Origin: a virus
DNA length: 64,000 nucleotides
Virus record (IMG/VR): IMGVR_UViG_3300045988_151351
Location: 128,001-192,000 of that record
Strand: one strand, 5' to 3'
Part shown: positions 1 through 64,000 of the stretch, one piece after another
Numbering within the stretch: the first letter of the stretch is position 1
Layout of the letters: each line of letters starts with the position of its first letter
Position numbers and translations under genes: made by a program
Notes under the pieces: model-generated
Database searches by the model: none
Told to the model about the DNA's origin: nothing
What the model saw: the letters and a program-made list of their open reading frames with translations, nothing else

Positions 1-583
1 ATTTATTATTCATTTCCTTAAAATCTTCTAAGAATTTTTCATCATCTATTGGATTAGGCATTCTCTTTTTATCTTCTTCGCCATGGACAGCTCTATAAAG
101 TAGACAAACTCCTGCATATTCATCACCCATATTAATAGTCCCAGTAGTACTAAACTCTAATTTACCAATACCACTTAAGTGAGTATCATTTAACATACTA
201 TCTAATTCTGCGGCAATACGATATGGTCTTAACTAATAATCTTTTAATCGCCATTGATCATAATGACAAATAATATCAAATTCAATAGTATTATCTCTAA
301 ACTAAGGATTGGTGGGATTAGTAATAAAATTATCAAATTTAATAACAAGATAATTTAAAACACTATTATCAACTTTTAGCTTAGGAACTATTCTTATATT
401 CTTTTTAAATAATTCATACATTTGGTCATCTGTTAAGTTAGGCTTTTCCATAGCATCTGGAGTTGTATAATATAATAATCGTTTTAAACGTTCATTATCA
501 CATATTCTATCAACTATAATACCCATATCTTTTTCAATAGATAAAAAACTTGACTTTGGTATTTTTACTCCATCAATTTTCAT
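1..583 (-). CDS. hypothetical virion-module protein (N-terminal part; 3' end lies beyond the window). In-frame TAG codons at about 299 and 239 are read through.
   Basis: ORF 302..583 continues in the same frame through two TAGs to the window edge. RBS AGGAGATAAAGG sits upstream of the ATG at 583. Confidence 0.5.
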
Positions 584-598
584 ACACCTTTATCTCCT

Positions 599-1663
599 TT
601 AAAACAACGATTCAACTATAATAGTTTTTTTATAATTACCATAAGTTAAATCAAATTGTCCGCTAAATCCTGCATCCCAATATATTGTAATTTCACGAGG
701 GTCAAAATCATCTATTTTATATTTAACAGGAAAGCGTTTATCTATATTCCATTCTCCAGCTTCCCATCCGGCAAAATTATATTTATATTCTTTTTTAGGA
801 TGAATAAAAGTTTCTCCCTAAATTTCATATAAATCAGATTTTTCATTTGGATCTATGGGTTTAGTAATTAATGCTCCAACGATACCATTTTCTACATCAT
901 CTTCAATTTCATTAGCATAATATTCTGTAGCATTAACTTCTAATATTCCCGGCATACTAATAGAATCTATCGCTTCAACTCGCCAACATATTTTATCAGC
1001 GCCTTCTATATATGGAGAAAGATAAAATTTACTATAACGTTTAAAATATTTCAAAGTTTCTTCTGTCTTAGGCATTAATATATTTAAACTAAAATTGGGC
1101 TTATCTACGCTAGTGTTGTGCTTTTGGAAAAAATCAATTTTAGTTTCAACAGGACCACGAATAGCCGCGTAAGTACTTTGCTCATTACCTTCTTCATCTT
1201 GCCAATTAATTTCAAAAGAACATTTACGTATATCTCCTCTAAAATATGCAAGTTCAGTTAAATCTTGTAAATAAATAAGCCAATAAGTATGAGTGCCACG
1301 CCACTCAAATACATCCCCTGGTTTAAAATTATATTCATATCCAACAGAAAGAATCTTGTCATCATAATCTTGCTTTAATTTATTAGGATTTATTAAAGCA
1401 CGTATAGGTTTTTTTAATGTTGCTTTTGGTTTTATAATCTCAGCAGCCTAATATGAATTCCATACTGCCTAATCTAAACTTCTGCGCTTAGACATTATCA
1501 TACGTTCTTGCTGGAGATTACCGCCCATCTAACGCAATCTTGCCGCAGTATCATTCACGCCTTCAACAGAGTTACCTTCATACGGACGTTTATCATATGT
1601 ACCTAATCGTCCCTGTATCAATCTAAATGGATGCTAATTACTATAATCATATCCTGATGCCAT
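599..1663 (-). CDS. hypothetical structural protein, about 354 aa, with at least 5 in-frame TAG codons
   Basis: Hand translation from the ATG at 1663 runs in one frame through ORF 818..1075 to a TAA at 599-601. Every break in the ORF track is a TAG. Confidence 0.55.
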
Positions 1664-1865
1664 GATTTATTTCCTATAATAAATTAATAGCTTCAAAAAC
1701 AGTTTTACGATAGAAATTAAATTCTGTCTCCTGATTATCTAAGCCTTCAAGTTTTCCTAAAAGCTATAAGAAAAGGGGTTCAGTACTAAAAATTACACTG
1801 AACCCCACGATTTCATTTATGACAGTTTCTAGCTATTTTTGCCAATCTTCATCATGTTCACGCAT
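1647..1865 (-). CDS. small hypothetical protein, about 72 aa, with TAG codons
   Basis: ATG at 1865, TGA at 1647-1649. Contains the perfect hairpin at 1776-1808. Confidence 0.3.
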
Positions 1866-1932
1866 TGGAATTAATTTCCATAATTGGTTGGTTAAGCGTA
1901 AACAATTTTTTTCAATACTCTCTTTTGGAATA

Positions 1933-2514
1933 TTAATACCATAACTTGTATTCATCAGGTTTAAACATATCCCATGTAGATTCATATTCGCCTTTATCAT
2001 TTAAACGTCTACGTTTATAAAGACGTTGTAGATGATGAGACTATCTTTGACAATCAGATAATAAACTTAATAGTTTAGACAAATGATTTGCCTATGAAGT
2101 AAATTTAAAATCTGAACCACTATATTTCATTCGAGTATTTTCAATAGAAGTGACTTGACGTTGTACCCAACCGCACATCATCAAAATAGCTAAAATATTA
2201 ATTTCTTCTTCAGTTAAATCACATCCAAAAGTAGAACGATCTACTAGGACTTGAGGTTTTTCGCCCGGTTCTGGAATAGTTCCCCATAAAGTACCTACAA
2301 TAAAATCATTTGAGGTTGTACTGTCTTCATCAACAGTATCAACTTGAATTGTATAATCATATAGATTTTTACGCGGAAATTCAAATCCCGGTATAGCATC
2401 TATAATCAAATTCTATAAATCTTTTAAAGTATCCTGTGGCGTTAATTCCAGATACATATCATCAGTAACTTTTCCTAGAAAGCGATTATATACAGTAGAG
2501 AATAGTGTTCCCAT
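1933..2514 (-). CDS. hypothetical protein, about 193 aa, with 2 read-through TAG codons
   Basis: ATG at 2514 with RBS GGGAGCG. In frame through ORF 2092..2409 and on to a TAA at 1933-1935. Confidence 0.5.
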
Positions 2515-2534
2515 TTAATCGCTCCCTTCTTTTA

Positions 2535-3128
2535 TTACTTAGAAGTTTCCGCGGTTTTATTAATTACTTTATAGTTATTGCCTGTAGTGCGGCGGCCTTG
2601 AGGAGCTCCTTCCTGAACAACTCTTCTCTTATTAGGACTTACATCCTCTAAGATACTAGAAGGTTCATCGCTCTCTTTACTAGCTTTATCATTGGCAATA
2701 GCTTTATCTACATCAAATCCAGTCTTTTTCAAAAGTGCTTCACGCTTTTTGAAATCTGTAATAGGAAGAGATACAGAAAGACTCTTAATTAAATCAATAA
2801 CTCCAATTGGAGCAAAATCAAGAGCATCCAAGAAAGCATCAAGTGAACCATTTAAGATTAAATCGCGGACTTGAGCTTCTGACATATTATATTCAGGCTC
2901 TCTGTGAATATTTAAATCCTGAGTAACTTCTTCTTCCATAATCTGTAAAAAATTAGCAATTAACTCACGGCCACCGGGCTGATAAGTTAACTTCTCTAAC
3001 TCACTAAAAGGAATTCTTTTAGTTTCACCAGGGGCAAATGTTCTACGCAAATTACTTTCTGGAATTGAATAGACAACAACACTAGAACTTCTATTCTTAA
3101 CATTATACATATCAGTTTGATTAATCAT
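2535..3128 (-). CDS. hypothetical head-associated protein, 197 aa
   Basis: Intact ORF directly downstream of the MCP terminator. No TAG. Confidence 0.5.
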   Translation of the reverse strand: MINQTDMYNVKNRSSSVVVYSIPESNLRRTFAPGETKRIPFSELEKLTYQPGGRELIANFLQIMEEEVTQDLNIHREPEYNMSEAQVRDLILNGSLDAFLDALDFAPIGVIDLIKSLSVSLPITDFKKREALLKKTGFDVDKAIANDKASKESDEPSSILEDVSPNKRRVVQEGAPQGRRTTGNNYKVINKTAETSK

Positions 3129-3166
3129 TTTTTTTATCTCCTTTATCTCTTAAAAAAAATAATGGG

Positions 3167-3200
3167 GAGAGGGAGCTATTTCCCTCTCCCCATTAGGTAA
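3167..3200 (-). terminator. rho-independent terminator after the major capsid gene
   Basis: Minus-strand read gives GGGGAGAGGGA-loop-TCCCTCTCCCC followed by a T8 run. Confidence 0.8.
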
Positions 3201-3220
3201 ATTTATATATTAATTATAAA

Positions 3221-4327
3221 TTAGATTGTACCATCTAATCTACCATCATAGGTAACGACCTTACCAGTAACACCATCATAATTCCAAGTAGCCATCTGAC
3301 CAACAAGTGAAGTATCACAGTAAGCGCAAATGTTGTTAGCAAGCATGCAAACAACGCCGACTTTCTTATAAACCTGAATTTCACGAGAACGGTCTTTATT
3401 GGGGAATTCATCAACAATAGTGCCACCCTCAAAAGCGATCTTAACAGGTTTACCATCAGCACCGGTAGGAATAACCCAAGCATAACCAGGATCAATTACC
3501 TTACGGCTATTGGTTTCATCCTCAAAGCCCTGCTCAAGAATAATAACCTTTGTGCCCTTATAAGTAGCAAGACGGCCAGTATTCCAAAGCTCAGTCTTCA
3601 TAGCCTCAGTGTATCTCCAAGCTTCCTGTGGAATCATCTTTACAGCAAACTCATAAGTGCAGTAAATAGTAGGAGTACCATAAGCAGAAGCAATGGTAAT
3701 TAACTTATCCATAGCAGCCTCATCAAAACCAGCAACAGCAACGCGGTTGGCAGGTGGTAACTGATTGATAGAAGAAACAAGAGCACGAGCAACTTCTTTG
3801 TAAATAAGTTCATCCATGCCTTCCATAATGATCTTAGTCATTTCAGCGAAATCAACACGACCATCAAGGAATTCTTCGAAACCGATCTGAGCGGCTCCGC
3901 CGATAGCAGATGTACGAACTTCGAAGCATTCGTTCTCAGCAGGTCCAAGCTTAAATACTTCATAAATACCAGCAAGACCGACACGAGTTACGAACTGCTT
4001 TGCACGAGCACGAGTCTGTAATGGACGACGGAAAATTGGCTTATCGCCCTGAGCAAAGGTCTTAACTTCAGCAAACTGATCATATTGCTGAATAACTTTC
4101 TTTGGAAGAACTTCATCAAGAGTTTCTTCAATCATAGAGAAAATCTGATTCTTATTATCACGATAAAGTGAATAAGTACCAGCTAATTCATTCATTTCTG
4201 CGCGAAGAGTGTCATTCAAAGCCTCATAACTTAGATTCTGACCGCCAAAACTATAAGCAGTAGGAGCAGAAGGATCAGCTTTAGCAACAGTCTTCATTAA
4301 AGCGACTAAATTTTTTCTATCTAACAT
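3221..4327 (-). CDS. major capsid protein (HK97-fold-like), 368 aa
   Basis: Size, position after the scaffold gene, higher-GC codon usage, strong terminator and TAG-free ORF. The sequence composition is typical of phage capsid-family proteins. Confidence 0.7.
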   Translation of the reverse strand: MLDRKNLVALMKTVAKADPSAPTAYSFGGQNLSYEALNDTLRAEMNELAGTYSLYRDNKNQIFSMIEETLDEVLPKKVIQQYDQFAEVKTFAQGDKPIFRRPLQTRARAKQFVTRVGLAGIYEVFKLGPAENECFEVRTSAIGGAAQIGFEEFLDGRVDFAEMTKIIMEGMDELIYKEVARALVSSINQLPPANRVAVAGFDEAAMDKLITIASAYGTPTIYCTYEFAVKMIPQEAWRYTEAMKTELWNTGRLATYKGTKVIILEQGFEDETNSRKVIDPGYAWVIPTGADGKPVKIAFEGGTIVDEFPNKDRSREIQVYKKVGVVCMLANNICAYCDTSLVGQMATWNYDGVTGKVVTYDGRLDGTI

Positions 4328-4344
4328 TGTTCTTCTCTCCTTTC

Positions 4345-5256
4345 TTACTTAATACGCATAATCTTAGCGCCTTTTTGTCCATCAGGCATGGTATAAAGCT
4401 TAACAACCTGCCAACTCATAGTAGCGTCGCCAGTCTTACTTAAAATACCAGTAGCATCAGGAGAAAGGATATCGCCAATCTCTAAGGTTTCTTCATTAAT
4501 CATATTGGTAGTATAAATATCACCAACATTAGTCTTGAAAACACGAGGAACCATAGCAGTACCTGGATTCATGCGCTTTTCACGATAAATACCTAACTTA
4601 TGATATGGATCATTGGTCCAATTCATTTCATAGATATCGCGAACATTAGTAGTAACATCATCAAAAGTACGAACAAAGTCAATAGTTACTTTACCATCAA
4701 CAAGAGTATATTCAGTACCATTATAAGTAAATTTATTATCAGTAACGTCATAATCCTGACCATCAATAGTAACAGTCTTACCATCACGATTGATATCAAC
4801 ATTCATCTTCCAAGTGTAAGAACTCTTACCATTAGCATCAACGCCATTGAGCCACTTGGTCTGATATTCCTGCTCAGGATGTTCCCAATCTAATGGGCTA
4901 TATACACGAGCCTGATAATCATCCTTTAACATTGCGAATTCGCAATCCCACTGCTTTGTACCATCAAGATGGTTACGATATAACTTAATTTCATTATATA
5001 CTAACATCCACTCGCCAGCGCCAGTGAAATTAACTTCGCCAATGCCATTGCCATTAGCAGCATAATCATACTTTACATATTGACCGTTTTCAAGAATCTC
5101 AATCTCTGGGTTAGCAGGCAACTGAGCATAAATTTGAGCGGTTCTCTGTGCTGACAGGTGATTAGGTTCGACCTGACCGTAACCAAACTCAACATACTTA
5201 GCCTGAGACTTGTGATACTTTGGGTCCATATTTCGAGTCCAAAAGTCTTTAAACAT
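4345..5256 (-). CDS. hypothetical capsid-associated protein, 303 aa; possibly decoration or head fibre
   Basis: Intact TAG-free ORF between the scaffold and MCP genes. Confidence 0.4.
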   Translation of the reverse strand: MFKDFWTRNMDPKYHKSQAKYVEFGYGQVEPNHLSAQRTAQIYAQLPANPEIEILENGQYVKYDYAANGNGIGEVNFTGAGEWMLVYNEIKLYRNHLDGTKQWDCEFAMLKDDYQARVYSPLDWEHPEQEYQTKWLNGVDANGKSSYTWKMNVDINRDGKTVTIDGQDYDVTDNKFTYNGTEYTLVDGKVTIDFVRTFDDVTTNVRDIYEMNWTNDPYHKLGIYREKRMNPGTAMVPRVFKTNVGDIYTTNMINEETLEIGDILSPDATGILSKTGDATMSWQVVKLYTMPDGQKGAKIMRIK

Positions 5257-5279
5257 TTAGTATGTCCTCCTTATTAAAT

Positions 5280-6905
5280 TTATCTAGCGTTTTCATATTT
5301 TAACGCAGCTTTTACCCAAGCCGGAATAGATTCATCATCATCTTCACCATTATTTAAATTATAAGTAGTAGGCTTGGTTTCTTTATTTTCGTCAAGGTCG
5401 AAACTTACCTTGTTGCGAACGCAAATAACAGAAAGCTTTGCTTCAATATCATCAACAGAATACTTATCAATATTATCAATGACATCTTTCTTATCATCAT
5501 CAGATAACATATAGAATTGAGCAATCATAGCTTCCTTATCTTTCTTCTCAGAAGCAAGTTTGAACTTTCTTAAAGGTTCAATTTCTTCTATTAAAGAATT
5601 CTTTTCTGTTTCTAAAGCGGCATATTTAGATTTTAATTCTTCATATTCAGTTTTTAGTTCTTGATATTCAGTAACATCTTCTAATGAATATTTTTTCTTC
5701 TTTTTCTTATCTTCATCATCTTTGTTACCATCATCGTCAGAGTTATTACCCTTACCATCAAGATCATCTTTTTTACCGATTGGCTTTTTATCTTTGCCAT
5801 CTTCTGAATTATCAGAATTATTATCTTTGCCCTCTGATTTATTATCAGAATTAGACTTATTATCTTTATTATTTTTGTCCTCTTCTTCTGCCTTTTTTTT
5901 AGAAGCATATTCAGTTTCATAAGTCTTTACTGCCTCTAAAGAAAATTGAGGTTCAGCGGCAGGAATATAAGACTCAGTTACTTCAATTAAAGCATCAGCA
6001 GGAACAAAACCATCGGTTTCATTTAAAGAGAAATTTAAACGATAATACTTATTATCAGCACGATTCTGTAAGACAGCAAACTTCTGAGAATCCTCTTCAC
6101 ATACACCTTCGATAGCATATACTGAACTATAAGCATTGTCAGCATCAGGATATTTCTCTAAAATGTAATTCCATAAAGAGTTCCATAAGTTATCGCCAAT
6201 TTCAACAGCATATCTTGAAAACACTTTGGTTCCTCCTTCTTTAATTAATTCTTTTAAATCATTCATCATGGAGAATAGCTTTTGCTTAAAATCTTCATCG
6301 AATGTAAGACTAAATTTTGTGATTTGAGAGCCTTCAAAACAAGGTTCACATTCTTCTCCCAAAATACAAAGCTTAGAGATTATTGCCTCATTTATAATAA
6401 AAAACTTTGGCTTACCATTATCATCTTTTGTCCATGTTGCATTTAAAGTTTTTTCATCTAATTCCATGGATTGATTATTACCTTGGTCTATAATGCGCTG
6501 GCACTCAGGATACTAGCCAGTCCAAATATAACCCTCAGTCATTAGATATTCATGCTCTACGCCATCATCATTAAATTTCTAGAACCACGCACGCGCACCT
6601 AAATCAACAAAACCATAAGGCTTAGTTGTATCTTTGATTTTAAATTGGCCATTTGAAATATCAATTACACGATTATGCTCTTCAAAATCTCCAATAGCAT
6701 CATTGTAATAACCAACAATTGGGCTGCCTGGTAAGGAATTAGCCATCTAACGCGCAACTTCTTTGGTAATAATACTACCATTGCGGTTAGGCGTATCTCC
6801 GACATAGCACACTTTAATCTAACACTTAGAAATTAAAGGATTAACAGGAGTAATATTTATAAACTCACAAGGTGTTTCTAATTTAATACTTGTATGTTTC
6901 ATCAT
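5280..6905 (-). CDS. prohead maturation/scaffold fusion protein, about 541 aa; its N-terminal third is only joined in frame by reading through two TAG codons
   Basis: The ATG at 6905 (RBS AAGGAGG) is in frame with ORF 5280..6467. The C-terminal half is low-complexity K/D/E/N-rich with coiled-coil character, typical of scaffold proteins. Confidence 0.55.
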
Positions 6906-6912
6906 GTCCTCC

Positions 6913-8598
6913 TTAACTCATTGATTCTTTATTCTAAATAGTTTTACTACTCTTTTCATCATCGGCTTTCTCAGGTCGTCCGGCCGTACCAGAACCGCTT
7001 GATGTTTTAGCCGTTGTTGTAGTAATATTTGTTTTCTATGTTCCTGAATTATTTTGAGTTTCAGGTTTATTTCCTGAACCTTTTAAGCCCAAAATATCTT
7101 CACTACCCATAGTAGAACTCATAAGAGGAGGTATCATAACTTCACTCAAATGTAGTACATCATTCTCAAAATGAGCAGCATTTAGAATGAAACTCTAAGA
7201 ATGGCCTAAAGCAATTTGAGGAAGCATTTTAGAGTATCCTAACTACACGTGTTCTTTATATAATTTTGCTAAATTCTAATAATTATATTGTGTAGTTTCA
7301 AGCATATAAAATTTAAAATTATATTTACGATTATTACTATTACGCATAGCAGTAATTCTATTAAAGAAAATATTATATTGTAATAAAAGATTGCGCAAAT
7401 ATGATTCATCATTTAATACTGATTTTTCTAATGCCATATTACCATCAGTATTAAACAAATTCTATGAAATACCTAAAGAATTATAAACAGTACGTTCTAC
7501 TTTAGATAAGTCATCAGTAGTTGTTGTAGTATTCTTATCTGCTAAATCAATAGTATCAACATCAGTAAATGTGGTTAAAACATCAACACCAATACATCTA
7601 CGCAACATCTCTACAGCATTATGGTGAATATCTAATGCTTCATCAGAGTCAAAAATTAAATCCCCATTTTTATCCATAGGAAGTTTTTGAACAATAATTT
7701 TTAACAACTTCTACATTTGCTTTTTACGGTCTAGTTCTTGTGCAGCATCTAAATCCATAATAGCAGGAATAGAACTTACAAATAATGGCATATCATCATT
7801 ATTTAAATTAAACTTTACACAATACTGTGGATCTAACATATACCAACATCCAATAGTAGAATCTCTGCCTAATACATTTTCTTCTGATTTTAATTTACCT
7901 TGCTTATATAACATATAACCTTTGGCAAATTCATCAGGGAATAATTTCAATACTTTCATACGATAATTAATATCGTGGAAAGTATCAAAGAACTTCATAT
8001 TAAATTCAATAACAGGCATATTATCTACGCTGTATCGAGAACGGCAGAAGTTAACTGGTAAATCTTGTAAAATTAAATGGTCATTAGAAGGAACTATATA
8101 TCCATAATAACAACCTTCTTTAATTACTTTTAAAGATATATCTCCACAAATTTTCTTAATATAACTACTATCTAAATAATTAAGAGTCTTTGAAAAATCT
8201 TTTAATATCTTTTCCTCTTTGACTGTATCATCTAGAATCTCTGGCGCGACATACCAATCATATCTATATAAAAAAGCAAAATAATTACAAGTGCGCTCAT
8301 ATATACCATTTATGCTATAAAATAAATTAGATATACGACGCAGTTCCGGTAAATCATGATCAGCTATTGCTTTATAAATATCTGCTTTACAAAAGCCTTT
8401 TTGACCCGGAATATTTATTTTTTGATAATAATCTAAATCTAAAATAACATCATTTAGATTTCTATTACCAACCTTAACTTTTTTATATTCATTAGCAATC
8501 GCTGTTCTATATTCTCGATAAGAATCAGTCATATCAAATCCTTTATTATGAATTTCTTCAGCACGGACTTGATTTAGGGTTTGAGTTTGATTATCCAA
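6913..8598 (-). CDS. portal protein (putative), about 561 aa; three ORF-track fragments joined by TAG read-through, plus a further extension
   Basis: ORFs 7711..8598, 7462..7707 and 7276..7458 are in one frame and separated only by TAG. TTG start with RBS GGAGGTGG. Sits between TerL and the scaffold gene. Confidence 0.55.
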
Positions 8599-8610
8599 AA
8601 TTCCACCTCC

Positions 8611-10713
8611 TTAATAACCTGCTAGTTTCATTATATAATCATAAGAAATAAGGTTTTCATCAGTGTATGGAATTTCTATTAATTTAAAATCGTGCAAAGC
8701 ACAAAAACGTCTCTTTTGATTATCATTATATTGCTATTGGTATAAACCGCGTTTACCACCAAATTTAGAACTTGCTTCATAATGTTGCTTACCCTAATAC
8801 TCAATAATAAAATCAATTTTACCATCATCATCAAATATAACGAAATCAAATCTCAAAGGACGTCCATTTGGACTTCTTAAATCTGGAAATATATATTCCA
8901 TTTTAAAAGGAAGTCCAGCCTCTTCTAAGATTTCTTCTATTTTTATTTCTCCTCTAGAAGCACGCATAAACTTCCCTCCTTAATTCATAAAGCACCAATC
9001 AGATGCTTTAAATTTCTTACGTTTTTTCTTTTTATCTTCTTCGAGTTTTAAATAATATAATCCATATTCAAAAGCTGAAAATTTATCCTTTCGGATACCA
9101 CGATTTGCCTACTTCAGGATAATATTTACTCCTTCAGTTTCTTCACGCAAATTCATCATTTCTTCTTTTAATATGGAAGTTAAAGTAAATGGTTTTAAAT
9201 ATTCTGCCCTCTATTCAGGTTTCATGGATTGACCAACTTTAGTTGCCATTAATTTATTTTTAGCAATACGTTCATCAATAAGGAATTTTACTTTTCCAGA
9301 AGATAACTATGAACGCGCAATAGCATGTGCTTCAGTATTAATTGGCGCATTTGCTTTCAAAATATACATAGCATCTAGTTCAGTAACAGAAGTCTTATAC
9401 TTTTTGTAGTATCCTTCTTCGTCATTAGAAACACCGAAATCAGGATAAGTTTCATTAGTATCAGGATCAGTCTAAGATTTAACCATATAGTCAATTAAAC
9501 CAATACCCATACCATTACCATCTATTACAATCTGACGAGCATTATATTTATAATATAATTTCTTTAATTTGATAGCCTAATCTTCAAAATGTTCATCTGA
9601 TAAAGTATAAATATTAACAAGGCTCTTTGTAGCACCACCTTGAGATTGTGGAGTTACTTTAAATACACAAATAACAGAATCACAACCTTTACGTCCAATA
9701 TCAGCCGCTAAAACATAAAAAGCTAATTTAGAAGAACGACCACTTGCTTCATATTCAGGCTAATTTAAAATGCGGTTTCTATCAAAAATTTCCGCATTGA
9801 AAAATGCGTCTTCAACAGTACCAGACCATTTACTTTCATATTCACGATCAAAAGAACTTTCATTGAAAGTACCATCTTGTTTTAAATCTTGAATAAATGA
9901 TTTAGATTGTAAGCCAATTAATACAGGAATACGCCAAGTACCACCCATTATAATTGATTGCTCAGGTTTAATAATTTCCCAGACAAGCAACTGGATTAGC
10001 TTATCATAAGGGAATGTATTTTTATATCCAGCAGTAGTAATATAAATCTAAGATTTATTAAGAGTTTCTTCATCATGTGTTGTGCCATCCATACACATAC
10101 GAGAAATGTTCATCGTAGGAATAATAACCTAAGATAAAATATCTCCATCAACACCAACGCATTCCTCAATAAGGCCGCCATGACGACGTTTACCACGAGA
10201 AGATTCTCTAGCAGCGATATTATCAAAATAAGAACCATTCTTAAATACATATTTAACATAGTCCTTACCTTCAAGGGTTTGACCACGCCGCCAATCAATT
10301 TCTTTATTAAATGCTGGAATCAATGTACAAATTTCTTGTACTTTTTCTTTAACAATACCTGCGGCCTGTTCCTTACCACCAGAAGTAATAAATAATTTAC
10401 AACGAGGATAAAGAATAGCTCGGCACATAAGTACCATCATAGATAAAAATGATTTAGAATACGCACGAGGAAATACTGCATAGATATATTTATGCCGCAT
10501 TGCCGCACGCAAAAAGATTCTCTAATAAAAGAATAAATGAAAGTGTTGGGGACCGCCATCTGGTCCCGCCATGAAATCAATAAATAAATCAGGATATTCT
10601 CTCCAGAAGGCAATATACTTACGTGCTTCTGGAATAATACCTCTTAATCGCTCTTCTGAAAGACCGACTTTGCGGCGAGAGGCACTTAAATCTAGTAAGT
10701 CTTTAAGTGCCAT
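8611..10713 (-). CDS. terL: terminase large subunit, about 700 aa, with multiple read-through TAG codons
   Basis: Deviant Walker A PRAYSKS(F) in fragment 10129..10512, with a nuclease-like C-terminal half. Fragments 10522..10713, 10129..10512 and 9760..9990 share one frame, separated by TAG. Confidence 0.7.
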
Positions 10714-11888
10714 TAGACTTCTTCGCCTTTCGCCATATTTTCATAAGTTATTTCATCTAAGTCACTTTCATCTTCTAAGAACTAATTATGTTCTATAAAA
10801 TCTTCATCTTTTAATACTTCTTCATCTAAATTATCTATATCTTCAATGTCTTCATCTTCTTCACGGTTTTCCTAATCAACCATATTTTTAACGGCAGCTT
10901 CAATAAGATTACCAAGATTCATTTCTTCAGTGACTAATGTATGAGTATAATTCTTTAAATCATTTAAAGTTTCATCAACTTTATCCATAGGACCTTCAGT
11001 ATAATAACGAGGAATAAATCCTTCACGTTCACACATTTCAACTAATTCACTAATAGAATCAAATTCTCCAGAAGACTCAGATTTATTTTGGGCAGCAGTA
11101 AATTTACCAGATTTCATTAAACTATCATAAACTTTGCTCATCTTTTGGAATCCTTCGATATCACCAATATCAATCAGCTAATTCGCTTTCAAAGATGTCT
11201 TACATATTAATTTTAATGTATCTTTGTGACCTGCGCCTTGAATATCATATGAAGCCATCATCTCTTCATATAACTATTCTAATTTAACCCATTCTTCAGG
11301 TTTATAAGTTTTGCCCCATTTTAATCTTAGATATGTGCGGTCTTCTTCAGTTAAGTCTAAATCTTCTTCTGGACCGTTTTGCTAAGCAAAATAATCTTCT
11401 TGCGGAACTATGGTAGTATCTTCATATACAGGTTCCTCAAGGGGCTTATCAGGCATTGTAAATACTCTGCCTTTTTCTTTTGCTTCCATAATCTGAACTG
11501 CGTCATAACCTTGACGTTTCATAGTTTGTTCTAATTTAGCATCTTCTAATTCTTGAAGTCGTTCAGTATCTTTCCAACGAGTATCTTTATATTGTTTTAA
11601 TTTCATTTTAGAAAGATAACGTCCTAAAATAGTAGTTCCTGTTACTTCACTTGGATTAGTGGCATATTTCATCATAAGACTTTGCCATTCTTTAGGAACA
11701 TAAGGAACATCAGCTTCTTGTAAAATCCAAAGATAAGTATCTGGGTTCCAGTTATCAACGTGCATTGTAATACATTTTTTACATTGATTTAATTTACCGG
11801 TAGGATACTTTTCTAAATTATTACTGCCATAAAATTCAGAAGCATTCATTGTACGATTACATTTCTCGCAATAATAAGTTTCTGCCAT
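10713..11888 (-). CDS. zinc-ribbon protein with acidic C-terminus, about 391 aa; candidate terminase small subunit. Built from ORFs 11382..11888 and 10872..11141 joined through 4 TAG codons.
   Basis: N-terminal CEKC..CKKC motif and acidic DE-rich tail. TAATG overlap with the terL start. Confidence 0.4.
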
Positions 11889-11932
11889 AAAATTTCTCCT
11901 TTCATTAGATTATTAGTAATTCATAGAAAGGA

Positions 11933-12997
11933 TTATGATTTTTTGGCCTTAGAATTTCGACAACATTTACAAATGCTATAAAATCCATCTTTACTTGTTT
12001 TATTTTTACTAAAATATTTATTATGAGCTAATTTTATTTCACCGCATCTACTACAACGTTTATAATGTCCTTTTTCAACATTTAAATAATACCAACTTAA
12101 ATATTCATCTTCCGCAGTAGATGCAATTAATTTTGGAATTTTGTTTCTCCATAGACTAGAAATATACTCAAGACTATGTTTAATACCAAATTCCATTTGG
12201 ATTTTCTCTTGAATGTCAATATTTTGTAATCCATCAATTTTATATTCAACTATTCTATCATATAATGGATAGTCTTTCAAAGCTTTGTCACATAATTTAT
12301 CAAAATCTTCCATTAAATACCATAAATCTTTTTCATACTCGCCTTGACTATCTTGTTTTAATCGAGAATAGTTACATAAAATAGCAGAACAAACGACAGG
12401 ATCTAATAAACTTACTCCTTCTGGAATTGGATAAACATATCCATCTTCATCATCTAACATTTTTACTTCTCCATCTAAAGGAGTGAAACATCTTGAGCGA
12501 GTTAATTTATTAGGAATAATTGGTTTGCGGTAAGCATTTTTAATAACATACTAATCTTTCCGCATTTCAATTAGTGCTTTTTTAATTACAAAAGCATCTT
12601 TACCTTCTGTCACTTTCAATTTGGCTTCCCAAGCTGAAATGGCTTCTTTTAACTATTTTAAATAAGGTATTTCTTCAACATCTTTTTTTGTAATTGTAAC
12701 TTTTGGCTAAAATATTGTATTTTTATTTTCAGTAATTAAATTATAAATTCCATCTTCGCCATTTTCTAGTTGAGAGACAAGACCTTCAAAAGAAGTTTCT
12801 CTTTTATTAACTGTAGCCATACGATTTTCAGTTAATAATTTTTTTTCCTTTTTCTCTTGTTTCTCCATACAAAGAACTAAATAGTCAGCCAAGACTTCTA
12901 AATATTTTTCACTTGGTTCAGGATTCTCAGCAAGAATCTTTTTGACTAATTCATTTCTCTCTTCTGGAGTTTGTAAAGAATAATCTAACTTTATCAT
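11933..12997 (-). CDS. HNH-motif protein, about 354 aa; packaging-associated HNH endonuclease candidate
   Basis: C-terminal CSRCGEIKLAHNKYF...CKCC motif (CxxC..HN..CxCC). ORFs 12707..12997 and 11933..12460 are joined in frame through 3 TAG codons. Confidence 0.5.
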
Positions 12998-12999
12998 TT

Positions 13000-13190
13000 T
13001 TTACCTCCAGTCTATATAAATATTATATCGCAAATTTTCTCTTCTGTCAAAGAAAATTTTTAATCTTTTAAATAAAAGATTAAAAATTTTTTTAGATAAA
13101 TTAATAGAAATTGCCCATTTACAGAAATTTGACAATTTTAAAAAAATTTATTATAATATTTATAGAATAAGAAGATAGGAGGATTATATG
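13000..13190. promoter_or_regulatory. divergent AT-rich switch region between the minus-strand virion block and the plus-strand genes. Contains TTGACAATTTTAAAAAAATTTATTATAAT.
   Basis: TTGACA-N17-TATAAT reading rightward at about 13128-13165. No ORFs. Confidence 0.5.
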
Positions 13191-13556
13191 GAAGTATTAA
13201 GTATTATAAATATTATTTTTTTAATAATTATGGTAATTATTGAAGGATTAAAGTATGTTGTATTTATTTCTTTTAATACTTCTAATAATACCACATTAAG
13301 TCAAACAGAAACAGTATTAGGTAAAGTTATAAATAAATATCCTTGTACTGTTGGATTAAGTATTGTATTCAATGCTGATTTTGATGGTATAATTACAGAT
13401 TTTTCAAAATATGAAGATTATAATTTAATTGTATTCACAAGTTATAAGCCAGAAGATCCTCCTGAAGATTTAGCAGATATTAAAATGCTAACGCTTATTC
13501 CAAATTGTATAGTTTATGAATACGAAGGAGGATATTTTGATTGGGAGGAATTATAA
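13188..13556 (+). CDS. hypothetical membrane protein, 122 aa
   Basis: N-terminal hydrophobic helix. RBS AGGAGGATTAT. Confidence 0.5.
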   Translation: MEVLSIINIIFLIIMVIIEGLKYVVFISFNTSNNTTLSQTETVLGKVINKYPCTVGLSIVFNADFDGIITDFSKYEDYNLIVFTSYKPEDPPEDLADIKMLTLIPNCIVYEYEGGYFDWEEL

Positions 13557-13774
13557 TAGTTTTATTATGGGGAGTAATTTCTACCCTTGAATTTATAGAA
13601 TATGCTCCTTTTATTAAAGAAATAGAATCAAATAGTGATAAATTTATTGCTTTATTAATATTTTTAATTGGTGGTCCATTTTTTGCTATCACTAATGTTT
13701 TTAATTATATTTTAGATATATTAATGCCTGAAGGATGGAATGATGAAGATGACAGTGACAAATTCAATAAATAA
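13541..13774 (+). CDS. holin-like small membrane protein, 77 aa, two TM segments and an acidic C-terminus
   Basis: Two hydrophobic segments and a DEDDSD tail. Lies upstream of a cell-wall hydrolase gene. Confidence 0.45.
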   Translation: MGGIIIVLLWGVISTLEFIEYAPFIKEIESNSDKFIALLIFLIGGPFFAITNVFNYILDILMPEGWNDEDDSDKFNK

Positions 13775-14195
13775 AGTTAAAGAATATAACCAGAAAAATT
13801 GGATAGATCCTCTAACAAGAATTGCCCAAGCGCTCTCTCCACGTAGCACAGTATGTTTTTGTACAGACTACCGCAACAATAAATATCTCGCGCCACTTCT
13901 CAATGTACTGTTGGCGCATGACATTACCGTTCATCTGTGTAATAAGCATACTCCAGATATTTTTGATATGATCTCTGAATCAACTTTGACCATCGTTGAT
14001 TTCCCAGAAGGTGAGCATATCATTAATTGTTATCCTTTCACTCTTGGAGGATGGGCGACAAATAATCGCGGCATTCTTGATATTGGCAATAACTGTTTTA
14101 ATACAGAATTGCGCAAAGTATATCGGCCAATTTATAAAAAGCGCGAAAATGCTTATAAAGATATTTTAAATGCGCTAGAGGCAAGATGGGTATGA
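13740..14195 (+). CDS. hypothetical protein, 151 aa
   Basis: Intact ORF. Confidence 0.4.
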   Translation: MMKMTVTNSINKVKEYNQKNWIDPLTRIAQALSPRSTVCFCTDYRNNKYLAPLLNVLLAHDITVHLCNKHTPDIFDMISESTLTIVDFPEGEHIINCYPFTLGGWATNNRGILDIGNNCFNTELRKVYRPIYKKRENAYKDILNALEARWV

Positions 14196-14590
14196 TGATT
14201 ACTGATTTTGAATGGAAAGTAAGTCTTTGGGAACGCGAATTTACTTTATATGAAAGTAAGAAATTAAATTTAGAAAATCCATTTTAGATTTAGACTACTT
14301 TTACTCCCATTGAACGTGAAGACGGTACTACTAATTATACTTTTGATGGCACTTAGAAGCGCAAACATTTTACTGATGAAGATAAACAAAAATGGTGTCG
14401 TTTAAAAAATGAATATGTAATTGTGCGAGTGGCGCAAGAATATGGCTTTGAAAAGGCATGGAATTATTGTAATAATTGTAGTAATCCTACAGAATTATAG
14501 ACTTTCCTTTTAATGAAGTGTAAACCTTGCTTTTTTGATGGGCAATGTATGCTAGAATGTAAATTTTATGATAAAGGATGTAAAGAAAAA
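14192..14590 (+). CDS. hypothetical Cys-containing protein, about 132 aa, with 4 in-frame TAG codons
   Basis: Hand translation from the ATG at 14192 reads through four TAGs to a TGA overlapping the next ATG (ATGA). Confidence 0.45.
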
Positions 14591-15168
14591 TGAAAAAATT
14601 TATTATTATTTGTTTAGCTTTGTGCTTAATTTTATCTTTGTGCGGATTTACTTATGTCGGCAAAGATGTAGATGATGTTAAGGATAAAGCCCATCAAATT
14701 GCTGAATTGGCTCGTTCTATTGGACTTCCAGAAGATGATCCTATTATTGTAAGAGCGCAAGAAATTTATGATGACGTAACTGAAGTGCGGCATGCAGTTC
14801 CCTATACAGACGCGGAATTGAAGATGTTAGCTAATGTTGTTCATTATGAAAGTAAAGGCTGTCCTGATTGGCATCAACAAGTAGTTGCTCGAATTGTTAT
14901 TAATAGAATGTTAGATAAAGATTTTCCAGATACTATTGAAGGCGTAATTACTCAACCGGGCGCTTATTTGGAATGGTATGCGCGTGCGAATCCTGCTGAT
15001 ATTGAAGATAGATGTTATGAAAATGCGCGATTAGCTTTAGAAGGATATGTTGATATTCCTTTGAATGTAGTATATCAGGCTCAATTTACACAAGGTAGCG
15101 GTATTTGGAAAAGCAGTTATGTAAATACTGGTTGGTGGGAAAGTACTACTTATTTTTGTTATAAGTAA
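14590..15168 (+). CDS. secreted lipoprotein cell-wall hydrolase of the SleB/Hydrolase_2 family; endolysin candidate
   Basis: Signal peptide with an LSLCG lipobox-like cysteine. Conserved block ANVVHYESKGCPDWHQQVVARIVINRM typical of SleB-like hydrolases. Confidence 0.6.
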   Translation: MKKFIIICLALCLILSLCGFTYVGKDVDDVKDKAHQIAELARSIGLPEDDPIIVRAQEIYDDVTEVRHAVPYTDAELKMLANVVHYESKGCPDWHQQVVARIVINRMLDKDFPDTIEGVITQPGAYLEWYARANPADIEDRCYENARLALEGYVDIPLNVVYQAQFTQGSGIWKSSYVNTGWWESTTYFCYK

Positions 15169-15178
15169 ATATTTTATA

Positions 15179-15262
15179 TTTCCGTGATTTGAAATCGAAA
15201 AATGTTTTTCCGTGATTTGAAATCGAAAAATGTTTTTCCGTGATTTGAAATCAAAAAATGTT
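15179..15262. repeat. 3 tandem copies of the 28-bp unit TCCGTGATTTGAAATCGAAAAATGTTTT, each with an internal GATTTnAAATC inverted repeat
   Basis: Direct reading. The third copy has one substitution. Confidence 0.85.
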
Positions 15263-15540
15263 TTGGAGAGAGTTTTGTCCAGCACATACTCAAAAATTAA
15301 AAATAAAAAAATTTTTTCCCATAATACACCCCGGGGTATTTCTAGCTGATTCTGTCCTGAGAAAATATTAGCAGTCTGTTGTCTTGATTTTCACAGAGCA
15401 AGCACAGCTTCATTTATACACCCCCGTCAAATAAAGCACAAAGAGTTTCCCTTACACCTTTAACCTTTCATTATCAATACAAACTCATGCCCCGCTTTGT
15501 GCTAATCAGTTAATCTATCTATCCAGAAGGAGAATGATAA

Positions 15541-15808
15541 TGTTGTCAATAATGCCAATGAATGTATCACGCAAGATTGATACATTAGGTCGAGTAGTTA
15601 TTCCAAAAGGAATCAGAGATACATACAAATTAAATATTGGGGATGAAGTTTATTTCTCTATTCTTAATAATGATGGATAGCAGTATGTGGGCATCAGTAA
15701 AACTAACGAAGACTTAGTGAAATACAAGATAGCAATGTAGGTGCTGCTCGACCTAGATCTTGATGTACCAGAAGAATTAGCAGAGAAAGTTGAGAATATA
15801 ATTGAATA
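15541..15808 (+). CDS. AbrB/MazE-family (SpoVT/AbrB swapped-hairpin) DNA-binding protein, about 88 aa, with 2 TAG codons
   Basis: N-terminus RKIDTLGRVVIPKGIRD is the canonical AbrB-N motif. Frame continues through TAGs to a TAA. Confidence 0.55.
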
Positions 15809-15939
15809 AGCAACTCTCACAATCTCAAGCTACTCAAAGACTGCGAGCACGTGCGCAAGCACGCAATAAGTATAATAATCTATACACATAATGAATAGCA
15901 CATAATAAATAGCACATAATAAATAACACATAATCATCA

Positions 15940-16100
15940 CATCAATAGGCTGCTCGGCGCGCTGGCGGGTGTGGCGCGCCGAGTTTGCGTATTATACAAA
16001 TGTCACAAAAATCTTCTGTGCTTTTTGTACAAAATTATCCCTTGACAGATTTCCCACAATGTGCTATACTATAGATACAGTAAAGGAAAGAGGTATTCAC
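15940..16100 (+). promoter_or_regulatory. composite regulatory element E1: GC-rich hairpin (CTCGGCGCGC...GCGCGCCGAG), A/T tract, then promoter TTGACAGATTTCCCACAATGTGCTATACT
   Basis: First of 7 similar elements spaced about 2 kb apart. Confidence 0.5.
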
Positions 16101-16101
16101 C

Positions 16102-16410
16102 ATGGAAGAAATCAGACGCCGCATGAACATCTTCAGCGCTATCAGCGCAGTCATTGTTGTCCTGCTCATTATCTTGCTCTGCCAGTATATTAAGGCACAC
16201 CCAGCTCAGAATGTCAATAACATCTATGCGAGAAGTGCAACCGTTTGTGAAGTCAATGGCAATGTCCAATTCTACACAGATGACGCGGGCAATGAATGGA
16301 GTACTACAGACGAAAATGTGTCCGTTGGTGACAAGGTTCTTCTGGTAATGAATACCATGGGAACATCACCCATCTGTGACGATGAAATCATCGAGGTTAG
16401 AGCACGCTAA
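16102..16410 (+). CDS. early small membrane protein, 102 aa
   Basis: Own promoter and RBS. N-terminal TM helix. Confidence 0.5.
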   Translation: MEEIRRRMNIFSAISAVIVVLLIILLCQYIKAHPAQNVNNIYARSATVCEVNGNVQFYTDDAGNEWSTTDENVSVGDKVLLVMNTMGTSPICDDEIIEVRAR

Positions 16411-16524
16411 GCAAAGCGTGCTCTTTCTGCATCTGTTAGTCTCCGCACACGATAGTGAGTTCCCGGAACTTCACCAAGCTAAAGTAGTAAAGAAAAATTC
16501 TGTGAAATATTTGCGCAAAAAGGC

Positions 16525-16553
16525 TTGACAAAGCGTTCCCGAAATGCTATAAT
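16525..16553 (+). promoter_or_regulatory. early-class promoter TTGACAAAG-N-TGCTATAAT (representative of about 30)
   Basis: Perfect -35 and extended -10, followed by the conserved leader ACAGATACAAGGTAAGGAAATGAGG. Confidence 0.6.
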
Positions 16554-16588
16554 ACAGATACAAGGTAAGGAAATGAGGTATTACACAA

Positions 16589-16788
16589 TGACTACTATCC
16601 AGGTGCTGTACTCGATTATTATTTGGAGCTTTTCTCTTTTTCTCTGTGCTACGCTTGTAATTAACATGAGAGAGTTTATCAAGACTTCTATCAGTTGGAA
16701 ATACGATTGGCCTGTTATTGTTCTTTGGGTATGCGAGTTGGCCCTGACTGTTATTCTTATCTTAGTCCCATTTATTTTCTTTATGTGA
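16589..16788 (+). CDS. early small membrane protein, about 66 aa, 2 TM
   Basis: ATG after RBS; hydrophobic. Confidence 0.45.
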
Positions 16789-16884
16789 TAGGGAATAACC
16801 CTTATCACATTAAGAAAGATAGTTCTTGACAACTATCACATTCTGTGCTATAATACAGATACAAAGTAAAGAGAGGTAATAATC

Positions 16885-17022
16885 ATGTTTGAGTTTGGTA
16901 TCCTGAACATTAACACTCAGGAAGAAAGAATTATCTTTGGATACAATGGAATTGACGCTTTCCGCAGATACAATCTTGATGCGGCTAAATGGAAAGTTCT
17001 GTATTCTGAATACGTTGATTAA
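16885..17022 (+). CDS. early micro-protein, 45 aa
   Basis: Promoter at 16826-16854 and conserved RBS. Confidence 0.35.
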   Translation: MFEFGILNINTQEERIIFGYNGIDAFRRYNLDAAKWKVLYSEYVD

Positions 17023-17039
17023 GAAAGGGATAAATAAAA

Positions 17040-17201
17040 TGGTTGGTTTGATGAAATACGAATGCGGTCTGAAATTCACTGGTTGTGTCTTTGAGGACAA
17101 AGAAACAGCTGAAAAATTTATTTATGATAATGGACTAAATCCCGAAGCTTATGAGCTTATTCCCGTCGCAGGTTATTTTAAAAATGGTGAAATAAAATAA
17201 A
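17040..17201 (+). CDS. early micro-protein, 53 aa
   Basis: RBS GAAAGGGATAAATAAAATG. Confidence 0.35.
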
Positions 17202-17269
17202 ATTAGGGCTTGACAAACCGCAATCTTCATGCTATAATTAAGACACAAAGAACAAAGGAGATAACAACA

Positions 17270-17464
17270 ATGACTGACAACTACAACACTTACTACAACA
17301 AGCTTATGGGCATGAAGAAAGCGGACATTATCCGCGAAGGTCAGACTTGGGATATTTGGGCGAACTGCCAGAGCACCGCCGCTTGGCTGATGAAACAGTC
17401 TAAGACTTGGCTGGCTGGTGTCCTTGCTGGTCGGCTGTGCCGCTTGGAAAATCGGGGCTACTAA
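17270..17464 (+). CDS. early small protein, 64 aa
   Basis: Promoter at 17208-17240. Followed by a terminator. Confidence 0.45.
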   Translation: MTDNYNTYYNKLMGMKKADIIREGQTWDIWANCQSTAAWLMKQSKTWLAGVLAGRLCRLENRGY

Positions 17465-17480
17465 ACCCCCGATTTTCCGT
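17441..17480 (+). terminator. rho-independent terminator (AAATCGGGG-loop-CCCCGATTTT)
   Basis: Hairpin plus T-run. Confidence 0.6.
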
Positions 17481-17571
17481 TGCGGCTTTGGACTTCTGAA
17501 ATAAACACTTGACAGCCAGCCATTCATGTGCTATAATAAAGGCACAAAGTTAAGAAGTGAGGTAAAATAAA

Positions 17572-17766
17572 ATGCTGTTCATCATCTCTGCTGTTTACTA
17601 CAATTATAGACCTGACGACAATAACCGCTATCGTTGCGAGACTACAGTTGTAGGTCAAGACAATGCCTATGAACTGGGACAGAAATTTATGGACGCTGAT
17701 AATGTTCTTTCAGTGGATATTATTGACGCTATGACTGGTGAGGTGATTGAAAGCTGGACAGAGTAA
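17572..17766 (+). CDS. early small protein, 64 aa
   Basis: Promoter at 17508-17545; ORF; terminator. Confidence 0.45.
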   Translation: MLFIISAVYYNYRPDDNNRYRCETTVVGQDNAYELGQKFMDADNVLSVDIIDAMTGEVIESWTE

Positions 17767-17776
17767 TAAAATACCA

Positions 17777-17815
17777 ATTCAGCGGAATGAACAAATTCCG
17801 CTGAATTTTTTTATT
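17777..17815 (+). terminator. rho-independent terminator (CAGCGGAATgaacaaATTCCGCTG + T-run)
   Basis: Hairpin plus T7. Confidence 0.75.
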
Positions 17816-17849
17816 TATTTTGTCTATTGACAAATCCAATAGAATGTGA

Positions 17850-18044
17850 TAAAATGGGCGCGCCGGCCACAATCGCCACTGGCCGGCATTTTATTATAAC
17901 ATACCGCCAGCCAATTTGTCAAGGGGAAAATCGCACAAATATTACACAAAAAATTCTCCCGAAATTTGTGCGTTTTGCCAATAGACAAACAGAATAGCAT
18001 AGTGTATAATAAAGATACAAAGTTAAGGAACGAGGTAATTCACA
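17850..18044 (+). promoter_or_regulatory. composite regulatory element E2: GC hairpin GCCGGCC..GGCCGGC, conserved box CATTTTATTATAACATACCGCCAGCCAATTTGTCAAGGGG, then promoter TAGACA-N16-TGTATAAT
   Basis: Conserved with E3 and E7. Confidence 0.5.
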
Positions 18045-18212
18045 ATGACTATGAACGCACTTGCTGAGAAATTGTCCGCATGGCTCGACCGCTATGGCTG
18101 GGATGATGAAAGCCTGAATAATTTTGCCAACATCCATGCGACTTCCTACGAAGAATACAATGCGATTTGGGAAGTTTTGGAAGAACTGAAAAAAATGCGT
18201 GATGGGGATTGA
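18045..18212 (+). CDS. early micro-protein, 55 aa
   Basis: Conserved RBS. Confidence 0.4.
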   Translation: MTMNALAEKLSAWLDRYGWDDESLNNFANIHATSYEEYNAIWEVLEELKKMRDGD

Positions 18213-18269
18213 CAAAGTCCCCATTCCATGCTATAATAAATATACAAATTAAGAAAGGAATTGAATACA

Positions 18270-18488
18270 ATGGATTTCAAGAAAATGAGCGCAGGTGCAG
18301 CATTCGGCAAAATTCTTTACACAGTTGGCAAGTGGTTCGCAACTGCCGCTTTGATCTGGTGGGGCTGGAACATTTTTGCCTGGCACTTTGATCTGCCGCA
18401 GTTCGAGTACATGGAAATCTTTGCCATGCGTATGGCTCTGACCTGTATCATGAAAATTTTCTGGCAGAGAACTGACAAAGGGGATTGA
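18270..18488 (+). CDS. early small membrane protein, about 72 aa
   Basis: Promoter at 18210-18245. Trp-rich TM. Confidence 0.45.
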   Translation: MDFKKMSAGAAFGKILYTVGKWFATAALIWWGWNIFAWHFDLPQFEYMEIFAMRMALTCIMKIFWQRTDKGD

Positions 18489-18545
18489 CAAACAATCCCC
18501 CATGTGCTATAATAAATTCAGAAATTAAGAAAGGAATTGATAATA

Positions 18546-19007
18546 ATGAAAGCAACAGGAATTATCCGCAGAATTGATGAATTGGGGCGCGTAGTTATCC
18601 CCAAGGAAATCCGCCGCACTATCCGAATCCGCGAAGGTGACCCGCTGGAGATTTTCGTTGAAGGTGGCGCAGTCATTTTCAAGAAATACCAGACAATGGG
18701 AAATCTTGAAACTCAGTGTAATGTGCTTTGTGACACATTCCAAAAAATGTCCAGTGCGTGCGCAGTCTTTGATACTGATGGTGAATTGTTCGCGTCAAAT
18801 TCACAGTTCCGCTTTGCCTTTGCCGCCAACATGCCCAAGTTGCCGAAAGATTTAATTGGTTGCCGTGAAATTCTTGAACGCAATCACATGATTTTCATGC
18901 CAATTATCGCTGATGGGGAAATACTGGGAACTCTGGCAGTTGAAACCGATAACCGCGAAATGGTTCAATTTGCGGCAAGAAATTTGGCTGAACAGTCGAA
19001 AAATTAA
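18546..19007 (+). CDS. SpoVT/AbrB-family regulator, about 153 aa: AbrB-N domain plus a C-terminal GAF-like domain
   Basis: RRIDELGRVVIPKEIRRTIRIREGD is the AbrB-N signature. Length and architecture resemble SpoVT. Own promoter at 18484-18520. Confidence 0.6.
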   Translation: MKATGIIRRIDELGRVVIPKEIRRTIRIREGDPLEIFVEGGAVIFKKYQTMGNLETQCNVLCDTFQKMSSACAVFDTDGELFASNSQFRFAFAANMPKLPKDLIGCREILERNHMIFMPIIADGEILGTLAVETDNREMVQFAARNLAEQSKN

Positions 19008-19069
19008 GTCTTGACAAACCAGCCGGTCTATGATACAATAATGATACAAAAGAAAGCGAGGTACTTACA

Positions 19070-19228
19070 ATGAAAATGGTTATCTTCACTCTGGTAATTG
19101 CTATCCTTGTCATTGACTGGCTGGTTGCTATTTTGGAATTTGCTACCGGTCACAAGAAAAGCATTGTTGATGTTATCATCCGTTCATTCCTTCTTTTTGC
19201 CGTGCCTTTTATCGTCCAGTGGTTCTAA
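19070..19228 (+). CDS. early micro-membrane protein, 52 aa
   Basis: Promoter at 19010-19045; hydrophobic. Confidence 0.4.
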   Translation: MKMVIFTLVIAILVIDWLVAILEFATGHKKSIVDVIIRSFLLFAVPFIVQWF

Positions 19229-19374
19229 CTACTGGGCGATAAAATTCACTATTGACAAAATAATAAAAATGTGATATAATAATTATACAATAAAAAAAGG
19301 AATTGATAACATGAATTTTCTATTCAATTTGCCTATTGACATTTTTGATTGCGTATGCTATAATTAAATGATAA

Positions 19375-19568
19375 GAAAATTGCAGCCGCCCGCCGACGTT
19401 TGCCAGCCCCGGTATTTCCATTATAACACCGGCCAGCCATTTTGTCAAGCGAAAAATTGAACAAAAATGAAAAAATATTTGATCCCGAATTTGTGTATTC
19501 TACCAATAGACAAAAAGAAAAACAGGGTGTATAATAAGGGTACAAAGTTAAGGAATGAGGTACTTGAA
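19375..19568 (+). promoter_or_regulatory. composite regulatory element E3 (GC-rich segment, box CCATTATAACACCGGCCAGCCATTTTGTCAAGCG, promoter TAGACA..TGTATAAT)
   Basis: Conserved with E2 and E7. Confidence 0.5.
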
Positions 19569-19748
19569 ATGAGTAAGCGTGAAATGGTCCGCATGATTAA
19601 CGACCGCACTGGTGAAATCGTTGACAAGTTTTTTGATGATTCCGCCGATGCTGATGATCTTGAATTTCTTCTGGACATGATGCAAGTCCATTATCAGCGG
19701 TGGAGCGATGGCGAAATTCTTTATGAAGAAAATGATACAAGGGCTTGA
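19569..19748 (+). CDS. early acidic micro-protein, 59 aa
   Basis: RBS AAGGAATGAGG. Confidence 0.4.
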   Translation: MSKREMVRMINDRTGEIVDKFFDDSADADDLEFLLDMMQVHYQRWSDGEILYEENDTRA

Positions 19749-19806
19749 CAAACAAGCCCCCTATGTGATATAATCAATACAGAAATTAAGGAATGAGGTA
19801 ACTACA

Positions 19807-20019
19807 ATGAAGAACTTCACTATTGACGCTTACATCAAACAGCAGTTGATTTTTGCTGAGACTATGCCTACCGATGCCGAACTGTTCGAGCACAACGCTC
19901 TTGGCGCTATCGAGTGGGATGCTTATGTAAATGGCACTAACCCCGAACTTGAGCGCCGTTGGACTGAAAACTACAAACCCGCCTTTGAAAAGATTATTCG
20001 GGGGGTTTTCCATGGATGA
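19807..20019 (+). CDS. early small protein, 70 aa
   Basis: Promoter at 19745-19780. Confidence 0.45.
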   Translation: MKNFTIDAYIKQQLIFAETMPTDAELFEHNALGAIEWDAYVNGTNPELERRWTENYKPAFEKIIRGVFHG

Positions 20020-20212
20020 TCTGAAAAAAGGGACTTGTAAGGATTTTACAGCGTGGGACTTAAACTGTCCCCGCTATGTAAAACCTGACAACAAACTGAG
20101 AAAAAAATTCGTGCGGAAATATCGCAGAAATTCAAAACTGGCTCTTGACAAACAGGTAAAAACGTGCTATAATCAAGATACAAAAACGGAAAGGAATGAA
20201 AACAATGATTAA
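20014..20212 (+). CDS. basic K/R-rich micro-protein, about 66 aa; its coding sequence overlaps the next promoter
   Basis: ATGGATGA overlap with the preceding stop. Confidence 0.25.
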
Positions 20213-20675
20213 AGAAATCGTATTCGACATGGACGGAACTATCGCTGACCTGTATGGCGTTGAGAACTGGCTGGAAATGCTGAGAACATCCGACCCGACC
20301 CCGTATGAAATCGCAGAACCCCTGATTGACATGGCAGAACTTGCCAATCTGCTTTCCCAGTGTCGTGTTATCGGGATTGAAATTTCCGTGGTAACTTGGC
20401 TGAGCAAGGTTTCCACTCCCGACTATGATAAAGCGGTGAGAAAAGCGAAAAAAGAATGGCTGAACAACCATGATTTTCCTTTTGACCATTTCCACGGAGT
20501 CAAGTATGGAACACCGAAACATCAGGTAGTCAAGCAGGAACTTCCAAAAGATGGAACAGCACTGATTTTCGATGATGACGCGCGAGTGCGGAACGCTTGG
20601 ACGCTTGGCGAAGCAATCGACCCCACAAAAGAAAATATCATTGAAATCCTGCGGAATATTTTGGAAGCGCGCTAA
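20205..20675 (+). CDS. HAD-superfamily 5'(3')-deoxyribonucleotidase-like hydrolase, about 156 aa
   Basis: Motif I FDMDGTIADL (DxDGT). Size and layout match the phage NT5C-type nucleotidase family. Confidence 0.55.
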   Translation: MIKEIVFDMDGTIADLYGVENWLEMLRTSDPTPYEIAEPLIDMAELANLLSQCRVIGIEISVVTWLSKVSTPDYDKAVRKAKKEWLNNHDFPFDHFHGVKYGTPKHQVVKQELPKDGTALIFDDDARVRNAWTLGEAIDPTKENIIEILRNILEAR

Positions 20676-20788
20676 GCGCTTCCAAAGAAAGGAAATAATA
20701 AAATGAATGACGAACAGCTTGACATTTTGCTTGAAGAAGCAACAGACATTAAAATTTTGATTGCCTTGGGCTGAAAGGATGGGTAAAA

Positions 20789-21079
20789 ATGGAAACAAAG
20801 TTTATTTGGGTAGTTAATTTTGGCGATAATGATTTTGATGATTTGAATTGCGCATTTGACAATTTCAAAACTGCAAAAGAAGCAGTACAGACAATTTTTG
20901 GCAAGGTTTCCGCAGTAAACCCTGCTTGGCAGAATTTTAAGCTGGAAGATGAAGACACTGAAAATGAATGGGCAGTCTATGCATTTGACTATGTTGATGA
21001 AGACGCCCACCTTTTGGTAAATCCTCACATTGACATTGTCGTAGCTCCAATACCTTACAATTCTCTTCCTATTGATTGA
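20789..21079 (+). CDS. early small protein, 96 aa
   Basis: Intact ORF followed by a terminator. Confidence 0.45.
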   Translation: METKFIWVVNFGDNDFDDLNCAFDNFKTAKEAVQTIFGKVSAVNPAWQNFKLEDEDTENEWAVYAFDYVDEDAHLLVNPHIDIVVAPIPYNSLPID

Positions 21080-21120
21080 AAATTTTGGGAATCCAGATTT
21101 TGGATTCCCAATTTTTTTTC
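21079..21120 (+). terminator. rho-independent terminator (GGGAATCCAGATTTTGGATTCCC + T8)
   Basis: Perfect hairpin plus T-run. Confidence 0.8.
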
Positions 21121-21139
21121 GATTCATTTTTTGGAAATA

Positions 21140-21595
21140 GTTGTAAAATGACAGCCGCGCGGTCACGATTGTGTGGCCGCGCCATTTTGTCAAGAGGGAA
21201 TACTCACTAATTTTTTGAGCGGATTTTTGTGCATCTTGCCAATAGACAGAAATCCTGAAATGTGGTATACTCTATAATGTCAAGGGGAGAGAATGAAAAA
21301 AACTTTATCTCCCTCGTGGGAGATTAGGTGTCAGTCAGTCCCACCCACTCGAAAAAAAATGTAAAAAACCCCTTGACAAACCCCACGGAATGTGGTACAA
21401 TAAAGACGTCAAGAGGGAACAGCGATTAAAAAGTGCTTGGTATCATTAGCCGGGCTACACAACTTCCGCGGTTCGTGTGTAAAAAAAATAAAATTCCCTC
21501 TTGACAAACAGCTCCTGATGTGTTATAATCAATACAGAAATTAAGGATAGGGGAAACGATGGTAAGCCCCATCCAAAAGAAAGGAATTACCAAAA
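21140..21595 (+). promoter_or_regulatory. composite element E4 plus a cluster of three tandem promoters, each followed by a short hairpin transcript whose 3' arm overlaps the next -35
   Basis: Promoters at about 21247-21275, 21372-21400 and 21483-21512. Hairpins GTCAAGGGGAG../..CCCCTTGAC and CAAGAGGGAA../..TTCCCTCTTG. Confidence 0.5.
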
Positions 21596-22252
21596 ATGCC
21601 CAAAAATATCTACTGTACGCTGGACACTGAGACAGTCGGTGGCAGTTCTAACCCGACCGGAATGTATAACGCGGGTGCTGTCATTCACGACAAGGATGGT
21701 AACATTTTGGCAACAACTTCCATCCTTATCATGGAACATTATGACAGCATCAACAAAGACGATTATGCTAAGAAGCATTTTCCGATCTATGAAGCTCGTT
21801 TGACAAGTGGCACAATTTCCGCGGTAGCTACCGAAGCCGAAGCTGTATCCATCGTGCGCAACCTCTGTCGGTTCTATGGTGTAAAGTATGTTATGGCATA
21901 CAATAGCTGTTTCGATTTCATTAAGACACCTTTTGCCGCGCTTCTAGATGAATTTGAGTTTATCGACCTTTATTTGATGGCTTTACAGACCATCACGCAC
22001 CAGAAAGGCTTTGACAAATTCTGCCATGAAAATAATTTCGTTGCGCGAAGTGGCAGGTCTTGCGCGACGGGTGTTGAAGCGGTCTATGCCTACATCACCA
22101 GAAACCCCGACTTTGAAGAAGAACACACCGCACTTTCTGACGCACTGAATGAAATGGCAATTTTTGTTAAGTGCTATTCGCTCCATAAGCGCTTTACCAA
22201 AAACTGCCACCAGTGGAATTGCCACGAAAATAAAATGTTCCCCAAGTGGTAA
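21596..22252 (+). CDS. DEDDh 3'-5' exonuclease (DnaQ/RNase T-like), 218 aa
   Basis: Exo I CTLDTETVG, Exo II YNSCFDF and Exo III HTALSDALNEMAIF motifs. Confidence 0.6.
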   Translation: MPKNIYCTLDTETVGGSSNPTGMYNAGAVIHDKDGNILATTSILIMEHYDSINKDDYAKKHFPIYEARLTSGTISAVATEAEAVSIVRNLCRFYGVKYVMAYNSCFDFIKTPFAALLDEFEFIDLYLMALQTITHQKGFDKFCHENNFVARSGRSCATGVEAVYAYITRNPDFEEEHTALSDALNEMAIFVKCYSLHKRFTKNCHQWNCHENKMFPKW

Positions 22253-22320
22253 AAACCACTTGACAAACCCAATCAAATGTGATATAATCAATACAGAAAT
22301 TAAGAAAGGAATTGAATACC

Positions 22321-22824
22321 ATGACTAGAATTAACTTTACCGATGCCGCTAACCTCGCCGAAGCTGTTTGCCGCGTGAAGGAACTCTTTGGCACTAACCC
22401 CTTTACTTCCAAGGAATACAACACTAACCGCCCCAAGGGTATGGCACTGCTCAGCACTCTTGAAAATCATCACATTGTCACCATCGTCAAGACTGAGACT
22501 TTTGAAAAAGAAGTTAATTCTTGCTATGGCGCGGAATACGTTCTGAATGCTAACAATGAAAGTATCATGAAGCTGGACGATTTCAAGGCTCTGCCGCAGT
22601 CTGTTCAGGAAATGATTACCAAGGCGGCAGGTGGGATCCACATCGAACACCGCGACGTGGAAACAATTACCTGTAAGCGGTATTATTACCAGTTCAATCC
22701 GGAAGCCTATGAAAAGTATCTGAGCAACCGCGTGACTGAGTGGAAAATTGCCCTCTGTAAGAAACAGGAAAAGCTGGAACAGCTTTCCAAGGAAATCGCG
22801 GCTCTGAAAAAAATTGTCGGCTGA
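22321..22824 (+). CDS. early protein with C-terminal coiled coil, about 167 aa
   Basis: Promoter at 22258-22295. Confidence 0.45.
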   Translation: MTRINFTDAANLAEAVCRVKELFGTNPFTSKEYNTNRPKGMALLSTLENHHIVTIVKTETFEKEVNSCYGAEYVLNANNESIMKLDDFKALPQSVQEMITKAAGGIHIEHRDVETITCKRYYYQFNPEAYEKYLSNRVTEWKIALCKKQEKLEQLSKEIAALKKIVG

Positions 22825-22834
22825 GAAAATTAGT

Positions 22835-23008
22835 GCTTGACAATCGCCGCAAAGTGTGATACAATGTAAGTGTTCCAAGGGGAGATGAACTTCTCCCCAA
22901 GGACACGAAAAAAAATTCAAATTAGGTATTGACAAGTCGAAAGATTTGTGATACAATATATTCATCAAGTGAAGGACACACTTAAAAAACCAGAAAGGAA
23001 TTGATACT
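22835..23008 (+). promoter_or_regulatory. tandem promoter pair with an intervening perfect hairpin CCAAGGGGAGATGAACTTCTCCCCAAGG, and a leader shared with the paralogous cassette at 27960-28059
   Basis: TTGACAATCG..TGTGATACAAT and TTGACAAGTCG..TGTGATACAAT. Leader GTGAAGGACACACTTAAAAAACCAGAAAGGAATTGATACTATG is identical at both cassettes. Confidence 0.55.
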
Positions 23009-23371
23009 ATGGCTACTAAGATGACTAAGAAGGATTGCTTCACCGCTCTGCTCCAGATGGACGAAGTCCAGTCCAACCAGACTCTCGTGGATTTCATCAA
23101 CCACGAACTCGAACTGCTGGCGAAGAAGAACAGCGCCGAAAAGAAGCCGACCGCGACCCAGCTCGCCAATGATGGCTTCAAGTCCGCGATTCTCGCTCAC
23201 ATGAGCATGACCCCTGACCAGCTTTTTACCATCACGGAACTGATTAAGTCTGTGCCGGAGATTGCCGACCTGACCAACCAGCGTGTCAGCGCGATTGTCG
23301 GTCAGATGGTAAAGGCTGGAAGCCTTGTCCGTGTTGACGACAAGAGAAAGGCTTTCTTCAAGGTGGCGTGA
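23009..23371 (+). CDS. family-X protein, 120 aa; paralog of 28060..28440 and 44401..44808
   Basis: Shared blocks include HELELL.KKN....KKPTATQ.ANDGFK and LFTITELIK.VPEIADLTNQRVSAIV.QMV..G.L.RV. Confidence 0.5.
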   Translation: MATKMTKKDCFTALLQMDEVQSNQTLVDFINHELELLAKKNSAEKKPTATQLANDGFKSAILAHMSMTPDQLFTITELIKSVPEIADLTNQRVSAIVGQMVKAGSLVRVDDKRKAFFKVA

Positions 23372-23414
23372 CCGGATGGGGGCTTTTGCCCCCACTTCCG
23401 AAAGGAGGTAAAAA

Positions 23415-23774
23415 ATGACAGTCGAAGAACTCGCCCAGCGGTTGAACATTTCAGTCGATGAAGCGCGACAAGTCCAAGAGGATGACAAACGCATTGACCA
23501 CGGTGAAAAGTTATTTGAATTGCCGCCGGAGCTTGAAGCAGGAGCGAAAAAAGCAAGACAGACCGGAACGCGCAAGGTCACAGAGGTTAAACGAGAGCGC
23601 AAACCCGACGAGGACAAGCGCGAACTCATCCAGTATTTGGAAGGCAAGCTCGAAGATGCCCACCATTACGACATGGATTTGGATAACATTACCATTACCA
23701 ATCCAGAGCGAGAAATGGAATTTACTTACAATGGAAAAAAGTACCGGCTGACGTTGGCTTGCCCCAGAAAATGA
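23415..23774 (+). CDS. family-Y protein, 119 aa; paralog of 28493..28897
   Basis: Shared D.GEK..F.L.PE.E...KK....GTRKV and C-terminal Y.LTL...RK. Confidence 0.45.
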   Translation: MTVEELAQRLNISVDEARQVQEDDKRIDHGEKLFELPPELEAGAKKARQTGTRKVTEVKRERKPDEDKRELIQYLEGKLEDAHHYDMDLDNITITNPEREMEFTYNGKKYRLTLACPRK

Positions 23775-23780
23775 CAAAAG

Positions 23781-23818
23781 TTCCTCCCAGAAAATGGGAG
23801 GAACTTTTTTACCCAAAT
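23781..23818 (+). terminator. rho-independent terminator (TTCCTCCCAGAAAATGGGAGGAA + T-run)
   Basis: Hairpin plus T6. Confidence 0.75.
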
Positions 23819-23824
23819 TATTTG

Positions 23825-23991
23825 GAAATAGATGGAAATTCGGCCGCGCGACCACAATCCAGTGGGCGCGTCATTTTTGTCAAGAATAACATTCAACAAA
23901 TTTTCTGCACATTTTTTGTGTATTCTGACTGTTGACTTTTCTCCCGAAAAGCTTTATACTATTGGTACAAGGCTAAGGGAGGAAACACCTA
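23825..23991 (+). promoter_or_regulatory. composite regulatory element E5 (GC hairpin, TTTTTGTCAAGAAT box, promoter TTGACTTTTCTCCCGAAAAGCTTTATACT)
   Basis: Same architecture as E1 to E7. Confidence 0.45.
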
Positions 23992-24165
23992 ATGAATATT
24001 GAAGTAAATACCGAGCATCTAACTGAGTGCATTGAAAGTTGGGTCGAGACATTTGATGATTGTGCTTGTTGTCCTCTGATGTTCGACTGCCAAGAGGATG
24101 AAGATATCCGAGGCATTGACTGTATTGAATGCAGTGAAAAAATTATTGATTGGTTAAAGGCTTGA
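23992..24165 (+). CDS. Cys-rich micro-protein, 57 aa (CACC..C..C..C)
   Basis: RBS GGGAGGAAAC. Confidence 0.4.
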   Translation: MNIEVNTEHLTECIESWVETFDDCACCPLMFDCQEDEDIRGIDCIECSEKIIDWLKA

Positions 24166-24219
24166 CAAGATAACCCTATTGTGATACAATAGGATTATCA
24201 AAAGAAAGGAATTGATACA

Positions 24220-24354
24220 ATGGATTTAGCTATTATTATTTTAGGTGCTCTCTATCTCTGCGGGGTTAAAGTTGGCACAGCACTTGCAATCTGTGCTATT
24301 ATTGAAGGTCTTTTCATTATTATCAGTGCAATTATCAGAAAATTAAATGAATAA
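24220..24354 (+). CDS. micro-membrane protein, 44 aa
   Basis: Promoter at 24160-24197; hydrophobic. Confidence 0.4.
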   Translation: MDLAIIILGALYLCGVKVGTALAICAIIEGLFIIISAIIRKLNE

Positions 24355-24416
24355 GGGCTTGACAAACAAGCCCTATTGTGCTATAATTGATTTATCAAAG
24401 GAAAGGAATTGATACC

Positions 24417-24749
24417 ATGAATAAAAAAAATAATGAGAATTTAAAAAGAGTATTAAATCTCTTGGACGACCTTATTTCTGATGAAGTAGAAGAACGAACC
24501 GCAGAACTTGAAAAGGAAGTTTCTCATTTTAAATGTTCAAGTGCCCGATATAGGGATATAATTAAATTCCTTGTTAGAGAATCTAAACTTGATATTCCTG
24601 CTAAAACTGCCGAAGCCTTGGAAGAATTTAAGAATGCAAAAGAGTGTGATAGTAGAAATGGTTATTCTACTTATACAAGCTATACCAATCGAAAAGGTTA
24701 TGTTTATGAACAATATGAAATGATTAAAAAAATTTGTAATAGGGCTTGA
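24417..24749 (+). CDS. early small protein, about 110 aa
   Basis: Promoter at 24358-24395. Confidence 0.45.
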   Translation: MNKKNNENLKRVLNLLDDLISDEVEERTAELEKEVSHFKCSSARYRDIIKFLVRESKLDIPAKTAEALEEFKNAKECDSRNGYSTYTSYTNRKGYVYEQYEMIKKICNRA

Positions 24750-24802
24750 CAAACAAGCCCTATTGTGCTATAATAAAGACACAAAGAGAGGAGATGTAAT
24801 AA

Positions 24803-25009
24803 ATGAAACACAATAAATGGTTTGTGGCTTGTCTTGGTTGTCTGATGGTTAGCGTAGTTCTCGGCGGTTTGGGAATGATGTTGGGCGTTCTTGCCTGTGT
24901 GGCTTGTGCGGGCGGATGTTTCGTTAAGTGGCTTTTCGAAGAAGATAAATACCAGCGCGCAGAACACCAAAAATATTTGGAAAGTTTGAAAAAAGGGCTT
25001 GACAAATAA
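24803..25009 (+). CDS. small membrane protein, 68 aa
   Basis: Promoter at 24746-24783. Confidence 0.45.
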   Translation: MKHNKWFVACLGCLMVSVVLGGLGMMLGVLACVACAGGCFVKWLFEEDKYQRAEHQKYLESLKKGLDK

Positions 25010-25059
25010 CTACTTTGATGTTATAATAAAGATACAATAAAGGAAAGGAATTGATACCA

Positions 25060-25239
25060 TGAAACATTTCCATTGTCCGGTAAATGGTTGGGATTGCCCC
25101 TATTTCAAAAATGAAACGATAATCAATGGTCAGAAAGAAACCTGCATTTGTAGTCTGGAAAATCCGATGGATGACTGCGATGATTTTTACAGCATGTGGG
25201 GTGATTGCGAACCTGATGATTATACAGATGATAATTAAG
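25060..25239 (+). CDS. Cys-rich acidic micro-protein, 59 aa
   Basis: Promoter at 24996-25033. Confidence 0.4.
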
Positions 25240-25271
25240 GGGAAATTTCCCCTAGGAAAGGAATTGATACC

Positions 25272-25559
25272 ATGTTAGATAAAAATACGGAAGAAATGCT
25301 GAAAGGCATGACGGACAGTGAAATCGCTACATTGATTGGTCTTGCTTATAGAGAAAAGCAAAACAGAGATGAAGCAAAAAAAACAAAATACATGAACGCA
25401 ATTAACAAGGCTATTCAGGATTATCTGGATAATGTTGGAGATTTAACATTCCATGTTGAGTATGAAGATGAAGATGGTCAGGACGCGGAAACTGACATCA
25501 CCGTAGATAATACAAATCCGCCTGCTGGTGGTAATGGAGTTATTTATATTAAGGAGTGA
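25272..25559 (+). CDS. early small protein, 95 aa
   Basis: RBS only, no own promoter; co-transcribed. Confidence 0.45.
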   Translation: MLDKNTEEMLKGMTDSEIATLIGLAYREKQNRDEAKKTKYMNAINKAIQDYLDNVGDLTFHVEYEDEDGQDAETDITVDNTNPPAGGNGVIYIKE

Positions 25560-25636
25560 AAAAATAGCACAAGGGGCTTGACAAAGTAAGCCTCTTGTGC
25601 TATAATTGATTTATCAAAAGAAAGGAATTGATAAAA

Positions 25637-25876
25637 ATGACTCTCGGTATGATTAAAAATGTAATCGGCATTGTAAAAGGTTCGTTAATGTTTTATGATG
25701 GAAATGGTGTTGAAGTAATAAATGAAAATACCTGTGGTCGCTATCTCAAAGATCGCAAAGGCCGCATGACCTTGAATGGAGACCTTCTGGACACAAGTGA
25801 AGAATGGATGCTGGGATTACCTGTAACTGGTTTGAAAGCCAAAAATAATACCCTTATCATTTACGTTGATGGCTGA
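25637..25876 (+). CDS. early small protein, about 79 aa
   Basis: Promoter at 25576-25613. Followed by terminator 25877-25912. Confidence 0.45.
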   Translation: MTLGMIKNVIGIVKGSLMFYDGNGVEVINENTCGRYLKDRKGRMTLNGDLLDTSEEWMLGLPVTGLKAKNNTLIIYVDG

Positions 25877-25912
25877 AAATAAAATCCAGAGGGCTATGCT
25901 CTCTGGATTTTT
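25877..25912 (+). terminator. rho-independent terminator (AAATCCAGAG..CTCTGGATTTTTT)
   Basis: Hairpin plus T-run. Confidence 0.75.
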
Positions 25913-25914
25913 TA

Positions 25915-26088
25915 AAATCTATTAATTTTTCAGTCTCGCGCCCACGGTCCAAGCGCGAGGATTTTTAGATTTTAAACACATTACACAATTTTTTCGGGCA
26001 AAATTTGTGTAAAATAACAGTTGACATTTTTCCCGATACCTGTTATACTATAATTGTTCCAAGAGAGAACCAGTAAGGAGAATGAACA
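25915..26088 (+). promoter_or_regulatory. composite regulatory element E6 (hairpin CTCGCGC..GCGCGAG, promoter TTGACATTTTTCCCGATACCTGTTATACT)
   Basis: Same architecture. Confidence 0.45.
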
Positions 26089-26304
26089 ATGAAAAGATAT
26101 AGAATTACAGATGATGTTGTCGCTGATTTGTTGAACTTCTATTGCGAGGGTAAGCCTGCCGTTTGGAATTGGTTTTTTGGATGGCGCGGCGGACATTGGG
26201 ATACAAAAGGGAATCTAGTTTATTGCGATTACATTGTTTCTGATAAAATTCTGAATCAAGCAATCACATTAGCAAAAAGATTTTCCGATCGGCTTGACAA
26301 ATAA
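26089..26304 (+). CDS. early small protein, 71 aa
   Basis: RBS AAGGAGAATG. Confidence 0.45.
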   Translation: MKRYRITDDVVADLLNFYCEGKPAVWNWFFGWRGGHWDTKGNLVYCDYIVSDKILNQAITLAKRFSDRLDK

Positions 26305-26354
26305 ATAAAAATATGTTATAATAATTATACAAATTAAGAAAGGAATTGATAACA

Positions 26355-26540
26355 ATGACAATGTATAAACGGGAAGTAAAATATAAGTGGCTTTGGTGGA
26401 ATGGACGTGGTAGTTATGTTCTTTCTGATGAAACTGAATGGATGAGTGAAGAAGAAGCAAAAGAAAAGAACATCAAAACCTATGATACTGGTTTACAATG
26501 TTGTAGAGAATATGAAAGATTTATTCCGATAGAAAATTAA
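26355..26540 (+). CDS. early small protein, about 61 aa
   Basis: Promoter at 26293-26330. Confidence 0.4.
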   Translation: MTMYKREVKYKWLWWNGRGSYVLSDETEWMSEEEAKEKNIKTYDTGLQCCREYERFIPIEN

Positions 26541-26559
26541 AAAGAAAGGAATTGATACC

Positions 26560-26970
26560 ATGACTGAAATTAAGACCTATAAATGTGATTTCTGCGGGCA
26601 GGTGTTCGACGATGAAGCAGAGTGTATTCGTCATGAATGGAAATGCAGATATGAGGATCTGCGTAGAACAGAAAATTGCGAACCGCTGAAGCTGTTCGAC
26701 CTTGAAGACAAGGAAATTGAGGGATTTAATTATCCTAAATGTGATGAAATTGGTGCGATGGAAATTCATTCCTACGCTTGGGCACAATTCATCAATGATT
26801 ATTTTGATGAAATGGGTTATGAAGTTCCCATTAGAATCGTAGACGGAGAGGTTGAACGCTATGGTCTGTGGTATTATGACCCTGAATATCGCTATGGCGA
26901 GTGGCGATCTTATGAAGAAGTGCTTGAAGATATTCAGAAAATTGGAAAGAAATTTAATCAAGGGGCTTGA
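26560..26970 (+). CDS. early protein with an N-terminal C2H2/zinc-ribbon-like motif, 136 aa
   Basis: CDFCGQVFDDEAECIRHEWKC. Confidence 0.45.
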   Translation: MTEIKTYKCDFCGQVFDDEAECIRHEWKCRYEDLRRTENCEPLKLFDLEDKEIEGFNYPKCDEIGAMEIHSYAWAQFINDYFDEMGYEVPIRIVDGEVERYGLWYYDPEYRYGEWRSYEEVLEDIQKIGKKFNQGA

Positions 26971-27024
26971 CAAGCCCCTTGACCTGTGATATAATTGATT
27001 TATCAAAAGAAAGGAATTGATACA

Positions 27025-27300
27025 ATGAATAAACAGGTTATTTTCATGGACAACGAGGGAACTGTTCAGGCAGGCATCTGGAATCAGGACAGGGATGAAA
27101 TTATTTGCGGTTGTTGTGGCGCAACAATCGAATCGGGCGATTTTGTTCTGCTTCACATTTATGACGAATGGCTGAATATCACCGATGAAATCTGCGGAGA
27201 TGATGGAGATATTCTTCATGAGATTGAAGAAAAGGTTGACCGTCTGACCACTTCTGAAATTGAAGCTATTCTTGATGGAAAGAAGGAATTTAACGTATGA
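27025..27300 (+). CDS. early small protein, about 91 aa, with CGCCG..C..C
   Basis: Promoter at 26967-27005. Confidence 0.4.
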   Translation: MNKQVIFMDNEGTVQAGIWNQDRDEIICGCCGATIESGDFVLLHIYDEWLNITDEICGDDGDILHEIEEKVDRLTTSEIEAILDGKKEFNV

Positions 27301-27605
27301 AATTTCTTATTAAGGTTATCGCTAAGTGGTTCAAAGACAGAAATTGCGCGTTTGCTATTTATGGCGCGGATGGCTCATGCATTGAAAGTGCAAATACTGT
27401 ACCGGAAAAGAATTTTTTCCCACCGAAGACAAATCAAATACGGAAAAATGGTGATGATTGGTATTCATTTCCAATCAATGCCAACGGTGAATATTGCGGT
27501 TGTGTCTGCTGGCTTGAAGATACCAGCGAAGAAGCATGGATAGAATTTTACGATGTAATTAACATCTGCCAAATTCTGGAAACCGCGTGCGAAGTTGAGG
27601 AATAA
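27297..27605 (+). CDS. early small protein, 102 aa
   Basis: ATGA overlap with the preceding gene. Terminator at 27590-27625. Confidence 0.45.
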   Translation: MKFLIKVIAKWFKDRNCAFAIYGADGSCIESANTVPEKNFFPPKTNQIRKNGDDWYSFPINANGEYCGCVCWLEDTSEEAWIEFYDVINICQILETACEVEE

Positions 27606-27639
27606 ATTTCCTCAACTTTTTTCGCCTTTTTAATTGGGA

Positions 27640-28059
27640 ATTTTTGGGCGCGGCGCCCACGTATGTAAGGCGCCGAATTTCCATTATACCACCCCGCCAG
27701 CAATTTGTCAAGAGAAAAGTTATACAAAATAATCTTTTTATTTTATCCCGTTTTCGTCATTTTGCCAATAGACTTTTCAAGGGGTATCTGCTATAATACA
27801 TAATGTCAGGAGGGAATGGAGAGTTCCCAAGCGGTTAAAAAAACTTTTGGGAATTGAAAATTTCCTCTTGACAAAGCCCACACGATGTGGTATAATAAGG
27901 GTGTCAATGAGGGGCGGCTAAGTCCTGCAGGCTGAAAAAGATTTTAGAATTTTTGGGAAAAAATTCGCCAAACCTCTTGACAAGCCCCACAAAGTGTGGT
28001 ATAATCTAAATGTAATTAAGTGAAGGACACACTTAAAAAACCAGAAAGGAATTGATACT
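27640..28059 (+). promoter_or_regulatory. composite element E7 plus a triple tandem promoter-hairpin cluster, paralogous to 21140-21595 and 22835-23008
   Basis: Box CCATTATACCACCCCGCCAGCAATTTGTCAAGAG. Promoters at about 27775-27805, 27880-27910 and 27975-28005. Confidence 0.5.
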
Positions 28060-28440
28060 ATGGCTAAGACTACTTCCAAGCTGACCAAGCGCGACTACTT
28101 CAACATTCTCCGTGAAGCGTATCCGCAGACCGCGGACAACTATGACGCAGTTATCGGTTTCATCGACCATGAGCTGGAACTGCTTTCCAAGAAGAACGCG
28201 GCTGACAAGAAGCCGACTGCCACGCAGGTGGCGAACGACGGTTTCAAGACCTCGATTAAGGCGGTGATGTCCGCAGAACCGACCCGTCTGTTCACTATCA
28301 CGGAACTGATTAAGACTGTTCCGGAGATTGCCGACCTGACTAACCAGCGTGTTTCTGCTATCGTCCGGCAGATGGTAACTGATGGCACGCTCGACCGCGT
28401 TGAGGAAAAGCGGAAAGCCTATTTCCGCATTCACCAGTAA
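28060..28440 (+). CDS. family-X protein, 126 aa; paralog of 23009..23371
   Basis: See 23009. Confidence 0.5.
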   Translation: MAKTTSKLTKRDYFNILREAYPQTADNYDAVIGFIDHELELLSKKNAADKKPTATQVANDGFKTSIKAVMSAEPTRLFTITELIKTVPEIADLTNQRVSAIVRQMVTDGTLDRVEEKRKAYFRIHQ

Positions 28441-28492
28441 TTGCCAATCGGGGCGGAGCAATCCGCCCCACCCAGAAGAAAGGTGGAATTAA

Positions 28493-28897
28493 ATGGCATT
28501 AAAGGAAAAAGACAAGCAAGCGTGGATTGACAAAAATATGAAACTCATGGGCTGGACGCAGGAAGAAGCGGAAAGTGTGTGGGAAGCCGACCGCGCTATC
28601 GACAAAGGCGAACGTGTTGATTTTGACTTGTCACCAGAACAGGAAAAAGAAGCCAAAAAATATATGAACGCGGGAACGCGCAAAGTGCCGACAAATTACA
28701 AATTTGACCAGCGCAAGCGTAAAGAAAACCCGACCAAAGCCGGAATTATCGCAGAATTAGCAACTTTTTTGGCTGAAAACAGCGAAAATGCGTGCGAAAA
28801 CGTGGAAATTACAAACAAAGAGCGCATGATTGCGTTCAAAGTTGGTGAAAATTGCTACGAATTGACGCTCACGCAGAAAAGAAAGCCAAAAAGTTAA
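28493..28897 (+). CDS. family-Y protein, 134 aa; paralog of 23415..23774
   Basis: See 23415. Confidence 0.45.
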   Translation: MALKEKDKQAWIDKNMKLMGWTQEEAESVWEADRAIDKGERVDFDLSPEQEKEAKKYMNAGTRKVPTNYKFDQRKRKENPTKAGIIAELATFLAENSENACENVEITNKERMIAFKVGENCYELTLTQKRKPKS

Positions 28898-28928
28898 GAA
28901 AAAGGGCGAGAAATCGCCCTTTTTCTAA
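28898..28928 (+). terminator. rho-independent terminator (AAAAAGGGCGAGAAATCGCCCTTTTT)
   Basis: Hairpin plus T-run. Confidence 0.75.
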
Positions 28929-29035
28929 GCAAAAACTGCGGAAAAGTTAGGCTTGACAACGACTTTTTTGTATGGTATAATGTCTATACAGTTAAGGGAG
29001 CGGACAACCCAACCAACCGCAGAAAGGTAAAGCGT

Positions 29036-29683
29036 ATGTTTGAATATTTCTCCAAGGAAATCGACCAGATCGAAAGCGAAGATTTGCGAATGTTCGTTAA
29101 GTTCTATCTTGACGAAAAAGTTCCGTCCTATTTCTGGAAAATCGGCGCTTCAAGTTCTGGAAAATTTCATCCTGTTTTTTCTCAGGGTGAAGGCGGTCTA
29201 GTTCGTCATACCAAAGCCGTTTGTGCGTTCTGTGAAGAACTTTTGAGAATGTCTCAATGGGCTTACATGAAAGACGAATACAAAGACCTCGCGCGTGTCG
29301 CTTGTATTTGCCACGATACCGCAAAATACGGTTTAGCAGATTTTGACAAGGGAGAATATCCCAACCATGCCGCGAATGCCGCAAAATTGGTAGATTCTGC
29401 TTGGCGCGAATACTTTGATGAACCTGCTCCGTTTTTGCTCACGCAAGCCATTAAGTCCCACATGGGGCAATGGAGCACCGACCGCGAAGACAGACCTTTT
29501 ACAAATATTGACAGGCTTGTCCATCTTGCGGATTACATCGCTTCCAGAAACTTCATCGACATTCCTGAAATTACCAGCGACTACAATTCCACATTTTCTA
29601 ACGAAGATGACGCCGAACCGGAAGATATTGACAGCGATGAAGGCTTCGACCCTTACTCCGGCTGTTTCACCTATGACTGTTAA
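29036..29683 (+). CDS. HD-domain metal-dependent phosphohydrolase, 215 aa
   Basis: H..H...CHDTAKYG...HLADYIAS (HD motif). Promoter at 28953-28990. Confidence 0.55.
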   Translation: MFEYFSKEIDQIESEDLRMFVKFYLDEKVPSYFWKIGASSSGKFHPVFSQGEGGLVRHTKAVCAFCEELLRMSQWAYMKDEYKDLARVACICHDTAKYGLADFDKGEYPNHAANAAKLVDSAWREYFDEPAPFLLTQAIKSHMGQWSTDREDRPFTNIDRLVHLADYIASRNFIDIPEITSDYNSTFSNEDDAEPEDIDSDEGFDPYSGCFTYDC

Positions 29684-29715
29684 AAAAGAGGGCATTAGCC
29701 CTCTTTTTTTTGTTC
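29683..29715 (+). terminator. rho-independent terminator (AAAAAAGAGGGCATTAGCCCTCTTTTTTTT)
   Basis: Hairpin plus T8. Confidence 0.8.
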
Positions 29716-30086
29716 ATTTTGCCTATTGACAAATGCGGCCTGGGGTGGTATAATATCTATAGGGGATAGTTCATCGGGGCGCTGACATAGTCAAGCCCCG
29801 AATTCCCGATCTTTTATCCCATATGGAAAATTTTTGCTCAATCCAGCGGCCTCCATATGCGACCTGGTTCTCCCGAAAGTGATGCCCCCGCAGGGCGCCG
29901 ATCGGTACTATATCATATGCCCGGCATTTGACAATATTAAAAAAATTTGTTATAATATTAAAAAAAAGCATTTTTAAAGCGCGGCCCATTTAGATAATCC
30001 GCCCATTTGACATTTATAAAAAAAAATGATATAATATATTTAGAAAGTGAGAGATCACTTTACTATTAGATAAAGAGGTAACATAT
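29715..30086 (+). promoter_or_regulatory. multi-promoter region marking the transition between the two promoter families: TTGACAAATGCGGCCTGGGGTGGTATAAT, then two AT-rich TTGACA..TATAAT promoters
   Basis: Direct reading. GC-rich structured segment at 29760-29900. Confidence 0.4.
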
Positions 30087-30464
30087 ATGTTTACTAAGGA
30101 AGATATTATTGCTCGTCTTGCTAAGGGTGAGGACGCTCAGTCGATCGCAGATGAAATGGCTAAGACTCTGAATGAGGCAGTCCAGGAGACCAAGGATCAG
30201 GACAATAAGACTAATCTGCGCGCAGCTATTAATGAGAAGTCAACTGATCTTATGAATCTGCTGCTGGAGTATTTTGATGTCGATGAAACTTGTACTACCG
30301 ATGAAATGGCCAGCCTGACTGATCAGCTCCTTGATACTATTGAAGCCGTTGTGCCTCTGATTGAGGTCATTGAGAAGTATGATGATAAGAGTGCTTCTAC
30401 GCGCACAACTGCTAAGACTTCGGATAAGGTAATTTCGGACTTTTTGAAGGTATTCGTAGATTAA
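30087..30464 (+). CDS. acidic helical protein, 125 aa
   Basis: Intact ORF. Terminator at 30536-30575. Confidence 0.45.
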   Translation: MFTKEDIIARLAKGEDAQSIADEMAKTLNEAVQETKDQDNKTNLRAAINEKSTDLMNLLLEYFDVDETCTTDEMASLTDQLLDTIEAVVPLIEVIEKYDDKSASTRTTAKTSDKVISDFLKVFVD

Positions 30465-30535
30465 AACGGACACTTCTTCGGGTGGGACAATTTTCATCCT
30501 AAGAATTGGAAATCTGAATAGAAATCGAGATATTA

Positions 30536-30575
30536 AAGAGTGAAACGTTGAGTTTCACTCTTTTTTTTATTTTTA
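30536..30575 (+). terminator. rho-independent terminator (AAAGAGTGAAACGTTGAGTTTCACTCTTTTTTTT)
   Basis: Hairpin plus T8. Confidence 0.8.
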
Positions 30576-30629
30576 TTACGGTGACGATGAGGATGGATTG
30601 TTGAGATAGTTGTATAGGACCGATCGGCA

Positions 30630-30700
30630 CGACACTTCCACAATTTTCCACAATTTCCCACAATTTTCTATAGCTATCTACAATTTTCTACAATTCTTCA
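30630..30700. repeat. at least 6 iteron-like repeats of (C/T)CACAATTTTC
   Basis: TTCCACAATTTTCCACAATTTCCCACAATTTTCTATAGCTATCTACAATTTTCTACAATTCTTC. Confidence 0.7.
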
Positions 30701-30967
30701 TTATTTATTATAATTATTATAACCCACCATAATAATAACTTTTACCTTTATCTTTCTCCTACTAATCCAAATTACCTCAGACTTATAATCCAATAGAGAA
30801 GAAATTGCCGAATGCCCCTCTCAGCGCAATTAACTCTTATGAAAAATTTCTTAACAAAATCTTGACAAAAGAAAAAATTTATTATATAATATAATTACAA
30901 AGTGAGGAACAACCTCCATCCTTTCAATTTTATTCTTTCTACTACCTTACTTTGTATTACAATTAAA

Positions 30968-31003
30968 TAAAAAAAATAACCGCTATTTCAGCGGTTATTT
31001 TTT
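30968..31003. terminator. bidirectional terminator (A8-AACCGCTATTTCAGCGGTT-T10)
   Basis: Hairpin flanked by A-run and T-run. Confidence 0.75.
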
Positions 31004-31005
31004 TT

Positions 31006-31371
31006 TTATGCTAACAAATCATCAATACTCAAAGCACTATATTCTTTAATCATAGCTTCTGCGAGAGTATGCTTATCTTCCAACATACACTCATGCTTAT
31101 CATAAAGAACATCATCCATAGACTGCGGCACTACTGCGCCTTTCTTTTTAGGAGTATATCTATATTGACTTACCGACTTAATACCACCATCACGCTTGAT
31201 AGTACCAACTACAAAGCCCTTATAAACAAGTTTCATGCCATCATCATACATAATAAAGACCATATCATCACAATCTTTATAACTATAAGTAGAAAGAGCA
31301 TATACAGGCAACCCTTTATAAGTACCTACTCTTTCATTATTATCCTTTAAAGTTTCATAGCAAAATTCCAT
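31006..31371 (-). CDS. hypothetical protein, 121 aa
   Basis: Intact ORF on the minus strand. Confidence 0.45.
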   Translation of the reverse strand: MEFCYETLKDNNERVGTYKGLPVYALSTYSYKDCDDMVFIMYDDGMKLVYKGFVVGTIKRDGGIKSVSQYRYTPKKKGAVVPQSMDDVLYDKHECMLEDKHTLAEAMIKEYSALSIDDLLA

Positions 31372-31520
31372 TTCAATTTTCTCTAAGGGTCCCTTTAAAT
31401 TTTCATTTCATTTTTTTAAACGCTACTTAGACTCTGGGAGTATTACCCCTTATAAAATGAATATACCCTTACTCCTTATATATATTATAACATAATTATA
31501 AATATAAATCAAATACACTC

Positions 31521-31790
31521 TTATAACTCATCACCATATACTTCATGGTAATAATCATACATACTATACTTAGCTGTACTATATCCATCTAACCAAGCAT
31601 TAGGATTACCATCTGTATATATATTATATGTTTTCTAGCTTTCTTTACATAATGCGGTTGGATTTATATATCCAATTATTCTCTATCTATATGCTTTAAT
31701 ACCTTCATCATCATATGGATAAATACCTAAATCTAATCCTATACTCATTATTGTTGAATCACTTAATTTATTTTCATCTAATTGTATCAT
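31521..31790 (-). CDS. small hypothetical protein, about 89 aa, 2 TAG codons
   Basis: Hand translation. Coordinates approximate to within 2 nt. Confidence 0.3.
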
Positions 31791-31791
31791 T

Positions 31792-32058
31792 TTATTTCTC
31801 CTTTAATTTATCTGTTGAAAAATAATATTTATCTTCATCTATTATTTTCATATATCCACATTCAATTAAATTAATAATAGCATCATTCATAGATTTTCTA
31901 ACTGTTCTACTTTTTACTTTATAATCTATATTTAACCAATTAGCATATTCCTACGGATTTACTATCCATTCCTATTTATTATAAAAGCAACTTAAAAATA
32001 AATATAACTTTAATCCACAGTGCTTTAATTCATTTACTACTTTACCATCTATTGCCAT
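31792..32058 (-). CDS. small winged-helix-like DNA-binding protein, about 88 aa, 2 TAG codons
   Basis: Hand translation. Helix-turn-helix-like segment. Confidence 0.3.
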
Positions 32059-32189
32059 TATTATTCCTCCCTTAACTCCCTCGAAAAAAATCTTGTATAG
32101 GATTTAAATGGCCCGAAGGGACATTTAAAGCCTATACCATCCTTACTTATATTACTTATTACTTAGATAAACTATGATTTTTTACCTAA

Positions 32190-33300
32190 TTTAATACGAA
32201 GCAACTATGAAAAATTACCTAAAGTGGGTATGAAAAATTACCTAACTAAATCTTTATAATCAAAGCAAAATTTCGTCAATCGCTTCTTCTAACTTTTACC
32301 ATCAAAAAAGCTAACATAATCTATTAATTCAGAATTACATAAAAATGTTAAAGCATTATTAACAATTTCATAACCACGAGTATTATTCTCTACTTTAATA
32401 CCACTATGTTCCCCTAACTCTTTTAAAGTAAATTCATACTATGTTCCTCGTTCCAATGCCCATTTATATCTCTAACCAAGATATACATAAATCTTTATAA
32501 TATGCTCTTTACAATTATCATTTATATACTATAAAGTCTTTAATGGAATTAAAAAATATATATTCTCCATTTCAGGTAACATATATTTATCTTCTTCTTC
32601 AATAACATAACCCTACTCAATTAAATAACTTAAATGTGATTTATAAGTCTTGGGGCTTTTGATACCTAATGTCTTACATATCTAAGACTATGAAGGTAAT
32701 GATTTCTTTAATACAAAAGTTCTAAATAAATTATTATCTTTATCTATTACTTCATAAGTAGATAAAGTCTATAAATAAGCATATAACTCACCATTAATTT
32801 TTTTATCATTTAAAAAAGTAAGAACTTCCATAGTAGTATTCGCCGGAAAGCGCTTTTTATCTTCAGCCAATTTAATATTGCCTCCTTTCATACTTTATTT
32901 AAAATCTAAATAGGTAAAATTAACGATTTTTACCCAACTAAATAAAAATAGGAAACTATGAAAAATTACCTAATCAGCACTTCGGTTTCCCGATCAGTGG
33001 CTATGAAAAATTACCTAAAATTTTAAATAAAAAGAGGAACATATGAAAAATTACCTAAAAATTTTACCTAATTTATCCACTTTAAATAAAAATAGGAAAC
33101 TATGAAAAATTACCTAATTTGGTTTTAAACACTTATTTATGACCAACTAATAGAAATTTTTGACCAAAACAATAGAAATTTTTGGACAAAAATATAGAAA
33201 ATTTTGACCATTTATCAGAAAATTTTGACCATTTTCATTTAAAACGACCATTTTATATTTTTATTAGAAACTATGAAAAATTACCTAATTTAACTAAAAT
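32190..33300. repeat. dispersed repeat CTATGAAAAATTACCTAA (at least 8 copies) and AGAAAATTTTGACCA (4 copies)
   Basis: Copies at about 32206, 32229, 32952, 33000, 33042, 33097 and 33279. TTTTGACCA copies at 33150-33240. Confidence 0.75.
32238..32891 (-). CDS. HTH transcriptional regulator, about 217 aa, about 8 TAG codons
   Basis: RBS GGAGGCAATATT. Hand translation gives SQICKTLGIKSPKTYKSHLSYLIEQGYVI, an HTH-like segment. Confidence 0.4.
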
Positions 33301-33390
33301 ATAACTAATTAAAAATTTACCAATTTGATTTTTAATAAAAAATAATATATAATATTTATAGAAAATGAAAAAAGAAAGGTATTGATAAAA

Positions 33391-33723
33391 ATGAGTATTG
33401 AATATTCCGCAGTTATTACACGCGGCTACCGCCTCAATGCCGCAGACATGAAATCTCTTACCAAAGATCAAATTCTAGAACTCTATAATACAGAATTTCT
33501 TAAAGACTACAATTTGGATATCGCCGGTTGGGAACATGATGAAAATTGGTACGGTGTTCTTGGCATTACTCTAGATTACTGCGATCAAGATAGCTATCCC
33601 GCAGAAATTGATCCTTCACATTACACTGATGAAGACCTCTTTATCAAAGACCTTTTATCACGTTATTTTCCTAATAAGAAAGACGCTGAAATTCACACCT
33701 ATCTAGGCGTAAAAATCTCATAA
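33391..33723 (+). CDS. hypothetical protein, about 110 aa; first gene of the middle block
   Basis: AT-rich promoter at 33335 and RBS AAAGAAAGGTATTGATAAAAATG. Confidence 0.45.
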   Translation: MSIEYSAVITRGYRLNAADMKSLTKDQILELYNTEFLKDYNLDIAGWEHDENWYGVLGITLDYCDQDSYPAEIDPSHYTDEDLFIKDLLSRYFPNKKDAEIHTYLGVKIS

Positions 33724-33734
33724 GGAGAAACCGC

Positions 33735-34193
33735 ATGATTACAACTTGTCATCAATGCGCATATTCAAAAGATAAAACTGGCGCATATTCATTGTGCGTG
33801 CTCTTGGGCAAAAATGTTCAATTAGATTCTCCCAGTTGTGGTGAATTTTATCGTATTAAATATAATTGTACTTCATGCGGTAAACAGATTTATCATAAAG
33901 AAGTTTTATTCTATAATGATAAGCCTTTTTGTAAAGAATGCGCAGCCAAGTTTAGTAGTTGCGCGCACTGTAAATTTTCTGGCAATTGCGCCTTTGAAGA
34001 AGATCCAAATCCAATTCCAAAACTTATCCAACAGCAAGTGCGTATGCCACAAGGCATTGCCGTGAAAACAGTAATGAATCCGAAGCGTATTGAAATTACG
34101 TGCGCACGGAATTGTTCTTGTTTCGACAAAGAAAATAAAGAATGTAATAGAAATTATAAAGTATGTAGCGATTATAGCGAGAAGGAGTATTAA
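33735..34193 (+). CDS. Cys-rich multi-zinc-ribbon protein, 152 aa
   Basis: At least 6 CxxC pairs. Confidence 0.45.
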   Translation: MITTCHQCAYSKDKTGAYSLCVLLGKNVQLDSPSCGEFYRIKYNCTSCGKQIYHKEVLFYNDKPFCKECAAKFSSCAHCKFSGNCAFEEDPNPIPKLIQQQVRMPQGIAVKTVMNPKRIEITCARNCSCFDKENKECNRNYKVCSDYSEKEY

Positions 34194-34195
34194 AA

Positions 34196-34704
34196 TGTGG
34201 CTTTGGTTTGTTATTACTGGCATAATTATTATTCTCCTAGTAGGTAATACAATTTATTGGGAAGAAGGCATTGGTACTGTTATTTTAACTATCATTGGCG
34301 GAATAGTGATCGGCGCCCTTGTTTGCGGAATGCTCGCATTCCTTATCGGCGGCGTTATTAGTAATAATTCAGATATTATGATAGATACTATCGAATCTAA
34401 TAATGAAATCATCGCATTAGCAGATAATAATCAAACTTATTTGTATCGTTCTGCCGATAAAAATAATAATATTAGATACAATTATATGATTAAAACAGAG
34501 CGTGGTTATCTCACTCAGAGTGTCCTAGCAAATCGCGCCTATATTATCGAAACTGATGATAAAACACCAAGTGTAGAAACACATCAAATAACTTATAAAT
34601 CTAAATTCCTGCGTAAGCATTTTTTCAATGACAACGCTCCATATTATTATATTTATGTTCCAAAAGGCACAATTATAGGAGGATTTACAATTGACTTACA
34701 ATAA
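34196..34704 (+). CDS. membrane protein, about 169 aa
   Basis: Two N-terminal TM helices. Confidence 0.45.
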
Positions 34705-34814
34705 GACAGAATGGTGGCAGAGCCTTTTTGATCCTAATAAAGATTATTATTGTTAATCTTTTATAATATTATTATACATAAAAAAATCTATAAAATCAAT
34801 ATAAGGAGAATTAT

Positions 34815-35222
34815 ATGTTATTGCTTATTGGCGCAATTGTTCTTTGTATTATTTCATATTTTATTATGAAAGCTACTGAAGATAGGTATAAAGAACCAGC
34901 TCTTGTTTTAAATATCATTTTTACCGTTTTATTCATTCTTATGGTTATTTGTGTTATTGTTTGTCTAGTGGTAATTATCGGAAATCAGATTGCTGGTATT
35001 GCTACTGCTCAAGCTCTTGAAGTTCAACGTAATTCACTTGTCTATCAGTATAATAACCAGCTTTATCTTAATGATATTAATTATGGCGCAAATGAATTGT
35101 TTAATCAGATTACAGAATTTAATGAGCGTGTACGTGGTAAGCAAGCAATGGCAGAGAACCTTTGGACAAATTGGTTCGTTCCATCTTGTTGGAAAAATGT
35201 CGAATTGATTCCTTTTAATTAA
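34815..35222 (+). CDS. membrane protein, 135 aa
   Basis: Two TM helices. Confidence 0.45.
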   Translation: MLLLIGAIVLCIISYFIMKATEDRYKEPALVLNIIFTVLFILMVICVIVCLVVIIGNQIAGIATAQALEVQRNSLVYQYNNQLYLNDINYGANELFNQITEFNERVRGKQAMAENLWTNWFVPSCWKNVELIPFN

Positions 35223-35449
35223 CTATTAAAGGTCTTTTGGTTATTACCAAAAGACCTTTATTGATTTTTTATAAAAAATATATTATAATATTTATATAAA
35301 ATAAAGAAAATAATAAAGAAGGTACGATTTATGAAGAAAACTATTTTTTTGAGTGATTATGAAATGTTTACGAACTTTATTATGAATAATTTTCTTGAAA
35401 CTCTCCGAGGTGAGGGTATTCTTATTGATCTGGGTTAAGGAGAATTAAG

Positions 35450-35686
35450 ATGTTTTATAGATATAAAGTTAAGTTTTATGATGAAGTAAATCATAAAGAT
35501 GATTCCCAATGTGGAATCGTTCATAGTGAAGAGGATAGCGGCACGGGTTATCAAGATGCTATTATGAAAGTGTGGCGTCATTACGATAATATTAATGAGA
35601 TCACTCTCGCGGAGCTGTCTGATAATTCGTGTCTTATTGTTGATAGTGACGCCTTGCGAGAAATTGAAGATAATGTAAACTGGTGA
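35450..35686 (+). CDS. hypothetical protein, 78 aa
   Basis: RBS AAGGAGAATTAAG. Confidence 0.4.
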   Translation: MFYRYKVKFYDEVNHKDDSQCGIVHSEEDSGTGYQDAIMKVWRHYDNINEITLAELSDNSCLIVDSDALREIEDNVNW

Positions 35687-35705
35687 AAGGGGCACTTGGG
35701 CAAAA

Positions 35706-35912
35706 ATGTTTAATCGTATTAAGAATTGGCTGAAAAATCCGTCTATCTGTATATATGAAGTCGGTGTTCGCTTTAAGGACGAAAATCTTAATTTGTCTGA
35801 ATATTTTTTGACCCATAAAAGTGCGGAAAAGTATGTAGAAAAGTGGAACAATGAGAACAAAGATAAGGAGTTTAGTCTTTTCCTTGGAGGAGTTCCACTT
35901 TATCTCTGGTAA
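35706..35912 (+). CDS. hypothetical protein, 68 aa
   Basis: Intact ORF. Confidence 0.35.
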   Translation: MFNRIKNWLKNPSICIYEVGVRFKDENLNLSEYFLTHKSAEKYVEKWNNENKDKEFSLFLGGVPLYLW

Positions 35913-35933
35913 ATAATTAAAAGGAGGTATAAT

Positions 35934-36665
35934 ATGGTTCCCGGTCTTTATAATTGTTTTGATAATTGGGGCAAAAAGGGCGCTGTATGGCTGATGGGCG
36001 ATACGCATTTTGGTGATCGCGATATTAAATCTGGCTTTACAAAGCGTCCAACAGATGAAGAATTAATTACAAACATTAATAACAAAGTTGGTAAGCATGA
36101 TACTTTTATTCTGCTTGGCGATGTAGGTGATATTTCTTGTGTGCGCAAGCTCAAAGGATATAAGATTCTTATTCTTGGAAACCATGATACTGGTCGGTCT
36201 AACTATGAGCGCAAGATTGTAACTGAAAAATTCGATAAGGAAAAGTATCAGAAGGATGAAGCACTCCTTGAAATGAAACGGCTTTATCCTCATTGTAAGT
36301 ACGAAGTTGATGAAAGTCATGGCTTTCAGTCACCTTTTGAGTATTGGACTGTAAGCGCAGATAACTGTCTTTTTGATGAAGTATATGAAGGCGTTCTTAC
36401 TATTGGACCAAAGCTTATTCTATCTCATGAACCGCTTGAAGGTATAGAATGGGCATTAAATATCCATGGACACGATCATTCTGGAGGCGGATTTAAAGAC
36501 AAATATCATAAAAACTGCTGTGCTGATGTAATTGGTTATACCCCTATCCATCTCACTCAGCTTATTAAGAGTGGTCCTCTCGCGCAGATTCCTTCTGTCC
36601 ATCGTATTACTATTGATAAGGCAACCAAAAGAGCAAAAGCACGAAAGAAGGGTAAAAAAAAGTAA
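35934..36665 (+). CDS. calcineurin-like metallophosphoesterase, 243 aa
   Basis: GDTHFG, GDVGD, GNHD and GHDH motifs. Confidence 0.6.
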   Translation: MVPGLYNCFDNWGKKGAVWLMGDTHFGDRDIKSGFTKRPTDEELITNINNKVGKHDTFILLGDVGDISCVRKLKGYKILILGNHDTGRSNYERKIVTEKFDKEKYQKDEALLEMKRLYPHCKYEVDESHGFQSPFEYWTVSADNCLFDEVYEGVLTIGPKLILSHEPLEGIEWALNIHGHDHSGGGFKDKYHKNCCADVIGYTPIHLTQLIKSGPLAQIPSVHRITIDKATKRAKARKKGKKK

Positions 36666-36947
36666 TGAATATTTCTGAGTATCTTGATATATGTAGCGAT
36701 TTGCGACATTAGATTGCGGATTATGATAATAAAATTCTTGAACTCTTAGAGACAAGAATTAATTTATCTAAAAATTTAATTAAAATTAAATTATCTCAAA
36801 ACCAAAATGCTTATGATCCAATAGTAGAAGATAAAAAGATAGAAACATTGTGTGCGCAAACCGCGTACCCTGACTTGGTTAAAATTATTTGGCCCCTCAT
36901 TATGTTATATTGCCGCGCTTCAGAAGGTCTTAATGAAAATTAAGACC
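36666..36947 (+). CDS. AroQ-type chorismate-mutase-like protein, about 93 aa, 1 TAG codon
   Basis: EYLDICSDLR-x-IADYDNKILELLETRINLSKNLIKIK matches the AroQ helix-1 pattern (R..IDxxDxxLLxLLxxR). Confidence 0.35.
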
Positions 36948-37006
36948 TTCTTTGATTTTTTATAAAAAATATAATATAATATAAATAGAAAGTGAGGGAA
37001 TGATAA

Positions 37007-37270
37007 ATGTTAGTAAAGATACAGCTATCTGAGGAAGAATATATTTATTTAAATCTGGCACAAACTATTATAGTGCATTTTTCAAAGGAAGATTTTACGA
37101 TTTATATTCGTTCAGCATACTCTACTGCTACATATCATTTTGAAAATGAGATTTTTTATTCAGATGCGCAAGACCTTATTGATGAATATACCCTTCATCC
37201 TTTGGAAAAAAATGATACTGAGAAGTATAGACTTGATGTAAATACTGGGATTTGGTACGGGGAGGATTAA
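37007..37270 (+). CDS. hypothetical protein, 87 aa
   Basis: Promoter at 36950. Confidence 0.4.
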   Translation: MLVKIQLSEEEYIYLNLAQTIIVHFSKEDFTIYIRSAYSTATYHFENEIFYSDAQDLIDEYTLHPLEKNDTEKYRLDVNTGIWYGED

Positions 37271-37271
37271 T

Positions 37272-37550
37272 ATGACAGTTGGTATTCTTGAAATTGATGA
37301 TAATTATGGCGATATGTGTAATCGGCAGGTGTTTACCAATGTTTCATGGGAAGATTTGATGGAACTTGCTTGCGATTATATTAATGAAGAAATCGAAGAA
37401 TCTATTATGTATTCTCAGCAATTAGAATATGAAGGCGATATCTTCCCCTACGATTGGTGGTATGGAATGACTAAGAATGAAATGTTTGTTTATCTTAGTG
37501 CGCGATGCTTTCTTGATGTTTATGAAGCTATTGAATTTAATCAGGATTAA
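37272..37550 (+). CDS. hypothetical acidic protein, 92 aa
   Basis: Intact ORF. Confidence 0.4.
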   Translation: MTVGILEIDDNYGDMCNRQVFTNVSWEDLMELACDYINEEIEESIMYSQQLEYEGDIFPYDWWYGMTKNEMFVYLSARCFLDVYEAIEFNQD

Positions 37551-37562
37551 GGAGAAAATAAA

Positions 37563-38234
37563 ATGAAAAAGATTATAGCGGTAATTTTTACGATTGTTCT
37601 TCTTCTCAATCTTTGTGCGTGTGCCGATGTTAGCACCATTACTATGGATGCTTCAAGCTCAGAGACCGGTGATGCAGTAAAAATTTCTTACGTCGCTGAT
37701 TTTTATGATAATTATGGCGATCAATGGCTGAGTGTTGAAGGCAATAGTTTTAATATCTCTCCTAATAAGGTTAAGGAATACGCTTATGATAGTGATGGCA
37801 GTTGGATTTCTAGCTGGACCACTTCTTCTGTAATGTCTATTGATATTGATGGTAATAAGATTGAGTCGTGCGGTTCAACTGTTTTGTTCTATGATACTCG
37901 ACTTGAAAAAATTGATATTGATATTCCGCAGAATGTTGATTTAACTACTGAGAATAGTTATAGCGTTACTACTCCGAGTGATCTGCGCGCTAGTGATTAT
38001 TGGAGTTTAAATTGGTGGTTTATTACTAAAAATCAAAGTAATACTACTGTGCGCTCTCGTATGGTTATTATTCAGTCGCAGAATGGCGATCCGATTTGTA
38101 TGTTCAATGGCGATAATGTTTCTTGGGAAGTTTCTCGTAATTTGCCGAAGACCACTGAAATTATGATTGATGGTATGCCGGTTTATGTCCATCGCGCAAA
38201 TTTCGCCATTGTTGATTTGAGCGTTTTTAATTAA
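37563..38234 (+). CDS. lipoprotein, 223 aa
   Basis: Signal peptide with LNLCAC lipobox. Confidence 0.5.
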   Translation: MKKIIAVIFTIVLLLNLCACADVSTITMDASSSETGDAVKISYVADFYDNYGDQWLSVEGNSFNISPNKVKEYAYDSDGSWISSWTTSSVMSIDIDGNKIESCGSTVLFYDTRLEKIDIDIPQNVDLTTENSYSVTTPSDLRASDYWSLNWWFITKNQSNTTVRSRMVIIQSQNGDPICMFNGDNVSWEVSRNLPKTTEIMIDGMPVYVHRANFAIVDLSVFN

Positions 38235-38337
38235 TATATATAAAAATCAAAGCTATTCAAAAGAATAGCTTTGATTTTTTATAAAAAATATATTATAATA
38301 TTATTATAAAAGATAAGAAATGAAAGGAATTGATATT

Positions 38338-39048
38338 ATGCCGGTTGCTAAGAGTTTTCAGTCTTATACTCAGGTTGGTGACATTTTCATGTCAGGTGGT
38401 AAACAGTATGTAAATATGAAGAATCCTTCGACTGGCACAATTCGTAAGTGCCGCTGGTATAGCGATACTGAGTATGCGCGGTATTATCCAGAAGTCAAAG
38501 TAATTAAGGCAGGCAAGACTCAGAAAGAAGTTCTTGGTTTTGAAAAGGGCTATATTACTATCTTCAAGGGTAATTGTTACGAGGACCGCGAATGGTTTAA
38601 GCAGTCTTCTGCTCGCTATACTCGTTTGTGGGGTTGGTATTTCATTTCTACTGAAGAACTGCCTGCGGATTTGCCGACTGATGTGACTCCTATCCAGTTA
38701 AAGTGGGAAGATGTTGGCGGCGAAGATGGTAAGTTGTTCTCTGATGCCAAGGTAAAGGCATTTGTTGATACTCTACTTTATGATGAAGATCCGAGTGAAT
38801 ATGTTGGTGAAATTGGTCAGCGTATTGAACTTACTGTTACTGTCGTAAAGACTTATGACGTTGATGGACAGTTCGGTGTAGCTACGATGCATACTTTCAA
38901 AGATGAAAATGATAACATTTTCCTTTGGACAACTGCTTCCAAGAAATGGGAAGTAGGTACTGTTCATCATATTCGTGGTACAGTTAAAGATCATAAAATG
39001 TTTAGAAATTGTAAGGAAACTATTCTCTCAAGATGTATGGAGATTTAA
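38338..39048 (+). CDS. hypothetical protein, about 236 aa
   Basis: Promoter at 38270 and RBS GAAAGGAATTGATATTATG. Confidence 0.45.
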   Translation: MPVAKSFQSYTQVGDIFMSGGKQYVNMKNPSTGTIRKCRWYSDTEYARYYPEVKVIKAGKTQKEVLGFEKGYITIFKGNCYEDREWFKQSSARYTRLWGWYFISTEELPADLPTDVTPIQLKWEDVGGEDGKLFSDAKVKAFVDTLLYDEDPSEYVGEIGQRIELTVTVVKTYDVDGQFGVATMHTFKDENDNIFLWTTASKKWEVGTVHHIRGTVKDHKMFRNCKETILSRCMEI

Positions 39049-39049
39049 T

Positions 39050-39385
39050 ATGGGAAAAGTAAAAGAATATTACACTGACGAAGATATGTTGGAAGCTCTT
39101 GGCGTAATTCGACACAAGAAAAATATCTATACTATTATGCAAGATATTTTTAAAGAATATGAAGTAACCAGCATGGAGAATAATTCTCATTATGAGACTC
39201 ACAGATGCCGTAATGGAGCGATTTCTGACCTTATGAAAACGCTGAATAGTTATGGGTATAAATATGGGGTTGATTTTACATGGTATCCTAATTTTTGGAA
39301 TAGTTATGTATTTGCTTGGACTGAAAATAAGGCTATTTTCATTACTGTGATTGAGGAAGGATGGAAGGAAAATGTCAAAGCGTAA
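39050..39385 (+). CDS. hypothetical protein, about 111 aa
   Basis: ATG at 39050. Confidence 0.35.
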   Translation: MGKVKEYYTDEDMLEALGVIRHKKNIYTIMQDIFKEYEVTSMENNSHYETHRCRNGAISDLMKTLNSYGYKYGVDFTWYPNFWNSYVFAWTENKAIFITVIEEGWKENVKA

Positions 39386-39797
39386 AAATTATTTTTGTGA
39401 TTGTATTCGGAATAAGGATAAAACTTATTGGGAAGGATCTCATAGTTCCAAGAGTAAGCAGAATCTGAAGCGGAAAATTGTAAAGGTAATTAAAGATCTA
39501 AATGACAGCGTTCTTCGTGACAATCTGTGGCGTGGGCGTTTTTATGTAACCTGCGATTCGATTCAATATACTAATTATAGTGATGGTAGTGGCACTTATG
39601 GTTGGGTTTATCTAACTTTTTGTGATTTGGCTACTGGACAGGTTTCTCAGGTTATGTTTAATGATTTTGATTTTACTATGTTCAATGGCTATAAAGTATG
39701 GGAAAGATTGAATTCTTTTGTTGTAGATGATTGCGATGTTTGGCGCAATAAAGATATCAATGTCTATGCCGATAAGACCGTGTATCGTACCATTTAA
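39372..39797 (+). CDS. hypothetical protein, about 141 aa
   Basis: ATG at 39372. Confidence 0.35.
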   Translation: MSKRKNYFCDCIRNKDKTYWEGSHSSKSKQNLKRKIVKVIKDLNDSVLRDNLWRGRFYVTCDSIQYTNYSDGSGTYGWVYLTFCDLATGQVSQVMFNDFDFTMFNGYKVWERLNSFVVDDCDVWRNKDINVYADKTVYRTI

Positions 39798-39808
39798 GGA
39801 GAATTAAT

Positions 39809-40267
39809 ATGCTTATTGTATTTTTTGTAATTTGCCTCGTTTGTATTAGTTTGGGTATTATCCTCTGGTTTAAGAAGCCTTATTCTGATGCCGGTCCTAC
39901 AGTGTTTGCCATTTCACTTATTGTGCTTGTTGTTGTAATAATTTGTTGTCTTTTTAATGTAAATAAAATTGTTAAAGCTAATACACTTGAGCAAAAAATT
40001 ACTGTATATCAGGAAGAAATGACTAATATTGAAAATAGTATTAATCCTGTTGTTCAAAATTATTTAGACCATGAAAAAGAGACTTATACTGCGCTGACTC
40101 CTGATAATGCTGTTATTTTTGCTTCTATTTATCCTGAATTGTCTAGTAATGAAATTGTTCAGAAGCAACTAAATATTTATAATGAGTATTTAATTTCAAT
40201 TAAAAATCTAAAATTGGAAATCGCTGAAATCTCTACCGCGAAATGGTGGTTGTATTTTGGGCAATAA
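39809..40267 (+). CDS. membrane protein, 152 aa
   Basis: N-terminal TM helices. Confidence 0.45.
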   Translation: MLIVFFVICLVCISLGIILWFKKPYSDAGPTVFAISLIVLVVVIICCLFNVNKIVKANTLEQKITVYQEEMTNIENSINPVVQNYLDHEKETYTALTPDNAVIFASIYPELSSNEIVQKQLNIYNEYLISIKNLKLEIAEISTAKWWLYFGQ

Positions 40268-40565
40268 ATTTGGGAAATTAATTAGTCATCTTGTAGATGC
40301 TTTTGTGCTCGCAGTTATGATTGCTGTTATTGTAGTTTTGATATTGCGATAAGGAGGTTAATTATGGATTGTGATCCTGCGGTTCTTGGACTTCTTGCCT
40401 GTATTTGTATTATGGGGATTGCTTTCGCTTTAGATTATTGGCACCGAGTGAAATAATAAAAGGGAGGAGATAATCCTCCCTTTTTTGATTTTATAAAAAA
40501 TAAATGATATAATATATATGTAAGATAAAGAAAGAGATAAATGAAATAAAGGAGAGTGCGTAGAT

Positions 40566-40796
40566 ATGGAATATTGCTATTTTACTTACACAGTTGGTAT
40601 CCGTCATGGTGATGAAGTCGAATATTTTTATGGTATTACGACTGGCGAAGATTATAGCGATGCTATGGGCAATGTTTATGAGGAATATTGCACTAAGGAT
40701 ATTACACAGATTATCATTGAAGATTTTGATAATCGCGCTTGCCTTGAAATGACTAAGAGCGCTTTGGAAGATTTTAAGAACGCAGTTAATTTTTAA
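40566..40796 (+). CDS. hypothetical acidic protein, 76 aa
   Basis: Promoter at 40485. Confidence 0.4.
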   Translation: MEYCYFTYTVGIRHGDEVEYFYGITTGEDYSDAMGNVYEEYCTKDITQIIIEDFDNRACLEMTKSALEDFKNAVNF

Positions 40797-40806
40797 GGAG
40801 GGTAAT

Positions 40807-41031
40807 ATGTATCACCATAGCAATCATTGCGCATTTGATTTATGGAGTCCAGTAGTTGATGATTGCGCTGTAGAAAATAGAGCATTTTCTGCTTACGCAT
40901 TTCATACTTCTGAGATTGAAAATATTATTGATAAAATTTGCGCGGGTGAGACTGAAATTACAGTTTCGAGTTTCTTGTCGCAAAGCGACCTTGATTATAT
41001 TAAAAGCGAGGTTGAACGAAGAATGAATTAG
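40807..41031 (+). CDS. hypothetical protein, 74 aa
   Basis: Intact ORF. Confidence 0.4.
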   Translation: MYHHSNHCAFDLWSPVVDDCAVENRAFSAYAFHTSEIENIIDKICAGETEITVSSFLSQSDLDYIKSEVERRMN

Positions 41032-41042
41032 GAGTTAGATAA

Positions 41043-42194
41043 ATGATTATTACTACTAATCAAATGAAGCGCATTTTTGATGAATTTAACGATCAAGTAA
41101 GTGCTAAATGTTATCAGAAAATGCCGCGAGATGATTGGCGCAAAATTAAAACTGCTATTGAAGATGGCAGAATGTTTATTCTTAATATTCATGATAGAGC
41201 ATATCTTACTTTTGCTGAGGATTATAATGAGCCTCGTACAATGATTTCTTTTGAACGCCATGATAGTTCATTTGGCGATTTTCTGTATGATTTGTTCTGG
41301 GATGATGATAAACTAGAGATGATTTATTGTACTAATGATTATCTCGATAAAGCACTTTGTACTTCTACTTCTAGCACTACAAGTACTACTGTTACTGTTG
41401 GTAGTACTAGCTCAGCAACAACTATTCAGGTAGGAGATTATAATATTAGTTCTGGGAAAGCTATTGATGGTTATGCTATCACTACTGGTACTATTTCTCT
41501 AACTGATAATATTGAAGATACAGCACGAAAAGTTTTTAATGAAGAATGGAATAAAAGAAAGGAAAATGATAAAATGAAGTTTGGTAATTTTGATTTTGGT
41601 CCTTGCGCGAATGATAATGTGAGAATGTCTATGTATGGTATCGCTATTAAAAATGTTGCCGGCACTTATGTGTCTTATGATGCGGCGAGTGGCGAAATTA
41701 TCGACGTTGATGTGTTCAACTTTGATGGCGGTAAGTATATGTTTAAGCTGCCGGTCGCTATTAAGGATGTTAAGGTTGGCGATGTTATTATCCATAATAG
41801 AACTCCGATGTTTGTAGTTGGTTTTGCTGAGAACACTGGCGATCTGATCGCAGTTGATATCCGTGCTGGCGAAAAGAAGACTATTATGCCGATGCGTAAT
41901 ATGTTCCATTTCGATTTTGTTACAAAGATTGTTTCTTTGTTCGATATGAATGGTGTGACTCAGCCGTCTTCTGATATGCCTTTTGGTAATATGCTGCCGC
42001 TGATGATGATGAGCGATGATAACAAGGATATGGATATGAAGGATATTCTTATGATGTCTATGCTGGCAAATGGCGGCAATATGAGCAATATGAATCCTAT
42101 GCTGTTGTATTTTCTTGCTTTTGATGAAGCGGACGGCACTTCGATGAAGGATAAGCTCCTTCCGATGATGCTGCTTAGTAATCAGCAGAAGTAA
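41043..42194 (+). CDS. hypothetical protein, 383 aa, with an S/T-rich linker and a Met-rich C-terminus
   Basis: TSTSSTTSTTVTVGSTSSATT linker. C-terminal 90 aa contain more than 20 Met. Confidence 0.45.
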   Translation: MIITTNQMKRIFDEFNDQVSAKCYQKMPRDDWRKIKTAIEDGRMFILNIHDRAYLTFAEDYNEPRTMISFERHDSSFGDFLYDLFWDDDKLEMIYCTNDYLDKALCTSTSSTTSTTVTVGSTSSATTIQVGDYNISSGKAIDGYAITTGTISLTDNIEDTARKVFNEEWNKRKENDKMKFGNFDFGPCANDNVRMSMYGIAIKNVAGTYVSYDAASGEIIDVDVFNFDGGKYMFKLPVAIKDVKVGDVIIHNRTPMFVVGFAENTGDLIAVDIRAGEKKTIMPMRNMFHFDFVTKIVSLFDMNGVTQPSSDMPFGNMLPLMMMSDDNKDMDMKDILMMSMLANGGNMSNMNPMLLYFLAFDEADGTSMKDKLLPMMLLSNQQK

Positions 42195-42323
42195 GTTAAT
42201 ATATAGAACCCCTTTCAAAAGATTCCCCTCTTTGTTTGGCCGCAGAGAGGGGAATTGATTTTTATATAAAAATTTGATATAATATATATAGAAGATAAAA
42301 GAAAGTGAGAGTTGGTATTCTAA

Positions 42324-43952
42324 ATGGCTTTGTGCAATTATTTAAGTAATGAAGATAAATCAATATTTTGTAATTGGATCAATATGTATGGCGGCATGAG
42401 TGACAATAAAGATCCTGATCTTGATGTAGAAAATGTCGATCATATTTTGCGGTTTTGGGATAAGGAGAAAGTAACTCTTTGGAAGATGCTTGGTGAAAAA
42501 TTTACTATTTCCAAAGATGTAACTTTTAAACGTTCTGAGCGCCAGTCTAGATCTGATTTTGAAGATTGTCTTGGTTATTGGCGGGGTGGCTATAAGTTTA
42601 TTCGTGAATATCAAGACTTTACTGCTGATAAAAAAAATCTTGAGACGCCAGAAAGTTATCATGATCCTCTTTATAAAGTAAATCGGTTTGAAGACATTAT
42701 GGCTTTGAGAGAGCTAACTACTTTTGAAAGCCTTCATAATAATATTTATACGGGTGATACTTTTACTATTACTCGTAGTGATGATGGACAAACAATGTTA
42801 GTCAATAAAGGTGCCAAAATCAGTAAATTACTTGGTAAGTTGGCAAAATTCTTTGAGCTGTCAGAAGTAAAATATGAAGAATTTAGAATTGCTCATTCTC
42901 AATTTTTAAATCAAGATACTATTAAAGGTACACTTTGTTTGTCAATTCATCCAATGGATTATGTGACCATGAGCGATAATGATTGCGATTGGGATAGTTG
43001 TATGAGTTGGCGTAATGAAGGCGATTATCGTATTGGCACTGTTGAAATGATGAACTCTCCTTGCGTCCTTGTTGCTTATCTTCGTGCGAAAGAAGATATG
43101 GAATTTGGCTGGGGTGAGAAGCTTTCACATTGGAATAATAAGAAATGGCGTCAACTTTATATTATCACCAAAGATTTGATTAGCGATATTCGTCAGTATC
43201 CTTGGCATAATGATGAATTGAATGGTCTTTGTATGAAATGGATTAGAGATCTTGCGGCTACTAATCTTGGTTGGCAATATAGTAATCTTTGTACTTATTA
43301 TAATAATTTCCGCGATGCTGATTATAATAATTTTTGTTTGGAATTGAGTGATAAGCCTTATTCAATTAACGTCTATTGTGATAAGATGTATAATGATGTT
43401 TATTCCAAAAATCAAAAATGTTTTATTGGCATCGAAGCACCGCACGAAATTGACATTGATTATTCCGGTTATAGCGAATGTATGAATTGTGGCGAAGAGA
43501 TTGGTGACATTAGTGATACTTGTATGTTACTTTGTGATAATTGCTCTAATGCTATAAGATGTAGCTGTTGTGGCGACATTATTCATAATGATGATTACTA
43601 TTGGATGGACGATGATACTTGTCTCTGTTATGACTGTTATACTGAAAAAGCAGGTACGTGTGAAGACTGTGGCGAAGCTTTTTATAATGAGGATTTGAAT
43701 GAAATTCGTCTTTATAAAGATAATAAATTAACTTGGCGTTCTGGTTATCTTTGTTACAATTGTAAGAGCGATTATGAAGAAGCTGGATTAATTATTAGTG
43801 ATCCTATCCAATCATCTTTCGGAGTCCATTATCGAGTAGATTTCGAAACTTTGATGGAATCGGATAGCGAAGCTGCTGATAGACTACGTGATATTTTTTC
43901 TATTAATAGTGAAGAAGGTCGGCAATGGTTCCTTGATAGTTTGAAAGATTAG
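42324..43952 (+). CDS. large multi-zinc-ribbon protein, 542 aa; paralog of 46807..48255
   Basis: Shared HP.D...S.N...W.SC core and NKKWR block. C-terminal CxxC repeats. Confidence 0.5.
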   Translation: MALCNYLSNEDKSIFCNWINMYGGMSDNKDPDLDVENVDHILRFWDKEKVTLWKMLGEKFTISKDVTFKRSERQSRSDFEDCLGYWRGGYKFIREYQDFTADKKNLETPESYHDPLYKVNRFEDIMALRELTTFESLHNNIYTGDTFTITRSDDGQTMLVNKGAKISKLLGKLAKFFELSEVKYEEFRIAHSQFLNQDTIKGTLCLSIHPMDYVTMSDNDCDWDSCMSWRNEGDYRIGTVEMMNSPCVLVAYLRAKEDMEFGWGEKLSHWNNKKWRQLYIITKDLISDIRQYPWHNDELNGLCMKWIRDLAATNLGWQYSNLCTYYNNFRDADYNNFCLELSDKPYSINVYCDKMYNDVYSKNQKCFIGIEAPHEIDIDYSGYSECMNCGEEIGDISDTCMLLCDNCSNAIRCSCCGDIIHNDDYYWMDDDTCLCYDCYTEKAGTCEDCGEAFYNEDLNEIRLYKDNKLTWRSGYLCYNCKSDYEEAGLIISDPIQSSFGVHYRVDFETLMESDSEAADRLRDIFSINSEEGRQWFLDSLKD

Positions 43953-44400
43953 TCTTAGTCTTAGGCGCGTAGACCTACTTTAGTATATAGAACATCTGAT
44001 TATTAGCAAGAAGCAAAAATAACTAATCCTCTAGAAGATATGTTATGGGATAGTTTAAATAAAGCTTTAGAAGAAGTTATTGAATCTTATAAAGCAATAG
44101 GGATTACTCCCCAACAATTAAAAGATGGATTAGTAACTATTCCAGAAGAAGAAATGACTGAAAAAGCAGAAGATGCTTTAAAGGAATATTATGAACAATT
44201 TGTTGATTTCAGAAAAGTTATTTGATTTTTAATAAAAAATAAGATATAATATATATGTAAGATAAAGAAAGGGTAAGAGAAATAAAGAAAAAACTTTTAC
44301 CCCGACTTTAAATCTTAATTGATTTTTAACAAAAAATAAGATATAATAAATATACAAAGAATAAATAAACTTTAAAAATGAAAGGTTAAAGGTGTTAATT

Positions 44401-44808
44401 ATGGAAAAGATTACGAAGCGCGAAATGTACGAAGCAATTGCTGAGGCTATGAAGACTGGCGAATGCCGTTATGATCCGGCTGAGGTTATTTCGTTCTGTG
44501 AGAATGAAATTGACCTGCTTGATAAGAAGGCGGCAAAGGCTAAGGAGCGTGCTGCGGCGAAGGCTGCTGAGGGTGATATTCTGACTGCGCTGGTTCGTGC
44601 GGCTCTGACTACTGATGAGTTTAAGTCTATTGCTGATGTGACTGCGATGGTTGCTGAAGAGGAGCCGGATGTTACTGCGGCGAAGGTTTCTTATCGTCTG
44701 TCTTCTCTGGTTAAGGCTGGCGAAGCTGAGAAGTCTGAAATTACGATTCCTGCGACTGAGACTTCTAAGAAGAGAACCGTTAATGGCTATCGTCGAATTA
44801 ATGGCTAA
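44401..44808 (+). CDS. family-X paralog (third copy), about 135 aa
   Basis: Shares ITKREMYEAI / MTKKDCFTAL, E(I/L)DLLDKK and VKAGE blocks with 23009 and 28060. Confidence 0.4.
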   Translation: MEKITKREMYEAIAEAMKTGECRYDPAEVISFCENEIDLLDKKAAKAKERAAAKAAEGDILTALVRAALTTDEFKSIADVTAMVAEEEPDVTAAKVSYRLSSLVKAGEAEKSEITIPATETSKKRTVNGYRRING

Positions 44809-44974
44809 TATAGCGCATTAAGGACTGGGAAATTTCCCAGTCCTTTTTTTATAAGGTCTGCTCCGGCCGGCGATGGACGCATCACTCGTAAAACCAAAAA
44901 TAAAAGATTGCTTACTAATTTTTATTGACATTTGTGAAAAAATAAGTTATAATATATATAAGGAGTGATATAAT

Positions 44975-45778
44975 ATGAAATATTCCGTATCAATTCGGTA
45001 GTCTGCGGCAAATAAGCGCGTAGCTGATGAAATTATGCTTGATTATAAAGATATTAAAGGCTTATATAATATTATTGATGATTTTTATAATAAAGAGTAT
45101 GTAATTCGTATCCCAAAGAATACTTCATAGATTGATTGGGACGAATTAAAGATGTTCTCTGAAAAAGTAAAACTCACTCTTGCTATTGAAAATATATTTA
45201 TGGCAAGTGATTGTAATTCACGTTCAATTAATTATTATTGGGCTTATCCAATTACTACATGGTATGAATTAAATGGATTAGTTGATTTAGGTGTAAAACA
45301 ATTATTTTTAGGTGTTCCGCTAACTTTTCAACTTCCAGAAGTGAAGAAGATAGGATTGCCGATTCGAGTAATTGCTAATGTATGCTATGATGGCTTTATT
45401 CCTCGTAAAGATGGAATTCGTGGATTTTATATTCGTCCAGAAGATGTGAAAGCTTATAGCGCATATGTGGATACTATTCAATTTGATACCGATAGTTTAG
45501 AGAAAGAGGCAACTTTATTAGGGATTTATAAAGCAGAATTATGGCCTGGTAATTTAAATCTATTATTGACTAATTTGAAATATAATGTTGATAATCGTGG
45601 CATTCCTGATGAATTTGCGCCGATGCGTATTAAATGTAAGCAAAGATGCCAAAGTGGAAGCGCTTGTAGTTTTTGTGAAACTGCGCTAAAGTTTAGCCGA
45701 GAAGTAGATAAGAATAAAGATTACTGGACTAAAGGTGTTGGTTTTACGCAACCAGAGAGCATTATTGACAATAATTAA
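44975..45778 (+). CDS. hypothetical protein, about 267 aa; N-terminal extension joined through 2 TAG codons
   Basis: ATG at 44975 is in frame with ORF 45152..45778. Promoter at 44925. Confidence 0.35.
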
Positions 45779-45829
45779 AAAATATGATATAATATAATTA
45801 CAAAATAGAATATAAGGAGAAATTTTTAA

Positions 45830-46852
45830 TTGCGTGGGTTGAAAGCAAAAGAATATGAGACATTAGAGCAGCTATTTAAAATGAAACAGGGCAGCTTGCT
45901 TAAAACTATGTCTTATTTTCTTCAGAGTAAATACAAAACAGTAAAAACTACTGCGGATTATATTTATGCCATCGGTGATATTCCGATCGCTCTTGTAGCC
46001 CATATGGATACAGTTTTTCCTAAACCTGTTTCTGAGTTATATTATGATACAAGAAAAAATGTTATGTGGAGTCCGCAGGGTCTTGGAGCTGATGATCGAG
46101 CAGGCATATATGCGATTATTCAGATATTATGTTCTACAAATTTGCGTCCACATATCATTTTTACTACTGATGAAGAACGAGGCGGCATTGGAGCATCTGT
46201 ATTAGCTCAAGAGAATTGCCCATTTCCGCAGCTAAAGTATATGATTGAATTGGATAGACAAGGAAAAAATGATTGTGTATTCTATTCATGTGATAATGAT
46301 GATTTTGTAGCATATATTGAATCTTTTGGATTTATTGAAGATTTTGGTAGTTTTTCTGATATTAGTATTTTAGGACCAGCTTGGCAAGTGTGTAGCACAA
46401 ATTTATCAGTTGGTTATGAAAATGAACACACATATATTGAAACTCTAAATATTAGTGCTCTATTAAATACTATTGAAAAAGTCAAAAAGATGCTTCAAGA
46501 AGAATCTATCCCAGATTTTAAATATATTGAATTTAGTTTATCTACTAAAAGATGGTTCCAAGATTTATACAGCAGTAATGGAGCCGCAGGCGATAATGAT
46601 TTTTATGTTCATTGTAAGAAATGTAAGGGATTATTTTCTGGTTATGAGGTCTTTCCTGTGAAGGGATTAGATGGTAAGACTTGTTTTTATTGCCCTGATT
46701 GTATAGTAGAAAATATTGAATGGTGTGATAATTGTGGAGAACCATTTGAAATTGATCCAAATAATCCTAAGAAAATTTGTAATGATTGCGCAGGAGGCCT
46801 ACTTGAATGTCATTCGACATCAAAGAAATTAAAAAACAATTTGATGAAGTAA
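45830..46852 (+). CDS. M42/M28-like metallopeptidase fused to C-terminal zinc ribbons, 340 aa
   Basis: VAHMDTV, GADDRAG and TTDEERGGIGA motifs. C-terminal CKKC..CPDC..CDNC..CNDC. Confidence 0.45.
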   Translation: MRGLKAKEYETLEQLFKMKQGSLLKTMSYFLQSKYKTVKTTADYIYAIGDIPIALVAHMDTVFPKPVSELYYDTRKNVMWSPQGLGADDRAGIYAIIQILCSTNLRPHIIFTTDEERGGIGASVLAQENCPFPQLKYMIELDRQGKNDCVFYSCDNDDFVAYIESFGFIEDFGSFSDISILGPAWQVCSTNLSVGYENEHTYIETLNISALLNTIEKVKKMLQEESIPDFKYIEFSLSTKRWFQDLYSSNGAAGDNDFYVHCKKCKGLFSGYEVFPVKGLDGKTCFYCPDCIVENIEWCDNCGEPFEIDPNNPKKICNDCAGGLLECHSTSKKLKNNLMK

Positions 46853-48255
46853 TTCGTTATTCACAAGGAATTGAAAATCCTAAAACAGAAGAATTATTTA
46901 ATAGATTTTTAGACGCTAAAAGAGATTTTATTGAATTATTTGGTGGTAATCTAATCTATGAGTATCCATATGTATTACATTTAAAGCTTGATAAAAAAGA
47001 AAAACAAAAGAATTTAAATAATTTTTTGGATACAATTGATTGCTTATATAGCAATTATGATTTAATTGATTTTATTGAAACTAATAGAGATGGATTTTTT
47101 ACTAATCAAGTTATTGAAGAATATAAATTACCTGATGGTAAAATTATTCCAGTAGGCATGAAACTAGTTAAAGCATTTAAGTATTTTATTTCTGATAAAG
47201 ACTTATTGAATGATATTCAAAATAGCGCAAGTCGTGTTATCCAAGAGGATAAGATTGAAGGTAAGCTATGTATATCAGTTCATCCACTTGATTTTTTAAG
47301 TTCAAGTGAAAATACTTATAATTGGCGGTCTTGTCATGCACTTGACGGTGAATATCGCGCAGGAAATCTTTCATATATGGTTGATAAATCAACTGTAATT
47401 TGTTATTTAAAAGGTGCTGATGGGGTAAGATTACCTAATTTTCCTGAAGATGTGCTTTGGAATTCTAAAAAATGGAGAGTATTAATTTTCTTTGAAAAGA
47501 ATTGGAGAGCAATTTTTGCGGGTCGGCAGTATCCTCTTTCTACTTTAAGCGCTTTAGAGACTATTTCTATGTGTTTAAATAATATGGGAGTAGAGTTCCA
47601 TAGATGGGAAGATAGTAATATTACTGGTTATACTGATAAAATTTCTGGTAAGCAATATCCTTTAGATACTGATTATATTGCAATTGGTGGGAAGATTTAT
47701 CCAATTAAAGATAAAGTAGCAGATGCTAAAAATTCTTTACAATTTGATGATTTAATAAATTCTTCATGCTATCGACCTTATATGGCGGTTCGTGCAAGAG
47801 GATTTTATGCTAGTGATGCTGATGAATGGCATTGGGATATTGGCGGAGAAATTAATTGTTTAAATTGTGGTAAATCATTAATTGAGCATAGTGATTTTAT
47901 GCGATGTGATAGTTGTGAATTAGCATATGGTGATAGTGAAAATGATATTTTTGGATATTGTGACTGTTGTGGTCGCAGAATATTATTAGATGAAGCTTAT
48001 TATGTTGATTCAGACGAAATAGTTTGTAGTGATTGCTTTAAAAATGAATGTATGACTTGTGATAGATGCGGTAATGGATATTATCGTAGTTCTATGAAAT
48101 ATAATGAGGAATACCATAAGTATTTATGTCCTTGGTGTTCAGAAGATATGGAACGAGGAGAACCATTTGATTTAAAGCAATTAGTTTTTGATGAATGTAA
48201 TAAATTAGAGAAGAAAATAATGGAGGATAATAATGGCGAAGGGACAAATTGCTAA
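46807..48255 (+). CDS. large multi-zinc-ribbon protein, 482 aa; paralog of 42324..43952
   Basis: See 42324. Confidence 0.5.
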   Translation: MSFDIKEIKKQFDEVIRYSQGIENPKTEELFNRFLDAKRDFIELFGGNLIYEYPYVLHLKLDKKEKQKNLNNFLDTIDCLYSNYDLIDFIETNRDGFFTNQVIEEYKLPDGKIIPVGMKLVKAFKYFISDKDLLNDIQNSASRVIQEDKIEGKLCISVHPLDFLSSSENTYNWRSCHALDGEYRAGNLSYMVDKSTVICYLKGADGVRLPNFPEDVLWNSKKWRVLIFFEKNWRAIFAGRQYPLSTLSALETISMCLNNMGVEFHRWEDSNITGYTDKISGKQYPLDTDYIAIGGKIYPIKDKVADAKNSLQFDDLINSSCYRPYMAVRARGFYASDADEWHWDIGGEINCLNCGKSLIEHSDFMRCDSCELAYGDSENDIFGYCDCCGRRILLDEAYYVDSDEIVCSDCFKNECMTCDRCGNGYYRSSMKYNEEYHKYLCPWCSEDMERGEPFDLKQLVFDECNKLEKKIMEDNNGEGTNC

Positions 48256-48529
48256 GACTCAAGTAGCAGATAGAATTGCGAAAGCATTTGGTAATGATTG
48301 GATTGGAGAGTATGATAAGAAATACTATGTTTGGGCTACCGAGAATGGAGAGCGCTTACAGATCGCTATTTCTATGACTTGTCCTAAGAATCCAGTTGGT
48401 GATGTATCTACTGTTGGTTCTAATGCAATGAATTTTGAAGATTCTGCTCCAGTAGTTCAAGAGAAGAAAGAAATTACTGAAGATGAGAAAAAACATATTG
48501 CGGATTTGATGGCCAAACTTGGTCTATAA
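48233..48529 (+). CDS. hypothetical protein, 98 aa
   Basis: ATGG overlap with the preceding gene. Confidence 0.4.
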   Translation: MAKGQIAKTQVADRIAKAFGNDWIGEYDKKYYVWATENGERLQIAISMTCPKNPVGDVSTVGSNAMNFEDSAPVVQEKKEITEDEKKHIADLMAKLGL

Positions 48530-48610
48530 GATTATTTTTGATTTTATAAAAAATAAATGATATAATATATATGTAAGATAAAGAAAGAAAGACTTTTACA
48601 GCAATAGTCA

Positions 48611-48683
48611 TCCAAAGTGGGGTAGAGGATAGCCTATCAGAGTAAAATTCTGAAGACCGCGGTTCGAATCCGCGCTTCGGAAA
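48611..48683 (+). tRNA. tRNA-like gene with a canonical cloverleaf but anticodon loop GTAAAAT (apparent anticodon AAA); isotype uncertain
   Basis: Acceptor TCCAAAG/CTTCGGA with 1 mismatch. D stem GGGT/GCCT. Anticodon stem TCAGA/TCTGA. T arm CGCGG-TTCGAAT-CCGCG. Confidence 0.35.
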
Positions 48684-48708
48684 AATGATTTATAAGTCTT
48701 GATTTTAT

Positions 48709-48779
48709 AGGGGTGTCGGTTAATGGTAAACCACCGGTCTCCAAAACCGGGACTCTCCGTTCGAGTCGGAGCGCCCCTG
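48709..48779 (+). tRNA. tRNA-Trp(CCA)
   Basis: Acceptor AGGGGTG/CGCCCCT. Anticodon stem CCGGT/ACCGG, loop CTCCAAA. T arm CTCCG-TTCGAGT-CGGAG. Confidence 0.6.
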
Positions 48780-48897
48780 CGGGAATTTGTCACAATACCT
48801 TCACGTGGTGTTCCTGTTTTTACTAAAGTTGTGGCAAGTTTGTTAAATTTACCTGCCAAAATTTTCATATATTACTGAGAAAGGTAGGTAAATTTTA

Positions 48898-49542
48898 ATG
48901 AATGGATTTATTTATAAAATTACAAATGATATAAATGATAAAGTATATATAGGAAAAACTTTATCATCTATTGAGAATAGATTCAAAGAACATAAGTAGG
49001 AAAGCCAAAGAGAGTCAGAACAAATTCGACCTTTATATCGAGCAATGAATAAATATGGAAATGAGCATTTTCATATTGAAGAAGTTGAAGAATGTCCTTT
49101 AGAAATTTTATCAGAAAGAGAAAAATATTGGATAAAATATTTTTCTTCTTATGAAAATGGCTATAATGCTACAATGGGTGGCGATGGTAAATAGTTATAT
49201 GATTATGATGAAATTGTAAAAGGTTTTTTATCAGGAAAATTAATGTATGAATTAGCAAATGAATTTGAATGCTGTCAAGATACTATCCGCGCAGCTTTAA
49301 GTTTAGCTAATATAGATTCTACTATTAATGCTAATAAAAAATTAAAAAAAGGAATTATAGCGAAAGATTTAAATGGAAATGTAGTAAAGATTTTTGATTC
49401 TCGGATAGAGGCTGTTAAATGGTTACAAGATAATAACTATGTTGCTAAATCTGTCGTAAAAGATAATGTTATAGCCGCAATAGGTCGAGTAGCTAATGGA
49501 AAACGTAAAAGTGCTTATAATTTGATTTGGGAAAATTTTTAA
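48898..49542 (+). CDS. GIY-YIG homing endonuclease (I-TevI-like), about 214 aa, 2 TAG codons
   Basis: GFIYKITNDINDKVYIGKT...RFKEHK is the GIY-YIG motif. EREKYWIKYF block. ORF 49243..49542 is in frame downstream of TAGs. Confidence 0.6.
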
Positions 49543-49995
49543 TATTTGCCAGTCAAAAAGAAATTTTTTGATTTTATAAAAAATAAATGATATAATATAT
49601 ATGTAAGATAAAGAAAGACAATTACAGCAATTTTAATTTTTTCAAATTGATTGGTAATCCGTGTGTTGTTGGTTCGAGTCCAACTCGTGCGTATTAATTT
49701 ACAAACGATAGCTCAAATGGCAGAGCAACGTAATTAAAAAAGTTGTCTTGTTTTATTTAGTTAAAAAATCTTTTTGATTTTTTATAAAAAATATGATATA
49801 ATATTTATATCAAATGAAAGAAAAAAATAAATAGTTTGGTAGTACCCAGAAAATGAGAGCTGAGCCTTGGGAGATGAGTCAAAGGAACAAAAGACTTTAT
49901 GAAGCGGACAGCCTCGCCAAACAAACCTTGCTTTCCCAAGCAGGTATATACTTACCTGTGACTCGCAGGACTAAATATTGGGAAGAGTATCTTAT

Positions 49996-50070
49996 GGGAG
50001 ACTAGCCTAGTGGTTCAGGCAGCGGACTGTTAATCCGCCAAGCAAGGTTCAATTCCTTGGTTTCCCGCCA
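49996..50070 (+). tRNA. tRNA-Asn(GTT)
   Basis: Acceptor GGGAGAC/GTTTCCC. Anticodon stem GCGGA/TCCGC, loop CTGTTAA. Encoded CCA. Confidence 0.6.
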
Positions 50071-50322
50071 TTATTGGTCTTATACATGGGGTTTCCGATT
50101 TGAACTAAATAGCTAATTACTATTCTTGTGGCAATAGACCAATTAAAAATAAACTGAGGCAAAGGGAAATCGGGTTTAATGTATAGCTATAAAGAAATTT
50201 TATAGTTAGCTATGATGAACTTCATAGTAAAATCCTCTCATAATCAAGTTAATTGGGAGAGGGGTAGTGCGGGAACGGGGAGAAGCGCGCTATAAAAGGT
50301 GAAATACTTCTTTCCACCATAT

Positions 50323-50398
50323 GCCGGTGTAGCCGAATGGCATAGGCGAATGATTTAGGATCATTAATCTGAAGGTTCGAGTCCTTTCACCGGTACCA
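50323..50398 (+). tRNA. 76-nt type-I tRNA with anticodon TAG (reads CUA/CUG); isotype uncertain
   Basis: Acceptor GCCGGTG/CACCGGT. Anticodon stem AATGA/TCATT, loop TTTAGGA. T arm GAAGG-TTCGAGT-CCTTT. A73 and CCA. Confidence 0.45.
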
Positions 50399-50464
50399 TA
50401 AGCCGATATCTTTGTACTATCCGGTGGTTGGCAACTCCATCGTTATGTAAATAAGTTGCTAATA

Positions 50465-50536
50465 TGCCTTATGGTGTAATGGAAACACGCCGCCCAGTAG
50501 AGGGCGGAGTCTTTGGTTCGAATCCAAATGAGGTAA
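50465..50536 (+). tRNA. tRNA-like gene with an 8-nt anticodon loop CAGTAGAG
   Basis: D stem GTGT/ACAC. Anticodon stem CCGCC/GGCGG. T arm TTTGG-TTCGAAT-CCAAA. Confidence 0.3.
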
Positions 50537-50874
50537 TGGTGATTAGAAAAGGGAATGATAATCGCCCATAAAGTAATATAGGATTATCATTATAGATTAT
50601 ATTTATTAAAAATGGCGGCTAAATCTTATATTAGTTACTTGAAAAATATGTGATGCTGCGAGACCTATCAAGTTAGTCTATAAATCACTTGAAGCTATCT
50701 TTTACGCTTACTCTTTTGATTGTTTGGACTGCTTTACGCAAAAGGAAAAATGGAAAAGAGGGTAAGGCTTAACCATAAAGCCAGCTTTTTTGTGAATGAC
50801 TTTTTAAGAGGGGATATAAAAGTTATTTAAGGTGATACTGCCTTGGCGGGTCCGGAACCGCCGAAATGTGATAT

Positions 50875-50958
50875 GCTCTGGTGGCGGAATGGCAGACGCG
50901 ATCGGCTCAAACCCGATTGTCGAAAGACGTGTGGGTTCAAGTCCCACTCTGAGCACCA
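50875..50958 (+). tRNA. tRNA-Leu(CAA), long variable arm
   Basis: Anticodon stem ATCGG/CCGAT, loop CTCAAAC. Variable arm TGTCGAAAGACGTG. T arm GTGGG-TTCAAGT-CCCAC. CCA. Confidence 0.6.
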
Positions 50959-51318
50959 AAAGGATTTAGCATATTAAATTCTTTTTGACATTTTTAAAAA
51001 AATATGATATAATATTTTTACAAAGTTAAGAAAGGAATTTAAAAAAGATGTTCAATGACTTTGATACTCAAATCCAATCCGATGAATTTGAATGGCAGTT
51101 CCTTGAATGGTGTAGACTAATGGAGGAGGAATATGGAAATGAATACCAAGAAGAAAATTGATAGACGCATCTTTAAGAAAAGTCCTGATGAACTTCAAGA
51201 ATATATGATGTTTAAACGACGCGGTTCTCGAACTCCTGCAAAAAAGGGTAAGGGAATGAAATATGAACGCGCACAAGAAAAAGAAAAGTCAAGAAATTTG
51301 GTTTCTGATAATTAATTT

Positions 51319-51394
51319 GGCCCCATCTACTAATTGGCTAGGTGGTAACCCTCTCAAGGTTAAGATGGCGGTTCGAATCCGTCTGGGGTCACCA
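51319..51394 (+). tRNA. tRNA-Glu(CTC)
   Basis: Acceptor GGCCCCA/TGGGGTC. Anticodon stem TAACC/GGTTA, loop CTCTCAA. Confidence 0.45.
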
Positions 51395-51463
51395 ATGCCT
51401 TTTACACCACCAAAAAGGCTGAGGTCCCGTGGGAGCCTCCCGCCAAAAGTCCCACATTTTTAA

Positions 51464-51540
51464 CGGCGCATAGACAAATAGGTATAGTCACTACCCTTTC
51501 AAGGTAGAATGTAGGGGTTCGACCCCCCTTGCGCTGACCA
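51464..51540 (+). tRNA. tRNA-Glu(TTC)
   Basis: Anticodon stem CTACC/GGTAG, loop CTTTCAA. T arm AGGGG-TTCGACC-CCCCT. Confidence 0.5.
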
Positions 51541-51543
51541 TAT

Positions 51544-51619
51544 GGTGCTGTAGTTCAGTTGGAAGAATGCCAGCCTGTCACGCTGGAGGTCGTGGGGTCA
51601 GGACCCATCAGCATCGCCA
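51544..51619 (+). tRNA. tRNA-Asp(GTC)
   Basis: Acceptor GGTGCTG/CAGCATC. Anticodon stem CCAGC/GCTGG, loop CTGTCAC. Confidence 0.55.
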
Positions 51620-51726
51620 TTCGCTTTTTCCTATGTAAGCGATTTTGAAGCATAGAACTTGATGGAGCGTTCTATTAGTCTGATGCCTGCATTAGATTAA
51701 GTTTTATAACCATCACAATTAAATAT

Positions 51727-51803
51727 GCCTGTGGAGCTTATGAGGAACAAGCGCTAGACTCATACCCTAGAGATATTTGGTTCGAATCCAAAGGCAGGCA
51801 CCA
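51727..51803 (+). tRNA. tRNA with anticodon CAT; candidate Ile2 or second Met
   Basis: D stem GCTT/AAGC. Anticodon stem CTAGA/CCTAG (4/5), loop CTCATAC. T arm TTTGG-TTCGAAT-CCAAA. Confidence 0.4.
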
Positions 51804-51804
51804 T

Positions 51805-51878
51805 TGCGGTGGTCTTCTAACGGTAGGATACTGGGCTCATAACCCGGAGACGCGGTTCGATTCCGCCGACCGCAACCA
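51805..51878 (+). tRNA. tRNA-Met(CAT)
   Basis: Anticodon stem CTGGG/CCCGG, loop CTCATAA. T arm CGCGG-TTCGATT-CCGCC. Confidence 0.5.
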
Positions 51879-52227
51879 GTTCAATTTATTTGAACAGTCT
51901 CCAATTTTTCATTTGATTGTCTTATTTTGTTCATAAAATGTAATATGTAAGCCCTTAGATGTTGTGCGTTTCTTCTAAGGTATCATAGTATTAGACGTAT
52001 TCAGCAAATATTCTTTAAGAATAATTTTCGTGATTTGGTTTCACATTTTAATTGCAAATTAAAACGAATAGGTTCGAGTCCTATATATTATCTTTTTACG
52101 TCTAGTGATTTTAATAAGTCGGTTAAGTACATTTAAATAGTTTCTATAATTGATTAAAAGACACAAACAGCCATTAAATATTTCTAATGATATTTGAAAG
52201 TAATTGTGTCTTGTTTTTTATTCCTAT

Positions 52228-52304
52228 GGGCAGATAGCTTATGAGGTCTGAGCACTGGTCTGAAAAACCAGAGGGTGAAGGGTCGGTACCTTCTCTGCCC
52301 ACCA
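52228..52304 (+). tRNA. tRNA-Phe(GAA) with a non-canonical T-loop GTCGGTA
   Basis: Acceptor GGGCAGA/TCTGCCC is perfect. D stem GCTT/GAGC. Anticodon stem CTGGT/ACCAG, loop CTGAAAA. Confidence 0.5.
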
Positions 52305-52572
52305 TTGAAGAACAGCACGAGAGGATCCATATAGGAATAATGATGTTGTATGGCTGCTGGGATTCCTTTGAAAGAATAAGGACTACTCTTTTCTATATAT
52401 TTGGATATATAGGAACAAAAAACTATTCAATAGAGAGAGTTTTTTACATCTAGTTTGTTTTATGTTTTTCTTTAACTTCCTGTTTTGTATCCTTTCGATG
52501 GGTGGTCATGTTTTGTTTTCTCTCCTCTTTCTGTAAAGCAAATCGTTTTTTTACTCTCTATTTTTCATATAT

Positions 52573-52664
52573 GCGGAGGTCGCATAGAGGCCGAGTGCGG
52601 GGGATTGCTAATCCCTTGACCGGGGCAACCCGGTCCGAGAGTTCGAATCTCTCCCTCCGCGCCA
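52573..52664 (+). tRNA. tRNA-Ser(GCT), long variable arm
   Basis: Acceptor GCGGAGG/CCTCCGC. Anticodon loop TTGCTAA. T arm GAGAG-TTCGAAT-CTCTC. Confidence 0.6.
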
Positions 52665-52841
52665 TTAGACTTGATAACTGCAAAAATCTACTACTAATAA
52701 TATTTTCAAATAATAGATAGATGAAATATTATGAAAATCTAAAGTAAGTAATTGGACAAACTTTGTATTTCAATAAGGAAAGTGATTTATTTACTTTTCT
52801 AATATTTATTTTCTAGTCCTGCGAGTCTAGTAATTGAATAT

Positions 52842-52932
52842 GCTGGGGTGCGCAAGCGGTCATAAGCGCCTAGTCTTGAAAACTTGTGTGAGCTAATTAC
52901 TCCCGTGGGTTCGAATCCCACCCCCAGCGCCA
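52842..52932 (+). tRNA. tRNA-Ser(TGA), long variable arm
   Basis: Acceptor GCTGGGG/CCCCAGC. Anticodon loop CTTGAAA. T arm CGTGG-TTCGAAT-CCCAC. Confidence 0.5.
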
Positions 52933-52957
52933 ACAAAAAGAAAGGATAATATAAATT

Positions 52958-54076
52958 ATGAATGTTGTTAATGCTGGTAGCCGATTTCAAATTTATGGTG
53001 AAGATGTAAAAACGTATAAGCGTCTTCCAACTATGTCTTTTGAAGTTAGCTTTAATAAAATGACTGGCTTTTTCTTGGTTTCTCGGCCTGATTTGTCAAT
53101 TAATGAAGAAAAGATTTACGGTAATCATGAAGCAAAAGTAAATAAAGTAATTAAATCTTACAAGTGTTCAACTCGTAATTTTGGTATTATTTTAAGCGGT
53201 CAAAAGGGTATTGGCAAGTCTCTATTTGCTCGCGTCCTTGCGGCAAAAGCTATCGAAAATGGATTTCCGGTAATCATTGTTAATGAATATATTCCGGGCA
53301 TTGCTAATTTTCTTAGCTCTATTGAGCAAGAAGTCGTAGTCATTTTTGACGAATTTGAAAAGACTTTTGGTGAAGTTGAGCATAGTGATCCGCAGGAAGA
53401 AATGCTTTCTTTGTTTGATGGACTTGATAATGGCAAGAAACTTTTTGTTATTACTTGTAATGAAACCCGTAAATTAAATGAGTATCTTCTTAATCGCCCC
53501 GGTCGTTTTCATTATCATTTTATGATTAATTATCCAACAGAAAATGAAATTAGAGAATATCTCAAAGATAAGTTGTCACCGGATTATTATGAGGTAATTA
53601 ATTCTATTGTTAATTTTTCTCGTACAATTAACATGACTTATGATTATCTGCGTGCTATTGTTTTTGAAATTAATCAGGGTTATAGCCTTGAGGAAACTTT
53701 AAATGATCTTAATATCACTCAGAGCAGTTCTGTTACTTTCAATATGACAGTTACTCTCACTTCTGGTAAAGTATATACAACTTATGGTCGTCATATTGAT
53801 TTGGCTGAGACTTCTTATGAATGGTATGACGCATATGATACCAAGAGTGATAATAGATTACGGTTTGCGATTATTCCTAGCAAAATCACTTTTAGAGATG
53901 GACAGCTTTATATCAAGGGTGAAAATACTAAGATTTATGTTGATCCTGACGATTATTGGCAGATTGAAGACGAAGATGAGCGCAAGGCTGTAATTAAAAA
54001 GGCTGAGTCTCAGAGCATTAAAGAAGTTACTTTCCAGAAAAATACTCCTGATTTTACAACGAAGTATCTTGTTTGA
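52958..54076 (+). CDS. AAA+ ATPase, 372 aa
   Basis: Walker A GQKGIGKS, Walker B VVVIFDEFE, sensor NRPGRF. Confidence 0.6.
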   Translation: MNVVNAGSRFQIYGEDVKTYKRLPTMSFEVSFNKMTGFFLVSRPDLSINEEKIYGNHEAKVNKVIKSYKCSTRNFGIILSGQKGIGKSLFARVLAAKAIENGFPVIIVNEYIPGIANFLSSIEQEVVVIFDEFEKTFGEVEHSDPQEEMLSLFDGLDNGKKLFVITCNETRKLNEYLLNRPGRFHYHFMINYPTENEIREYLKDKLSPDYYEVINSIVNFSRTINMTYDYLRAIVFEINQGYSLEETLNDLNITQSSSVTFNMTVTLTSGKVYTTYGRHIDLAETSYEWYDAYDTKSDNRLRFAIIPSKITFRDGQLYIKGENTKIYVDPDDYWQIEDEDERKAVIKKAESQSIKEVTFQKNTPDFTTKYLV

Positions 54077-54142
54077 TTTTATAAAAAATTTATGATATAA
54101 TATATATGTAAGGTTGAGAGATAAATAATCTCTCCCTTATAT

Positions 54143-54228
54143 GCCGGTGTGGTGGAATGGTAGACACAAGGGACTTAAAATCCCTCGGTGGCAGCACTGT
54201 GCGGGTTCGAGTCCCGCCACCGGCACCA
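54143..54228 (+). tRNA. tRNA-Leu(TAA), long variable arm
   Basis: Acceptor GCCGGTG/CACCGGC. Anticodon stem AGGGA/TCCCT, loop CTTAAAA. CCA. Confidence 0.6.
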
Positions 54229-54260
54229 CGTAGATATTAATCTACGAAGTTAGGCTTAAC

Positions 54261-54626
54261 TTGAAAATATTTTATGAATCCAGTAGAAAAGAAAGTTTCT
54301 ACTGGATAAAAGCATTAGGAGGCTTTAAAATGAAATTTTATTCAGAACTGACAAAGAATTTTTATGAAAGTGAAGATGCCTGTAAGCAGGCTGAAAGTAA
54401 GTTCAATAAAGAGCTTGCTGAGAAGGAAGCTAAGGAGAAGGCTTTGAAGGCTGAACGTAAGCAGCGCGCCGAAGAGGTTAATGATGCATACAAGGCTATT
54501 AAAGAAGCTGAAAAGCATTATTGCGAACTCCGCGATCAATTTATAAAGGATTATGGTAGTTTCCATATGACATTTACTGATACTGGTAGTTTCTTCTTTG
54601 ATCCTTTCAGATTTACTATTCTGTAA
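54261..54626 (+). CDS. coiled-coil protein, 121 aa
   Basis: K/E-rich heptads. Confidence 0.4.
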   Translation: MKIFYESSRKESFYWIKALGGFKMKFYSELTKNFYESEDACKQAESKFNKELAEKEAKEKALKAERKQRAEEVNDAYKAIKEAEKHYCELRDQFIKDYGSFHMTFTDTGSFFFDPFRFTIL

Positions 54627-54789
54627 TGAATGTGCCGTTTCCTGTTTATCCGATCTTTTAGACGGGAAACGGCATTTTCCTCATATTTGGGTCTTTAGCT
54701 CAGTTGGCAGAGCACCTGATTCTTAATCAGGGTGTCCGGGGTTCAAGCCCCCGAAGGCCCACCAAATTTAGTTAGGAGTAAAAATTATT

Positions 54790-55668
54790 ATGGAGTATAC
54801 TGGATATTTTGTCAAATTTAATAATTTTGCTGCGCACCCCTCTGGAACAGGTCGTTTACATATTGATGTTTTAAGTAAATATTCTCAAGTACTTTGGGGA
54901 CAATGGCGAAATGGTATAAATCTTTTGAATGAAAAAATTCGTAAAGAAATGAATGATGTTGCACCTTTTAAGTTTTATGCTTTAGATAAATCTGTAGCTT
55001 TATTAAAAATGAATGTGACTCGAGTACTTACTCGTGAAGAAGTTATTGCAGAAAAGTTAGAATATCTTATTCCAGATTATTATAATATTGATACACCATG
55101 TTCAGCATATTATCTTATTGATAAAATTGAAATTCTACCCGTTGAATCTGCACTTAAAATAATTAATATCAATACTAAGAAGTCAATCTATGATTCAGCT
55201 CAAGTGAATAGTACGACTCCTTGGAGAGTATGTGAAATTGATAATGATTTAGGAATAGAAAATATTGTTATTCCTAGTGTAACAACTAAATCTGTTAAAT
55301 TTAATCCGCCTGTCTCTTCTGAAAATATATCTAATATTATTTCTCATAAGTCTAAAAATGAAACCTATTGTATTTATCAATATTATTCTAAAACTATGAA
55401 GAAAAGTTATATTGGCTTAACTAATGATATTAATAGGCGTAAAAAAGAACATGAAAGTCCTAGCAATTGGACGCGAGAAAAGAAAAAATATCTTTATACA
55501 GCAATGCAACTTATGGGATTAGATGATTTTGAATTCCATATTCTGCATGATAATTTGTCTGAGGAAGATGCTCATTACTGGGAAGCAAAAGAAATTGAAA
55601 ATCATCATTCTTATTTCCCGGACGGATTCAATGAAAGAAATGAATCCCGATTCTTAAAAAATATTTGA
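54790..55668 (+). CDS. protein with a C-terminal GIY-YIG nuclease domain, 292 aa
   Basis: YCIYQYYSKTMKKSYIGLTNDINRRKKEHES is the GIY-YIG motif. Confidence 0.5.
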   Translation: MEYTGYFVKFNNFAAHPSGTGRLHIDVLSKYSQVLWGQWRNGINLLNEKIRKEMNDVAPFKFYALDKSVALLKMNVTRVLTREEVIAEKLEYLIPDYYNIDTPCSAYYLIDKIEILPVESALKIININTKKSIYDSAQVNSTTPWRVCEIDNDLGIENIVIPSVTTKSVKFNPPVSSENISNIISHKSKNETYCIYQYYSKTMKKSYIGLTNDINRRKKEHESPSNWTREKKKYLYTAMQLMGLDDFEFHILHDNLSEEDAHYWEAKEIENHHSYFPDGFNERNESRFLKNI

Positions 55669-55735
55669 TTTTTTAAAAAATTTATGATATAATATATATG
55701 TAAGGTTGAGAGATAAATAATCTCTCTCTTATATG

Positions 55736-56020
55736 CCGGATTAAACAATAGTAGCTAACGATAGTTGAATAGACGGGTCGGGGCTAACATAGAAAGGTTA
55801 GCAGGTAGTGCGGCGGTAGGTAACAAATCCGCAAGTCGAAATGAGTCGGGAAAACCGAATGATACGGCTTAGATGTTTTCCTCATTTGAGGTTTGGATGG
55901 AGATTTTAGGCGAAGGATAACAACCTTTGACTGCCATCTTGTAAAGCGACCATGAAACCGGGTCATAGCTACCATGCTATTGTTTATTTTTAATGTGCGG
56001 GTTTAAGTCCCACCACTAGT
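55736..56020 (+). ncRNA. structured non-coding RNA candidate, about 285 nt, expressed from a duplicate of the tRNA-Leu(TAA) promoter and leader
   Basis: Promoter and leader at 55660-55745 are near-identical to 54075-54152. First 10 nt TATATGCCGG are shared with the tRNA. No ORF. Ends with a T-arm-like GCGGGTTTAAGTCCCAC. Confidence 0.35.
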
Positions 56021-56039
56021 ATTAAATCTATCCCTTTAG

Positions 56040-56116
56040 CTTAGTGGAATAAAGCGCGTGGCTACGAACCACGAGACCGGGAGTTCGAGTCTCTCAAGGG
56101 ATGCCATGTGGCTGTA
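56040..56116 (+). tRNA. tRNA-Arg(ACG)
   Basis: Acceptor ATCCCTT/AAGGGAT. D stem GCTT/AAGC. Anticodon stem CGTGG/CCACG, loop CTACGAA. Confidence 0.55.
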
Positions 56117-56117
56117 G

Positions 56118-56193
56118 TTCAGTTGGTAGAACGTCTGATTGTGGCTCAGAAGGTCGTGGATTCAATTTCCACCAGTCACCCCATATGCTCTCG
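56118..56193 (+). tRNA. tRNA-His(GTG)
   Basis: Acceptor GTGGCTG/CAGTCAC. Anticodon stem TCTGA/TCAGA, loop TTGTGGC. Confidence 0.55.
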
Positions 56194-56196
56194 TAG

Positions 56197-56335
56197 CTCA
56201 ATCGGTAAGAGCCGGCGACTTATCCAAGATTAGTTTAAATGGTAAAATAGTCTATGCGCAAGAAAGATGTAAGTTCAAATCTAACATCTTGGGCCAAATC
56301 GCCAGATGTGGGTTCAAGTCCCGACGGGAGCACCA
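56197..56335 (+). tRNA. 139-nt tRNA with an insertion of about 79 nt in the anticodon loop; the insertion is itself tRNA-like
   Basis: Outer acceptor GCTCTCG/CGGGAGC, D stem GCTC/GAGC, anticodon stem GGCGA...TCGCC. The insert is bounded by CCAAGAT/ATCTTGG (7/7 bp) with D-arm GTTT-AAATGGTA-AAA and T-arm GTAAG-TTCAAAT-CTAAC. Confidence 0.4.
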
Positions 56336-56703
56336 TTAACCAACAAGCCTATGGCGACAACTCTAAGCTCAAACCGTTGGTTTTCTGAACAAACGAATAA
56401 AAACCTTTCGTTCTAAGACCTAAAGTACGAAGCAGGGTGACAACCTCCAGAAATGGGACTTAGTTTTGGGTTAAAGTTGAGCGTTTATTATAAATTGATC
56501 TCGTCAATTAATTTTTAATAAATGCGATTTTTTATGCAAAAGTAGTCAAGAGGTTTAAGACCCCAATCTGCAAAACTGTGTGACTCTTTGGGCGTGGGTT
56601 CGAATCCCGATGGGAGCACCATAAGGCATAAACAGCAAATAATTAAATATTTTGCCATTTTCTTTTAAGCGAATGACGCACCATTTTATTATGCCTAGTA
56701 TAT

Positions 56704-56780
56704 ACTTCATTAGCTCAATGGACGAGAGCATCTGATTTCTAATCAGAGGGTTTGAGGTTCGAGTCCTCAATGAAGTGCCA
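56704..56780 (+). tRNA. tRNA-Arg(TCT)
   Basis: Acceptor ACTTCAT/ATGAAGT. D stem GCTC/GAGC. Anticodon stem TCTGA/TCAGA, loop TTTCTAA. Confidence 0.55.
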
Positions 56781-56795
56781 ATGTGAGGATTATAA

Positions 56796-57146
56796 ATGAA
56801 AATTGAATTTAAACAAAGTCAAGCTGATTATTTTAATTATGTAATTCAAAAATATGGCGGTAGTTGGGAATTATCTGAAGGAGTTATTATTCTTCAAAAT
56901 GAAGATGACTATTTCCGAATTGAACATAATAATGTTACAACTGGAAAATTATATACTGCTTGGCATAAAAATCATTTTCATAATAAAAATGATTTTCATA
57001 AACAATTATCATTACATAATTTAAGAAAATTGTTTTTTAGATGTGCTACTCATAAAATGCGTTGTAAAGAAAAAAGATGTTATAAGCGTTCAGATTATAT
57101 TCAAGATATGGAAGATTATAGAAATTTTCAGAAAGCTTTAAAATGA
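56796..57146 (+). CDS. hypothetical protein, 116 aa, in the tRNA island
   Basis: Intact ORF with RBS. Confidence 0.4.
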   Translation: MKIEFKQSQADYFNYVIQKYGGSWELSEGVIILQNEDDYFRIEHNNVTTGKLYTAWHKNHFHNKNDFHKQLSLHNLRKLFFRCATHKMRCKEKRCYKRSDYIQDMEDYRNFQKALK

Positions 57147-57199
57147 TAAATTGATTTTATAAAAAATTTATGATATAATATTTATACAAGATAAAGAAA

Positions 57200-57325
57200 G
57201 ACAGTATCAGCAATTAATGATATTTGCTTTGGGAGCCGGAAATTATAGGTTCGAATCCTATATCCCTGACCAATTTCGGGGATTAGTTTAAATGGATAAA
57301 ACGCCGTTAAAAATCTGTCTTGTGT
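57200..57325 (+). ncRNA. candidate circularly permuted or split tRNA: a 3' half (T-arm TATAGG-TTCGAAT-CCTATA, acceptor ATCCCTG, ACCA) directly followed by a 5' half (acceptor CGGGGAT, TA, D-arm GTTT-AAATGGAT-AAAC)
   Basis: The two acceptor strands pair 7/7 with one G-U. Anticodon-stem halves CCGTT and GCCGG pair 4/5. Confidence 0.3.
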
Positions 57326-57327
57326 AT

Positions 57328-57404
57328 GGAGATGTAGTTCAGTTGGTTAGAATATTCGACTGATAATCGAAAGGTCAGTGGTTCAAATCCACTCATCTCT
57401 ACCA
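57328..57404 (+). tRNA. tRNA-Ile(GAT)
   Basis: Acceptor GGAGATG/CATCTCT. Anticodon stem TTCGA/TCGAA, loop CTGATAA. Confidence 0.55.
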
Positions 57405-57430
57405 TTATTCCAACAGAAAGGAATTTTAAG

Positions 57431-57670
57431 ATGAAACTTACAAACATTTCTCAGGTCGAAGATTTTATCGCCGCGGTTAATCGCGCACATAGTAATGTAT
57501 GGCTTGTAAGTCCGCAGGGTGATAGATATAATATGAAATCTGCGCTTTCTCAGTATATTGCTCTTGGAGCTTTGCTTGGTCAGCATGGTGATGAACTTGA
57601 GCTTTTCTGTGATAGTAAGCAGGATGAAGGATTGTTTATTGAATTTTTCGTTAAGCATCCTGAAGTCTAA
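57431..57670 (+). CDS. small hypothetical protein, 79 aa
   Basis: RBS AAAGGAATTTTAAGATG. Confidence 0.4.
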   Translation: MKLTNISQVEDFIAAVNRAHSNVWLVSPQGDRYNMKSALSQYIALGALLGQHGDELELFCDSKQDEGLFIEFFVKHPEV

Positions 57671-57708
57671 TTTAACATTTAAACTATTTTAATTAAAATA
57701 GTTTATAT

Positions 57709-57785
57709 CCGGGTGTAGTTCAGTTTGGTAGAACGCTTGATTTGGGATCAAGAGGCCGTGAGTTCAAGTCTCGCCACTCGGACCA
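57709..57785 (+). tRNA. tRNA-Pro(TGG)
   Basis: Acceptor CCGGGTG/CACTCGG. Anticodon stem CTTGA/TCAAG, loop TTTGGGA. Confidence 0.55.
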
Positions 57786-58080
57786 TCAGGGTTCTGTTAA
57801 AAATATATAATTGAAAAGGATTGATCTCCCTGAGTAGATTTGTATTTGAATGAAAAAATGAGGTCTAGATGACACAGATAACCTCCCCTGAACCATCCCT
57901 TTTCCTAATATGTGGTCTGGGTTAAACAATTAGGCACTGCTCGTATTCATATTACCTATGCGGTATATGGATTCCTCGTATTTAAGACTCTGTAACAGCA
58001 AATGATTTAACATAATAACTGTTTAATTCTCTTTTAAAGAATTTTTTGTAATTTTGTTTTTAAGAGTCTTGTTTAATTAT

Positions 58081-58155
58081 ACTGGTGTCGCCAAGTGGGA
58101 AGGCACAGGACTTTGACTCCTGTATTCGTTGGTTCAAATCCAACCACCAGTGCCA
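58081..58155 (+). tRNA. tRNA-Gln(TTG)
   Basis: Acceptor ACTGGTG/CACCAGT. Anticodon stem CAGGA/TCCTG, loop CTTTGAC. Confidence 0.55.
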
Positions 58156-58239
58156 TTGTGCCAGAAGAACAAATGATCCGATGGGCAAATAAAATATTTA
58201 TTCGGGATGTGTGGTTCAACTACCTAAAGTTATTTATAT

Positions 58240-58325
58240 GGGAGAGTGGCAGAGTGGTCAATTGCGGCGGACTGTAAATCCGTTGCCTTCGGGCTTCGTT
58301 GGTTCAAATCCAACCTCTCCCACCA
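58240..58325 (+). tRNA. tRNA-Tyr(GTA), long variable arm
   Basis: Acceptor GGGAGAG/CTCTCCC. Anticodon loop CTGTAAA. Confidence 0.55.
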
Positions 58326-58415
58326 ATTAAAAGATTAATTACGAGAAAAATAAGTAAAAATTTATTTGATTTTTATAAAAATAAATGATATAATATTTAT
58401 AGAAAATAAAGATAT

Positions 58416-58492
58416 GCGAGATTAGCGCAGCTGGTTAGCGCATCTGCCTTACAAGCAGGAGGTCACTGGTTCGAGTCCAGTATTTCGCACCA
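58416..58492 (+). tRNA. tRNA-Val(TAC)
   Basis: Acceptor GCGAGAT/ATTTCGC. Anticodon stem TCTGC/GCAGG, loop CTTACAA. Confidence 0.55.
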
Positions 58493-58539
58493 CATGGTGG
58501 TTATTCATTCATTCCTTTCTTTTAGTTAAAAACATAGAC

Positions 58540-58650
58540 GCATACAGCAAAAACACAAATTTTGTGTATTATCGGTTCAAGTCCGATTCCGCCGTCCTTT
58601 GGCAGATAGTTTAATGGTTAAACAACAAAAAAAAAATGCGTCTTGGTGAT
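58540..58650 (+). ncRNA. second candidate permuted or split tRNA: T-arm ATCGG-TTCAAGT-CCGAT plus acceptor TCCGCCG, then 5' acceptor TGGCAGA, TA, D-arm GTTT-AATGGTTA-AAAC, then ACAAA pairing the upstream TTTGT
   Basis: Acceptor pairing 6/7. D stem perfect. Anticodon-stem halves ACAAA/TTTGT complementary. Confidence 0.3.
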
Positions 58651-58652
58651 AT

Positions 58653-58727
58653 TGAGGGGTAGCATAGCGGCAAATGCGCCGGTCTCTAAAACCGGATAAG
58701 TGGGGTCGGCACCCACCCCCTCCGCCA
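58653..58727 (+). tRNA. amber suppressor tRNA-Sup(CTA), 75 nt, canonical cloverleaf, with glutamine-like identity
   Basis: D stem GCAT/ATGC. Anticodon stem CCGGT/ACCGG, loop CTCTAAA (U33, C34 U35 A36, A37). T arm GTGGG-GTCGGCA-CCCAC. Acceptor (T)GAGGGG/CCCCTCC with unpaired 1:72, G73 and CCA. Confidence 0.7.
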
Positions 58728-59470
58728 TAAGTAAAGCAATATGTTCAAAGCATTGATAAGACTTTACTTCGATAGGACGTAGGATTAGAAGTGTCCAGCG
58801 TTTAAAGATTGATTTGCGATCGCGAGGTAAATCTTTGGTCAAAAGACACACTATCGGGGTTTGAAGATAAACCTTAAAATCTTCGCCATATGTTGAACTC
58901 TTTAATAGTGACATAATATAACCTTTGGGATATATTTATTTCACATCAACAGTGTATTTTATTCCTAATAGAGTATAAGAATAACGTTCCAATACGAAAC
59001 ATTGGTGAATAATAGGATATAATTTAATTAATGAAGATGTTTGGATCATATGTTTGTTAAAGTAATCATCGGTGAAATGGCAGTAAGATTTCCTATTTAA
59101 ATCTAACCAAACTGAATACTAAAATCGAACCGAGAAAAGACTCTGTGAAATAAATATTGTAAATTCTGATGGATAGCTTAATGCTTGATAGGAATGGGTT
59201 GGACAGCATAACGCAACATATGTGTTAGCGGTTATGGAGTAAGAATTTACAATATTTAAAGTAATAGAGTCTTTTTGTTTTATATAGAAAGTACGGCAAA
59301 GCTGCTCCGGCCGGTGTCAATCGCACATATCGTAAAACCAAATAAAAATAAGCCCTTAGAAATTTTTGTTACAATTTCTAAAGGCTTATTTTTTTAGGCC
59401 AGAAAAAGACCTATTATCTCATTTATTTTTTAAAAAAATATAGGAAAATATTATTAAAGGGGGCTAAACA

Positions 59471-59740
59471 ATGTATGGCTTAACGCATAATAATAATAAA
59501 GCTGTATATGGAATTAAGCGCTTTATATTAGATAAAGAAGAAGATACTAAAACTTTACCTACTCGCGGCTTAACTCCCGGTAGTACAGCTTTTGTTATTG
59601 AAACCTCTAATACATATATGCTTAATAATTTGTATGTATGGAAGAAAGTAAAAGCTAATAGCTCAAGCAGTGGTGGTACTGATCCAGCACCCGGTCCAAG
59701 TGATAATACTTATATTTGGGACGGTGGAGATATTGGTTAA
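59471..59740 (+). CDS. hypothetical virion protein, 89 aa
   Basis: RBS GGGGGCTAAACAATG. Confidence 0.4.
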   Translation: MYGLTHNNNKAVYGIKRFILDKEEDTKTLPTRGLTPGSTAFVIETSNTYMLNNLYVWKKVKANSSSSGGTDPAPGPSDNTYIWDGGDIG

Positions 59741-59769
59741 GGAGAGTGTTTTAATTGGCTGATGTTTAT

Positions 59770-60993
59770 ATGAATTCAAAATTCTATTTCAAGCGTGGTA
59801 AAGCCGCGTCTTGGACGAAATAGAATATATTATTAGGTCCTGGCGAGCCTGGTTTTGAATTAGACACTGGTAAATTAAAAGTTGGCAATGGTGTTGATAA
59901 ATGGAATGATTTACCTTATATAGTAAATAAAGATACATTACCTGATGAAATTGTTTATTATATTGGTAAGCAAGATACTCTTCCAGAAGAAGGAACAGAT
60001 GGTAGCATTTGTATTGTTGGTGAAGATATTTATATTCGCGCCAATGATAAATGGACGAAATTAAATACTACTGCTAAAGGTGAAATTGAAGTTATTAAAA
60101 TTAAAGGTAATAATGATGGTAGTTTAGAAATTGATGGTAAAAAGTATGATACTATCCAAGAGGCACTAAAAAATGTAACAAATGCCGAAGTCGCACTACC
60201 AACTGAATTAACAGAAAATCTTACCATTTCCGCAGGTCAAACTATTACTTTAGATTTAAATGGTACTAATACTGTTACTGATTAGGTCAATCCTCTTCAA
60301 ATTGCTTATAACGGTTCTCTTATTATACAGGGAGATGGCACTGTTGAATGTAATAAGAATGGCGCAGCAAGTATAGAGAATAATGGCACCTTAAAAATTC
60401 TTAATGGTGTCATCTCTCGATCTATTGACGAAAAAGGTAATGGATACTATGTAGTAGTTAATCATGGATATACAACTATTGATGGAGGAATTTTCACATC
60501 TCCCGGTGGTATGTCGAGTTTAATTGAAAATGGTTATTATAATTATAATTCCAATCTTGCTTCTACTGGATATGTTGAAGGACAAAATGTTCAAAGTCCA
60601 AAATTAACTATTAATAATGGATTATTTATAAATGATTATACTACAATTAAAAATGATGATAATGGTGAAACATTTATAAATAACGGTCAATTTTATGGTA
60701 TGATTTACCACGTTGGACGTACTCTTGATATTAAAGATGGATATTTTAATGCTAGTGATGGCTATGAAAATATTCAAGTAAAGAAATTAAGTCAAAATTT
60801 AAATTGCGCTGATTGTTATATTAGTGGCGGCACTTTTGAGACTAATGGTTCTGTTAATATTACAGGGGCAGGTAATCCAACAATTATTATTACTGGTGGA
60901 AAATTTAATAAAAAAGTTCCTGATAAATATATCGGGAAAGGTTATACTTAGACCTTAATTGATGGTTATTATACTATAACTAAGGAGGGATAA
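59770..60993 (+). CDS. tail fibre or receptor-binding protein, about 407 aa, 3 TAG codons
   Basis: N-terminal FKRGKAASWT.N..LG.GEPGFELDTGKLKVGNGVDKWNDLPY motif is a conserved tail-fibre N-terminal block. Frame continues through TAGs into ORF 60511..60951. Confidence 0.55.
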
Positions 60994-60995
60994 TA

Positions 60996-61364
60996 TTGGC
61001 TTTTAATGTTGTTTATGCTGATAAAAATAAAATTAAAAGTAGTATTACACAAAATATTATTCCTAAAGAAAGTTTAATCTTAACTGCTTAGGATGATAAG
61101 CAATCAGAATCATACTATTATGATGATGAAGGTAATTTAAAATTTATTACCAAAAAAACTACTTTTAATTCTAAAATTGAAGCAAGAACTTGGATTGCTA
61201 GATACGGCAATTATCAAGGAGAAATAATTTCAATTTATTAGAATAATTCTTACGTTCCGTTTTTAGTAAATAATAATAATGAGTTAGTTCCTCTTCAAAC
61301 TGGAGAAGAAGAAACTGCTGATTTTAATATTATTGATGGCGGAGCGGCCAATACTAATTATTAA
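60996..61364 (+). CDS. hypothetical tail-associated protein, about 122 aa, 2 TAG codons, TTG start
   Basis: Hand translation. Confidence 0.3.
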
Positions 61365-61381
61365 TTAGGAGGAAACAATTT

Positions 61382-62602
61382 ATGGCTGAAAAGACATTAA
61401 AAACTCGTATTTTATTACGCAATGACAGTGCCGCAAATTGGGAAGCCAATAAAACAACTGTCCTGAAAAAAGGCGAAATTGGCATTGAAATTGATACTAA
61501 TAAAATGAAAATTGGTGATGGTGTAACTGCTTATGGTAACTTAAAGTACTTTGGCGGTGAAGCTGCACTTAATTTTGAAGTATTTCCAAAAGGCGAAACA
61601 ACTGATATTGAAGCGATTAACGCGGCTGTTGGTGATACTGAGATTCACAATGGTGATACTGCTATTGTAAAACGTGATATTGCTGGTGGTAAATCTTCCT
61701 ATACCGCATATGTTTATGATGGCGAATGGAAGGCTATGGATGGCAATTATCGTGCTGATAATGTTTATTTTGATGAAGATCTAATTTATACTGCTAATAT
61801 TGGCGTAAAGACTGTTCCTAGTTCTGGTTCTGGTACTATTGATGCTGCTGGTAAGAATGTTGAAGAAGTTCTTAAATCTATTCTCGCCGCTGAAAAGAAT
61901 CCTAGTAATACAAAACCTTCTGTTTCTTTTAGTACTCAAAGTGGTTTTGGTACTTTCGAGATTGGTACTAAGAAGAATTTGACTTATACTGCTGCTCTAT
62001 CTGCTGGTAGTTATACCTACGGTCCTGCTACAGGTATTACTGCTCAGTCTTGGGAAGTTAGTTGTACTGGTGTTGAAGGTTCTAAGGATACTGCTACTGG
62101 CACTTTTGAAAACGTAATTGCTGAATCTACGGCTAAGAAGATTACTGCCAAGGCTAACTATAATGAAGGTGCTATTCCTAAGACTAATCTTGGTAATCCT
62201 TATCCTAATGCTAAAATCGCAGCAGGGAGTGCTTCTAAAGATTCTAATTCTTTGATTGGTGTTCGTCATATGTTCTATGGTGTTCTTAAATCTGATGCCG
62301 TTCTTGACAGTAGTGTTATTCGTAGATTAAATCATGAAGCTGCTGATAAAAAGACTATCACTACTTTTGGAGCAGGTGCTGGAGCAGTTAAAGTTGTCAT
62401 TGCTTGTCCTGCTGGATATAATGTAACTAAGGTTCTTATGCCTAGTGCTATGAATGCTGATGCTACTGCTAACTTTGTAAAACAAGCTGGCACTGTTAAT
62501 GTTGAAGGTGCTGAGGGCTACACCGCAGTTCCTTATACTATTTGGATGTATAAACCAGCTTCAATTGATGCCAGCGAAACTTATGCTGTCACAATTGGTT
62601 AA
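61382..62602 (+). CDS. tail fibre protein, 406 aa, TAG-free, with the same N-terminal motif
   Basis: TRILLRNDSAANWEANKTTVLKKGEIGIEIDTNKMKIGDGVTAYGNLKY. Confidence 0.6.
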   Translation: MAEKTLKTRILLRNDSAANWEANKTTVLKKGEIGIEIDTNKMKIGDGVTAYGNLKYFGGEAALNFEVFPKGETTDIEAINAAVGDTEIHNGDTAIVKRDIAGGKSSYTAYVYDGEWKAMDGNYRADNVYFDEDLIYTANIGVKTVPSSGSGTIDAAGKNVEEVLKSILAAEKNPSNTKPSVSFSTQSGFGTFEIGTKKNLTYTAALSAGSYTYGPATGITAQSWEVSCTGVEGSKDTATGTFENVIAESTAKKITAKANYNEGAIPKTNLGNPYPNAKIAAGSASKDSNSLIGVRHMFYGVLKSDAVLDSSVIRRLNHEAADKKTITTFGAGAGAVKVVIACPAGYNVTKVLMPSAMNADATANFVKQAGTVNVEGAEGYTAVPYTIWMYKPASIDASETYAVTIG

Positions 62603-62626
62603 TTTATAAAGGAGGAATAAAATAAT

Positions 62627-64000
62627 ATGGCTACTATTTATGATAAGAATGCCGCTTATATGGCTCTTCCTATGAATATCAAGCGTGGTAATCCAATCCC
62701 ACTTGATACTACTGCTGTATGGGATAATAAAGCTGAATTAGAAGCATATGCTAAGTCTGGTGCCACTTCTTATGTCGGTCAAATTTTAACATTATTCGCT
62801 GATGGTGTTGCTGAAGCTTATTTAATTAGTAATGAAGCAGGCGATCTTGTTAAATTAGCTCAAACTTCTGGCACTGGTGATGTTAGTACTGATATTGCTA
62901 ATTTAAATAAGAAAATTAATTCTCTCGTAACTGAAATTGGTAAAGCTTCTACTGAGACTGAAAGTGCTAGTGGTTTATATGCTTTAATTGAAGCTGCCAA
63001 AAAGCAAGCAGATAAGGGTGTTGCTGATGCTAAAGCTGCTGATGATAAAGCTCAAAGCGCTCAAAATGATCTTGATGCTCTTGAAGCTGTTGTTGGTGCT
63101 GACGATACTGCTGGACTTCGTAAGCGCATTAAAGCTAATGAAGACGCTATCGGTGTTTTAAATGGTACTGGCGAGGGTTCTGTTGATAAAGCGGTTAAAG
63201 ACGCCATTGATGATTTTGCTAACAAAGTCACTGACGATGGTACTATTAATACTTTTAAAGAATTAGTTGATTGGGTTGCAGAACATCCTGAAGTCGCGCA
63301 AGGTTTAACTACTGAAATTAATGCTTTAAAGACGATTCTTGCAGGATTTGGTACTGCTGAAGGCGAAACCGCTACTGTTAAAAAATATGTAGATGATGCG
63401 GTTGCTGCTCTTAAGATCGGTGATTATGCTAAAGCTGCTGATCTAACGGCTCTTGCTGAACGTGTTAGCACTCTTGAAGGAAAACCAGCAGCTTCTATTA
63501 CTCAAGAATAGATTGATGCTTGGACCGCAAAGCAAGATGCTGGCGATTTTGTTGAAAAGTCTGCTTATAATACTAAAGTAAAAGCTTTGGAGGAAGCAGA
63601 TGCAGCTAATGCAACTGCTATTGCTGGTGTAAAAACAACTGCTGAAGCTGCTGTAAAAGCTAATGATGCCATTACTGCCGGAACTGCGACTAAGATTACT
63701 TATGATGCTAAAGGTCTTGTTACCAGAGGTGAATCTCTTACTGTTGATGACCTTCCTGAGCTTCCTCAAAGTAAGATTGCAGGATTGGGTGATGCTTTAA
63801 ACGCTAAGCAAGATAACCTTGTATTTGATGGAAATTACTCTGCAAGTAATAAAGTCGCAACTGTTGCTACTGTTAATACTGCAAGAGATAATTTAATTCA
63901 TACTCTTGGCGGCGATGATGGCGTTACTGATATTGATACTGAAAATAGTGATACTATCCATGGCGCTAAAATATATGCTAAAGCTCGTGCTGATGCCGCT
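62627..64000 (+). CDS. tail fibre protein, Ala-rich coiled-coil shaft; continues beyond the window; at least 1 TAG codon at about 63512
   Basis: ORF 62627..63511 continues in frame through a TAG to the window end. Confidence 0.5.

Follow-up and report, generated by a model that had tools for sequence, protein, structure and literature searches.

Gene organization of the window

The analysed window, a stretch of 64,000 nucleotides, derives from a phage of ~200 kb that is related to SPbeta, EF1 and phAss-1 and probably infects a Clostridia-type host of the Bacillota. It begins with a minus-strand operon of 13 virion and packaging genes (2-12997), here called the late block, whose counterparts in relatives match the SPbeta-named Pfam families YonG_N, YonD_N, YonB, YomW, YomV and YomU. 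The first gene of the operon (11933-12997, minus strand) belongs to a PHROGs family named 'sigma factor' and its product combines an HTH resembling sigma region 4 with a Cys cluster at the C-terminal end; a PDB sequence search with this gene gave nothing significant. Upstream of it a perfect TTGACA-17-TATAAT promoter (13050-13022) was found, which is conserved in relatives, has the host-type consensus and is the only recognisable promoter of the operon. On the same strand are the large terminase gene terL (8980-10713, 577 aa), the portal gene (6913-8532, 539 aa), a gene for a scaffold-like protein (5280-6905; YonD_N-type relative, with the Pfam match obtained on an orthologue) and a trio of capsid genes (2535-5256). 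The trio consists of a probable HK97-fold major capsid protein (MCP) gene (3221-4327) and both its neighbours. The MCP match was weak (E = 5e-4), a PDB sequence search with this protein gave nothing significant, and a strong terminator (3195-3160) lies 3' of the gene.

The early block (16102-30464, plus strand) contains ~36 small genes with a GC content of 40-45% and a GC-rich codon usage of their own. Nearly every gene is preceded by a consensus host sigma-A-type promoter, and 30 of the 32 perfect extended -10 host-type promoters of the window (TTGACA-N14-TGnTAYAAT) are located here (16.5-30.1 kb; 0 expected by chance). A repeated 5'UTR, AGAAAGGAATTGAT, precedes the ATG in about 16 of the genes. 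Host-takeover early modules of the SPO1 type, as reportedly described by Stewart et al. in 1998, are said to consist of densely packed tiny genes with near-consensus sigma-A promoters and strong ribosome-binding sites. The early block resembles them in all three features; the likeness is one of architecture.

A cluster of three minus-strand genes follows (31521-32891), for which PHROGs and Pfam searches gave no informative function. Its gene 32238-32891 encodes a weak HTH, adjoins iteron-like repeats (32169-33293) and gave nothing significant in a PDB sequence search. The middle block (33391-48529, plus strand) comprises 24 genes with late-like, AT-rich codon usage, including a chorismate mutase type II gene (36665-36943) and gene 42324-44225, for whose protein PHROGs and Pfam yielded no informative function. 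A second promoter-like repeat, TTGATTTT..TGATATAAT, occurs in 17 copies over 33.3-58.4 kb and covers both the middle genes and the adjacent tRNA island. An IMG/VR scan with one middle-gene protein gave no match; with another it gave a single near-identical contig, and a metagenome scan yielded three close relatives. The island holds 25-27 tRNA genes, the last of which is a suppressor tRNA (58653-58727, plus strand), and a GIY-YIG homing-endonuclease-like gene (48898-49542, plus strand). Tail-fibre-like genes with Mtd_N domains (59770-64000, plus strand) complete the window.

At the nucleotide level, neither the late nor the early block matched any INPHARED record in megablast. At the protein level, the packaging and head module is homologous to and syntenic with that of the SPbeta/EF1/phAss-1-like siphophages. 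The 13 late genes are 27-50% identical to genes of Enterococcus phage H1, which are likewise arranged around terL, and TerL itself shares 44% identity with phAss-1 and 51-52% with the Enterococcus phages H1 and EF1. The hosts of the relatives in culture are Enterococcus, Bacillus and Geobacillus; related terL genes are mostly present in Bacillota MAG bins, where they may have been misassigned.

TAG is a sense codon

The preliminary description had proposed that TAG is read as a sense codon and that genes end only at TAA and TGA. Both statements hold. With TAA and TGA as the only stops, 22 credible genes (~23% of the genes in the window) contain one to nine in-frame TAG codons, and the 90 complete genes end with TAA (66) or TGA (24) and never with TAG, which accounts for 6 of 57 stops in two standard-code relatives. 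Re-calling the genes with TAG as a sense codon, as had been suggested, raised the coding density of the late block from 0.69 (code 11) to 0.97.

Several profile matches bridge TAG codons. The portal, with seven in-frame TAGs, is matched by phrog_2739 over residues 14-499 (E = 8e-71). The scaffold-like protein is matched by phrog_3313 over residues 9-527, and all four TAGs of its gene lie within the first 131 codons. In the GIY-YIG gene (TAG at codons 34 and 99) the match to residues 3-90 spans codon 34, and in the chorismate mutase gene TAG codon 16, which is conserved in the relative L012, falls within the CM_2 domain (residues 13-87, E = 7e-12). TAG is thus present in conserved genes, and read-through restores full-length homologous proteins.

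If TAG were still a stop, the interrupted genes would have to be pseudogenes, assembly errors or truly split genes. This is in keeping with the fragmented ORFs obtained with code 11, and with the separate PHROGs families kept for terL fragments (phrog_15503 and phrog_24618). However, the same full-length proteins are encoded on hundreds of other contigs, which reach 200 kb in length, the frame is preserved through every TAG, Gln codons occupy the TAG positions in relatives and no gene ends with TAG, which leaves this explanation with a negligible chance.

TAG is read as glutamine

Comparisons at the level of codons, made with both recoded and standard-code relatives, gave strong support to the proposed assignment of TAG to Gln. 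The terL gene contains nine TAGs (codons 64, 195, 222, 318, 379, 414, 469, 501 and 535), and these sites were compared codon by codon in 24 orthologues, in which they are occupied by CAA/CAG (113 cells), TAG (41) and other codons (48). Gln codons thus make up 113 of the 161 non-TAG cells. Among 60 diverse homologues, codon 64 is Gln in 58 and codon 379 in 54. In a likelihood test over 97 sites Gln was favoured over the next residue, Glu, by 69 log units, and TAG sites were conserved as Gln nearly as often as CAA/CAG sites (35% vs 39%). Opposite the TAGs of the window, a 75%-identical recoded relative has TAG 16 times, CAA 14 times, CAG once and other codons 14 times, and the cultured, standard-code Enterococcus phage H1 has Gln at 14 of 36 sites. 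Between lineages that differ in TAG content TAG is exchanged chiefly with CAA/CAG, and this was also observed for the TAGs of the middle block.

Another residue at TAG (Pyl, Glu, Lys, Tyr, Trp, Leu or Ser) is very improbable. Certain TAG sites, terL codons 195 and 501 among them, do lie opposite Glu or Lys, and ARAGORN labels the suppressor tRNA as Pyl, as it does any tRNA with a CUA anticodon. Against this, Gln leads all other residues in likelihood by 69 log units or more, TAG is exchanged mainly with CAA/CAG across lineages unequal in TAG, and the tRNA does not have the architecture of tRNA-Pyl: a 6-bp anticodon stem, a 3-nt variable loop and a small D-loop without GG are replaced by a 5-bp stem, a 4-nt loop and an 8-nt D-loop with GG.

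It would also be conceivable that the host itself decodes TAG as Gln and that the phage merely matches its host. This is extremely improbable: ~60 early and middle genes are wholly TAG-free, the terL genes of close relatives contain between 0 and 14 TAGs, some relatives having neither TAG nor the tRNA in the stretches fetched, and the hosts of cultured relatives are standard-code Bacillota. TAG is read as Gln by the tRNA(CUA) that the phage itself encodes, and termination occurs at TAA and TGA only.

Features of the suppressor tRNA

The tRNA with anticodon CUA at 58653-58727 was confirmed by ARAGORN (anticodon CTA) and by the Rfam tRNA model (45.6 bits). It had been called a textbook tRNA, which it is not quite, having an atypical T-loop (GUCGGCA) and a variable loop of 4 nt; the anticodon loop is CUCUAAA. 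The U1:C72 mismatch, G73 and U35 reported earlier are present and are kept in relatives. The tRNA is retained in L005 and L006 with a compensatory change in the T-stem, and in both relatives it occurs together with in-frame TAG, whereas L007 and L008 have neither within the 21 kb fetched.

The identity set of E. coli GlnRS comprises a weak U1:A72 pair, G73, G2:C71, G3:C70, G10, U35, G36, A37 and U38. The suppressor tRNA shares U1 (mismatched with C72), G73, G2:C71, G10, U35 and A37 with this set. It lacks G3:C70 (an A:U pair instead), G36 (necessarily A) and U38 (A instead), and the missing G3:C70 and U38 count, together with the odd T-loop, against the overall explanation given below. In E. 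coli, supE, the glnV amber suppressor tRNA-Gln(CUA), competes with RF1 for TAG and places Gln there. The phage tRNA resembles supE in the CUA anticodon, U35, A37, G73, G2:C71, G10 and the weak 1:72 position, and differs from it in the U1:C72 mismatch, A3:U70 and A38. U1:C72, G73 and U35 only suggest a Gln identity; it is the alignments that establish the assignment.

The suppressor tRNA would presumably be charged via the Gln pathway of the host; that many Bacillota make Gln-tRNA via transamidation is a point against this explanation. The larger ORFs scanned in the 64-kb window of the ~200-kb genome included neither a release factor gene nor one for an aminoacyl-tRNA synthetase, in a scan that covered few small ORFs. 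As sources of the suppressor, tRNA-Gln(UUG) of the phage and tRNA-Gln(CUG) of a relative were considered; the alignment showed only moderate similarity, and the suppressor is not recognisably derived from either. The 620-nt stretch 3' of the tRNA gave no Rfam match.

TAG is distributed in three tiers

TAG had been described as a sense codon of late, middle and island genes that is avoided in the early block. The avoidance was confirmed: between 16.05 and 30.6 kb only 2 TAGs were counted in 3537 codons, both in dubious ORFs of 50 aa, so that the early genes have no credible in-frame TAG, and none stops at TAG. The use of TAG in late genes also held, with 43 TAGs in 4241 codons, spread over 10 of the 13 genes and amounting to 27% of the Gln+TAG codons (early vs late, Fisher p = 1e-9). 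The first gene of the operon carries three of them (codons 97, 115 and 149). For the middle and island genes the claim was too broad. The middle block (33.3-48.6 kb) is TAG-poor: only 4 of its 24 genes contain TAG, and the block has 8 TAGs in 4565 codons (p = 1e-7 vs the late block); its TAG share of 6.6% is fourfold lower than the 27% of the late block despite an equally AT-rich composition. In the tRNA island the GIY-YIG gene is the only credible TAG-bearing gene.

The highest density was found in the minus-strand cluster at 31521-32891, which contains 12 of the 14 TAGs of the 30.6-33.3 kb block, eight of them in gene 32238-32891. In this block TAG represents 74% of the Gln+TAG codons. The tail-fibre-like genes contain three TAGs (59770-60993), none (61382-62602) and one (62627-64000), and three of these TAGs are conserved in L005. 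The capsid trio is TAG-free within the late operon, as reported earlier for the MCP and as also observed in the relative L001. Three tiers can thus be distinguished: no TAG in early genes, little in middle genes with none in the capsid trio, whose products are in highest demand, and heavy use (27-74% of Gln positions) in the remaining virion and packaging genes and the minus-strand cluster.

TAG is also scarce outside the reading frame in the early block, where TAG counts on the plus strand fall to 2 per 2 kb. Off-frame TAGs numbered 47, against 67.5 in synonymous shuffles. Since TAA is depleted equally, this scarcity is not specific to TAG and mostly reflects codon usage and a general avoidance of TA.

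A possible role of the suppressor in timing

Together, these data are very probably best explained by a ~200-kb phage related to SPbeta, EF1 and phAss-1 in which TAG is decoded as Gln, its use falls into three tiers and late proteins would be timed by the suppressor. The timing mechanism is inferred from promoter-like motifs: the suppressor tRNA is located in the island under the promoter-like repeat that is shared with the TAG-poor middle genes, and one copy of this repeat (58353-58416) immediately precedes tRNA-Val and the suppressor itself. Proteins made before or alongside the suppressor would have to be readable by the unmodified host machinery, and TAG-bearing late proteins would reach full length only after the suppressor has built up and can compete with the RF1 of the host. 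The genes with the highest output would avoid the inefficient TAG codon. The temporal switch suggested in the preliminary description would be compatible with the sequence. Two observations limit this model. The promoter of the late operon is itself a perfect host-type consensus, and no TAG gate applies to the capsid trio, which means that any gate must be incomplete.

Alternatively, TAG could be read as Gln throughout infection, its uneven spread resulting from codon adaptation and selection on translation; genes that are highly expressed or adapted to the host would shun a slow and leaky codon that is tolerated in genes for low-copy proteins. We regard this as rather unlikely, although the TAG-free capsid trio argues for it, being part of the late operon, GC-richer and biased towards the codons that highly expressed genes typically prefer (CGT, GCT, ACT, CAG), as do the GC-rich usage of the early genes and the repeat ahead of the suppressor, which is no distinct 'late' signal. 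However, the middle genes are as AT-rich as the late ones and still use far less TAG, and early and middle genes never stop at TAG, which suggests selection for unambiguous decoding and not for speed alone.

Comparison with known recoded phages

Delay of late proteins by recoding, with suppressor tRNAs, has been proposed for crAss-like, Lak and 'gemstone' clades (Borges et al., 10.1101/2021.08.26.457843; Nat Microbiol 2022), and mass spectrometry has proven TAG to be read as Gln in crAss-like phages (PMC9523058). Like the phages of Borges et al., the phage studied here concentrates TAG in structural genes, encodes a tRNA(CUA), has early genes readable in the standard code, is depleted of TAG as a stop and has a low GC content. 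With ~200 kb and ~23% recoded genes it resembles their Sapphire clade (201 ± 22 kb, 26%) in these two figures. In contrast to those phages, recoding is not conspicuous in its lysis genes (no TAG occurs in the SleB-like hydrolase gene at 14590-15168), the capsid trio is free of TAG and a release factor gene was not seen among the larger ORFs of the window.

Babkin et al. (2023, PMC10607447) described phAss-1, the proposed Phassvirus, and the EF1-PMBT10 group, whose terL, portal and tail genes use TAG for Gln. The window agrees with this group in its related terL, in the use of TAG as Gln in the same genes, in a suppressor tRNA(CUA) among many tRNAs, in the lack of a dedicated synthetase (here among the larger ORFs of the window) and in a presumed Clostridia host. 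It differs from phAss-1 (136 kb, three suppressor genes) in genome size and in having one suppressor in the window.

Recoding of this kind, its assignment to Gln and the model for late genes had all been published before (Borges 2021/22, Peters 2022, Babkin 2023). The window is a clear further example of TAG recoding in gut phages and leaves the knowledge of phage recoding unchanged. All features of code 15 that were examined were found: read-through, Gln opposite TAG, a tRNA(CUA), no TAG terminator and a late/structural bias. For annotation this matters because code 11 shatters about a quarter of the genes, terminase and portal included. In this Bacillota phage the tiers are legible jointly from promoter-like motifs, codon usage and TAG density, which makes the hypothesis of recoding as a timer testable in this lineage, and standard-code relatives in culture (Enterococcus phages H1 and EF1, Geobacillus E3) offer a route to experiments.

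A TAG cluster in gene 42324-44225

A possible exception to TAG never terminating was observed in the middle-block gene 42324-44225, in which TAG-TCT-TAG-TCT-TAG (43950-43964) and a further TAG (44004-44006) lie in frame. The preliminary description would have been contradicted by TAGs at genuine C-termini or domain boundaries, and this is the one gene in which such a position was found. The cluster separates a core of 542 aa from a conserved C-terminal extension of ~75 aa, and the orthologue in L005 terminates with TAA exactly at the cluster. Although indels occur, L009, L011 and L012 all preserve the reading frame of the extension, and L012 lacks an internal start codon.

It is conceivable, though rather unlikely, that TAG acts as a conditional stop as well as a Gln codon. 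A short 42324-44225 protein, ending at the 2-4 TAGs located where the orthologue stops, would then be made before the suppressor builds up and the extended isoform afterwards. As the late operon lies under a perfect, conserved host-type promoter, the TAGs of its leading genes, and not transcription, could likewise time virion assembly.

Layout of the window and affinities of the phage

Genes in the AT-rich phage DNA of the window were called with TAA and TGA as the only stops. On the minus strand, a virion and packaging operon of 13 genes (late operon, 2-12997) is followed by a short gene group on the plus strand (13.1-16 kb), an early block of ∼36 very small genes (16.1-30.5 kb, plus strand), a minus-strand cluster (31-33.3 kb) and a 'middle' block (33.4-48.5 kb, plus strand). 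Beyond these lie a tRNA island (48.6-58.7 kb), in which 25 tRNAs were identified by ARAGORN and two more by Rfam, and tail-fibre-like genes from 59.5 kb. The early block is GC-richer (40-45%) than the rest of the window (30-35%).

The structural genes are akin to those of SPbeta-like phages, and genes of the relatives match the Pfam families YonG_N, YonD_N, YonB, YomW, YomV and YomU_Tube. The terL protein is 51-52% identical to that of the cultured, standard-code Enterococcus phages H1 and EF1, 48% to that of Geobacillus virus E3 and 44% to that of the recoded gut phage phAss-1. Identical or near-identical proteins are encoded on hundreds of contigs from metagenomes, the longest ∼200 kb. A megablast of the late and early blocks against INPHARED gave no match, and nothing was found when one middle-gene protein was searched against IMG/VR. 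Likewise, PDB sequence searches gave nothing significant for the probable MCP, the first gene of the late operon (11933-12997, minus strand) or gene 32238-32891, and the label 'sigma factor' for gene 11933-12997 was not confirmed in searches. Clues to the host, namely a SpoVT/AbrB-type regulator, a SleB-like hydrolase, DUF5052 and the mostly Bacillota assignment of MAG bins with related terL genes (such binning is unreliable), point to Bacillota.

TAG is used as a sense codon

In-frame TAG could be identified in 22 credible genes: 10 of the 13 late-operon genes (among them terL with nine, portal with seven, a scaffold-like gene with four and the first gene with three), two genes at 14-16 kb, three at 31.5-32.9 kb, four in the middle block, one GIY-YIG gene in the tRNA island and two tail-fibre-like genes. 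Profile matches cross the TAGs uninterrupted, and reading TAG as sense raises the coding density of the late block from 0.69 to 0.97. The stop codons of the window comprise 66 TAA, 24 TGA and no TAG; in two standard-code relatives, TAG accounts for 6 of 57 stops. Both proposals of the preliminary description, that TAG is a sense codon and that genes terminate with TAA or TGA, are thus borne out.

TAG is read as glutamine

Compared with a recoded relative of 75% nucleotide identity, TAG in the window stands opposite TAG 16 times, CAA 14 times, CAG once and other codons 14 times. In the alignment to phage H1, Gln is found at 14 of 36 TAG sites. When the same alignments were used in a likelihood comparison (97 sites), Gln ranked first, 69 log units ahead of the runner-up Glu. 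TAG sites conserve Gln about as well as ordinary CAA/CAG sites. Among diverse terL homologues, codon 64, the glutamine of the adenine-binding YQ motif of terminases, is Gln in 58 of 60 and codon 379 in 54 of 60. At the DNA level, the nine terL TAG sites of the window were compared across 24 orthologous genes, where 113 cells are occupied by CAA/CAG, 41 by TAG and 48 by other codons; TAG-to-CAA/CAG exchanges likewise occur in middle-block genes. These results agree with the earlier suggestion that TAG is probably read as Gln. Since Gln aligns with the TAG sites, the opposite case, in which TAG would mark genuine C-termini or domain boundaries or show no amino-acid preference, does not hold, with the exception of gene 42324-44225 (plus strand).

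The number of TAGs per terL gene ranges from 0 to 14 across the 24 orthologues, and does so among lineages (L013-L033) with 60-81% protein identity to the terL of the window, which indicates that recoded sites are gained and lost frequently.

TAG and TGA recoding has been described across many gut phage clades, with suppressor tRNAs, a scarcity of TAG stops and recoding concentrated in genes for structural proteins and lysis (Borges et al., 10.1101/2021.08.26.457843). In genome size and recoded fraction, the phage resembles the Sapphire clade of that study, whose genomes measure about 200 kb and have 26% of their genes recoded. For crAss-like phages, TAG was identified as Gln by mass spectrometry (Peters et al., PMC9523058), and phAss-1, which shares a broad group with EF1, reads TAG as Gln with suppressor tRNAs (Babkin et al., PMC10607447). 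Given these reports, the recoding seen here is a further example of an already described phenomenon, and the preliminary observation of it was correct.

The suppressor tRNA and the tRNA island

The final tRNA of the island (58653-58727, plus strand) carries the anticodon CUA, as described previously, and folds into a cloverleaf with the anticodon loop CUCUAAA. Its U1:C72 mismatch, G73, G2:C71, G10 and anticodon loop are kept in two relatives, with a compensatory T-stem change in one of them. The tRNA-Gln identity elements proposed before, U1:C72, G73 and U35, are therefore conserved, but the tRNA matches the E. coli identity set incompletely. With GUCGGCA, its T-loop departs from the usual form, and few tRNAs of the island score as low in Rfam (45.6 bits). 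Assignment as tRNA-Pyl was rejected, as the architecture differs. Both tRNA(CUA) and in-frame TAG are present in relatives L005 and L006; in L007 and L008, neither was found within the 21 kb fetched. The island of L007 ends with a tRNA-Gln(CUG) (12056-12131) at the position that the suppressor occupies in recoded relatives, and the two tRNAs are only moderately similar in sequence. The island of L005, a close relative, holds a putative tRNA with the anticodon UUA, which would read TAA (8693-8765, called by ARAGORN).

Several odd tRNA-like genes were observed in the window: 50465-50536 has an 8-nt anticodon loop, in which ARAGORN reads a four-base anticodon GUAG; 48611-48682 is a tRNA-Phe(AAA); 56187-56332 is a 146-nt Rfam tRNA match with an insertion of ∼70 nt; 51806-51874 was detected by Rfam only; and 58570-58598, just upstream of the suppressor, is a tRNA 3' remnant. 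A RAGATH-33 RNA (55754-55866, 137.9 bits) also lies within the island, just downstream of a 76-nt repeat (55664-55739; second copy at 54072-54147) that includes the promoter-like element described below. Directly 3' of the suppressor, ∼620 nt without an ORF (58728-59392) end in a bidirectional terminator. Its predicted folding is more stable than that of shuffled sequence (z = -4.3). The region is conserved in L005 and, in part, also in L006, had no Rfam match, and may be a novel structured RNA.

Distribution of TAG and probable order of expression

The TAG share, calculated per region as TAG/(Gln+TAG) codons, is 27% in the late operon and at 13.1-16 kb, 74% in the minus-strand block at 30.6-33.3 kb, 7% in the tRNA island, 6.6% in the middle block and 2% in the early block, where both TAGs lie in dubious ORFs. 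Avoidance of TAG in the early block could thus be confirmed, but the middle block, previously counted among the TAG users, belongs with its 6.6% to a TAG-poor zone of ∼30 kb. This cannot be put down to composition, as middle genes match late genes in AT-richness. Depletion of TAG in all frames of the early block was rejected as a TAG-specific signal, since it follows from codon usage and the avoidance of TA. Within the TAG-rich late operon, the probable MCP, already noted as TAG-free, and both its neighbours (2535-5256) lack TAG. They are GC-richer, prefer CAG and use codons as highly expressed genes typically do, and the pattern is conserved in relative L001.

The TAG-densest gene (32238-32891, minus strand) contains eight TAGs and a weak HTH. 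Beside it, at 32169-33293, an iteron-like sequence (AAACTATGAAAAATTACCTAAT) is directly repeated six or seven times; together, gene and repeats could represent a replication origin with its initiator.

Perfect TTGACA-N14-TGnTAYAAT promoters are concentrated at 16.5-30.1 kb (30 of the 32 in the window, 0 expected by chance). This array (16525-30035) is of sigma-A type with extended -10 and has roughly one promoter per small gene; in ∼16 early genes, the 5'UTR and ribosome-binding site form a nearly identical cassette, AGAAAGGAATTGAT(A)ATG. Another promoter-like repeat, TTGATTTT..TGATATAAT, or in fuller form TTGATTTT(T)ATAAAAAAT..TGATATAATATATAT, occurs in 17 copies at 33.3-58.4 kb (33312-58416) and heads middle genes and tRNA clusters, one copy directly preceding tRNA-Val and the suppressor. 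For the late operon, a single perfect TTGACA-17-TATAAT promoter was identified (13050-13022); it is conserved in relatives, among them phage H1, which is not recoded. A strong terminator lies after the MCP gene (3195-3160). These signals support an order, deduced from sequence only, in which early genes would be expressed first, middle genes with the tRNAs next and late genes last. The temporal switch of the preliminary description, in which later genes would need the phage suppressor, matches the timing model proposed by Borges et al. (10.1101/2021.08.26.457843).

A TAG cluster in gene 42324-44225

In this middle-block gene, three TAGs fall within five codons (TAG-TCT-TAG-TCT-TAG, 43950-43964), and a further TAG follows 14 codons past the cluster (44004). 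The L005 orthologue has a TAA stop exactly at the cluster position, and the cluster lies at a C-terminus or domain boundary of the protein. Downstream of it, ∼75 codons are conserved in frame in a further three relatives, although in-frame indels occur there, and in L012 no start codon precedes the conserved extension. Therefore, readthrough of the cluster occurs at least sometimes, and the region 43950-44225 may act as a conditional stop or as a switch between isoforms.

Follow-up and report, generated by a model that had tools for sequence, protein, structure and literature searches.

The window, the whole 64,000 nt stretch analysed, belongs to a phAss-1-related phage of the Caudoviricetes in which TAG is recoded (code 15), and the genome is that of a tailed phage of roughly 125-135 kb. 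Recoding of a stop codon had not been recognized in the original prediction. In this uncultured gut phage, 14.5 kb of the + strand (~15.94-30.5 kb) holds about 35 tiny genes, and most of these have a host-type promoter to themselves, nearly perfect in sequence, and a leader for ribosome binding. The host is probably one of the Bacillota, among the Clostridia; the Bacillota host suggested earlier is plausible from the capsid, with nearest relatives in phAss-1 and phages of Enterococcus, Bacillus, and Staphylococcus, from a SpoVT/AbrB homologue in the block, and from the bins of most related contigs, which are Clostridia MAGs. Comparisons were made with four close relatives (L004, L092, L093, and L094), in which common genes are 85-100% identical.

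Features of the block

15941..16070, +, E16, left boundary: GC-rich hairpin (CTCGGCGCGC..GCGCGCCGAG, -24.6 kcal/mol), U-rich tail, P16042 (TTGACA-17-TATACT)
16042..16429, +, P16042 cassette: leader A; gene 16102-16410 (102 aa, N-terminal TM segment); terminator hairpin 16400-16429
16525..16788, +, P16525 cassette: gene 16588-16788 (66 aa, two TM-like segments)
16826..17200, +, P16826 cassette: -35 inside hairpin GATAGTT/AACTATC; genes 16885-17022 (45 aa), 17039-17200 (53 aa, without its own promoter)
17210..17478, +, P17210 cassette: gene 17270-17464 (64 aa); terminator-like hairpin 17450-17478
17509..17766, +, P17509 cassette: gene 17572-17766 (64 aa; a different gene instead in L004)
17776..18010, unstranded, E17 composite: bidirectional terminator 17776-17815; + strand promoter P17827; GC hairpin 17862-17887; convergent - strand promoter (-35 at 17922); inverted repeat CGCACAAAT..ATTTGTGCG; weaker + strand promoter P17982 (TAGACA-17-TATAAT)
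17982..18212, +, P17982 cassette: gene 18045-18212 (55 aa, acidic), TGA stop within next -35 (TTGACA)
18209..18488, +, P18209 cassette: -35 in GGGGA..TCCCC hairpin (-19.5 kcal/mol); gene 18270-18488 (72 aa), stop within next -35
18485..19007, +, P18485 cassette: -35 within GGGGATTG/CAATCCCC hairpin; gene 18546-19007 (153 aa, SpoVT/AbrB-family DNA-binding homologue)
19011..19228, +, P19011 cassette: gene 19070-19228 (52 aa, two TM-like segments)
19252..19535, unstranded, P19252 and E19 composite: P19252 with leader B and only an 18-codon ORF; + strand promoter P19336; GC-rich segment; - strand promoter (-35 at 19448); + strand promoter P19507 (TAGACA)
19507..19748, +, P19507 cassette: gene 19569-19748 (59 aa, acidic), stop within next -35
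19745..20212, +, P19745 cassette: 18-nt spacer; hairpin over -35; gene 19807-20019 (70 aa); overlapping ORF 20013-20212 (66 aa; a gene call in L092 and L093)
20145..21079, +, P20145 cassette: genes 20205-20675 (156 aa; HAD-like phosphatase, weak match), 20789-21079 (96 aa; absent from L004)
21085..21271, unstranded, E21: terminator 21085-21120; GC hairpin 21157-21182 plus CAUUUUGUC; - strand -35 remnant; + strand promoter P21243 (TAGACA-17-TATACT)
21279..21505, +, two non-coding units (21279-21377, 21408-21505): 5' end UGUCAAGRGG pairs with CCYCUUGACA holding the next -35 (P21373, P21501)
21501..22252, +, P21501 cassette: 66-nt leader; gene 21596-22252 (218 aa; phrog_20187, a PHROG without assigned function)
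22260..22824, +, P22260 cassette: gene 22321-22824 (167 aa); missing in L004
22837..23774, +, P22837 and P22929 unit, first copy of duplicated module: P22837, hairpin RNA 22872-22908; P22929, 51-nt leader, genes 23009-23371 (120 aa winged-helix protein), 23415-23774 (119 aa)
23776..23960, unstranded, E23: terminator 23776-23812; GC hairpin; - strand -35 remnant; + strand promoter P23932 (TTGACT-17-TATACT)
23932..24165, +, P23932 cassette: gene 23992-24165 (57 aa, 7 Cys, acidic), stop within next -35
24162..24354, +, P24162 cassette: gene 24220-24354 (44 aa, TM-like)
24359..24749, +, P24359 cassette: hairpin GGGCTTG/CAAGCCC over -35 (compensatory GGGGTTG/CAACCCC in L004); gene 24417-24749 (110 aa)
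24746..25009, +, P24746 cassette: 11-bp hairpin over -35; gene 24803-25009 (68 aa, TM-like, 5 Cys)
24999..25559, +, P24999 cassette: genes 25059-25238 (59 aa, 6 Cys, acidic), 25272-25559 (95 aa; leader B of its own, without promoter)
25578..25876, +, P25578 cassette: 17-bp palindrome, -35 through -10 (-27 kcal/mol); gene 25637-25876 (79 aa)
26021..26304, +, P26021 cassette: E-type context ATTTGTGTA upstream; TTGACA-17-TATACT; gene 26089-26304 (71 aa)
26294..26970, +, P26294 cassette: genes 26355-26540 (61 aa), 26560-26970 (136 aa; Cys-rich, weak DUF7128 match), stop within next -35
26967..27605, +, P26967 cassette: hairpin GGGGCTT/AAGCCCC over -35; genes 27025-27300 (91 aa), 27297-27605 (102 aa)
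27603..27797, unstranded, E27: terminator; GC hairpin 27651-27675; - strand promoter (-35 at 27711); + strand promoter P27769 (TAGACT-17-TATAAT)
27805..27981, +, two non-coding units (27805-27872, 27903-27981): RNA 5' end pairs with next -35 box
27977..28897, +, P27977 unit, second copy of duplicated module: 54-nt leader; genes 28060-28440 (126 aa winged-helix paralogue, 61% identical to 23009-23371), 28493-28897 (134 aa)
28953..29718, +, P28953 cassette: gene 29036-29683 (215 aa HD-domain protein); terminator 29682-29718
29726..30571, +, right edge: P29726 (E-type context), then non-coding sequence; class-II P29928 and P30007; gene 30087-30464 (125 aa); terminator 30535-30571

Promoters, leaders, and small genes

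A scan of 16000-30900 for TTGACA-N16-18-TATAAT, with one mismatch at most in total, identified 35 promoters on the + strand, against 0.28 expected (mean of 200 dinucleotide shuffles; maximum 2), and three on the - strand, which were also found by an independent scan. The spacer is 17 nt for nearly all. In the class-I consensus (n=29), an A-rich tract (77% AT, with a run of four or more A in 22/29) precedes cTTGACAAa-N-TgTGnTATAAT; 27/29 carry the extended -10 TG, and 17/29 TGTG. A second class is also present (class-II P29928, P30007, and P58366). The window contains 17 copies of the leader GAAAGGAATTGAWA, 14 of which are in the block (0.3 expected), and TAAGRAAnGAGGTA-type leaders occur 6-8 times.

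Twenty-seven of the approximately 35 genes have their own promoter, with 28-66 nt between the end of the -10 and the ATG (28-34 nt in 22 genes). Another 7-8 genes are predicted to be co-transcribed with the upstream gene, and about 10 promoters precede non-coding structured sequence rather than a gene. At a synonymous divergence of 0.11 from L004, substitutions are seen in 0/120 of the -35 and 1/120 of the -10 hexamer bases.

The + strand ORFs (n=34-35) encode 44-218 aa (median 85; 20 under 100 aa). Hydrophobic TM-like segments are present in five small proteins, at least five Cys in about eight, and a pI below 5 in 17. Because pN/pS against L004 is 0.11 overall and 0.10 for proteins under 100 aa, these mini-ORFs are real genes. 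Pfam and PHROG searches gave no match for 20 of 24 small proteins, and from these searches none of the proteins was assignable to host shut-off or anti-defence.

The original prediction was therefore upheld for the stereotyped leaders, of which two types recur and are over-represented, and for the tiny-gene content, with its TM-like, Cys-rich, and acidic products. Its motif, said to recur at least 30 times, does so as the hexamer pair, but the exact 9-mer TTGACAAAC has only about 10 occurrences; one promoter per gene is true of the 27 genes, but not of those co-transcribed or of the promoters without a gene. The proposed sigma-A promoter code is supported by the consensus hexamers, 17-nt spacer, Gram-positive-type TRTG/extended -10, A-rich tract, fixed distance to the Shine-Dalgarno (SD) and ATG, and hexamer constraint, and the sites are predicted on this basis to be active promoters. 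It is extremely unlikely that the motif instead forms an array bound by a phage protein, or serves in replication or packaging and resembles the sigma-A consensus by chance. The -35 boxes are often within palindromes, there are inverted copies of CCTCTTGACA, and the GC hairpins of the E elements between convergent promoters could prime R-loops; however, the hexamers, TG, and 17-nt spacing are retained across spacers of differing sequence, the strand bias is strict (35 vs 3), and the position before SD and ATG is fixed.

Composite elements and stem-loops

The E elements combine terminators, promoters, and operator-like inverted repeats, and are kept in three phage lineages. Most internal junctions are without a terminator. 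The strong terminators are mainly at seven E elements, so that the block would be organized as about seven co-directional multi-promoter operons. Were only the E-element promoters to fire, with the internal motifs silent or occluded by read-through and stem-loops, these would be seven or so ordinary operons. Both the conserved composition of the E elements and the scarcity of internal terminators would suit this, yet it is judged very improbable: the internal hexamers are nearer consensus than those of the E promoters (TAGACA, TTGACT, TATACT) and are invariant at synonymous divergence 0.11, with SD/ATG spacing fixed.

Significant hairpins are present at 10/38 promoters, and eight of these ten are where the upstream ORF ends 20 nt or less from the -35. 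Six ORFs have their stop (TGA) within the next TTGACA and two more just after it. The promoter stem-loops show compensatory and G.U changes in the relatives. Among the clear stem-loops none precedes a proper U-tract, which makes a terminator role doubtful.

Composition and genetic code

The GC content of 16000-30500 is 40.9%, against 32.1% upstream and 33.7% downstream; the block is GC-richer, as had been noted, although at 41 vs 32-34% rather than 45 vs 30%, with 45% reached only by two sub-blocks. Individual cassettes range from 0.30 to 0.53. GC3 is 0.455 in the block vs 0.21 and 0.23 elsewhere, a codon dialect specific to the block that had previously been overlooked.

Block genes end in 19 TAA, 15 TGA, and 0 TAG, and contain no in-frame TAG, neither sense nor stop; TAG trinucleotides are at 5.2/kb in the block vs 12.6-14.8/kb elsewhere. 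The late ORFs have 36 in-frame TAG, the late module requires TAG to be read as sense, and a suppressor tRNA lies downstream of class-II promoter P58366. The early expression originally proposed fits this layout. Exact cognates between phage tRNAs and late-enriched codons were not significant (p = 0.75), and only the U34/A34 subset shows a trend of tRNAs matching these codons.

A foreign island, recently acquired from another phage or the host and with a composition that reflects origin and not function, might explain the GC difference and the sharply different codon usage, and the cassette GC range suggests mixed origins of individual cassettes. The same architecture is nevertheless found in another relative, L005, and in phAss-1, where it is always the GC-richest region; core genes are common across the lineage, and the phage's own code is obeyed, with 0 TAG stops in 34 genes. 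Such an origin is therefore given little credence. The block is best read as a sigma-A-driven early or immediate-early ORFan or host-takeover region, the early timing and takeover function being predicted.

Cassette exchange between relatives

Between the window and L004, L092, L093, and L094, cassettes have been gained, lost, or replaced at least 12 times. Breakpoint ends are within cassettes in 40/74 cases (~21/36 unique), a 2.5-fold enrichment given that cassettes are 22% of the block, although events common to L092, L093, and L094 make these counts non-independent. The remaining ~45% are at gene ends or in E elements. Crossovers could be resolved at two junctions. Where L004 lacks the P22260 cassette, the junction promoter is a P22260/P22837 chimera, and where it lacks 25636-26959, the crossover is within the identical P25578/P26967 promoter-leader. 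Directly after P24162, L004 carries an insertion of 750 bases that makes up two more cassettes; the L004-specific cassettes likewise have a promoter and leader. Breakpoints in cassettes had not been noticed in the original prediction.

Over their full length, with spacers and leaders counted, the cassette regions diverge by 2.5-3.3%, compared with 11% at synonymous sites, which would fit homogenization. L005 (HD protein 60% identical) has 21 promoters of this kind over 11.5 kb, the block and both promoter classes recur in phAss-1, and IMG/VR contains 44 loci with at least five consensus promoters per 5 kb.

An expression array alone, in which promoters and leaders are kept for maximal independent early expression and gene turnover comes from ordinary illegitimate recombination or selection on gene content, would leave cassettes as no special recombination substrates. 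The breakpoint ends outside cassettes are consistent with this, and purifying selection on the hexamers alone would also account for their conservation; the chimeric promoter, the crossover inside an identical promoter-leader, the enrichment of breakpoints, and the cassette divergence well below synonymous argue against it, and it is considered unlikely. From these comparisons, the promoter-leader units are also sites of gene swapping between related phages. Overall, it is likely that this is an early host-takeover block of portable promoter/leader cassettes that double as recombination sites.

Proposed mechanism and precedents

On entry, unmodified host sigma-A RNA polymerase would transcribe some 30 portable expression cassettes in series, each with an A-rich tract, TTGACAA, a 17-nt spacer, TRTGnTATAAT, a 25-30-nt leader with Shine-Dalgarno, and a small ORF; the spacer may often carry, or be flanked by, a G/C stem-loop. 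At tight junctions, the stem-loop around the -35 probably attenuates or 3'-protects the upstream transcript. The codons are TAG-free and GC-richer, therefore translation could occur on arrival, ahead of the phage tRNAs and TAG suppressor, which would be made later from the second promoter class. Repeated promoter-leader sequences would provide short homology patches for recombination, through which single cassettes may be gained, lost, or replaced with neighbours undisturbed.

This arrangement is known from T4-like and SPO1 phages, and had not been described for the stop-codon-recoded phage group here. To call the architecture unusual was thus an overstatement. PeSL arrays in T4-type phages are a close precedent for the promoter-per-gene layout, and are likewise promoter/stem-loop cassettes exchanged between related phages (PMC2839356, PMC4122927). 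The SPO1 host-takeover module, analogous to the cassette series of this block, is a close precedent (PMC6873191).

Promoter and leader cassettes

The promoter array in the block, a stretch of about 35 small + strand genes at approximately 15.94-30.5 kb, is real, statistically overwhelming, and conserved across a large group of uncultured phages. In a scan for TTGACA-N16-18-TATAAT allowing no more than one mismatch in total, 40 sites were found on the + strand of the window, 35 of these within 16000-30900; the - strand has five matches, three inside the block. In 200 dinucleotide-preserving shuffles of the block, the mean was 0.28 matches and the maximum two. An independent consensus scan returned the same sites, 28 of which match the hexamers at 12/12 positions, nearly always with TG before the -10. 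Alignment of 29 promoters shows an A-rich upstream tract, cTTGACAAa, a 17-nt spacer, and TgTGnTATAAT. From -20 to -5 relative to the -35 the tract is 77 % AT, with a run of four or more A in 22 promoters, and the extended -10 has TG in 27 and TGTG in 17 of the 29. A TRTG '-16 region' is typical of sigma-A promoters in Bacillus and other Gram-positives.

The original prediction was of a single motif occurring at least 30 times, with one promoter for each gene. This is supported for the hexamer pair (35 sites) but not for the exact 9-mer TTGACAAAC, present in only about 10 copies. An individual promoter precedes 27 of the 34-35 genes, and 7-8 ride behind a neighbour. About 10 block promoters precede non-coding sequence, not a gene. 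The stereotyped leaders are present as described: GAAAGGAATTGAWA has 14 copies in the block, where the expectation for the whole window is 0.3, and a second type, TAAGRAAnGAGGTA, has 6-8 copies. Both leader types place a Shine-Dalgarno sequence and the ATG of the gene that follows at the 3′ end of the cassette; in 22 genes there are 28-34 nt between the end of the -10 and the ATG. GC content, previously given as about 45 % against 30 %, is 40.9 % in the block and 32.1 % and 33.7 % in the flanks, reaching 45 % in two sub-blocks only.

The common leader AGAAAGGAATTGATA, at 14 sites from 18253 to 28057, matches the complement of the Bacillus-type 16S rRNA 3′ end (AGAAAGGAGGTGATC) at 12 of 15 positions; this would be an extended but interrupted Shine-Dalgarno pairing.

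Constraint was measured against L004, an IMG/VR contig of 125.8 kb in which the proteins of shared genes are 94-100 % identical to those of the window. Pooled pS is 0.112 and pN 0.012. With a pN/pS ratio of 0.11 for all genes together, and of 0.10 when only proteins below 100 aa are counted, the mini-ORFs are under purifying selection. Over the 20 promoters common to both, there are 0/120 substitutions in the -35 and 1/120 in the -10; the hexamers are therefore the most constrained positions. Spacers, leaders, and upstream tracts diverge by 3.3, 2.6, and 2.5 %, respectively, and therefore the whole cassette changes far more slowly than synonymous sites.

Junctions, stem-loops, and operons

In six ORFs the TGA stop falls inside the next TTGACA; another two ORFs stop a few bases further on. 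Folding of 50 nt around each of 38 promoters identified significant hairpins (z below -2) in 10, with dG of -7.7 to -27 kcal/mol; at eight of these the upstream ORF ends no more than 20 nt from the -35. The stems are mostly of the GGGG/CCCC type, with the -35 within the 5′ arm or the loop. At P25578 (predicted promoters are named by window position), a 17-bp palindrome runs from upstream of the -35 to the -10. Four further long hairpins have the next -35 as their 3′ arm, and the remaining promoters are without a clear stem-loop.

The stems are kept in relatives: one stem shows a clean compensatory change, from GGGCTTG/CAAGCCC to GGGGTTG/CAACCCC, two substitutions yield G.U pairs, and at P26967 the outer stem is swapped. 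Due to the G.U changes, an RNA-level role on + strand transcripts is favoured. That these stem-loops are canonical intrinsic terminators is unsupported, as there is no U-tract 3′ of the -35 stems on the + strand; they are considered putative attenuators or 3′-end protectors instead. Canonical terminators (a stem and a T-run) are present at about eight places, mainly inside the E elements, which are composite units punctuating the block. Based on terminator positions, the block would consist of about seven co-directional operons, each with 2-8 internal promoters.

E elements and non-coding units

E elements in the window
15941-16042, E element
17776-18010, E element (E17)
19336-19535, E element (E19)
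21085-21271, E element
23776-23960, E element
27603-27797, E element
29682-29754, E element

Each of these elements combines a terminator with a hairpin of 80-90 % GC that has a U-rich tail, and also contains the inverted repeat CGCACAAAT-N28-ATTTGTGCG and a weaker + strand promoter (-35 TAGACA or TTGACT, -10 often TATACT). A - strand consensus promoter aimed into the GC hairpin is intact in three copies, and in E17 and E19 the - strand promoter faces a + strand promoter. E elements are conserved in the related locus L005 and in phAss-1, a related deposited phage. Possible roles are as an insulator, a regulated gate, a tiny antisense RNA, or an R-loop origin.

A module of approximately 2.2 kb, in which an E element and tandem promoters lead into a gene pair, is duplicated at 21085-23774 and 27603-28897, and is also duplicated in L005. 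Both copies have two to three tandem promoters ahead of the gene pair, with short non-coding units.

Short non-coding units (predicted transcripts)
21279-21377, non-coding unit
21408-21505, non-coding unit
27805-27872, non-coding unit
27903-27981, non-coding unit

The predicted RNA 5′ end of each unit, UGUCAAGRGG, is the exact complement of CCYCUUGACA, the next -35 hexamer and its flank. This pairing closes a hairpin of 68-99 nt (z = -2.6 to -7.6) and the closing stems covary. Across 22 related loci, conservation is limited to the terminal inverted repeat of the units and an A/T hairpin, while the interiors share nothing. Candidacy of the GUCAAGAGGG units as a conserved sRNA family was therefore rejected. 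A small-ORF reading of the units was rejected too, the Shine-Dalgarno sequence being too near the ATG and there being no conservation.

Genes and proteins of the block

The predicted repertoire of small membrane, Cys-rich, and acidic proteins was confirmed: the products are 44-218 aa (median 85), five having TM-like segments, about eight being Cys-rich, and 17 with a pI below 5. Pfam and PHROG scans gave no match for 20 of 24 small proteins. Among the 30 of 34 proteins submitted to PHROG, the only matches were AbrB-like, HAD-like, phrog_14464, which is a small membrane-protein family, and families of unknown function. PDB sequence searches with 23009-23371, 28493-28897, 21596-22252, and 29036-29683 returned nothing usable, and Rfam at gathering and permissive thresholds found no family within the block.

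Block genes with assigned similarity (+ strand)
18546-19007, SpoVT/AbrB homologue (PDB 2w1t, B. subtilis SpoVT, E = 1e-22)
20205-20675, HAD-like protein, weak match
21596-22252, member of phrog_20187
29036-29683, HD-domain protein

Given the PDB result, the reading of 21596-22252 as a candidate DEDD exonuclease stays a lead. A second AbrB-like ORF (15435-15809) is directly upstream of the block and needs TAG read-through. With these two AbrB/SpoVT-type proteins the phage may imitate a Bacillota regulator of the transition state or of sporulation.

The gene pair is present at 23009-23774 and 28060-28897, the paralogues being 61 % and 39 % identical. It encodes a winged-helix protein and a partner of 119-134 aa with an N-terminal HTH-like segment. 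In the AlphaFold model of the first protein (pLDDT 87) the winged helix is C-terminal, and the top-ranking matches by structure, every one with a weak E-value, are MarR, ArsR, and MecI-type regulators. The metagenomic protein collection contains 3810 clusters of homologues of this protein, which points to a very widespread phage group.

Cassette turnover among relatives

L004 is collinear with the window, yet differs by whole cassettes.

Differences in L004 relative to the window
20789-21079, gene missing from L004
22321-22824, gene missing from L004
25637-26970, four-gene stretch missing from L004
17469-17806, replaced in L004
24414-25037, replaced in L004
directly after P24162, 750 nt extra in L004, two further cassettes that both carry a promoter and a leader

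At the 22321 junction, L004 has a chimeric promoter with the join inside TGTGATA: the -35 and spacer come from P22260, the -10 and what lies downstream from P22837. For the four-gene deletion, the crossover is inside approximately 50 nt of identical promoter and leader common to P25578 and P26967. Both resolved junctions have the appearance of homologous recombination across 7-50 nt of identical sequence.

Three more loci (L092, L093, and L094) span the whole block, with 81-95 % nucleotide identity in shared segments and further events, giving at least 12 indel or replacement events among five close relatives. Cassettes, counted from position -20 relative to the -35 up to and including the start codon, make up 22 % of the block and contain 40 of 74 breakpoint ends in four comparisons (binomial p ~1e-9); the counts are not fully independent, and when shared events are removed about 21 of 36 ends are in cassettes. 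Per-cassette GC is from 0.30 to 0.53, as expected if cassettes have different histories. In L094, cassettes at 4328-5227 encode a nucleoside 2-deoxyribosyltransferase and an ECF-transporter S component. Neither the window nor L093 has them; metabolic genes, too, thus travel as cassettes.

Genetic code, class-II promoters, and proposed timing

Within the - strand module for structure and packaging (599-13000), there are long ORFs only if TAG is read as sense; each has 3-9 in-frame TAG codons, 36 in ten ORFs.

TAG-containing genes of the - strand module
6913-8610, - strand, portal, in-frame TAG
8980-10740, - strand, large terminase, in-frame TAG

The stops of 34 block genes are TAA (19) and TGA (15), with no TAG stop and no in-frame TAG, and these genes are therefore read identically under the standard code and code 15. 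TAG trinucleotides are at 5.2 per kb in the block versus 12.6-14.8 per kb elsewhere. GC3 is 0.455 in the block, 0.211 in late ORFs, and 0.229 in middle ORFs, and codon usage is shifted between the block and elsewhere for Leu CTG (0.32 versus 0.02), Leu TTA (0.08 versus 0.59), and Gln CAG (0.76 versus 0.35).

There are 25 tRNA genes in the window, in an array at 48611-58727 that includes tRNA(CUA) at 58653-58727. In a global test of phage tRNAs against late-enriched codons, exact cognates were not significant (p = 0.75). In four- and six-fold boxes, U34/A34 phage tRNAs match the codons commoner in late genes (TTA, CTA, CAA, CGT, CCA, TCA, and GTA), as a qualitative trend only. In the same region, ARAGORN assigns a four-base anticodon to the tRNA at 50465-50536 and the anticodon AAA to a tRNA-Phe at 48611; a 146-nt Rfam tRNA match at 56187-56332 may have an insertion or intron; and a RAGATH-33 RNA is matched at full length at 55754-55866 (137.9 bits, gathering score 120.4). 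The ORFs 42324-43952 and 46807-48255 encode large proteins, paralogue-like by eye, with a ..SxHPxD..W.SC.. core and C-terminal CxxC-rich repeats; the first ORF possibly extends through four TAG codons to 44225.

A second promoter class (class II; class I being the TTGACA-17-TATAAT type of the block) has TTGATT mostly, or TTGACA, an invariant A/T spacer ttttataaaaaatatga, TATAAT, and then atatatgtaagataaagaaag.

Class-II promoters (about 20 copies)
13050, - strand
13129, + strand
29928, + strand
30007, + strand
30862, + strand
33325-58366, + strand, further copies

Class-II promoters precede replication-region genes and tRNAs, with P58366 directly ahead of tRNA-Val and the suppressor tRNA, and they may need a phage factor. 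The split in code and codon usage and the suppressor tRNA behind a class-II promoter support, and do not prove, a temporal order that would run from the class-I block to class-II genes and tRNAs and then to TAG-rich late genes. In this phage the temporal switch seems to depend on TAG suppression together with the second class of sigma-A-like promoters.

Lineage and conservation of the layout

Megablast of the block against 50,697 deposited phages gave no match. For the major capsid protein (3221-4327, - strand), identity is 50 % to the phAss-1 protein and 40 % to its counterparts in 140-kb Enterococcus phages, and there are also relatives in Bacillus and Staphylococcus phages. The NCBI entry for phAss-1 is placed in the 'Caudoviricetes code 15 clade'; the window shares with this Phassvirus-related group the late in-frame TAG, the suppressor tRNA(CUA), and relatedness to phAss-1. 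The hosts of phAss-1 are predicted in Eubacteriales (Clostridia), and the words 'promoter' and 'early' are both absent from the text describing it (Babkin et al., PMC10607447).

Applied to phAss-1, the same scan separated two promoter classes. The first occupies a terminal block that extends from about 127.7 to 136 kb and continues past the end to 0.5 kb; its spacers vary and contain GC, and the convergent-promoter E elements of the window are there too. The second, which is the class II of the window, has about 30 copies, with the invariant A/T spacer TTGACAtAAAAAAATTTTTgTGnTATAATATATATAGAAAGTGAG, across the replication, nucleotide-metabolism, and tRNA region. L005, a relative further removed in which the HD protein is 60 % identical, has 21 class-I promoters in 11.5 kb, with E elements, and this block is the GC-richest part of the locus. 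A motif search of IMG/VR returned 82 stretches; 44 loci reach a density of five or more consensus promoters per 5 kb, the maximum being 28 within 12 kb, and 22 dense loci contain 191 distinct promoter-proximal ORFs with a median of 91 aa. In bacterial genomes the winged-helix protein is found on MAG contigs only, mostly in Clostridia, Eubacteriales, Acutalibacteraceae, or Oscillospiraceae bins; this binning hints at a Clostridia host.

Within the literature searched, this is the first description of two promoter classes, a TAG-free, putatively early block, and cassette turnover in phAss-1-type phages. A stop-codon-recoded phage gains a temporal model, in which a TAG-free, GC-richer early block with consensus promoters would be followed by a second promoter class reading replication genes and tRNAs, including the suppressor, and then by TAG-rich late genes. 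For organisms in which genetic tools are scarce, the block is a resource of about 30 natural, predicted strong sigma-A promoter/RBS cassettes and of about 35 small proteins that are candidates for host targeting.

A wider reading, of low probability, would combine a 'code-neutral' gene-exchange platform, E elements as regulated gates, and an undescribed transcription-coupled control layer. Since the cassettes are TAG-free, bring their own host-consensus promoter and leader, and recombine there, they could move between phages of different genetic codes; if so, moved cassettes would be expressed at once in any Bacillota host. The tandem terminators, the hairpin between face-to-face promoters, the operator-like repeats, and the weaker promoter would be the parts of the gate, and the 5′-end/-35 hairpins part of the new control layer.

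Comparison with known systems

Integron cassettes are promoterless, are read from Pc, and depend on IntI and attC site-specific recombination. The block is like an integron array in its serial small ORF cassettes, hairpin-forming boundaries, and cassette-level gain and loss; unlike integrons, 27 of about 35 block genes bring their own promoter and the resolved junctions resemble homologous crossovers. Arbiol et al. made the same integron comparison. Code-15 gut phages, including phAss-1 and the proposed Phassvirus, are of the same lineage as the window phage, with late-gene TAG, suppressor tRNA(CUA), and predicted Clostridia hosts.

In Bacillus phage SPO1, the host-takeover module is genes 37-60 (Stewart, 1998, as relayed in PMC6873191). 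As far as that secondary account describes the module, the block resembles it in size (~12-14 kb), in having roughly 26-35 small genes in a Bacillota phage, the early timing being inferred here, in promoters and ribosome-binding sites typical of highly expressed genes, and in proteins mostly without homologues, of small membrane, acidic, and zinc-finger-like types. Homology to SPO1 gp37-gp60 was not detected, indirectly, in the PHROG scans of 30 proteins and the megablast against deposited phages. SPO1 uses the standard code with a later sigma switch (gp28, gp33/34), whereas the block phage uses code 15. The SPO1 module reportedly has about 12 promoters for 24-26 genes, in an operon organisation; the block has about 30 for about 35 genes. 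In SPO1 the module is expressed early, shuts off host processes, and sits in the genome's terminal redundancy; the window does not include genome ends, and the related contigs come from metagenomic assembly.

PeSLs (promoter-early stem-loops) of the T4-type phages RB49/phi1, PST, and nt-1 (PMC2839356, PMC4122927) have, in RB49/phi1, consensus sigma-70 promoters with AT-rich upstream sequence, polyG/polyC stem-loops over or between the boxes, and a Shine-Dalgarno sequence and ATG (PMC2839356). They precede ORFans in hyperplastic regions, with crossovers between elements giving indels and mini-circles, and number about 50 per genome and locally 8 in ~5 kb (PMC2839356, PMC4122927). The block likewise has consensus host-sigma promoters, an AT-rich tract, a Shine-Dalgarno sequence and ATG at the 3′ end, ORFans, and crossovers inside elements, at a comparable density (up to ~12 per 5 kb). 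However, PeSLs are carried by T4-like myoviruses of Gram-negative hosts, so that the phage lineage and host phylum are unrelated, the block elements are all in one contiguous co-directional stretch, and a clear stem-loop is present in only about one-quarter of them; stops embedded in the next -35, composite E elements, and TAG-free cassettes in a code-15 genome are also unlike PeSLs. For PeSLs, promoter and terminator activity and excised mini-circles have been demonstrated; the promoters and terminators of the block are predicted.

The block is distinctive in its promoter density, stops in -35 boxes, E elements, and TAG-free, GC-richer dialect in a code-15 genome. With an unrelated phage lineage and host phylum, it is an analogue of PeSLs, not a homologue or member. 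We infer promoter activity, early timing, the stem-loop role, and any host-takeover function, and the best explanation is an early, host-RNAP-driven hyperplastic cassette array, probably PeSL-like in working and similar to the SPO1 module, as a homologue of neither. The idea of regulatory cassettes as recombination linkers is thus extended from T4-like phages of Gram-negatives to unrelated, abundant, and uncultured gut phages of probable Clostridia hosts, which suggests convergent evolution of one solution to early-gene shuffling.

Follow-up and report, generated by a model that had tools for sequence, protein, structure and literature searches.

Within the window (the whole stretch of viral DNA analysed here, 64,000 nucleotides), seven homologous intergenic elements, E1 to E7, were found between 15.94 and 27.8 kb and none elsewhere; they are real copies of a promoter-and-hairpin cassette that sets each early operon of a large, uncultivated phage apart from the next. 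In its full form the cassette consists of, in order, the terminator of the upstream operon (T1), an optional sense promoter, P(+)a, a GC hairpin, an antisense promoter, P(-), a spacer and a weaker sense promoter, P(+)b, which starts the next unit. A conserved 35-nt box in some of the elements had been taken for an operator in a sequence-only reading; judged from its bases, it is a textbook promoter facing backwards at a 27-base GC hairpin, and not a repressor-binding site.

Architecture of the seven elements

A search of all 64 kb with a covariance model of the hairpin plus the box (R1), run with filters off, found on the plus strand only the seven elements, with bit scores of 77 (E7), 47 (E3), 37.6 (E2), 21.2 (E6), 20.8 (E1), 16 (E5) and 12.9 (E4). 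Their start-to-start distances are 1.5-2.7 kb. The mutual alignment that the sequence-only reading had called for was run and all seven align, which together with the R1 search bears out the positions it had named. The first part of the alignment holds the upstream terminator with its T-run, a GC-rich segment, (C)ATTTTGTCAAG and an A/T-rich spacer of ~50 nt, and the second part TTTGTG(C/T)..TTGCCAATAGACA, a 17-bp spacer and TATAAT or TATACT. A terminator, GC segment, A/T tract and promoter are thus present in each element as had been described, but the GC hairpin is not, since no folding was found for the GC segment of E3 (-5 kcal/mol, z = +1.2). Likewise, a TAGACA-like -35 in the forward promoter holds for E2, E3, E4 and E7 (TAGACA or TAGACT), but not for E1, E5 and E6 (TTGACA or TTGACT). 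The broader proposal, that composite regulatory elements following a terminator head successive early transcription units, is supported. The parts are as follows, with strand where one is assigned.

E1, 15955..15981: GC hairpin of 27 nt, CGGCGCGC-loop-GCGCGCCG (-30.8 kcal/mol, z -3.8)
E1, 15990..15995, minus: remnant -10 of P(-) (ATTATA), the -35 gone (R1 and alignment)
E1, 16042..16070, plus: P(+)b, TTGACA-17-TATACT with TG
E2, 17768..17887, minus: predicted antisense RNA of ~120 nt (-42.8 kcal/mol, z -4.3)
E2, 17776..17815: T1 of the upstream operon, terminator-like score on both strands
E2, 17827..17855, plus: P(+)a, TTGACA-17-TAAAAT, 6 nt from the hairpin and directed towards it (2-4 nt in relatives)
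E2, 17862..17887: GC hairpin, GCCGGCCA-loop-TGGCCGGC
E2, 17893..17922, minus: P(-), i.e. the box, TTGACA-18-TATAAT, 12/12 with TG
E2, 17915..17989: inverted repeat, TTTGTCAAGGGGAAAATCGCACAAAT / ATTTGTGCGTTTTGCCAATAGACAAA, flanked by the divergent promoters; candidate for an operator or UP region
E2, 17982..18010, plus: P(+)b, TAGACA-17-TATAAT
E3, 19336..19364, plus: P(+)a, 12/12
E3, 19385..19413: GC-rich segment homologous to the hairpin, folding lost (folding and R1)
E3, 19420..19448, minus: P(-), i.e. the box, 12/12
E3, 19507..19535, plus: P(+)b, TAGACA-17-TATAAT
E4, 21085..21120: T1 (terminator score)
E4, 21157..21182: GC hairpin, then CATTTTG, terminator-like on the plus strand
E4, 21186..21197, minus: -35 end of P(-) alone (TTTGTCAAGAGG), the -10 and spacer deleted
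E4, 21243..21271, plus: P(+)b, TAGACA-17-TATACT
E5, 23776..23812: T1 (terminator score)
E5, 23842..23872: GC hairpin, then CATTTTTG (folding)
E5, 23877..23884, minus: -35 end of P(-) alone (TTGTCAAG; alignment)
E5, 23932..23960, plus: P(+)b, TTGACT-17-TATACT
E6, 25886..25913, plus: T1, CCAGAG..CTCTGG then ATTTTTT, read from the sequence
E6, 25935..25959: GC hairpin, then GATTTTTAGATTTT, flanking promoters absent
E6, 26021..26049, plus: P(+)b, TTGACA-17-TATACT
E7, 27594..27622, plus: T1, GTTGAGG..CCTCAAC then TTTTTT, read from the sequence
E7, 27651..27675: GC hairpin, CGGCGCC-loop-GGCGCCG
E7, 27683..27711, minus: P(-), i.e. the box, 12/12 with TG
E7, 27769..27797, plus: P(+)b, TAGACT-17-TATAAT

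The box, the TGTCAAG(R)GG motif and candidate regulators

Sequence comparison upholds the claim that E2, E3 and E7 share the box, and on the minus strand all three copies read as a perfect sigma-70/sigma-A promoter (TTGACA, 17-18 bp, TATAAT), scoring 12/12 with a TG-extended -10 at 17922-17893, 19448-19420 and 27711-27683, respectively. Among the 24 perfect promoters between 15 and 29.5 kb, these boxes are the only three on the minus strand, and each points backwards into the GC hairpin, 7-9 nt away. Only these elements have the box intact, while E4 and E5 retain the TTGTCAAG end alone, E1 just ATTATA and E6 neither end. Since P(-) is intact in three of the seven elements only (P(+)a being present in two of seven), the antisense promoter is dispensable for at least some copies. 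The promoter half of R1 also matches ~25 ordinary forward promoters of the window when these are read in reverse, and the bare box pattern matches more than 120 bacterial MAG loci that are plain promoters without any hairpin.

The TGTCAAG(G/A)GG motif, said to recur at least 10 times, does so 11 times over both strands with the looser pattern GTCA[AG]G[AG]GG and its complement, while exact TGTCAAGRGG has seven occurrences (three on the plus and four on the minus strand, against 0.1 expected). Some 22 forward promoters of the region have the extended -35 CCYCTTGACA, to which the motif is complementary. CTTGACA, the reverse complement of TGTCAAG, is found there 22 times on the plus strand; four of the seven exact copies are forward promoters seen from the other strand. 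At the +1 of the tandem promoters, the motif provides the 5' arm of a stem of 9-13 bp, in which the next promoter's -35 is the 3' arm, as in four small structured units:

21279..21377, plus: unit 1, 5' GUCAAGGGG pairing with CCCCUUGAC, the next promoter's -35 region (folding z -4.1)
21408..21505, plus: unit 2, 12-bp closing stem GUCAAGAGGGAA / UUCCCUCUUGAC (folding z -5.2)
27805..27872, plus: unit 3, closed by a 13-bp stem with the -35 of the next promoter (folding z -6.0)
27903..27981, plus: unit 4, closed by a stem with the -35 of the next promoter (folding z -2.6)

That the box and TGTCAAG(R)GG are instead operators through which two AbrB/SpoVT-family proteins gate seven early operons is, in our judgement, very unlikely. 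The elements do head transcription units, both of the AbrB-type ORFs reported for the region are present, and the region of the AbrB N-terminal domain is conserved at the DNA level too in several relatives; nothing, however, connects these proteins to the sequences in question. In the box, conservation falls exactly on a -35, a TG and a -10 at 17-18 bp on the minus strand, the spacers differ between copies and between phages, and the pattern is that of a generic bacterial promoter. The box is lacking in E1, E4, E5 and E6. The motif, proposed as an operator core, is equally a promoter part. The genes concerned, together with two paralogs encoding a winged-helix protein, are:

15541..15810: ORF whose N-terminus is AbrB-like, with two TAG codons in frame
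18546..19007, plus: SpoVT/AbrB-domain protein (Pfam MazE_antitoxin/SpoVT-AbrB, 3.4e-11)
23009..23371, plus: winged-helix protein, paralog 1, encoded within the transcription unit of E4, candidate regulator
28060..28440, plus: winged-helix protein, paralog 2, first gene past E7

A better operator candidate than either the box or TGTCAAG(R)GG is the pair TTGCACAAA ... TTTGTGCA, which is carried by the conserved A/T-rich spacer of ~58 bp, is specific to the elements and keeps a fixed geometry between the divergent promoters. In 50 of 103 elements, the -35 of P(-) and that of P(+)b lie 64 nt apart; the spacer motifs are conserved, and the TTTGTG-N-(-35) motif is found at these elements only. As a candidate regulator, the winged-helix protein is at least as good as the AbrB/SpoVT proteins, judging from gene position: almost all relatives have the conserved gene behind an element of this kind, and in most of them homologs of paralog 2 follow an element at 300-700 nt downstream.

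The GC hairpin and its conservation in relatives

In relatives, R1 gave 194 matches at E <= 1e-6, spread over 68 loci in more than 60 contigs of related phages; with 188 of the 194 on the gene strand, the cassette keeps practically the same orientation to the genes throughout. These contigs are not near-identical strains, and among them are phages whose neighbouring winged-helix protein is only 26-61% identical to that of the window. Elements that are merely recent segmental duplicates were rejected on this ground, since the same architecture, spacing and orientation are retained at such divergence. Paralogous gene pairs (23009-23774 and 28060-28897) and clear recombination between repeats might speak for duplication, or for selfish spread of a promoter-bearing repeat with no regulatory role of its own, but the hexamers stay consensus while spacers and stems change, and the elements are conserved at the DNA level whereas the genes between them mostly are not. 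The comparative data largely refute this explanation, to which we attach hardly any probability.

The hairpin is ~27 nt long, and its stem sequence varies between copies with the pairing retained: 87% of the cells are paired, against 65% in shuffles and 29-41% in slid registers, and double changes were seen at all eight stem pairs. Promoter-flanked hairpins fall into 57 with both inward promoters, 51 with P(-) alone, 40 with P(+)a alone and two in reversed orientation; another 47, each of 27 nt, lack any promoter at their flanks. On the sense strand, the hairpin is followed by 4.1-5.5 T per 10 nt (29% background), although this tract is short in E7-type copies (AATTTCC), and in E4 the hairpin scores as terminator-like on the plus strand. 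The loop of 9-13 nt is long for an intrinsic terminator, and it retains strand-specific CG at 12-13 and YG at 16-17, which a plain terminator would not need.

Such features might suggest that the palindrome itself is the functional core, recognised by protein either in DNA, as a cruciform or a dyad site, or in RNA, as a hairpin, e.g. as the target of the winged-helix protein, as bulk decoy RNA made from the flanking promoter(s), or as a recombination or replication site, with the promoters transcribing or opening it. The strict length (exactly 27 nt in 111 of 160 promoter-flanked hairpins), the invariant C1, C6, G7, G22 and G27, the kept loop positions, the copies without promoters and the presence of the same hairpin inside sense small RNAs are all consistent with this. 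G-U wobbles at stem positions 1-8 number 12 versus 13, and without strand bias in an almost pure Watson-Crick stem the hairpin could act as DNA and not RNA. The great stem variation, however, speaks against sequence-specific duplex recognition, the constant orientation to transcription and the T-rich sense-strand tail fit a transcriptional role, and at least seven origins or recombination sites in 12 kb are unlikely. We regard a palindrome core as improbable.

Carrying a similarly low probability is cis-antisense control, in which the hairpin-capped RNA from P(-) would pair loop-first with the hairpin of a sense RNA (upstream-operon read-through or P(+)a transcripts), leading to cleavage or termination; differing stems and loops would make each boundary self-specific, in the manner of lambda OOP/cII or IS10 RNA-OUT/RNA-IN. 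It would account for promoters face to face at constant distance in 57 elements, for the P(-) start phased to the hairpin base 7-9 nt off, for the long loops, and for stems that vary yet stay paired. The predicted E2 antisense RNA, its ends inferred from promoter and terminator positions, resembles a complete small RNA with its own terminator (a 5' GC hairpin, a middle hairpin, and T1 in reverse with a U tail). Against this, one partner promoter is missing in many elements (the 51 and 40 above), P(+)b transcripts would escape control entirely, and the P(+)a start would lie within the 5' arm of the hairpin, so that P(+)a RNA would be unable to form the full complementary hairpin.

A proposed boundary cassette and the closest known systems

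To the reading that the elements are operon-boundary cassettes, i.e. terminator/insulator plus restart, with P(-) making a hairpin-capped countertranscript and read-through being blocked, we give about an even chance on the basis of the sequence. The early region, of host-takeover type, would be transcribed by host sigma-A/sigma-70 RNA polymerase. Transcription arriving from upstream would be stopped by T1 and the GC hairpin with its T-rich sense-strand tract, and residual read-through by polymerase that occupies the strong head-on P(-) or fires from it. P(-) would also compete with P(+)a, because their footprints overlap, and would yield a short antisense RNA starting exactly at the hairpin base and ending, after ~120 nt in E2, at the bidirectional terminator. 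In line with this, the antisense RNAs predicted for E2 and E7 fold well (z -4.3 and -4.9, respectively). Transcription would then be restarted by P(+)b, probably under a phage DNA-binding protein recognising the TTGCACAAA/TTTGTGCA motif. A P(+)a firing into the hairpin from 2-4 nt off has no clear purpose in such a boundary cassette.

Strong sigma-A promoters also mark the host-takeover module of phage SPO1, for which, to our knowledge, antisense promoters abutting GC hairpins are not a described feature. Dense arrays of small early genes are common to the region and the module, each group being equipped with terminators and with its own consensus sigma-A promoter and strong ribosome-binding site. 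Small early genes are clustered in this module (PMC6873191). No sequence relationship between the cassettes and the module was found. For antisense RNA, the parallels are IS10 RNA-OUT, a short antisense RNA with a stable stem-loop, and lambda OOP. The latter, made from the pO promoter, is likewise short (PMC5869508, PMC3985674). In all three systems the RNA, a predicted one for the cassette, has a stable stem-loop and comes from a promoter directed at the 3' or 5' end of a sense unit. Pairing with a target and an effect on regulation are demonstrated for OOP and RNA-OUT and predicted for the cassette, which, unlike them, is multi-copy with stems differing among copies. The face-to-face pR and pL promoters of coliphage 186 show transcriptional interference (cited in PMC3675496). 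They resemble the cassette in being convergent and near enough for the stronger to suppress the weaker, and in having a regulator-binding region adjacent, a candidate one in the cassette, but form a single lysis versus lysogeny switch in which both promoters drive genes. The pair in the cassette is found many times in each genome, with only ~38 bp and a palindrome between its -10 boxes, and no gene belongs to the backward promoter.

Further similarities are found with the promoter-early stem-loops (PeSLs) of T4-type phages (Arbiol et al. 2010, PMC2839356; Comeau et al. 2014, PMC4122927), which also repeat a near-consensus sigma-70 promoter with an A/T-rich upstream region and a G/C stem-loop as terminator or attenuator, and are likewise concentrated among small, poorly conserved genes. 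The lineage is unrelated, being that of an uncultivated, TAG-recoded phage with Firmicutes-type signals. In the cassette, the hairpin is fixed at 27 nt and has a long loop, an additional consensus promoter is aimed backwards at it, a second one often faces it, and a further promoter follows downstream, again at a fixed distance; no mention of an antisense or bidirectional feature was found in the text of the PeSL paper. In both systems, gene-cassette indels between close relatives terminate in the repeats, and the cassettes, together with simpler per-gene promoters, may double as recombination sites that shuffle small genes. Against a relative of ~96% identity (L120), indels terminating in promoter/RBS repeats were found, for example at 22289-22835, between two promoters, at 25637-26958, between two 60-nt promoter+RBS repeats, and at 21288-21407, which corresponds to one small RNA unit.

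The phage and its early region

The window derives from a large uncultivated phage with 25 tRNA genes at 48.6-58.7 kb, one of them a CTA-anticodon suppressor (58653-58727). Within the tRNA array there is also a RAGATH-33 RNA (55754-55866) that exceeds the Rfam gathering threshold (137.9 bits). The minus-strand genes at 0.6-13 kb (599-12997) form long ORFs, of 350-580 aa, only with TAG as a sense codon, each containing 3-9 in-frame TAGs, and TAG appears to be read as sense in this phage. An AbrB-like ORF at 15541-15810 has two in-frame TAGs, both past the DNA-binding domain. The many very small plus-strand genes at 15.9-29.7 kb have none, which fits the published recoding of stop codons in late phage genes.

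Genes switch to the plus strand from about 13 kb, where the cumulative GC skew also reaches its minimum, and the G+C content at 15.9-29.7 kb is above that of the flanks. By promoter scan, this stretch holds 24 perfect (12/12) TTGACA-17/18-TATAAT promoters with a TG extension, and 74 promoter-like sites as compared to 34.5 +/- 5.9 in shuffled sequences; its ribosome binding sites are of the type AAAGGA(A/G). With about 25 host-type promoters in 14 kb, it is an early region read by the host polymerase, of the kind known from SPO1 or the hyperplastic regions of T4. We know of no experimental transcription maps for uncultivated large gut or rumen phages with recoded stop codons, and the present analysis offers a concrete, testable map of the early region for such phages.

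Ordinary per-gene promoters with the -35 inside a local hairpin (GGGCTTG-acaaa-CAAGCCC) occur at 19739-19761, 24354-24377, 24738-24764, 25564-25603 and 26956-26984. The end of each small gene thereby carries a stem-loop overlapping the next promoter, in a manner resembling the promoter-early stem-loops (PeSLs) of T4-type phages. Close to the strand switch and the GC-skew minimum, the early region is bordered by three tandem repeats, candidates for iteron-like or regulator sites: 28 nt x 3.1 with 98% identity at 15179-15264, 14 nt x 3.6 at 15885-15934, and 10 nt x 6 at 30636-30695.

Repeated cassettes and the nature of their conserved box

Seven intergenic elements (E1-E7, 15.94-27.8 kb) punctuate the early region, built in the order terminator, optional sense promoter P(+)a, GC hairpin, antisense promoter P(-), A/T spacer and sense promoter P(+)b. 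The sequence-only reading had described them as one composite element with a GC-rich hairpin in each copy, a 35-nt box common to E2, E3 and E7, and a recurring TGTCAAGRGG core, the box and core being proposed as operators. The seven elements are real, as they can be aligned over ~200 nt and are exactly the sense-orientation matches of R1, a covariance model of hairpin and box built from related copies and run over all 64 kb with filters off (E7 77 bits, E3 47, E2 37.6, E6 21.2, E1 20.8, E5 16, E4 12.9). The hairpin folds in six of the seven, the E3 segment having no fold, and the box is indeed conserved in E2, E3 and E7.

On the minus strand this box reads CTTGACAAA-N-TGnTATAATGG, that is, a TTGACA -35 (6/6 in all three elements and conserved in 109 related ones) and a TATAAT -10 with a TG extension, separated by 18, 17 and 17 bp in E2, E3 and E7, respectively, and by 17 bp in 159 of 167 related copies. 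The three boxes, each scoring 12/12 with TG, are the sole perfect minus-strand promoters in a region whose genes are all on the plus strand. Judged by its -35, -10 and TG, the box is a predicted promoter of the sigma-70/sigma-A housekeeping type. When the bare box pattern was searched against 185,579 bacterial genomes, at least 120 loci were found and, among the matches listed, almost all were plain promoters lacking a GC hairpin; as these are ordinary bacterial promoters, the box is a generic promoter. The other R1 matches in the window were likewise about 25 ordinary plus-strand promoters, matched backwards by the promoter part of R1, with its hairpin part absent from the alignments, and together these two results identify TGTCAAG as the complement of CTTGACA. 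On the plus strand at 15.9-28.1 kb, CTTGACA occurs 22 times and TGTCAAG six times, five at elements and one at a +1. Exact TGTCAAGRGG matches number 7, against 0.1 expected, and four of them are forward promoters viewed from the opposite strand. A candidate regulator of AbrB type is encoded in the region as had been proposed, the protein at 18546 having a SpoVT/AbrB domain; with both box and core being promoter parts, the 12/12 scan and the complementarity to CTTGACA speak against their role as operators, and the AbrB operator model is poorly supported.

The cassette is partly eroded in this phage. P(-) is intact in E2, E3 and E7 only; in E4 and E5 its -10 and spacer have been lost through a ~25-nt deletion, in E1 it is cut down to the -10, and in E6 it is gone. 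Beyond the reported range, an eighth boundary (29690-29830) combines a terminator and a TTTTGCCTATTGACA-type promoter with a small structured RNA that contains a 28-nt GC hairpin (29774-29801) followed by AATTCCCGATC...CCCATATG. Similar tails, ATTTTCCGATCGGTA..CCCATATGC, follow 27-nt hairpins in several relatives. Rfam 15, searched with the whole window at the gathering threshold and with 15.8-28.1 kb at permissive E-values, gave no relevant match to the elements, only chance-level ones.

Cassette geometry in related phages

Related loci were collected by DNA pattern and then from the neighborhoods of homologs of the predicted winged-helix protein encoded after E7. The first pattern, GCCAGC-N2-3-TTTGTCAAG, was too loose, as its 119 loci were mostly chance matches with ~22 real relatives among them. 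In 68 related loci (1.22 Mb), R1 gave 194 matches at E <= 1e-6, 188 of them in the orientation of the genes. A 10-kb stretch typically had several, and one was located 300-700 nt before the winged-helix gene. Boundary cassettes were present in more than 60 related genomes, and DNA similarity to the more distant relatives is limited to the elements and a few genes.

Of the unique GC hairpins, 57 are flanked on both sides, by a sense promoter at 2-4 nt on the left and an antisense promoter at 7-9 nt on the right, 51 have the antisense promoter only, 40 the sense promoter only, and two are in reverse orientation. At these distances, antisense transcription is predicted to begin at the hairpin base and sense transcription within the 5' arm. 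The -10 boxes lie ~38 bp apart, so two polymerases could not hold both promoters simultaneously, and from standard footprints we infer that the facing promoters exclude each other. In 50 of 103 elements, exactly 64 nt separate the antisense -35 from the sense -35 downstream. Motifs retained in this spacer are AGAAAATTTGCACAAATTT, TTTTTCCCG and ATTTGnnTATTTTGCCAATAGACA, with the pair TTGCACAAA...TTTGTGCA between the divergent promoters, and TTTGTG-N-(-35) is found in the window at these elements only.

The hairpin is exactly 27 nt long in 111 of 160 promoter-flanked copies. Its stem covaries strongly, with 87% of positions paired compared to 65% in shuffles and 29-41% in slid registers, and with double changes at 8/8 pairs; mere duplication of repeats is poorly supported as an explanation of the likeness between copies. 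The pairs are near-purely Watson-Crick, the wobble pairs show no bias to either strand, and the loop on the gene strand keeps CG at positions 12-13 and YG at 16-17. It may be that a protein recognizes the 27-nt hairpin or dyad. The stem is stable, with 7-10 G/C pairs and -12 to -31 kcal/mol in six of the seven window copies, and the sense strand is T-rich 3' of it. Compared with the intrinsic-terminator pattern (3-8 nt loop, U-tract), the loops are mostly 9-13 nt, the next 10 nt contain 4.1-5.5 T, and E4 alone passes a consensus scan.

We favor the reading that the element is a module at operon boundaries, where it would stop transcription, insulate and then start transcription anew. P(-) would here both block transcription head-on and give rise to a hairpin-capped antisense RNA, predicted in E2 to be ~120 nt long and to end at a terminator scoring on both strands. 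According to the promoter and fold predictions, the P(-) transcript comes from the opposite strand, overlaps the sense transcript and has a stem-loop, and a true countertranscript control system may be what these features represent. We consider it improbable that the 27-nt GC palindrome and its inward-facing consensus promoters make up a phage device not described before and other than a passive terminator. Such a device would be present in many copies, with hairpin RNAs produced in abundance from one strand or both, or else would be a dyad site that opens locally. A phage or host protein (e.g. the conserved winged-helix protein) would recognize the RNAs or the site, and the device could be a programmable operon gate, a decoy for RNA polymerase or defence, or an anti-termination or processing signal.

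Several known systems were considered and set aside. A CRISPR-repeat mimic was dropped because the stems differ among copies in one genome. As to a lambda-type nut/boxB or Q-type anti-termination site, the hairpin precedes the promoter of the genes, read-through from the backward promoter would have no target, and P(+)a would start inside the stem. An N4-type hairpin promoter, a protelomerase site, an attC-like site and a replication origin do not fit the copy number, geometry or orientation. P(-) does not appear to drive leftward genes of a divergent operon, as the genes on both sides in the related locus L057 run the same way as in the window.

Composite promoter/stem-loop cassettes are already known from phage early regions. 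In the literature searched, we found no description of an invariably antisense consensus promoter that abuts a palindrome of fixed length, is often paired face to face with another promoter and has a fixed geometry relative to the one that follows, a combination shared by an entire clade of uncultivated phages. Should this promoter insulate operons or make regulatory countertranscripts, the cassette would provide a compact natural insulator for Gram-positive synthetic biology as well as a marker of early regions in metagenomic phage genomes.

Candidate regulators, gene shuffling and small units

A two-gene module is duplicated at 23009-23774 and 28060-28897, encoding a predicted winged-helix protein (120/126 aa) and, at 23415 and 28493, a partner (119/134 aa) that has an HTH at its N-terminus. 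The two copies are, in places, ~77% identical in DNA and are each preceded by tandem promoters and a conserved 5'-UTR hairpin (AAGTGAAGGACACACTT); relatives carry two or three copies. The 23009 and 28060 paralogs belong to an unannotated family of ~2,800 proteins, and structure prediction gives these paralogs a C-terminal winged helix with good confidence (pLDDT 87.5). The nearest solved folds to the predicted structure are MarR/ArsR/Fur-type DNA binders with weak scores (E about 0.01), tentatively placing these proteins among the winged-helix DNA binders by predicted fold. Neither the winged-helix protein nor its partner was assigned a function by PHROGs or Pfam, and a PDB sequence search was empty. 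Their constant position behind an element makes the winged-helix proteins candidate autoregulators. As for the host, seven phage contigs with hairpin plus promoter (L201, L239, L243, L248, L276, L280 and L284) were binned in MAGs labelled Clostridia or Bacilli, a weak hint of a Firmicutes host; other box-pattern matches, mostly plain promoters, were in contigs labelled Saccharibacteria or Patescibacteria.

In the close relative L120, ~96% identical to the window, the differences consist of whole small genes, or groups of them, that are inserted, deleted or replaced (window positions 17027-17189, 20777-21080, 22289-22835, 24191-24200 and 25637-26958), with end points in repeated promoter/RBS sequence. 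The indel at 22289-22835 lies between two promoters with a 30-nt overlap, and that at 25637-26958, containing E6, is bounded by two promoter+RBS repeats of 60 nt, the overlap being 66 nt. A 754-bp insertion directly follows the promoter at 24162-24190, and there are several replacements besides. Indels ending in repeats among small genes have been described for the PeSLs of T4-type phages (PMC2839356, PMC4122927). Shared with PeSLs are a near-consensus early promoter, a G/C stem-loop and an A/T-rich upstream tract in many copies, the location among small, variable (ORFan-like) genes, and the repeat-bounded indels between close relatives; homology or common lineage was not found, and the likeness is one of kind, not descent. 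Searched by megablast, the region had no DNA match among 50,697 phage records, and tblastn of the winged-helix protein against the same records gave a single weak match, in an unannotated 16-kb fragment. Gene shuffling mediated by promoters and stem-loops, so far described for T4-type phages, is here extended to an unrelated phage group.

The TGTCAAG-type motif reported at the +1 of tandem promoters was recovered downstream of E4 and of E7, in the tandem-promoter arrays, where the G of GTCAAGRGG is 6-8 nt past the -10 and is hence the predicted transcription start. This 5' GTCAAGRGG is the complement of CCYCTTGAC in the -35 region of the following promoter, and their pairing closes units of 68-99 nt with stems of 9-13 bp (z -2.6 to -6.0).

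Small non-coding GUCAAGRGG units between tandem promoters
21279-21377, small non-coding unit
21408-21505, small non-coding unit
27805-27872, small non-coding unit
27903-27981, small non-coding unit
22873-22905, additional unit

The units had no Rfam match and no obvious terminator. Relatives have the same closing-stem arrangement with R/Y co-changing, GTCAAGGGG being found with CCCCTTGAC and GTCAAGAGG with CCTCTTGAC; at stem position 7, there are 26 A-T, 9 G-C and 2 G-T pairs. One close relative has one GTCAAG unit fewer, through a deletion that ends at the repeated GTCAAG motif.
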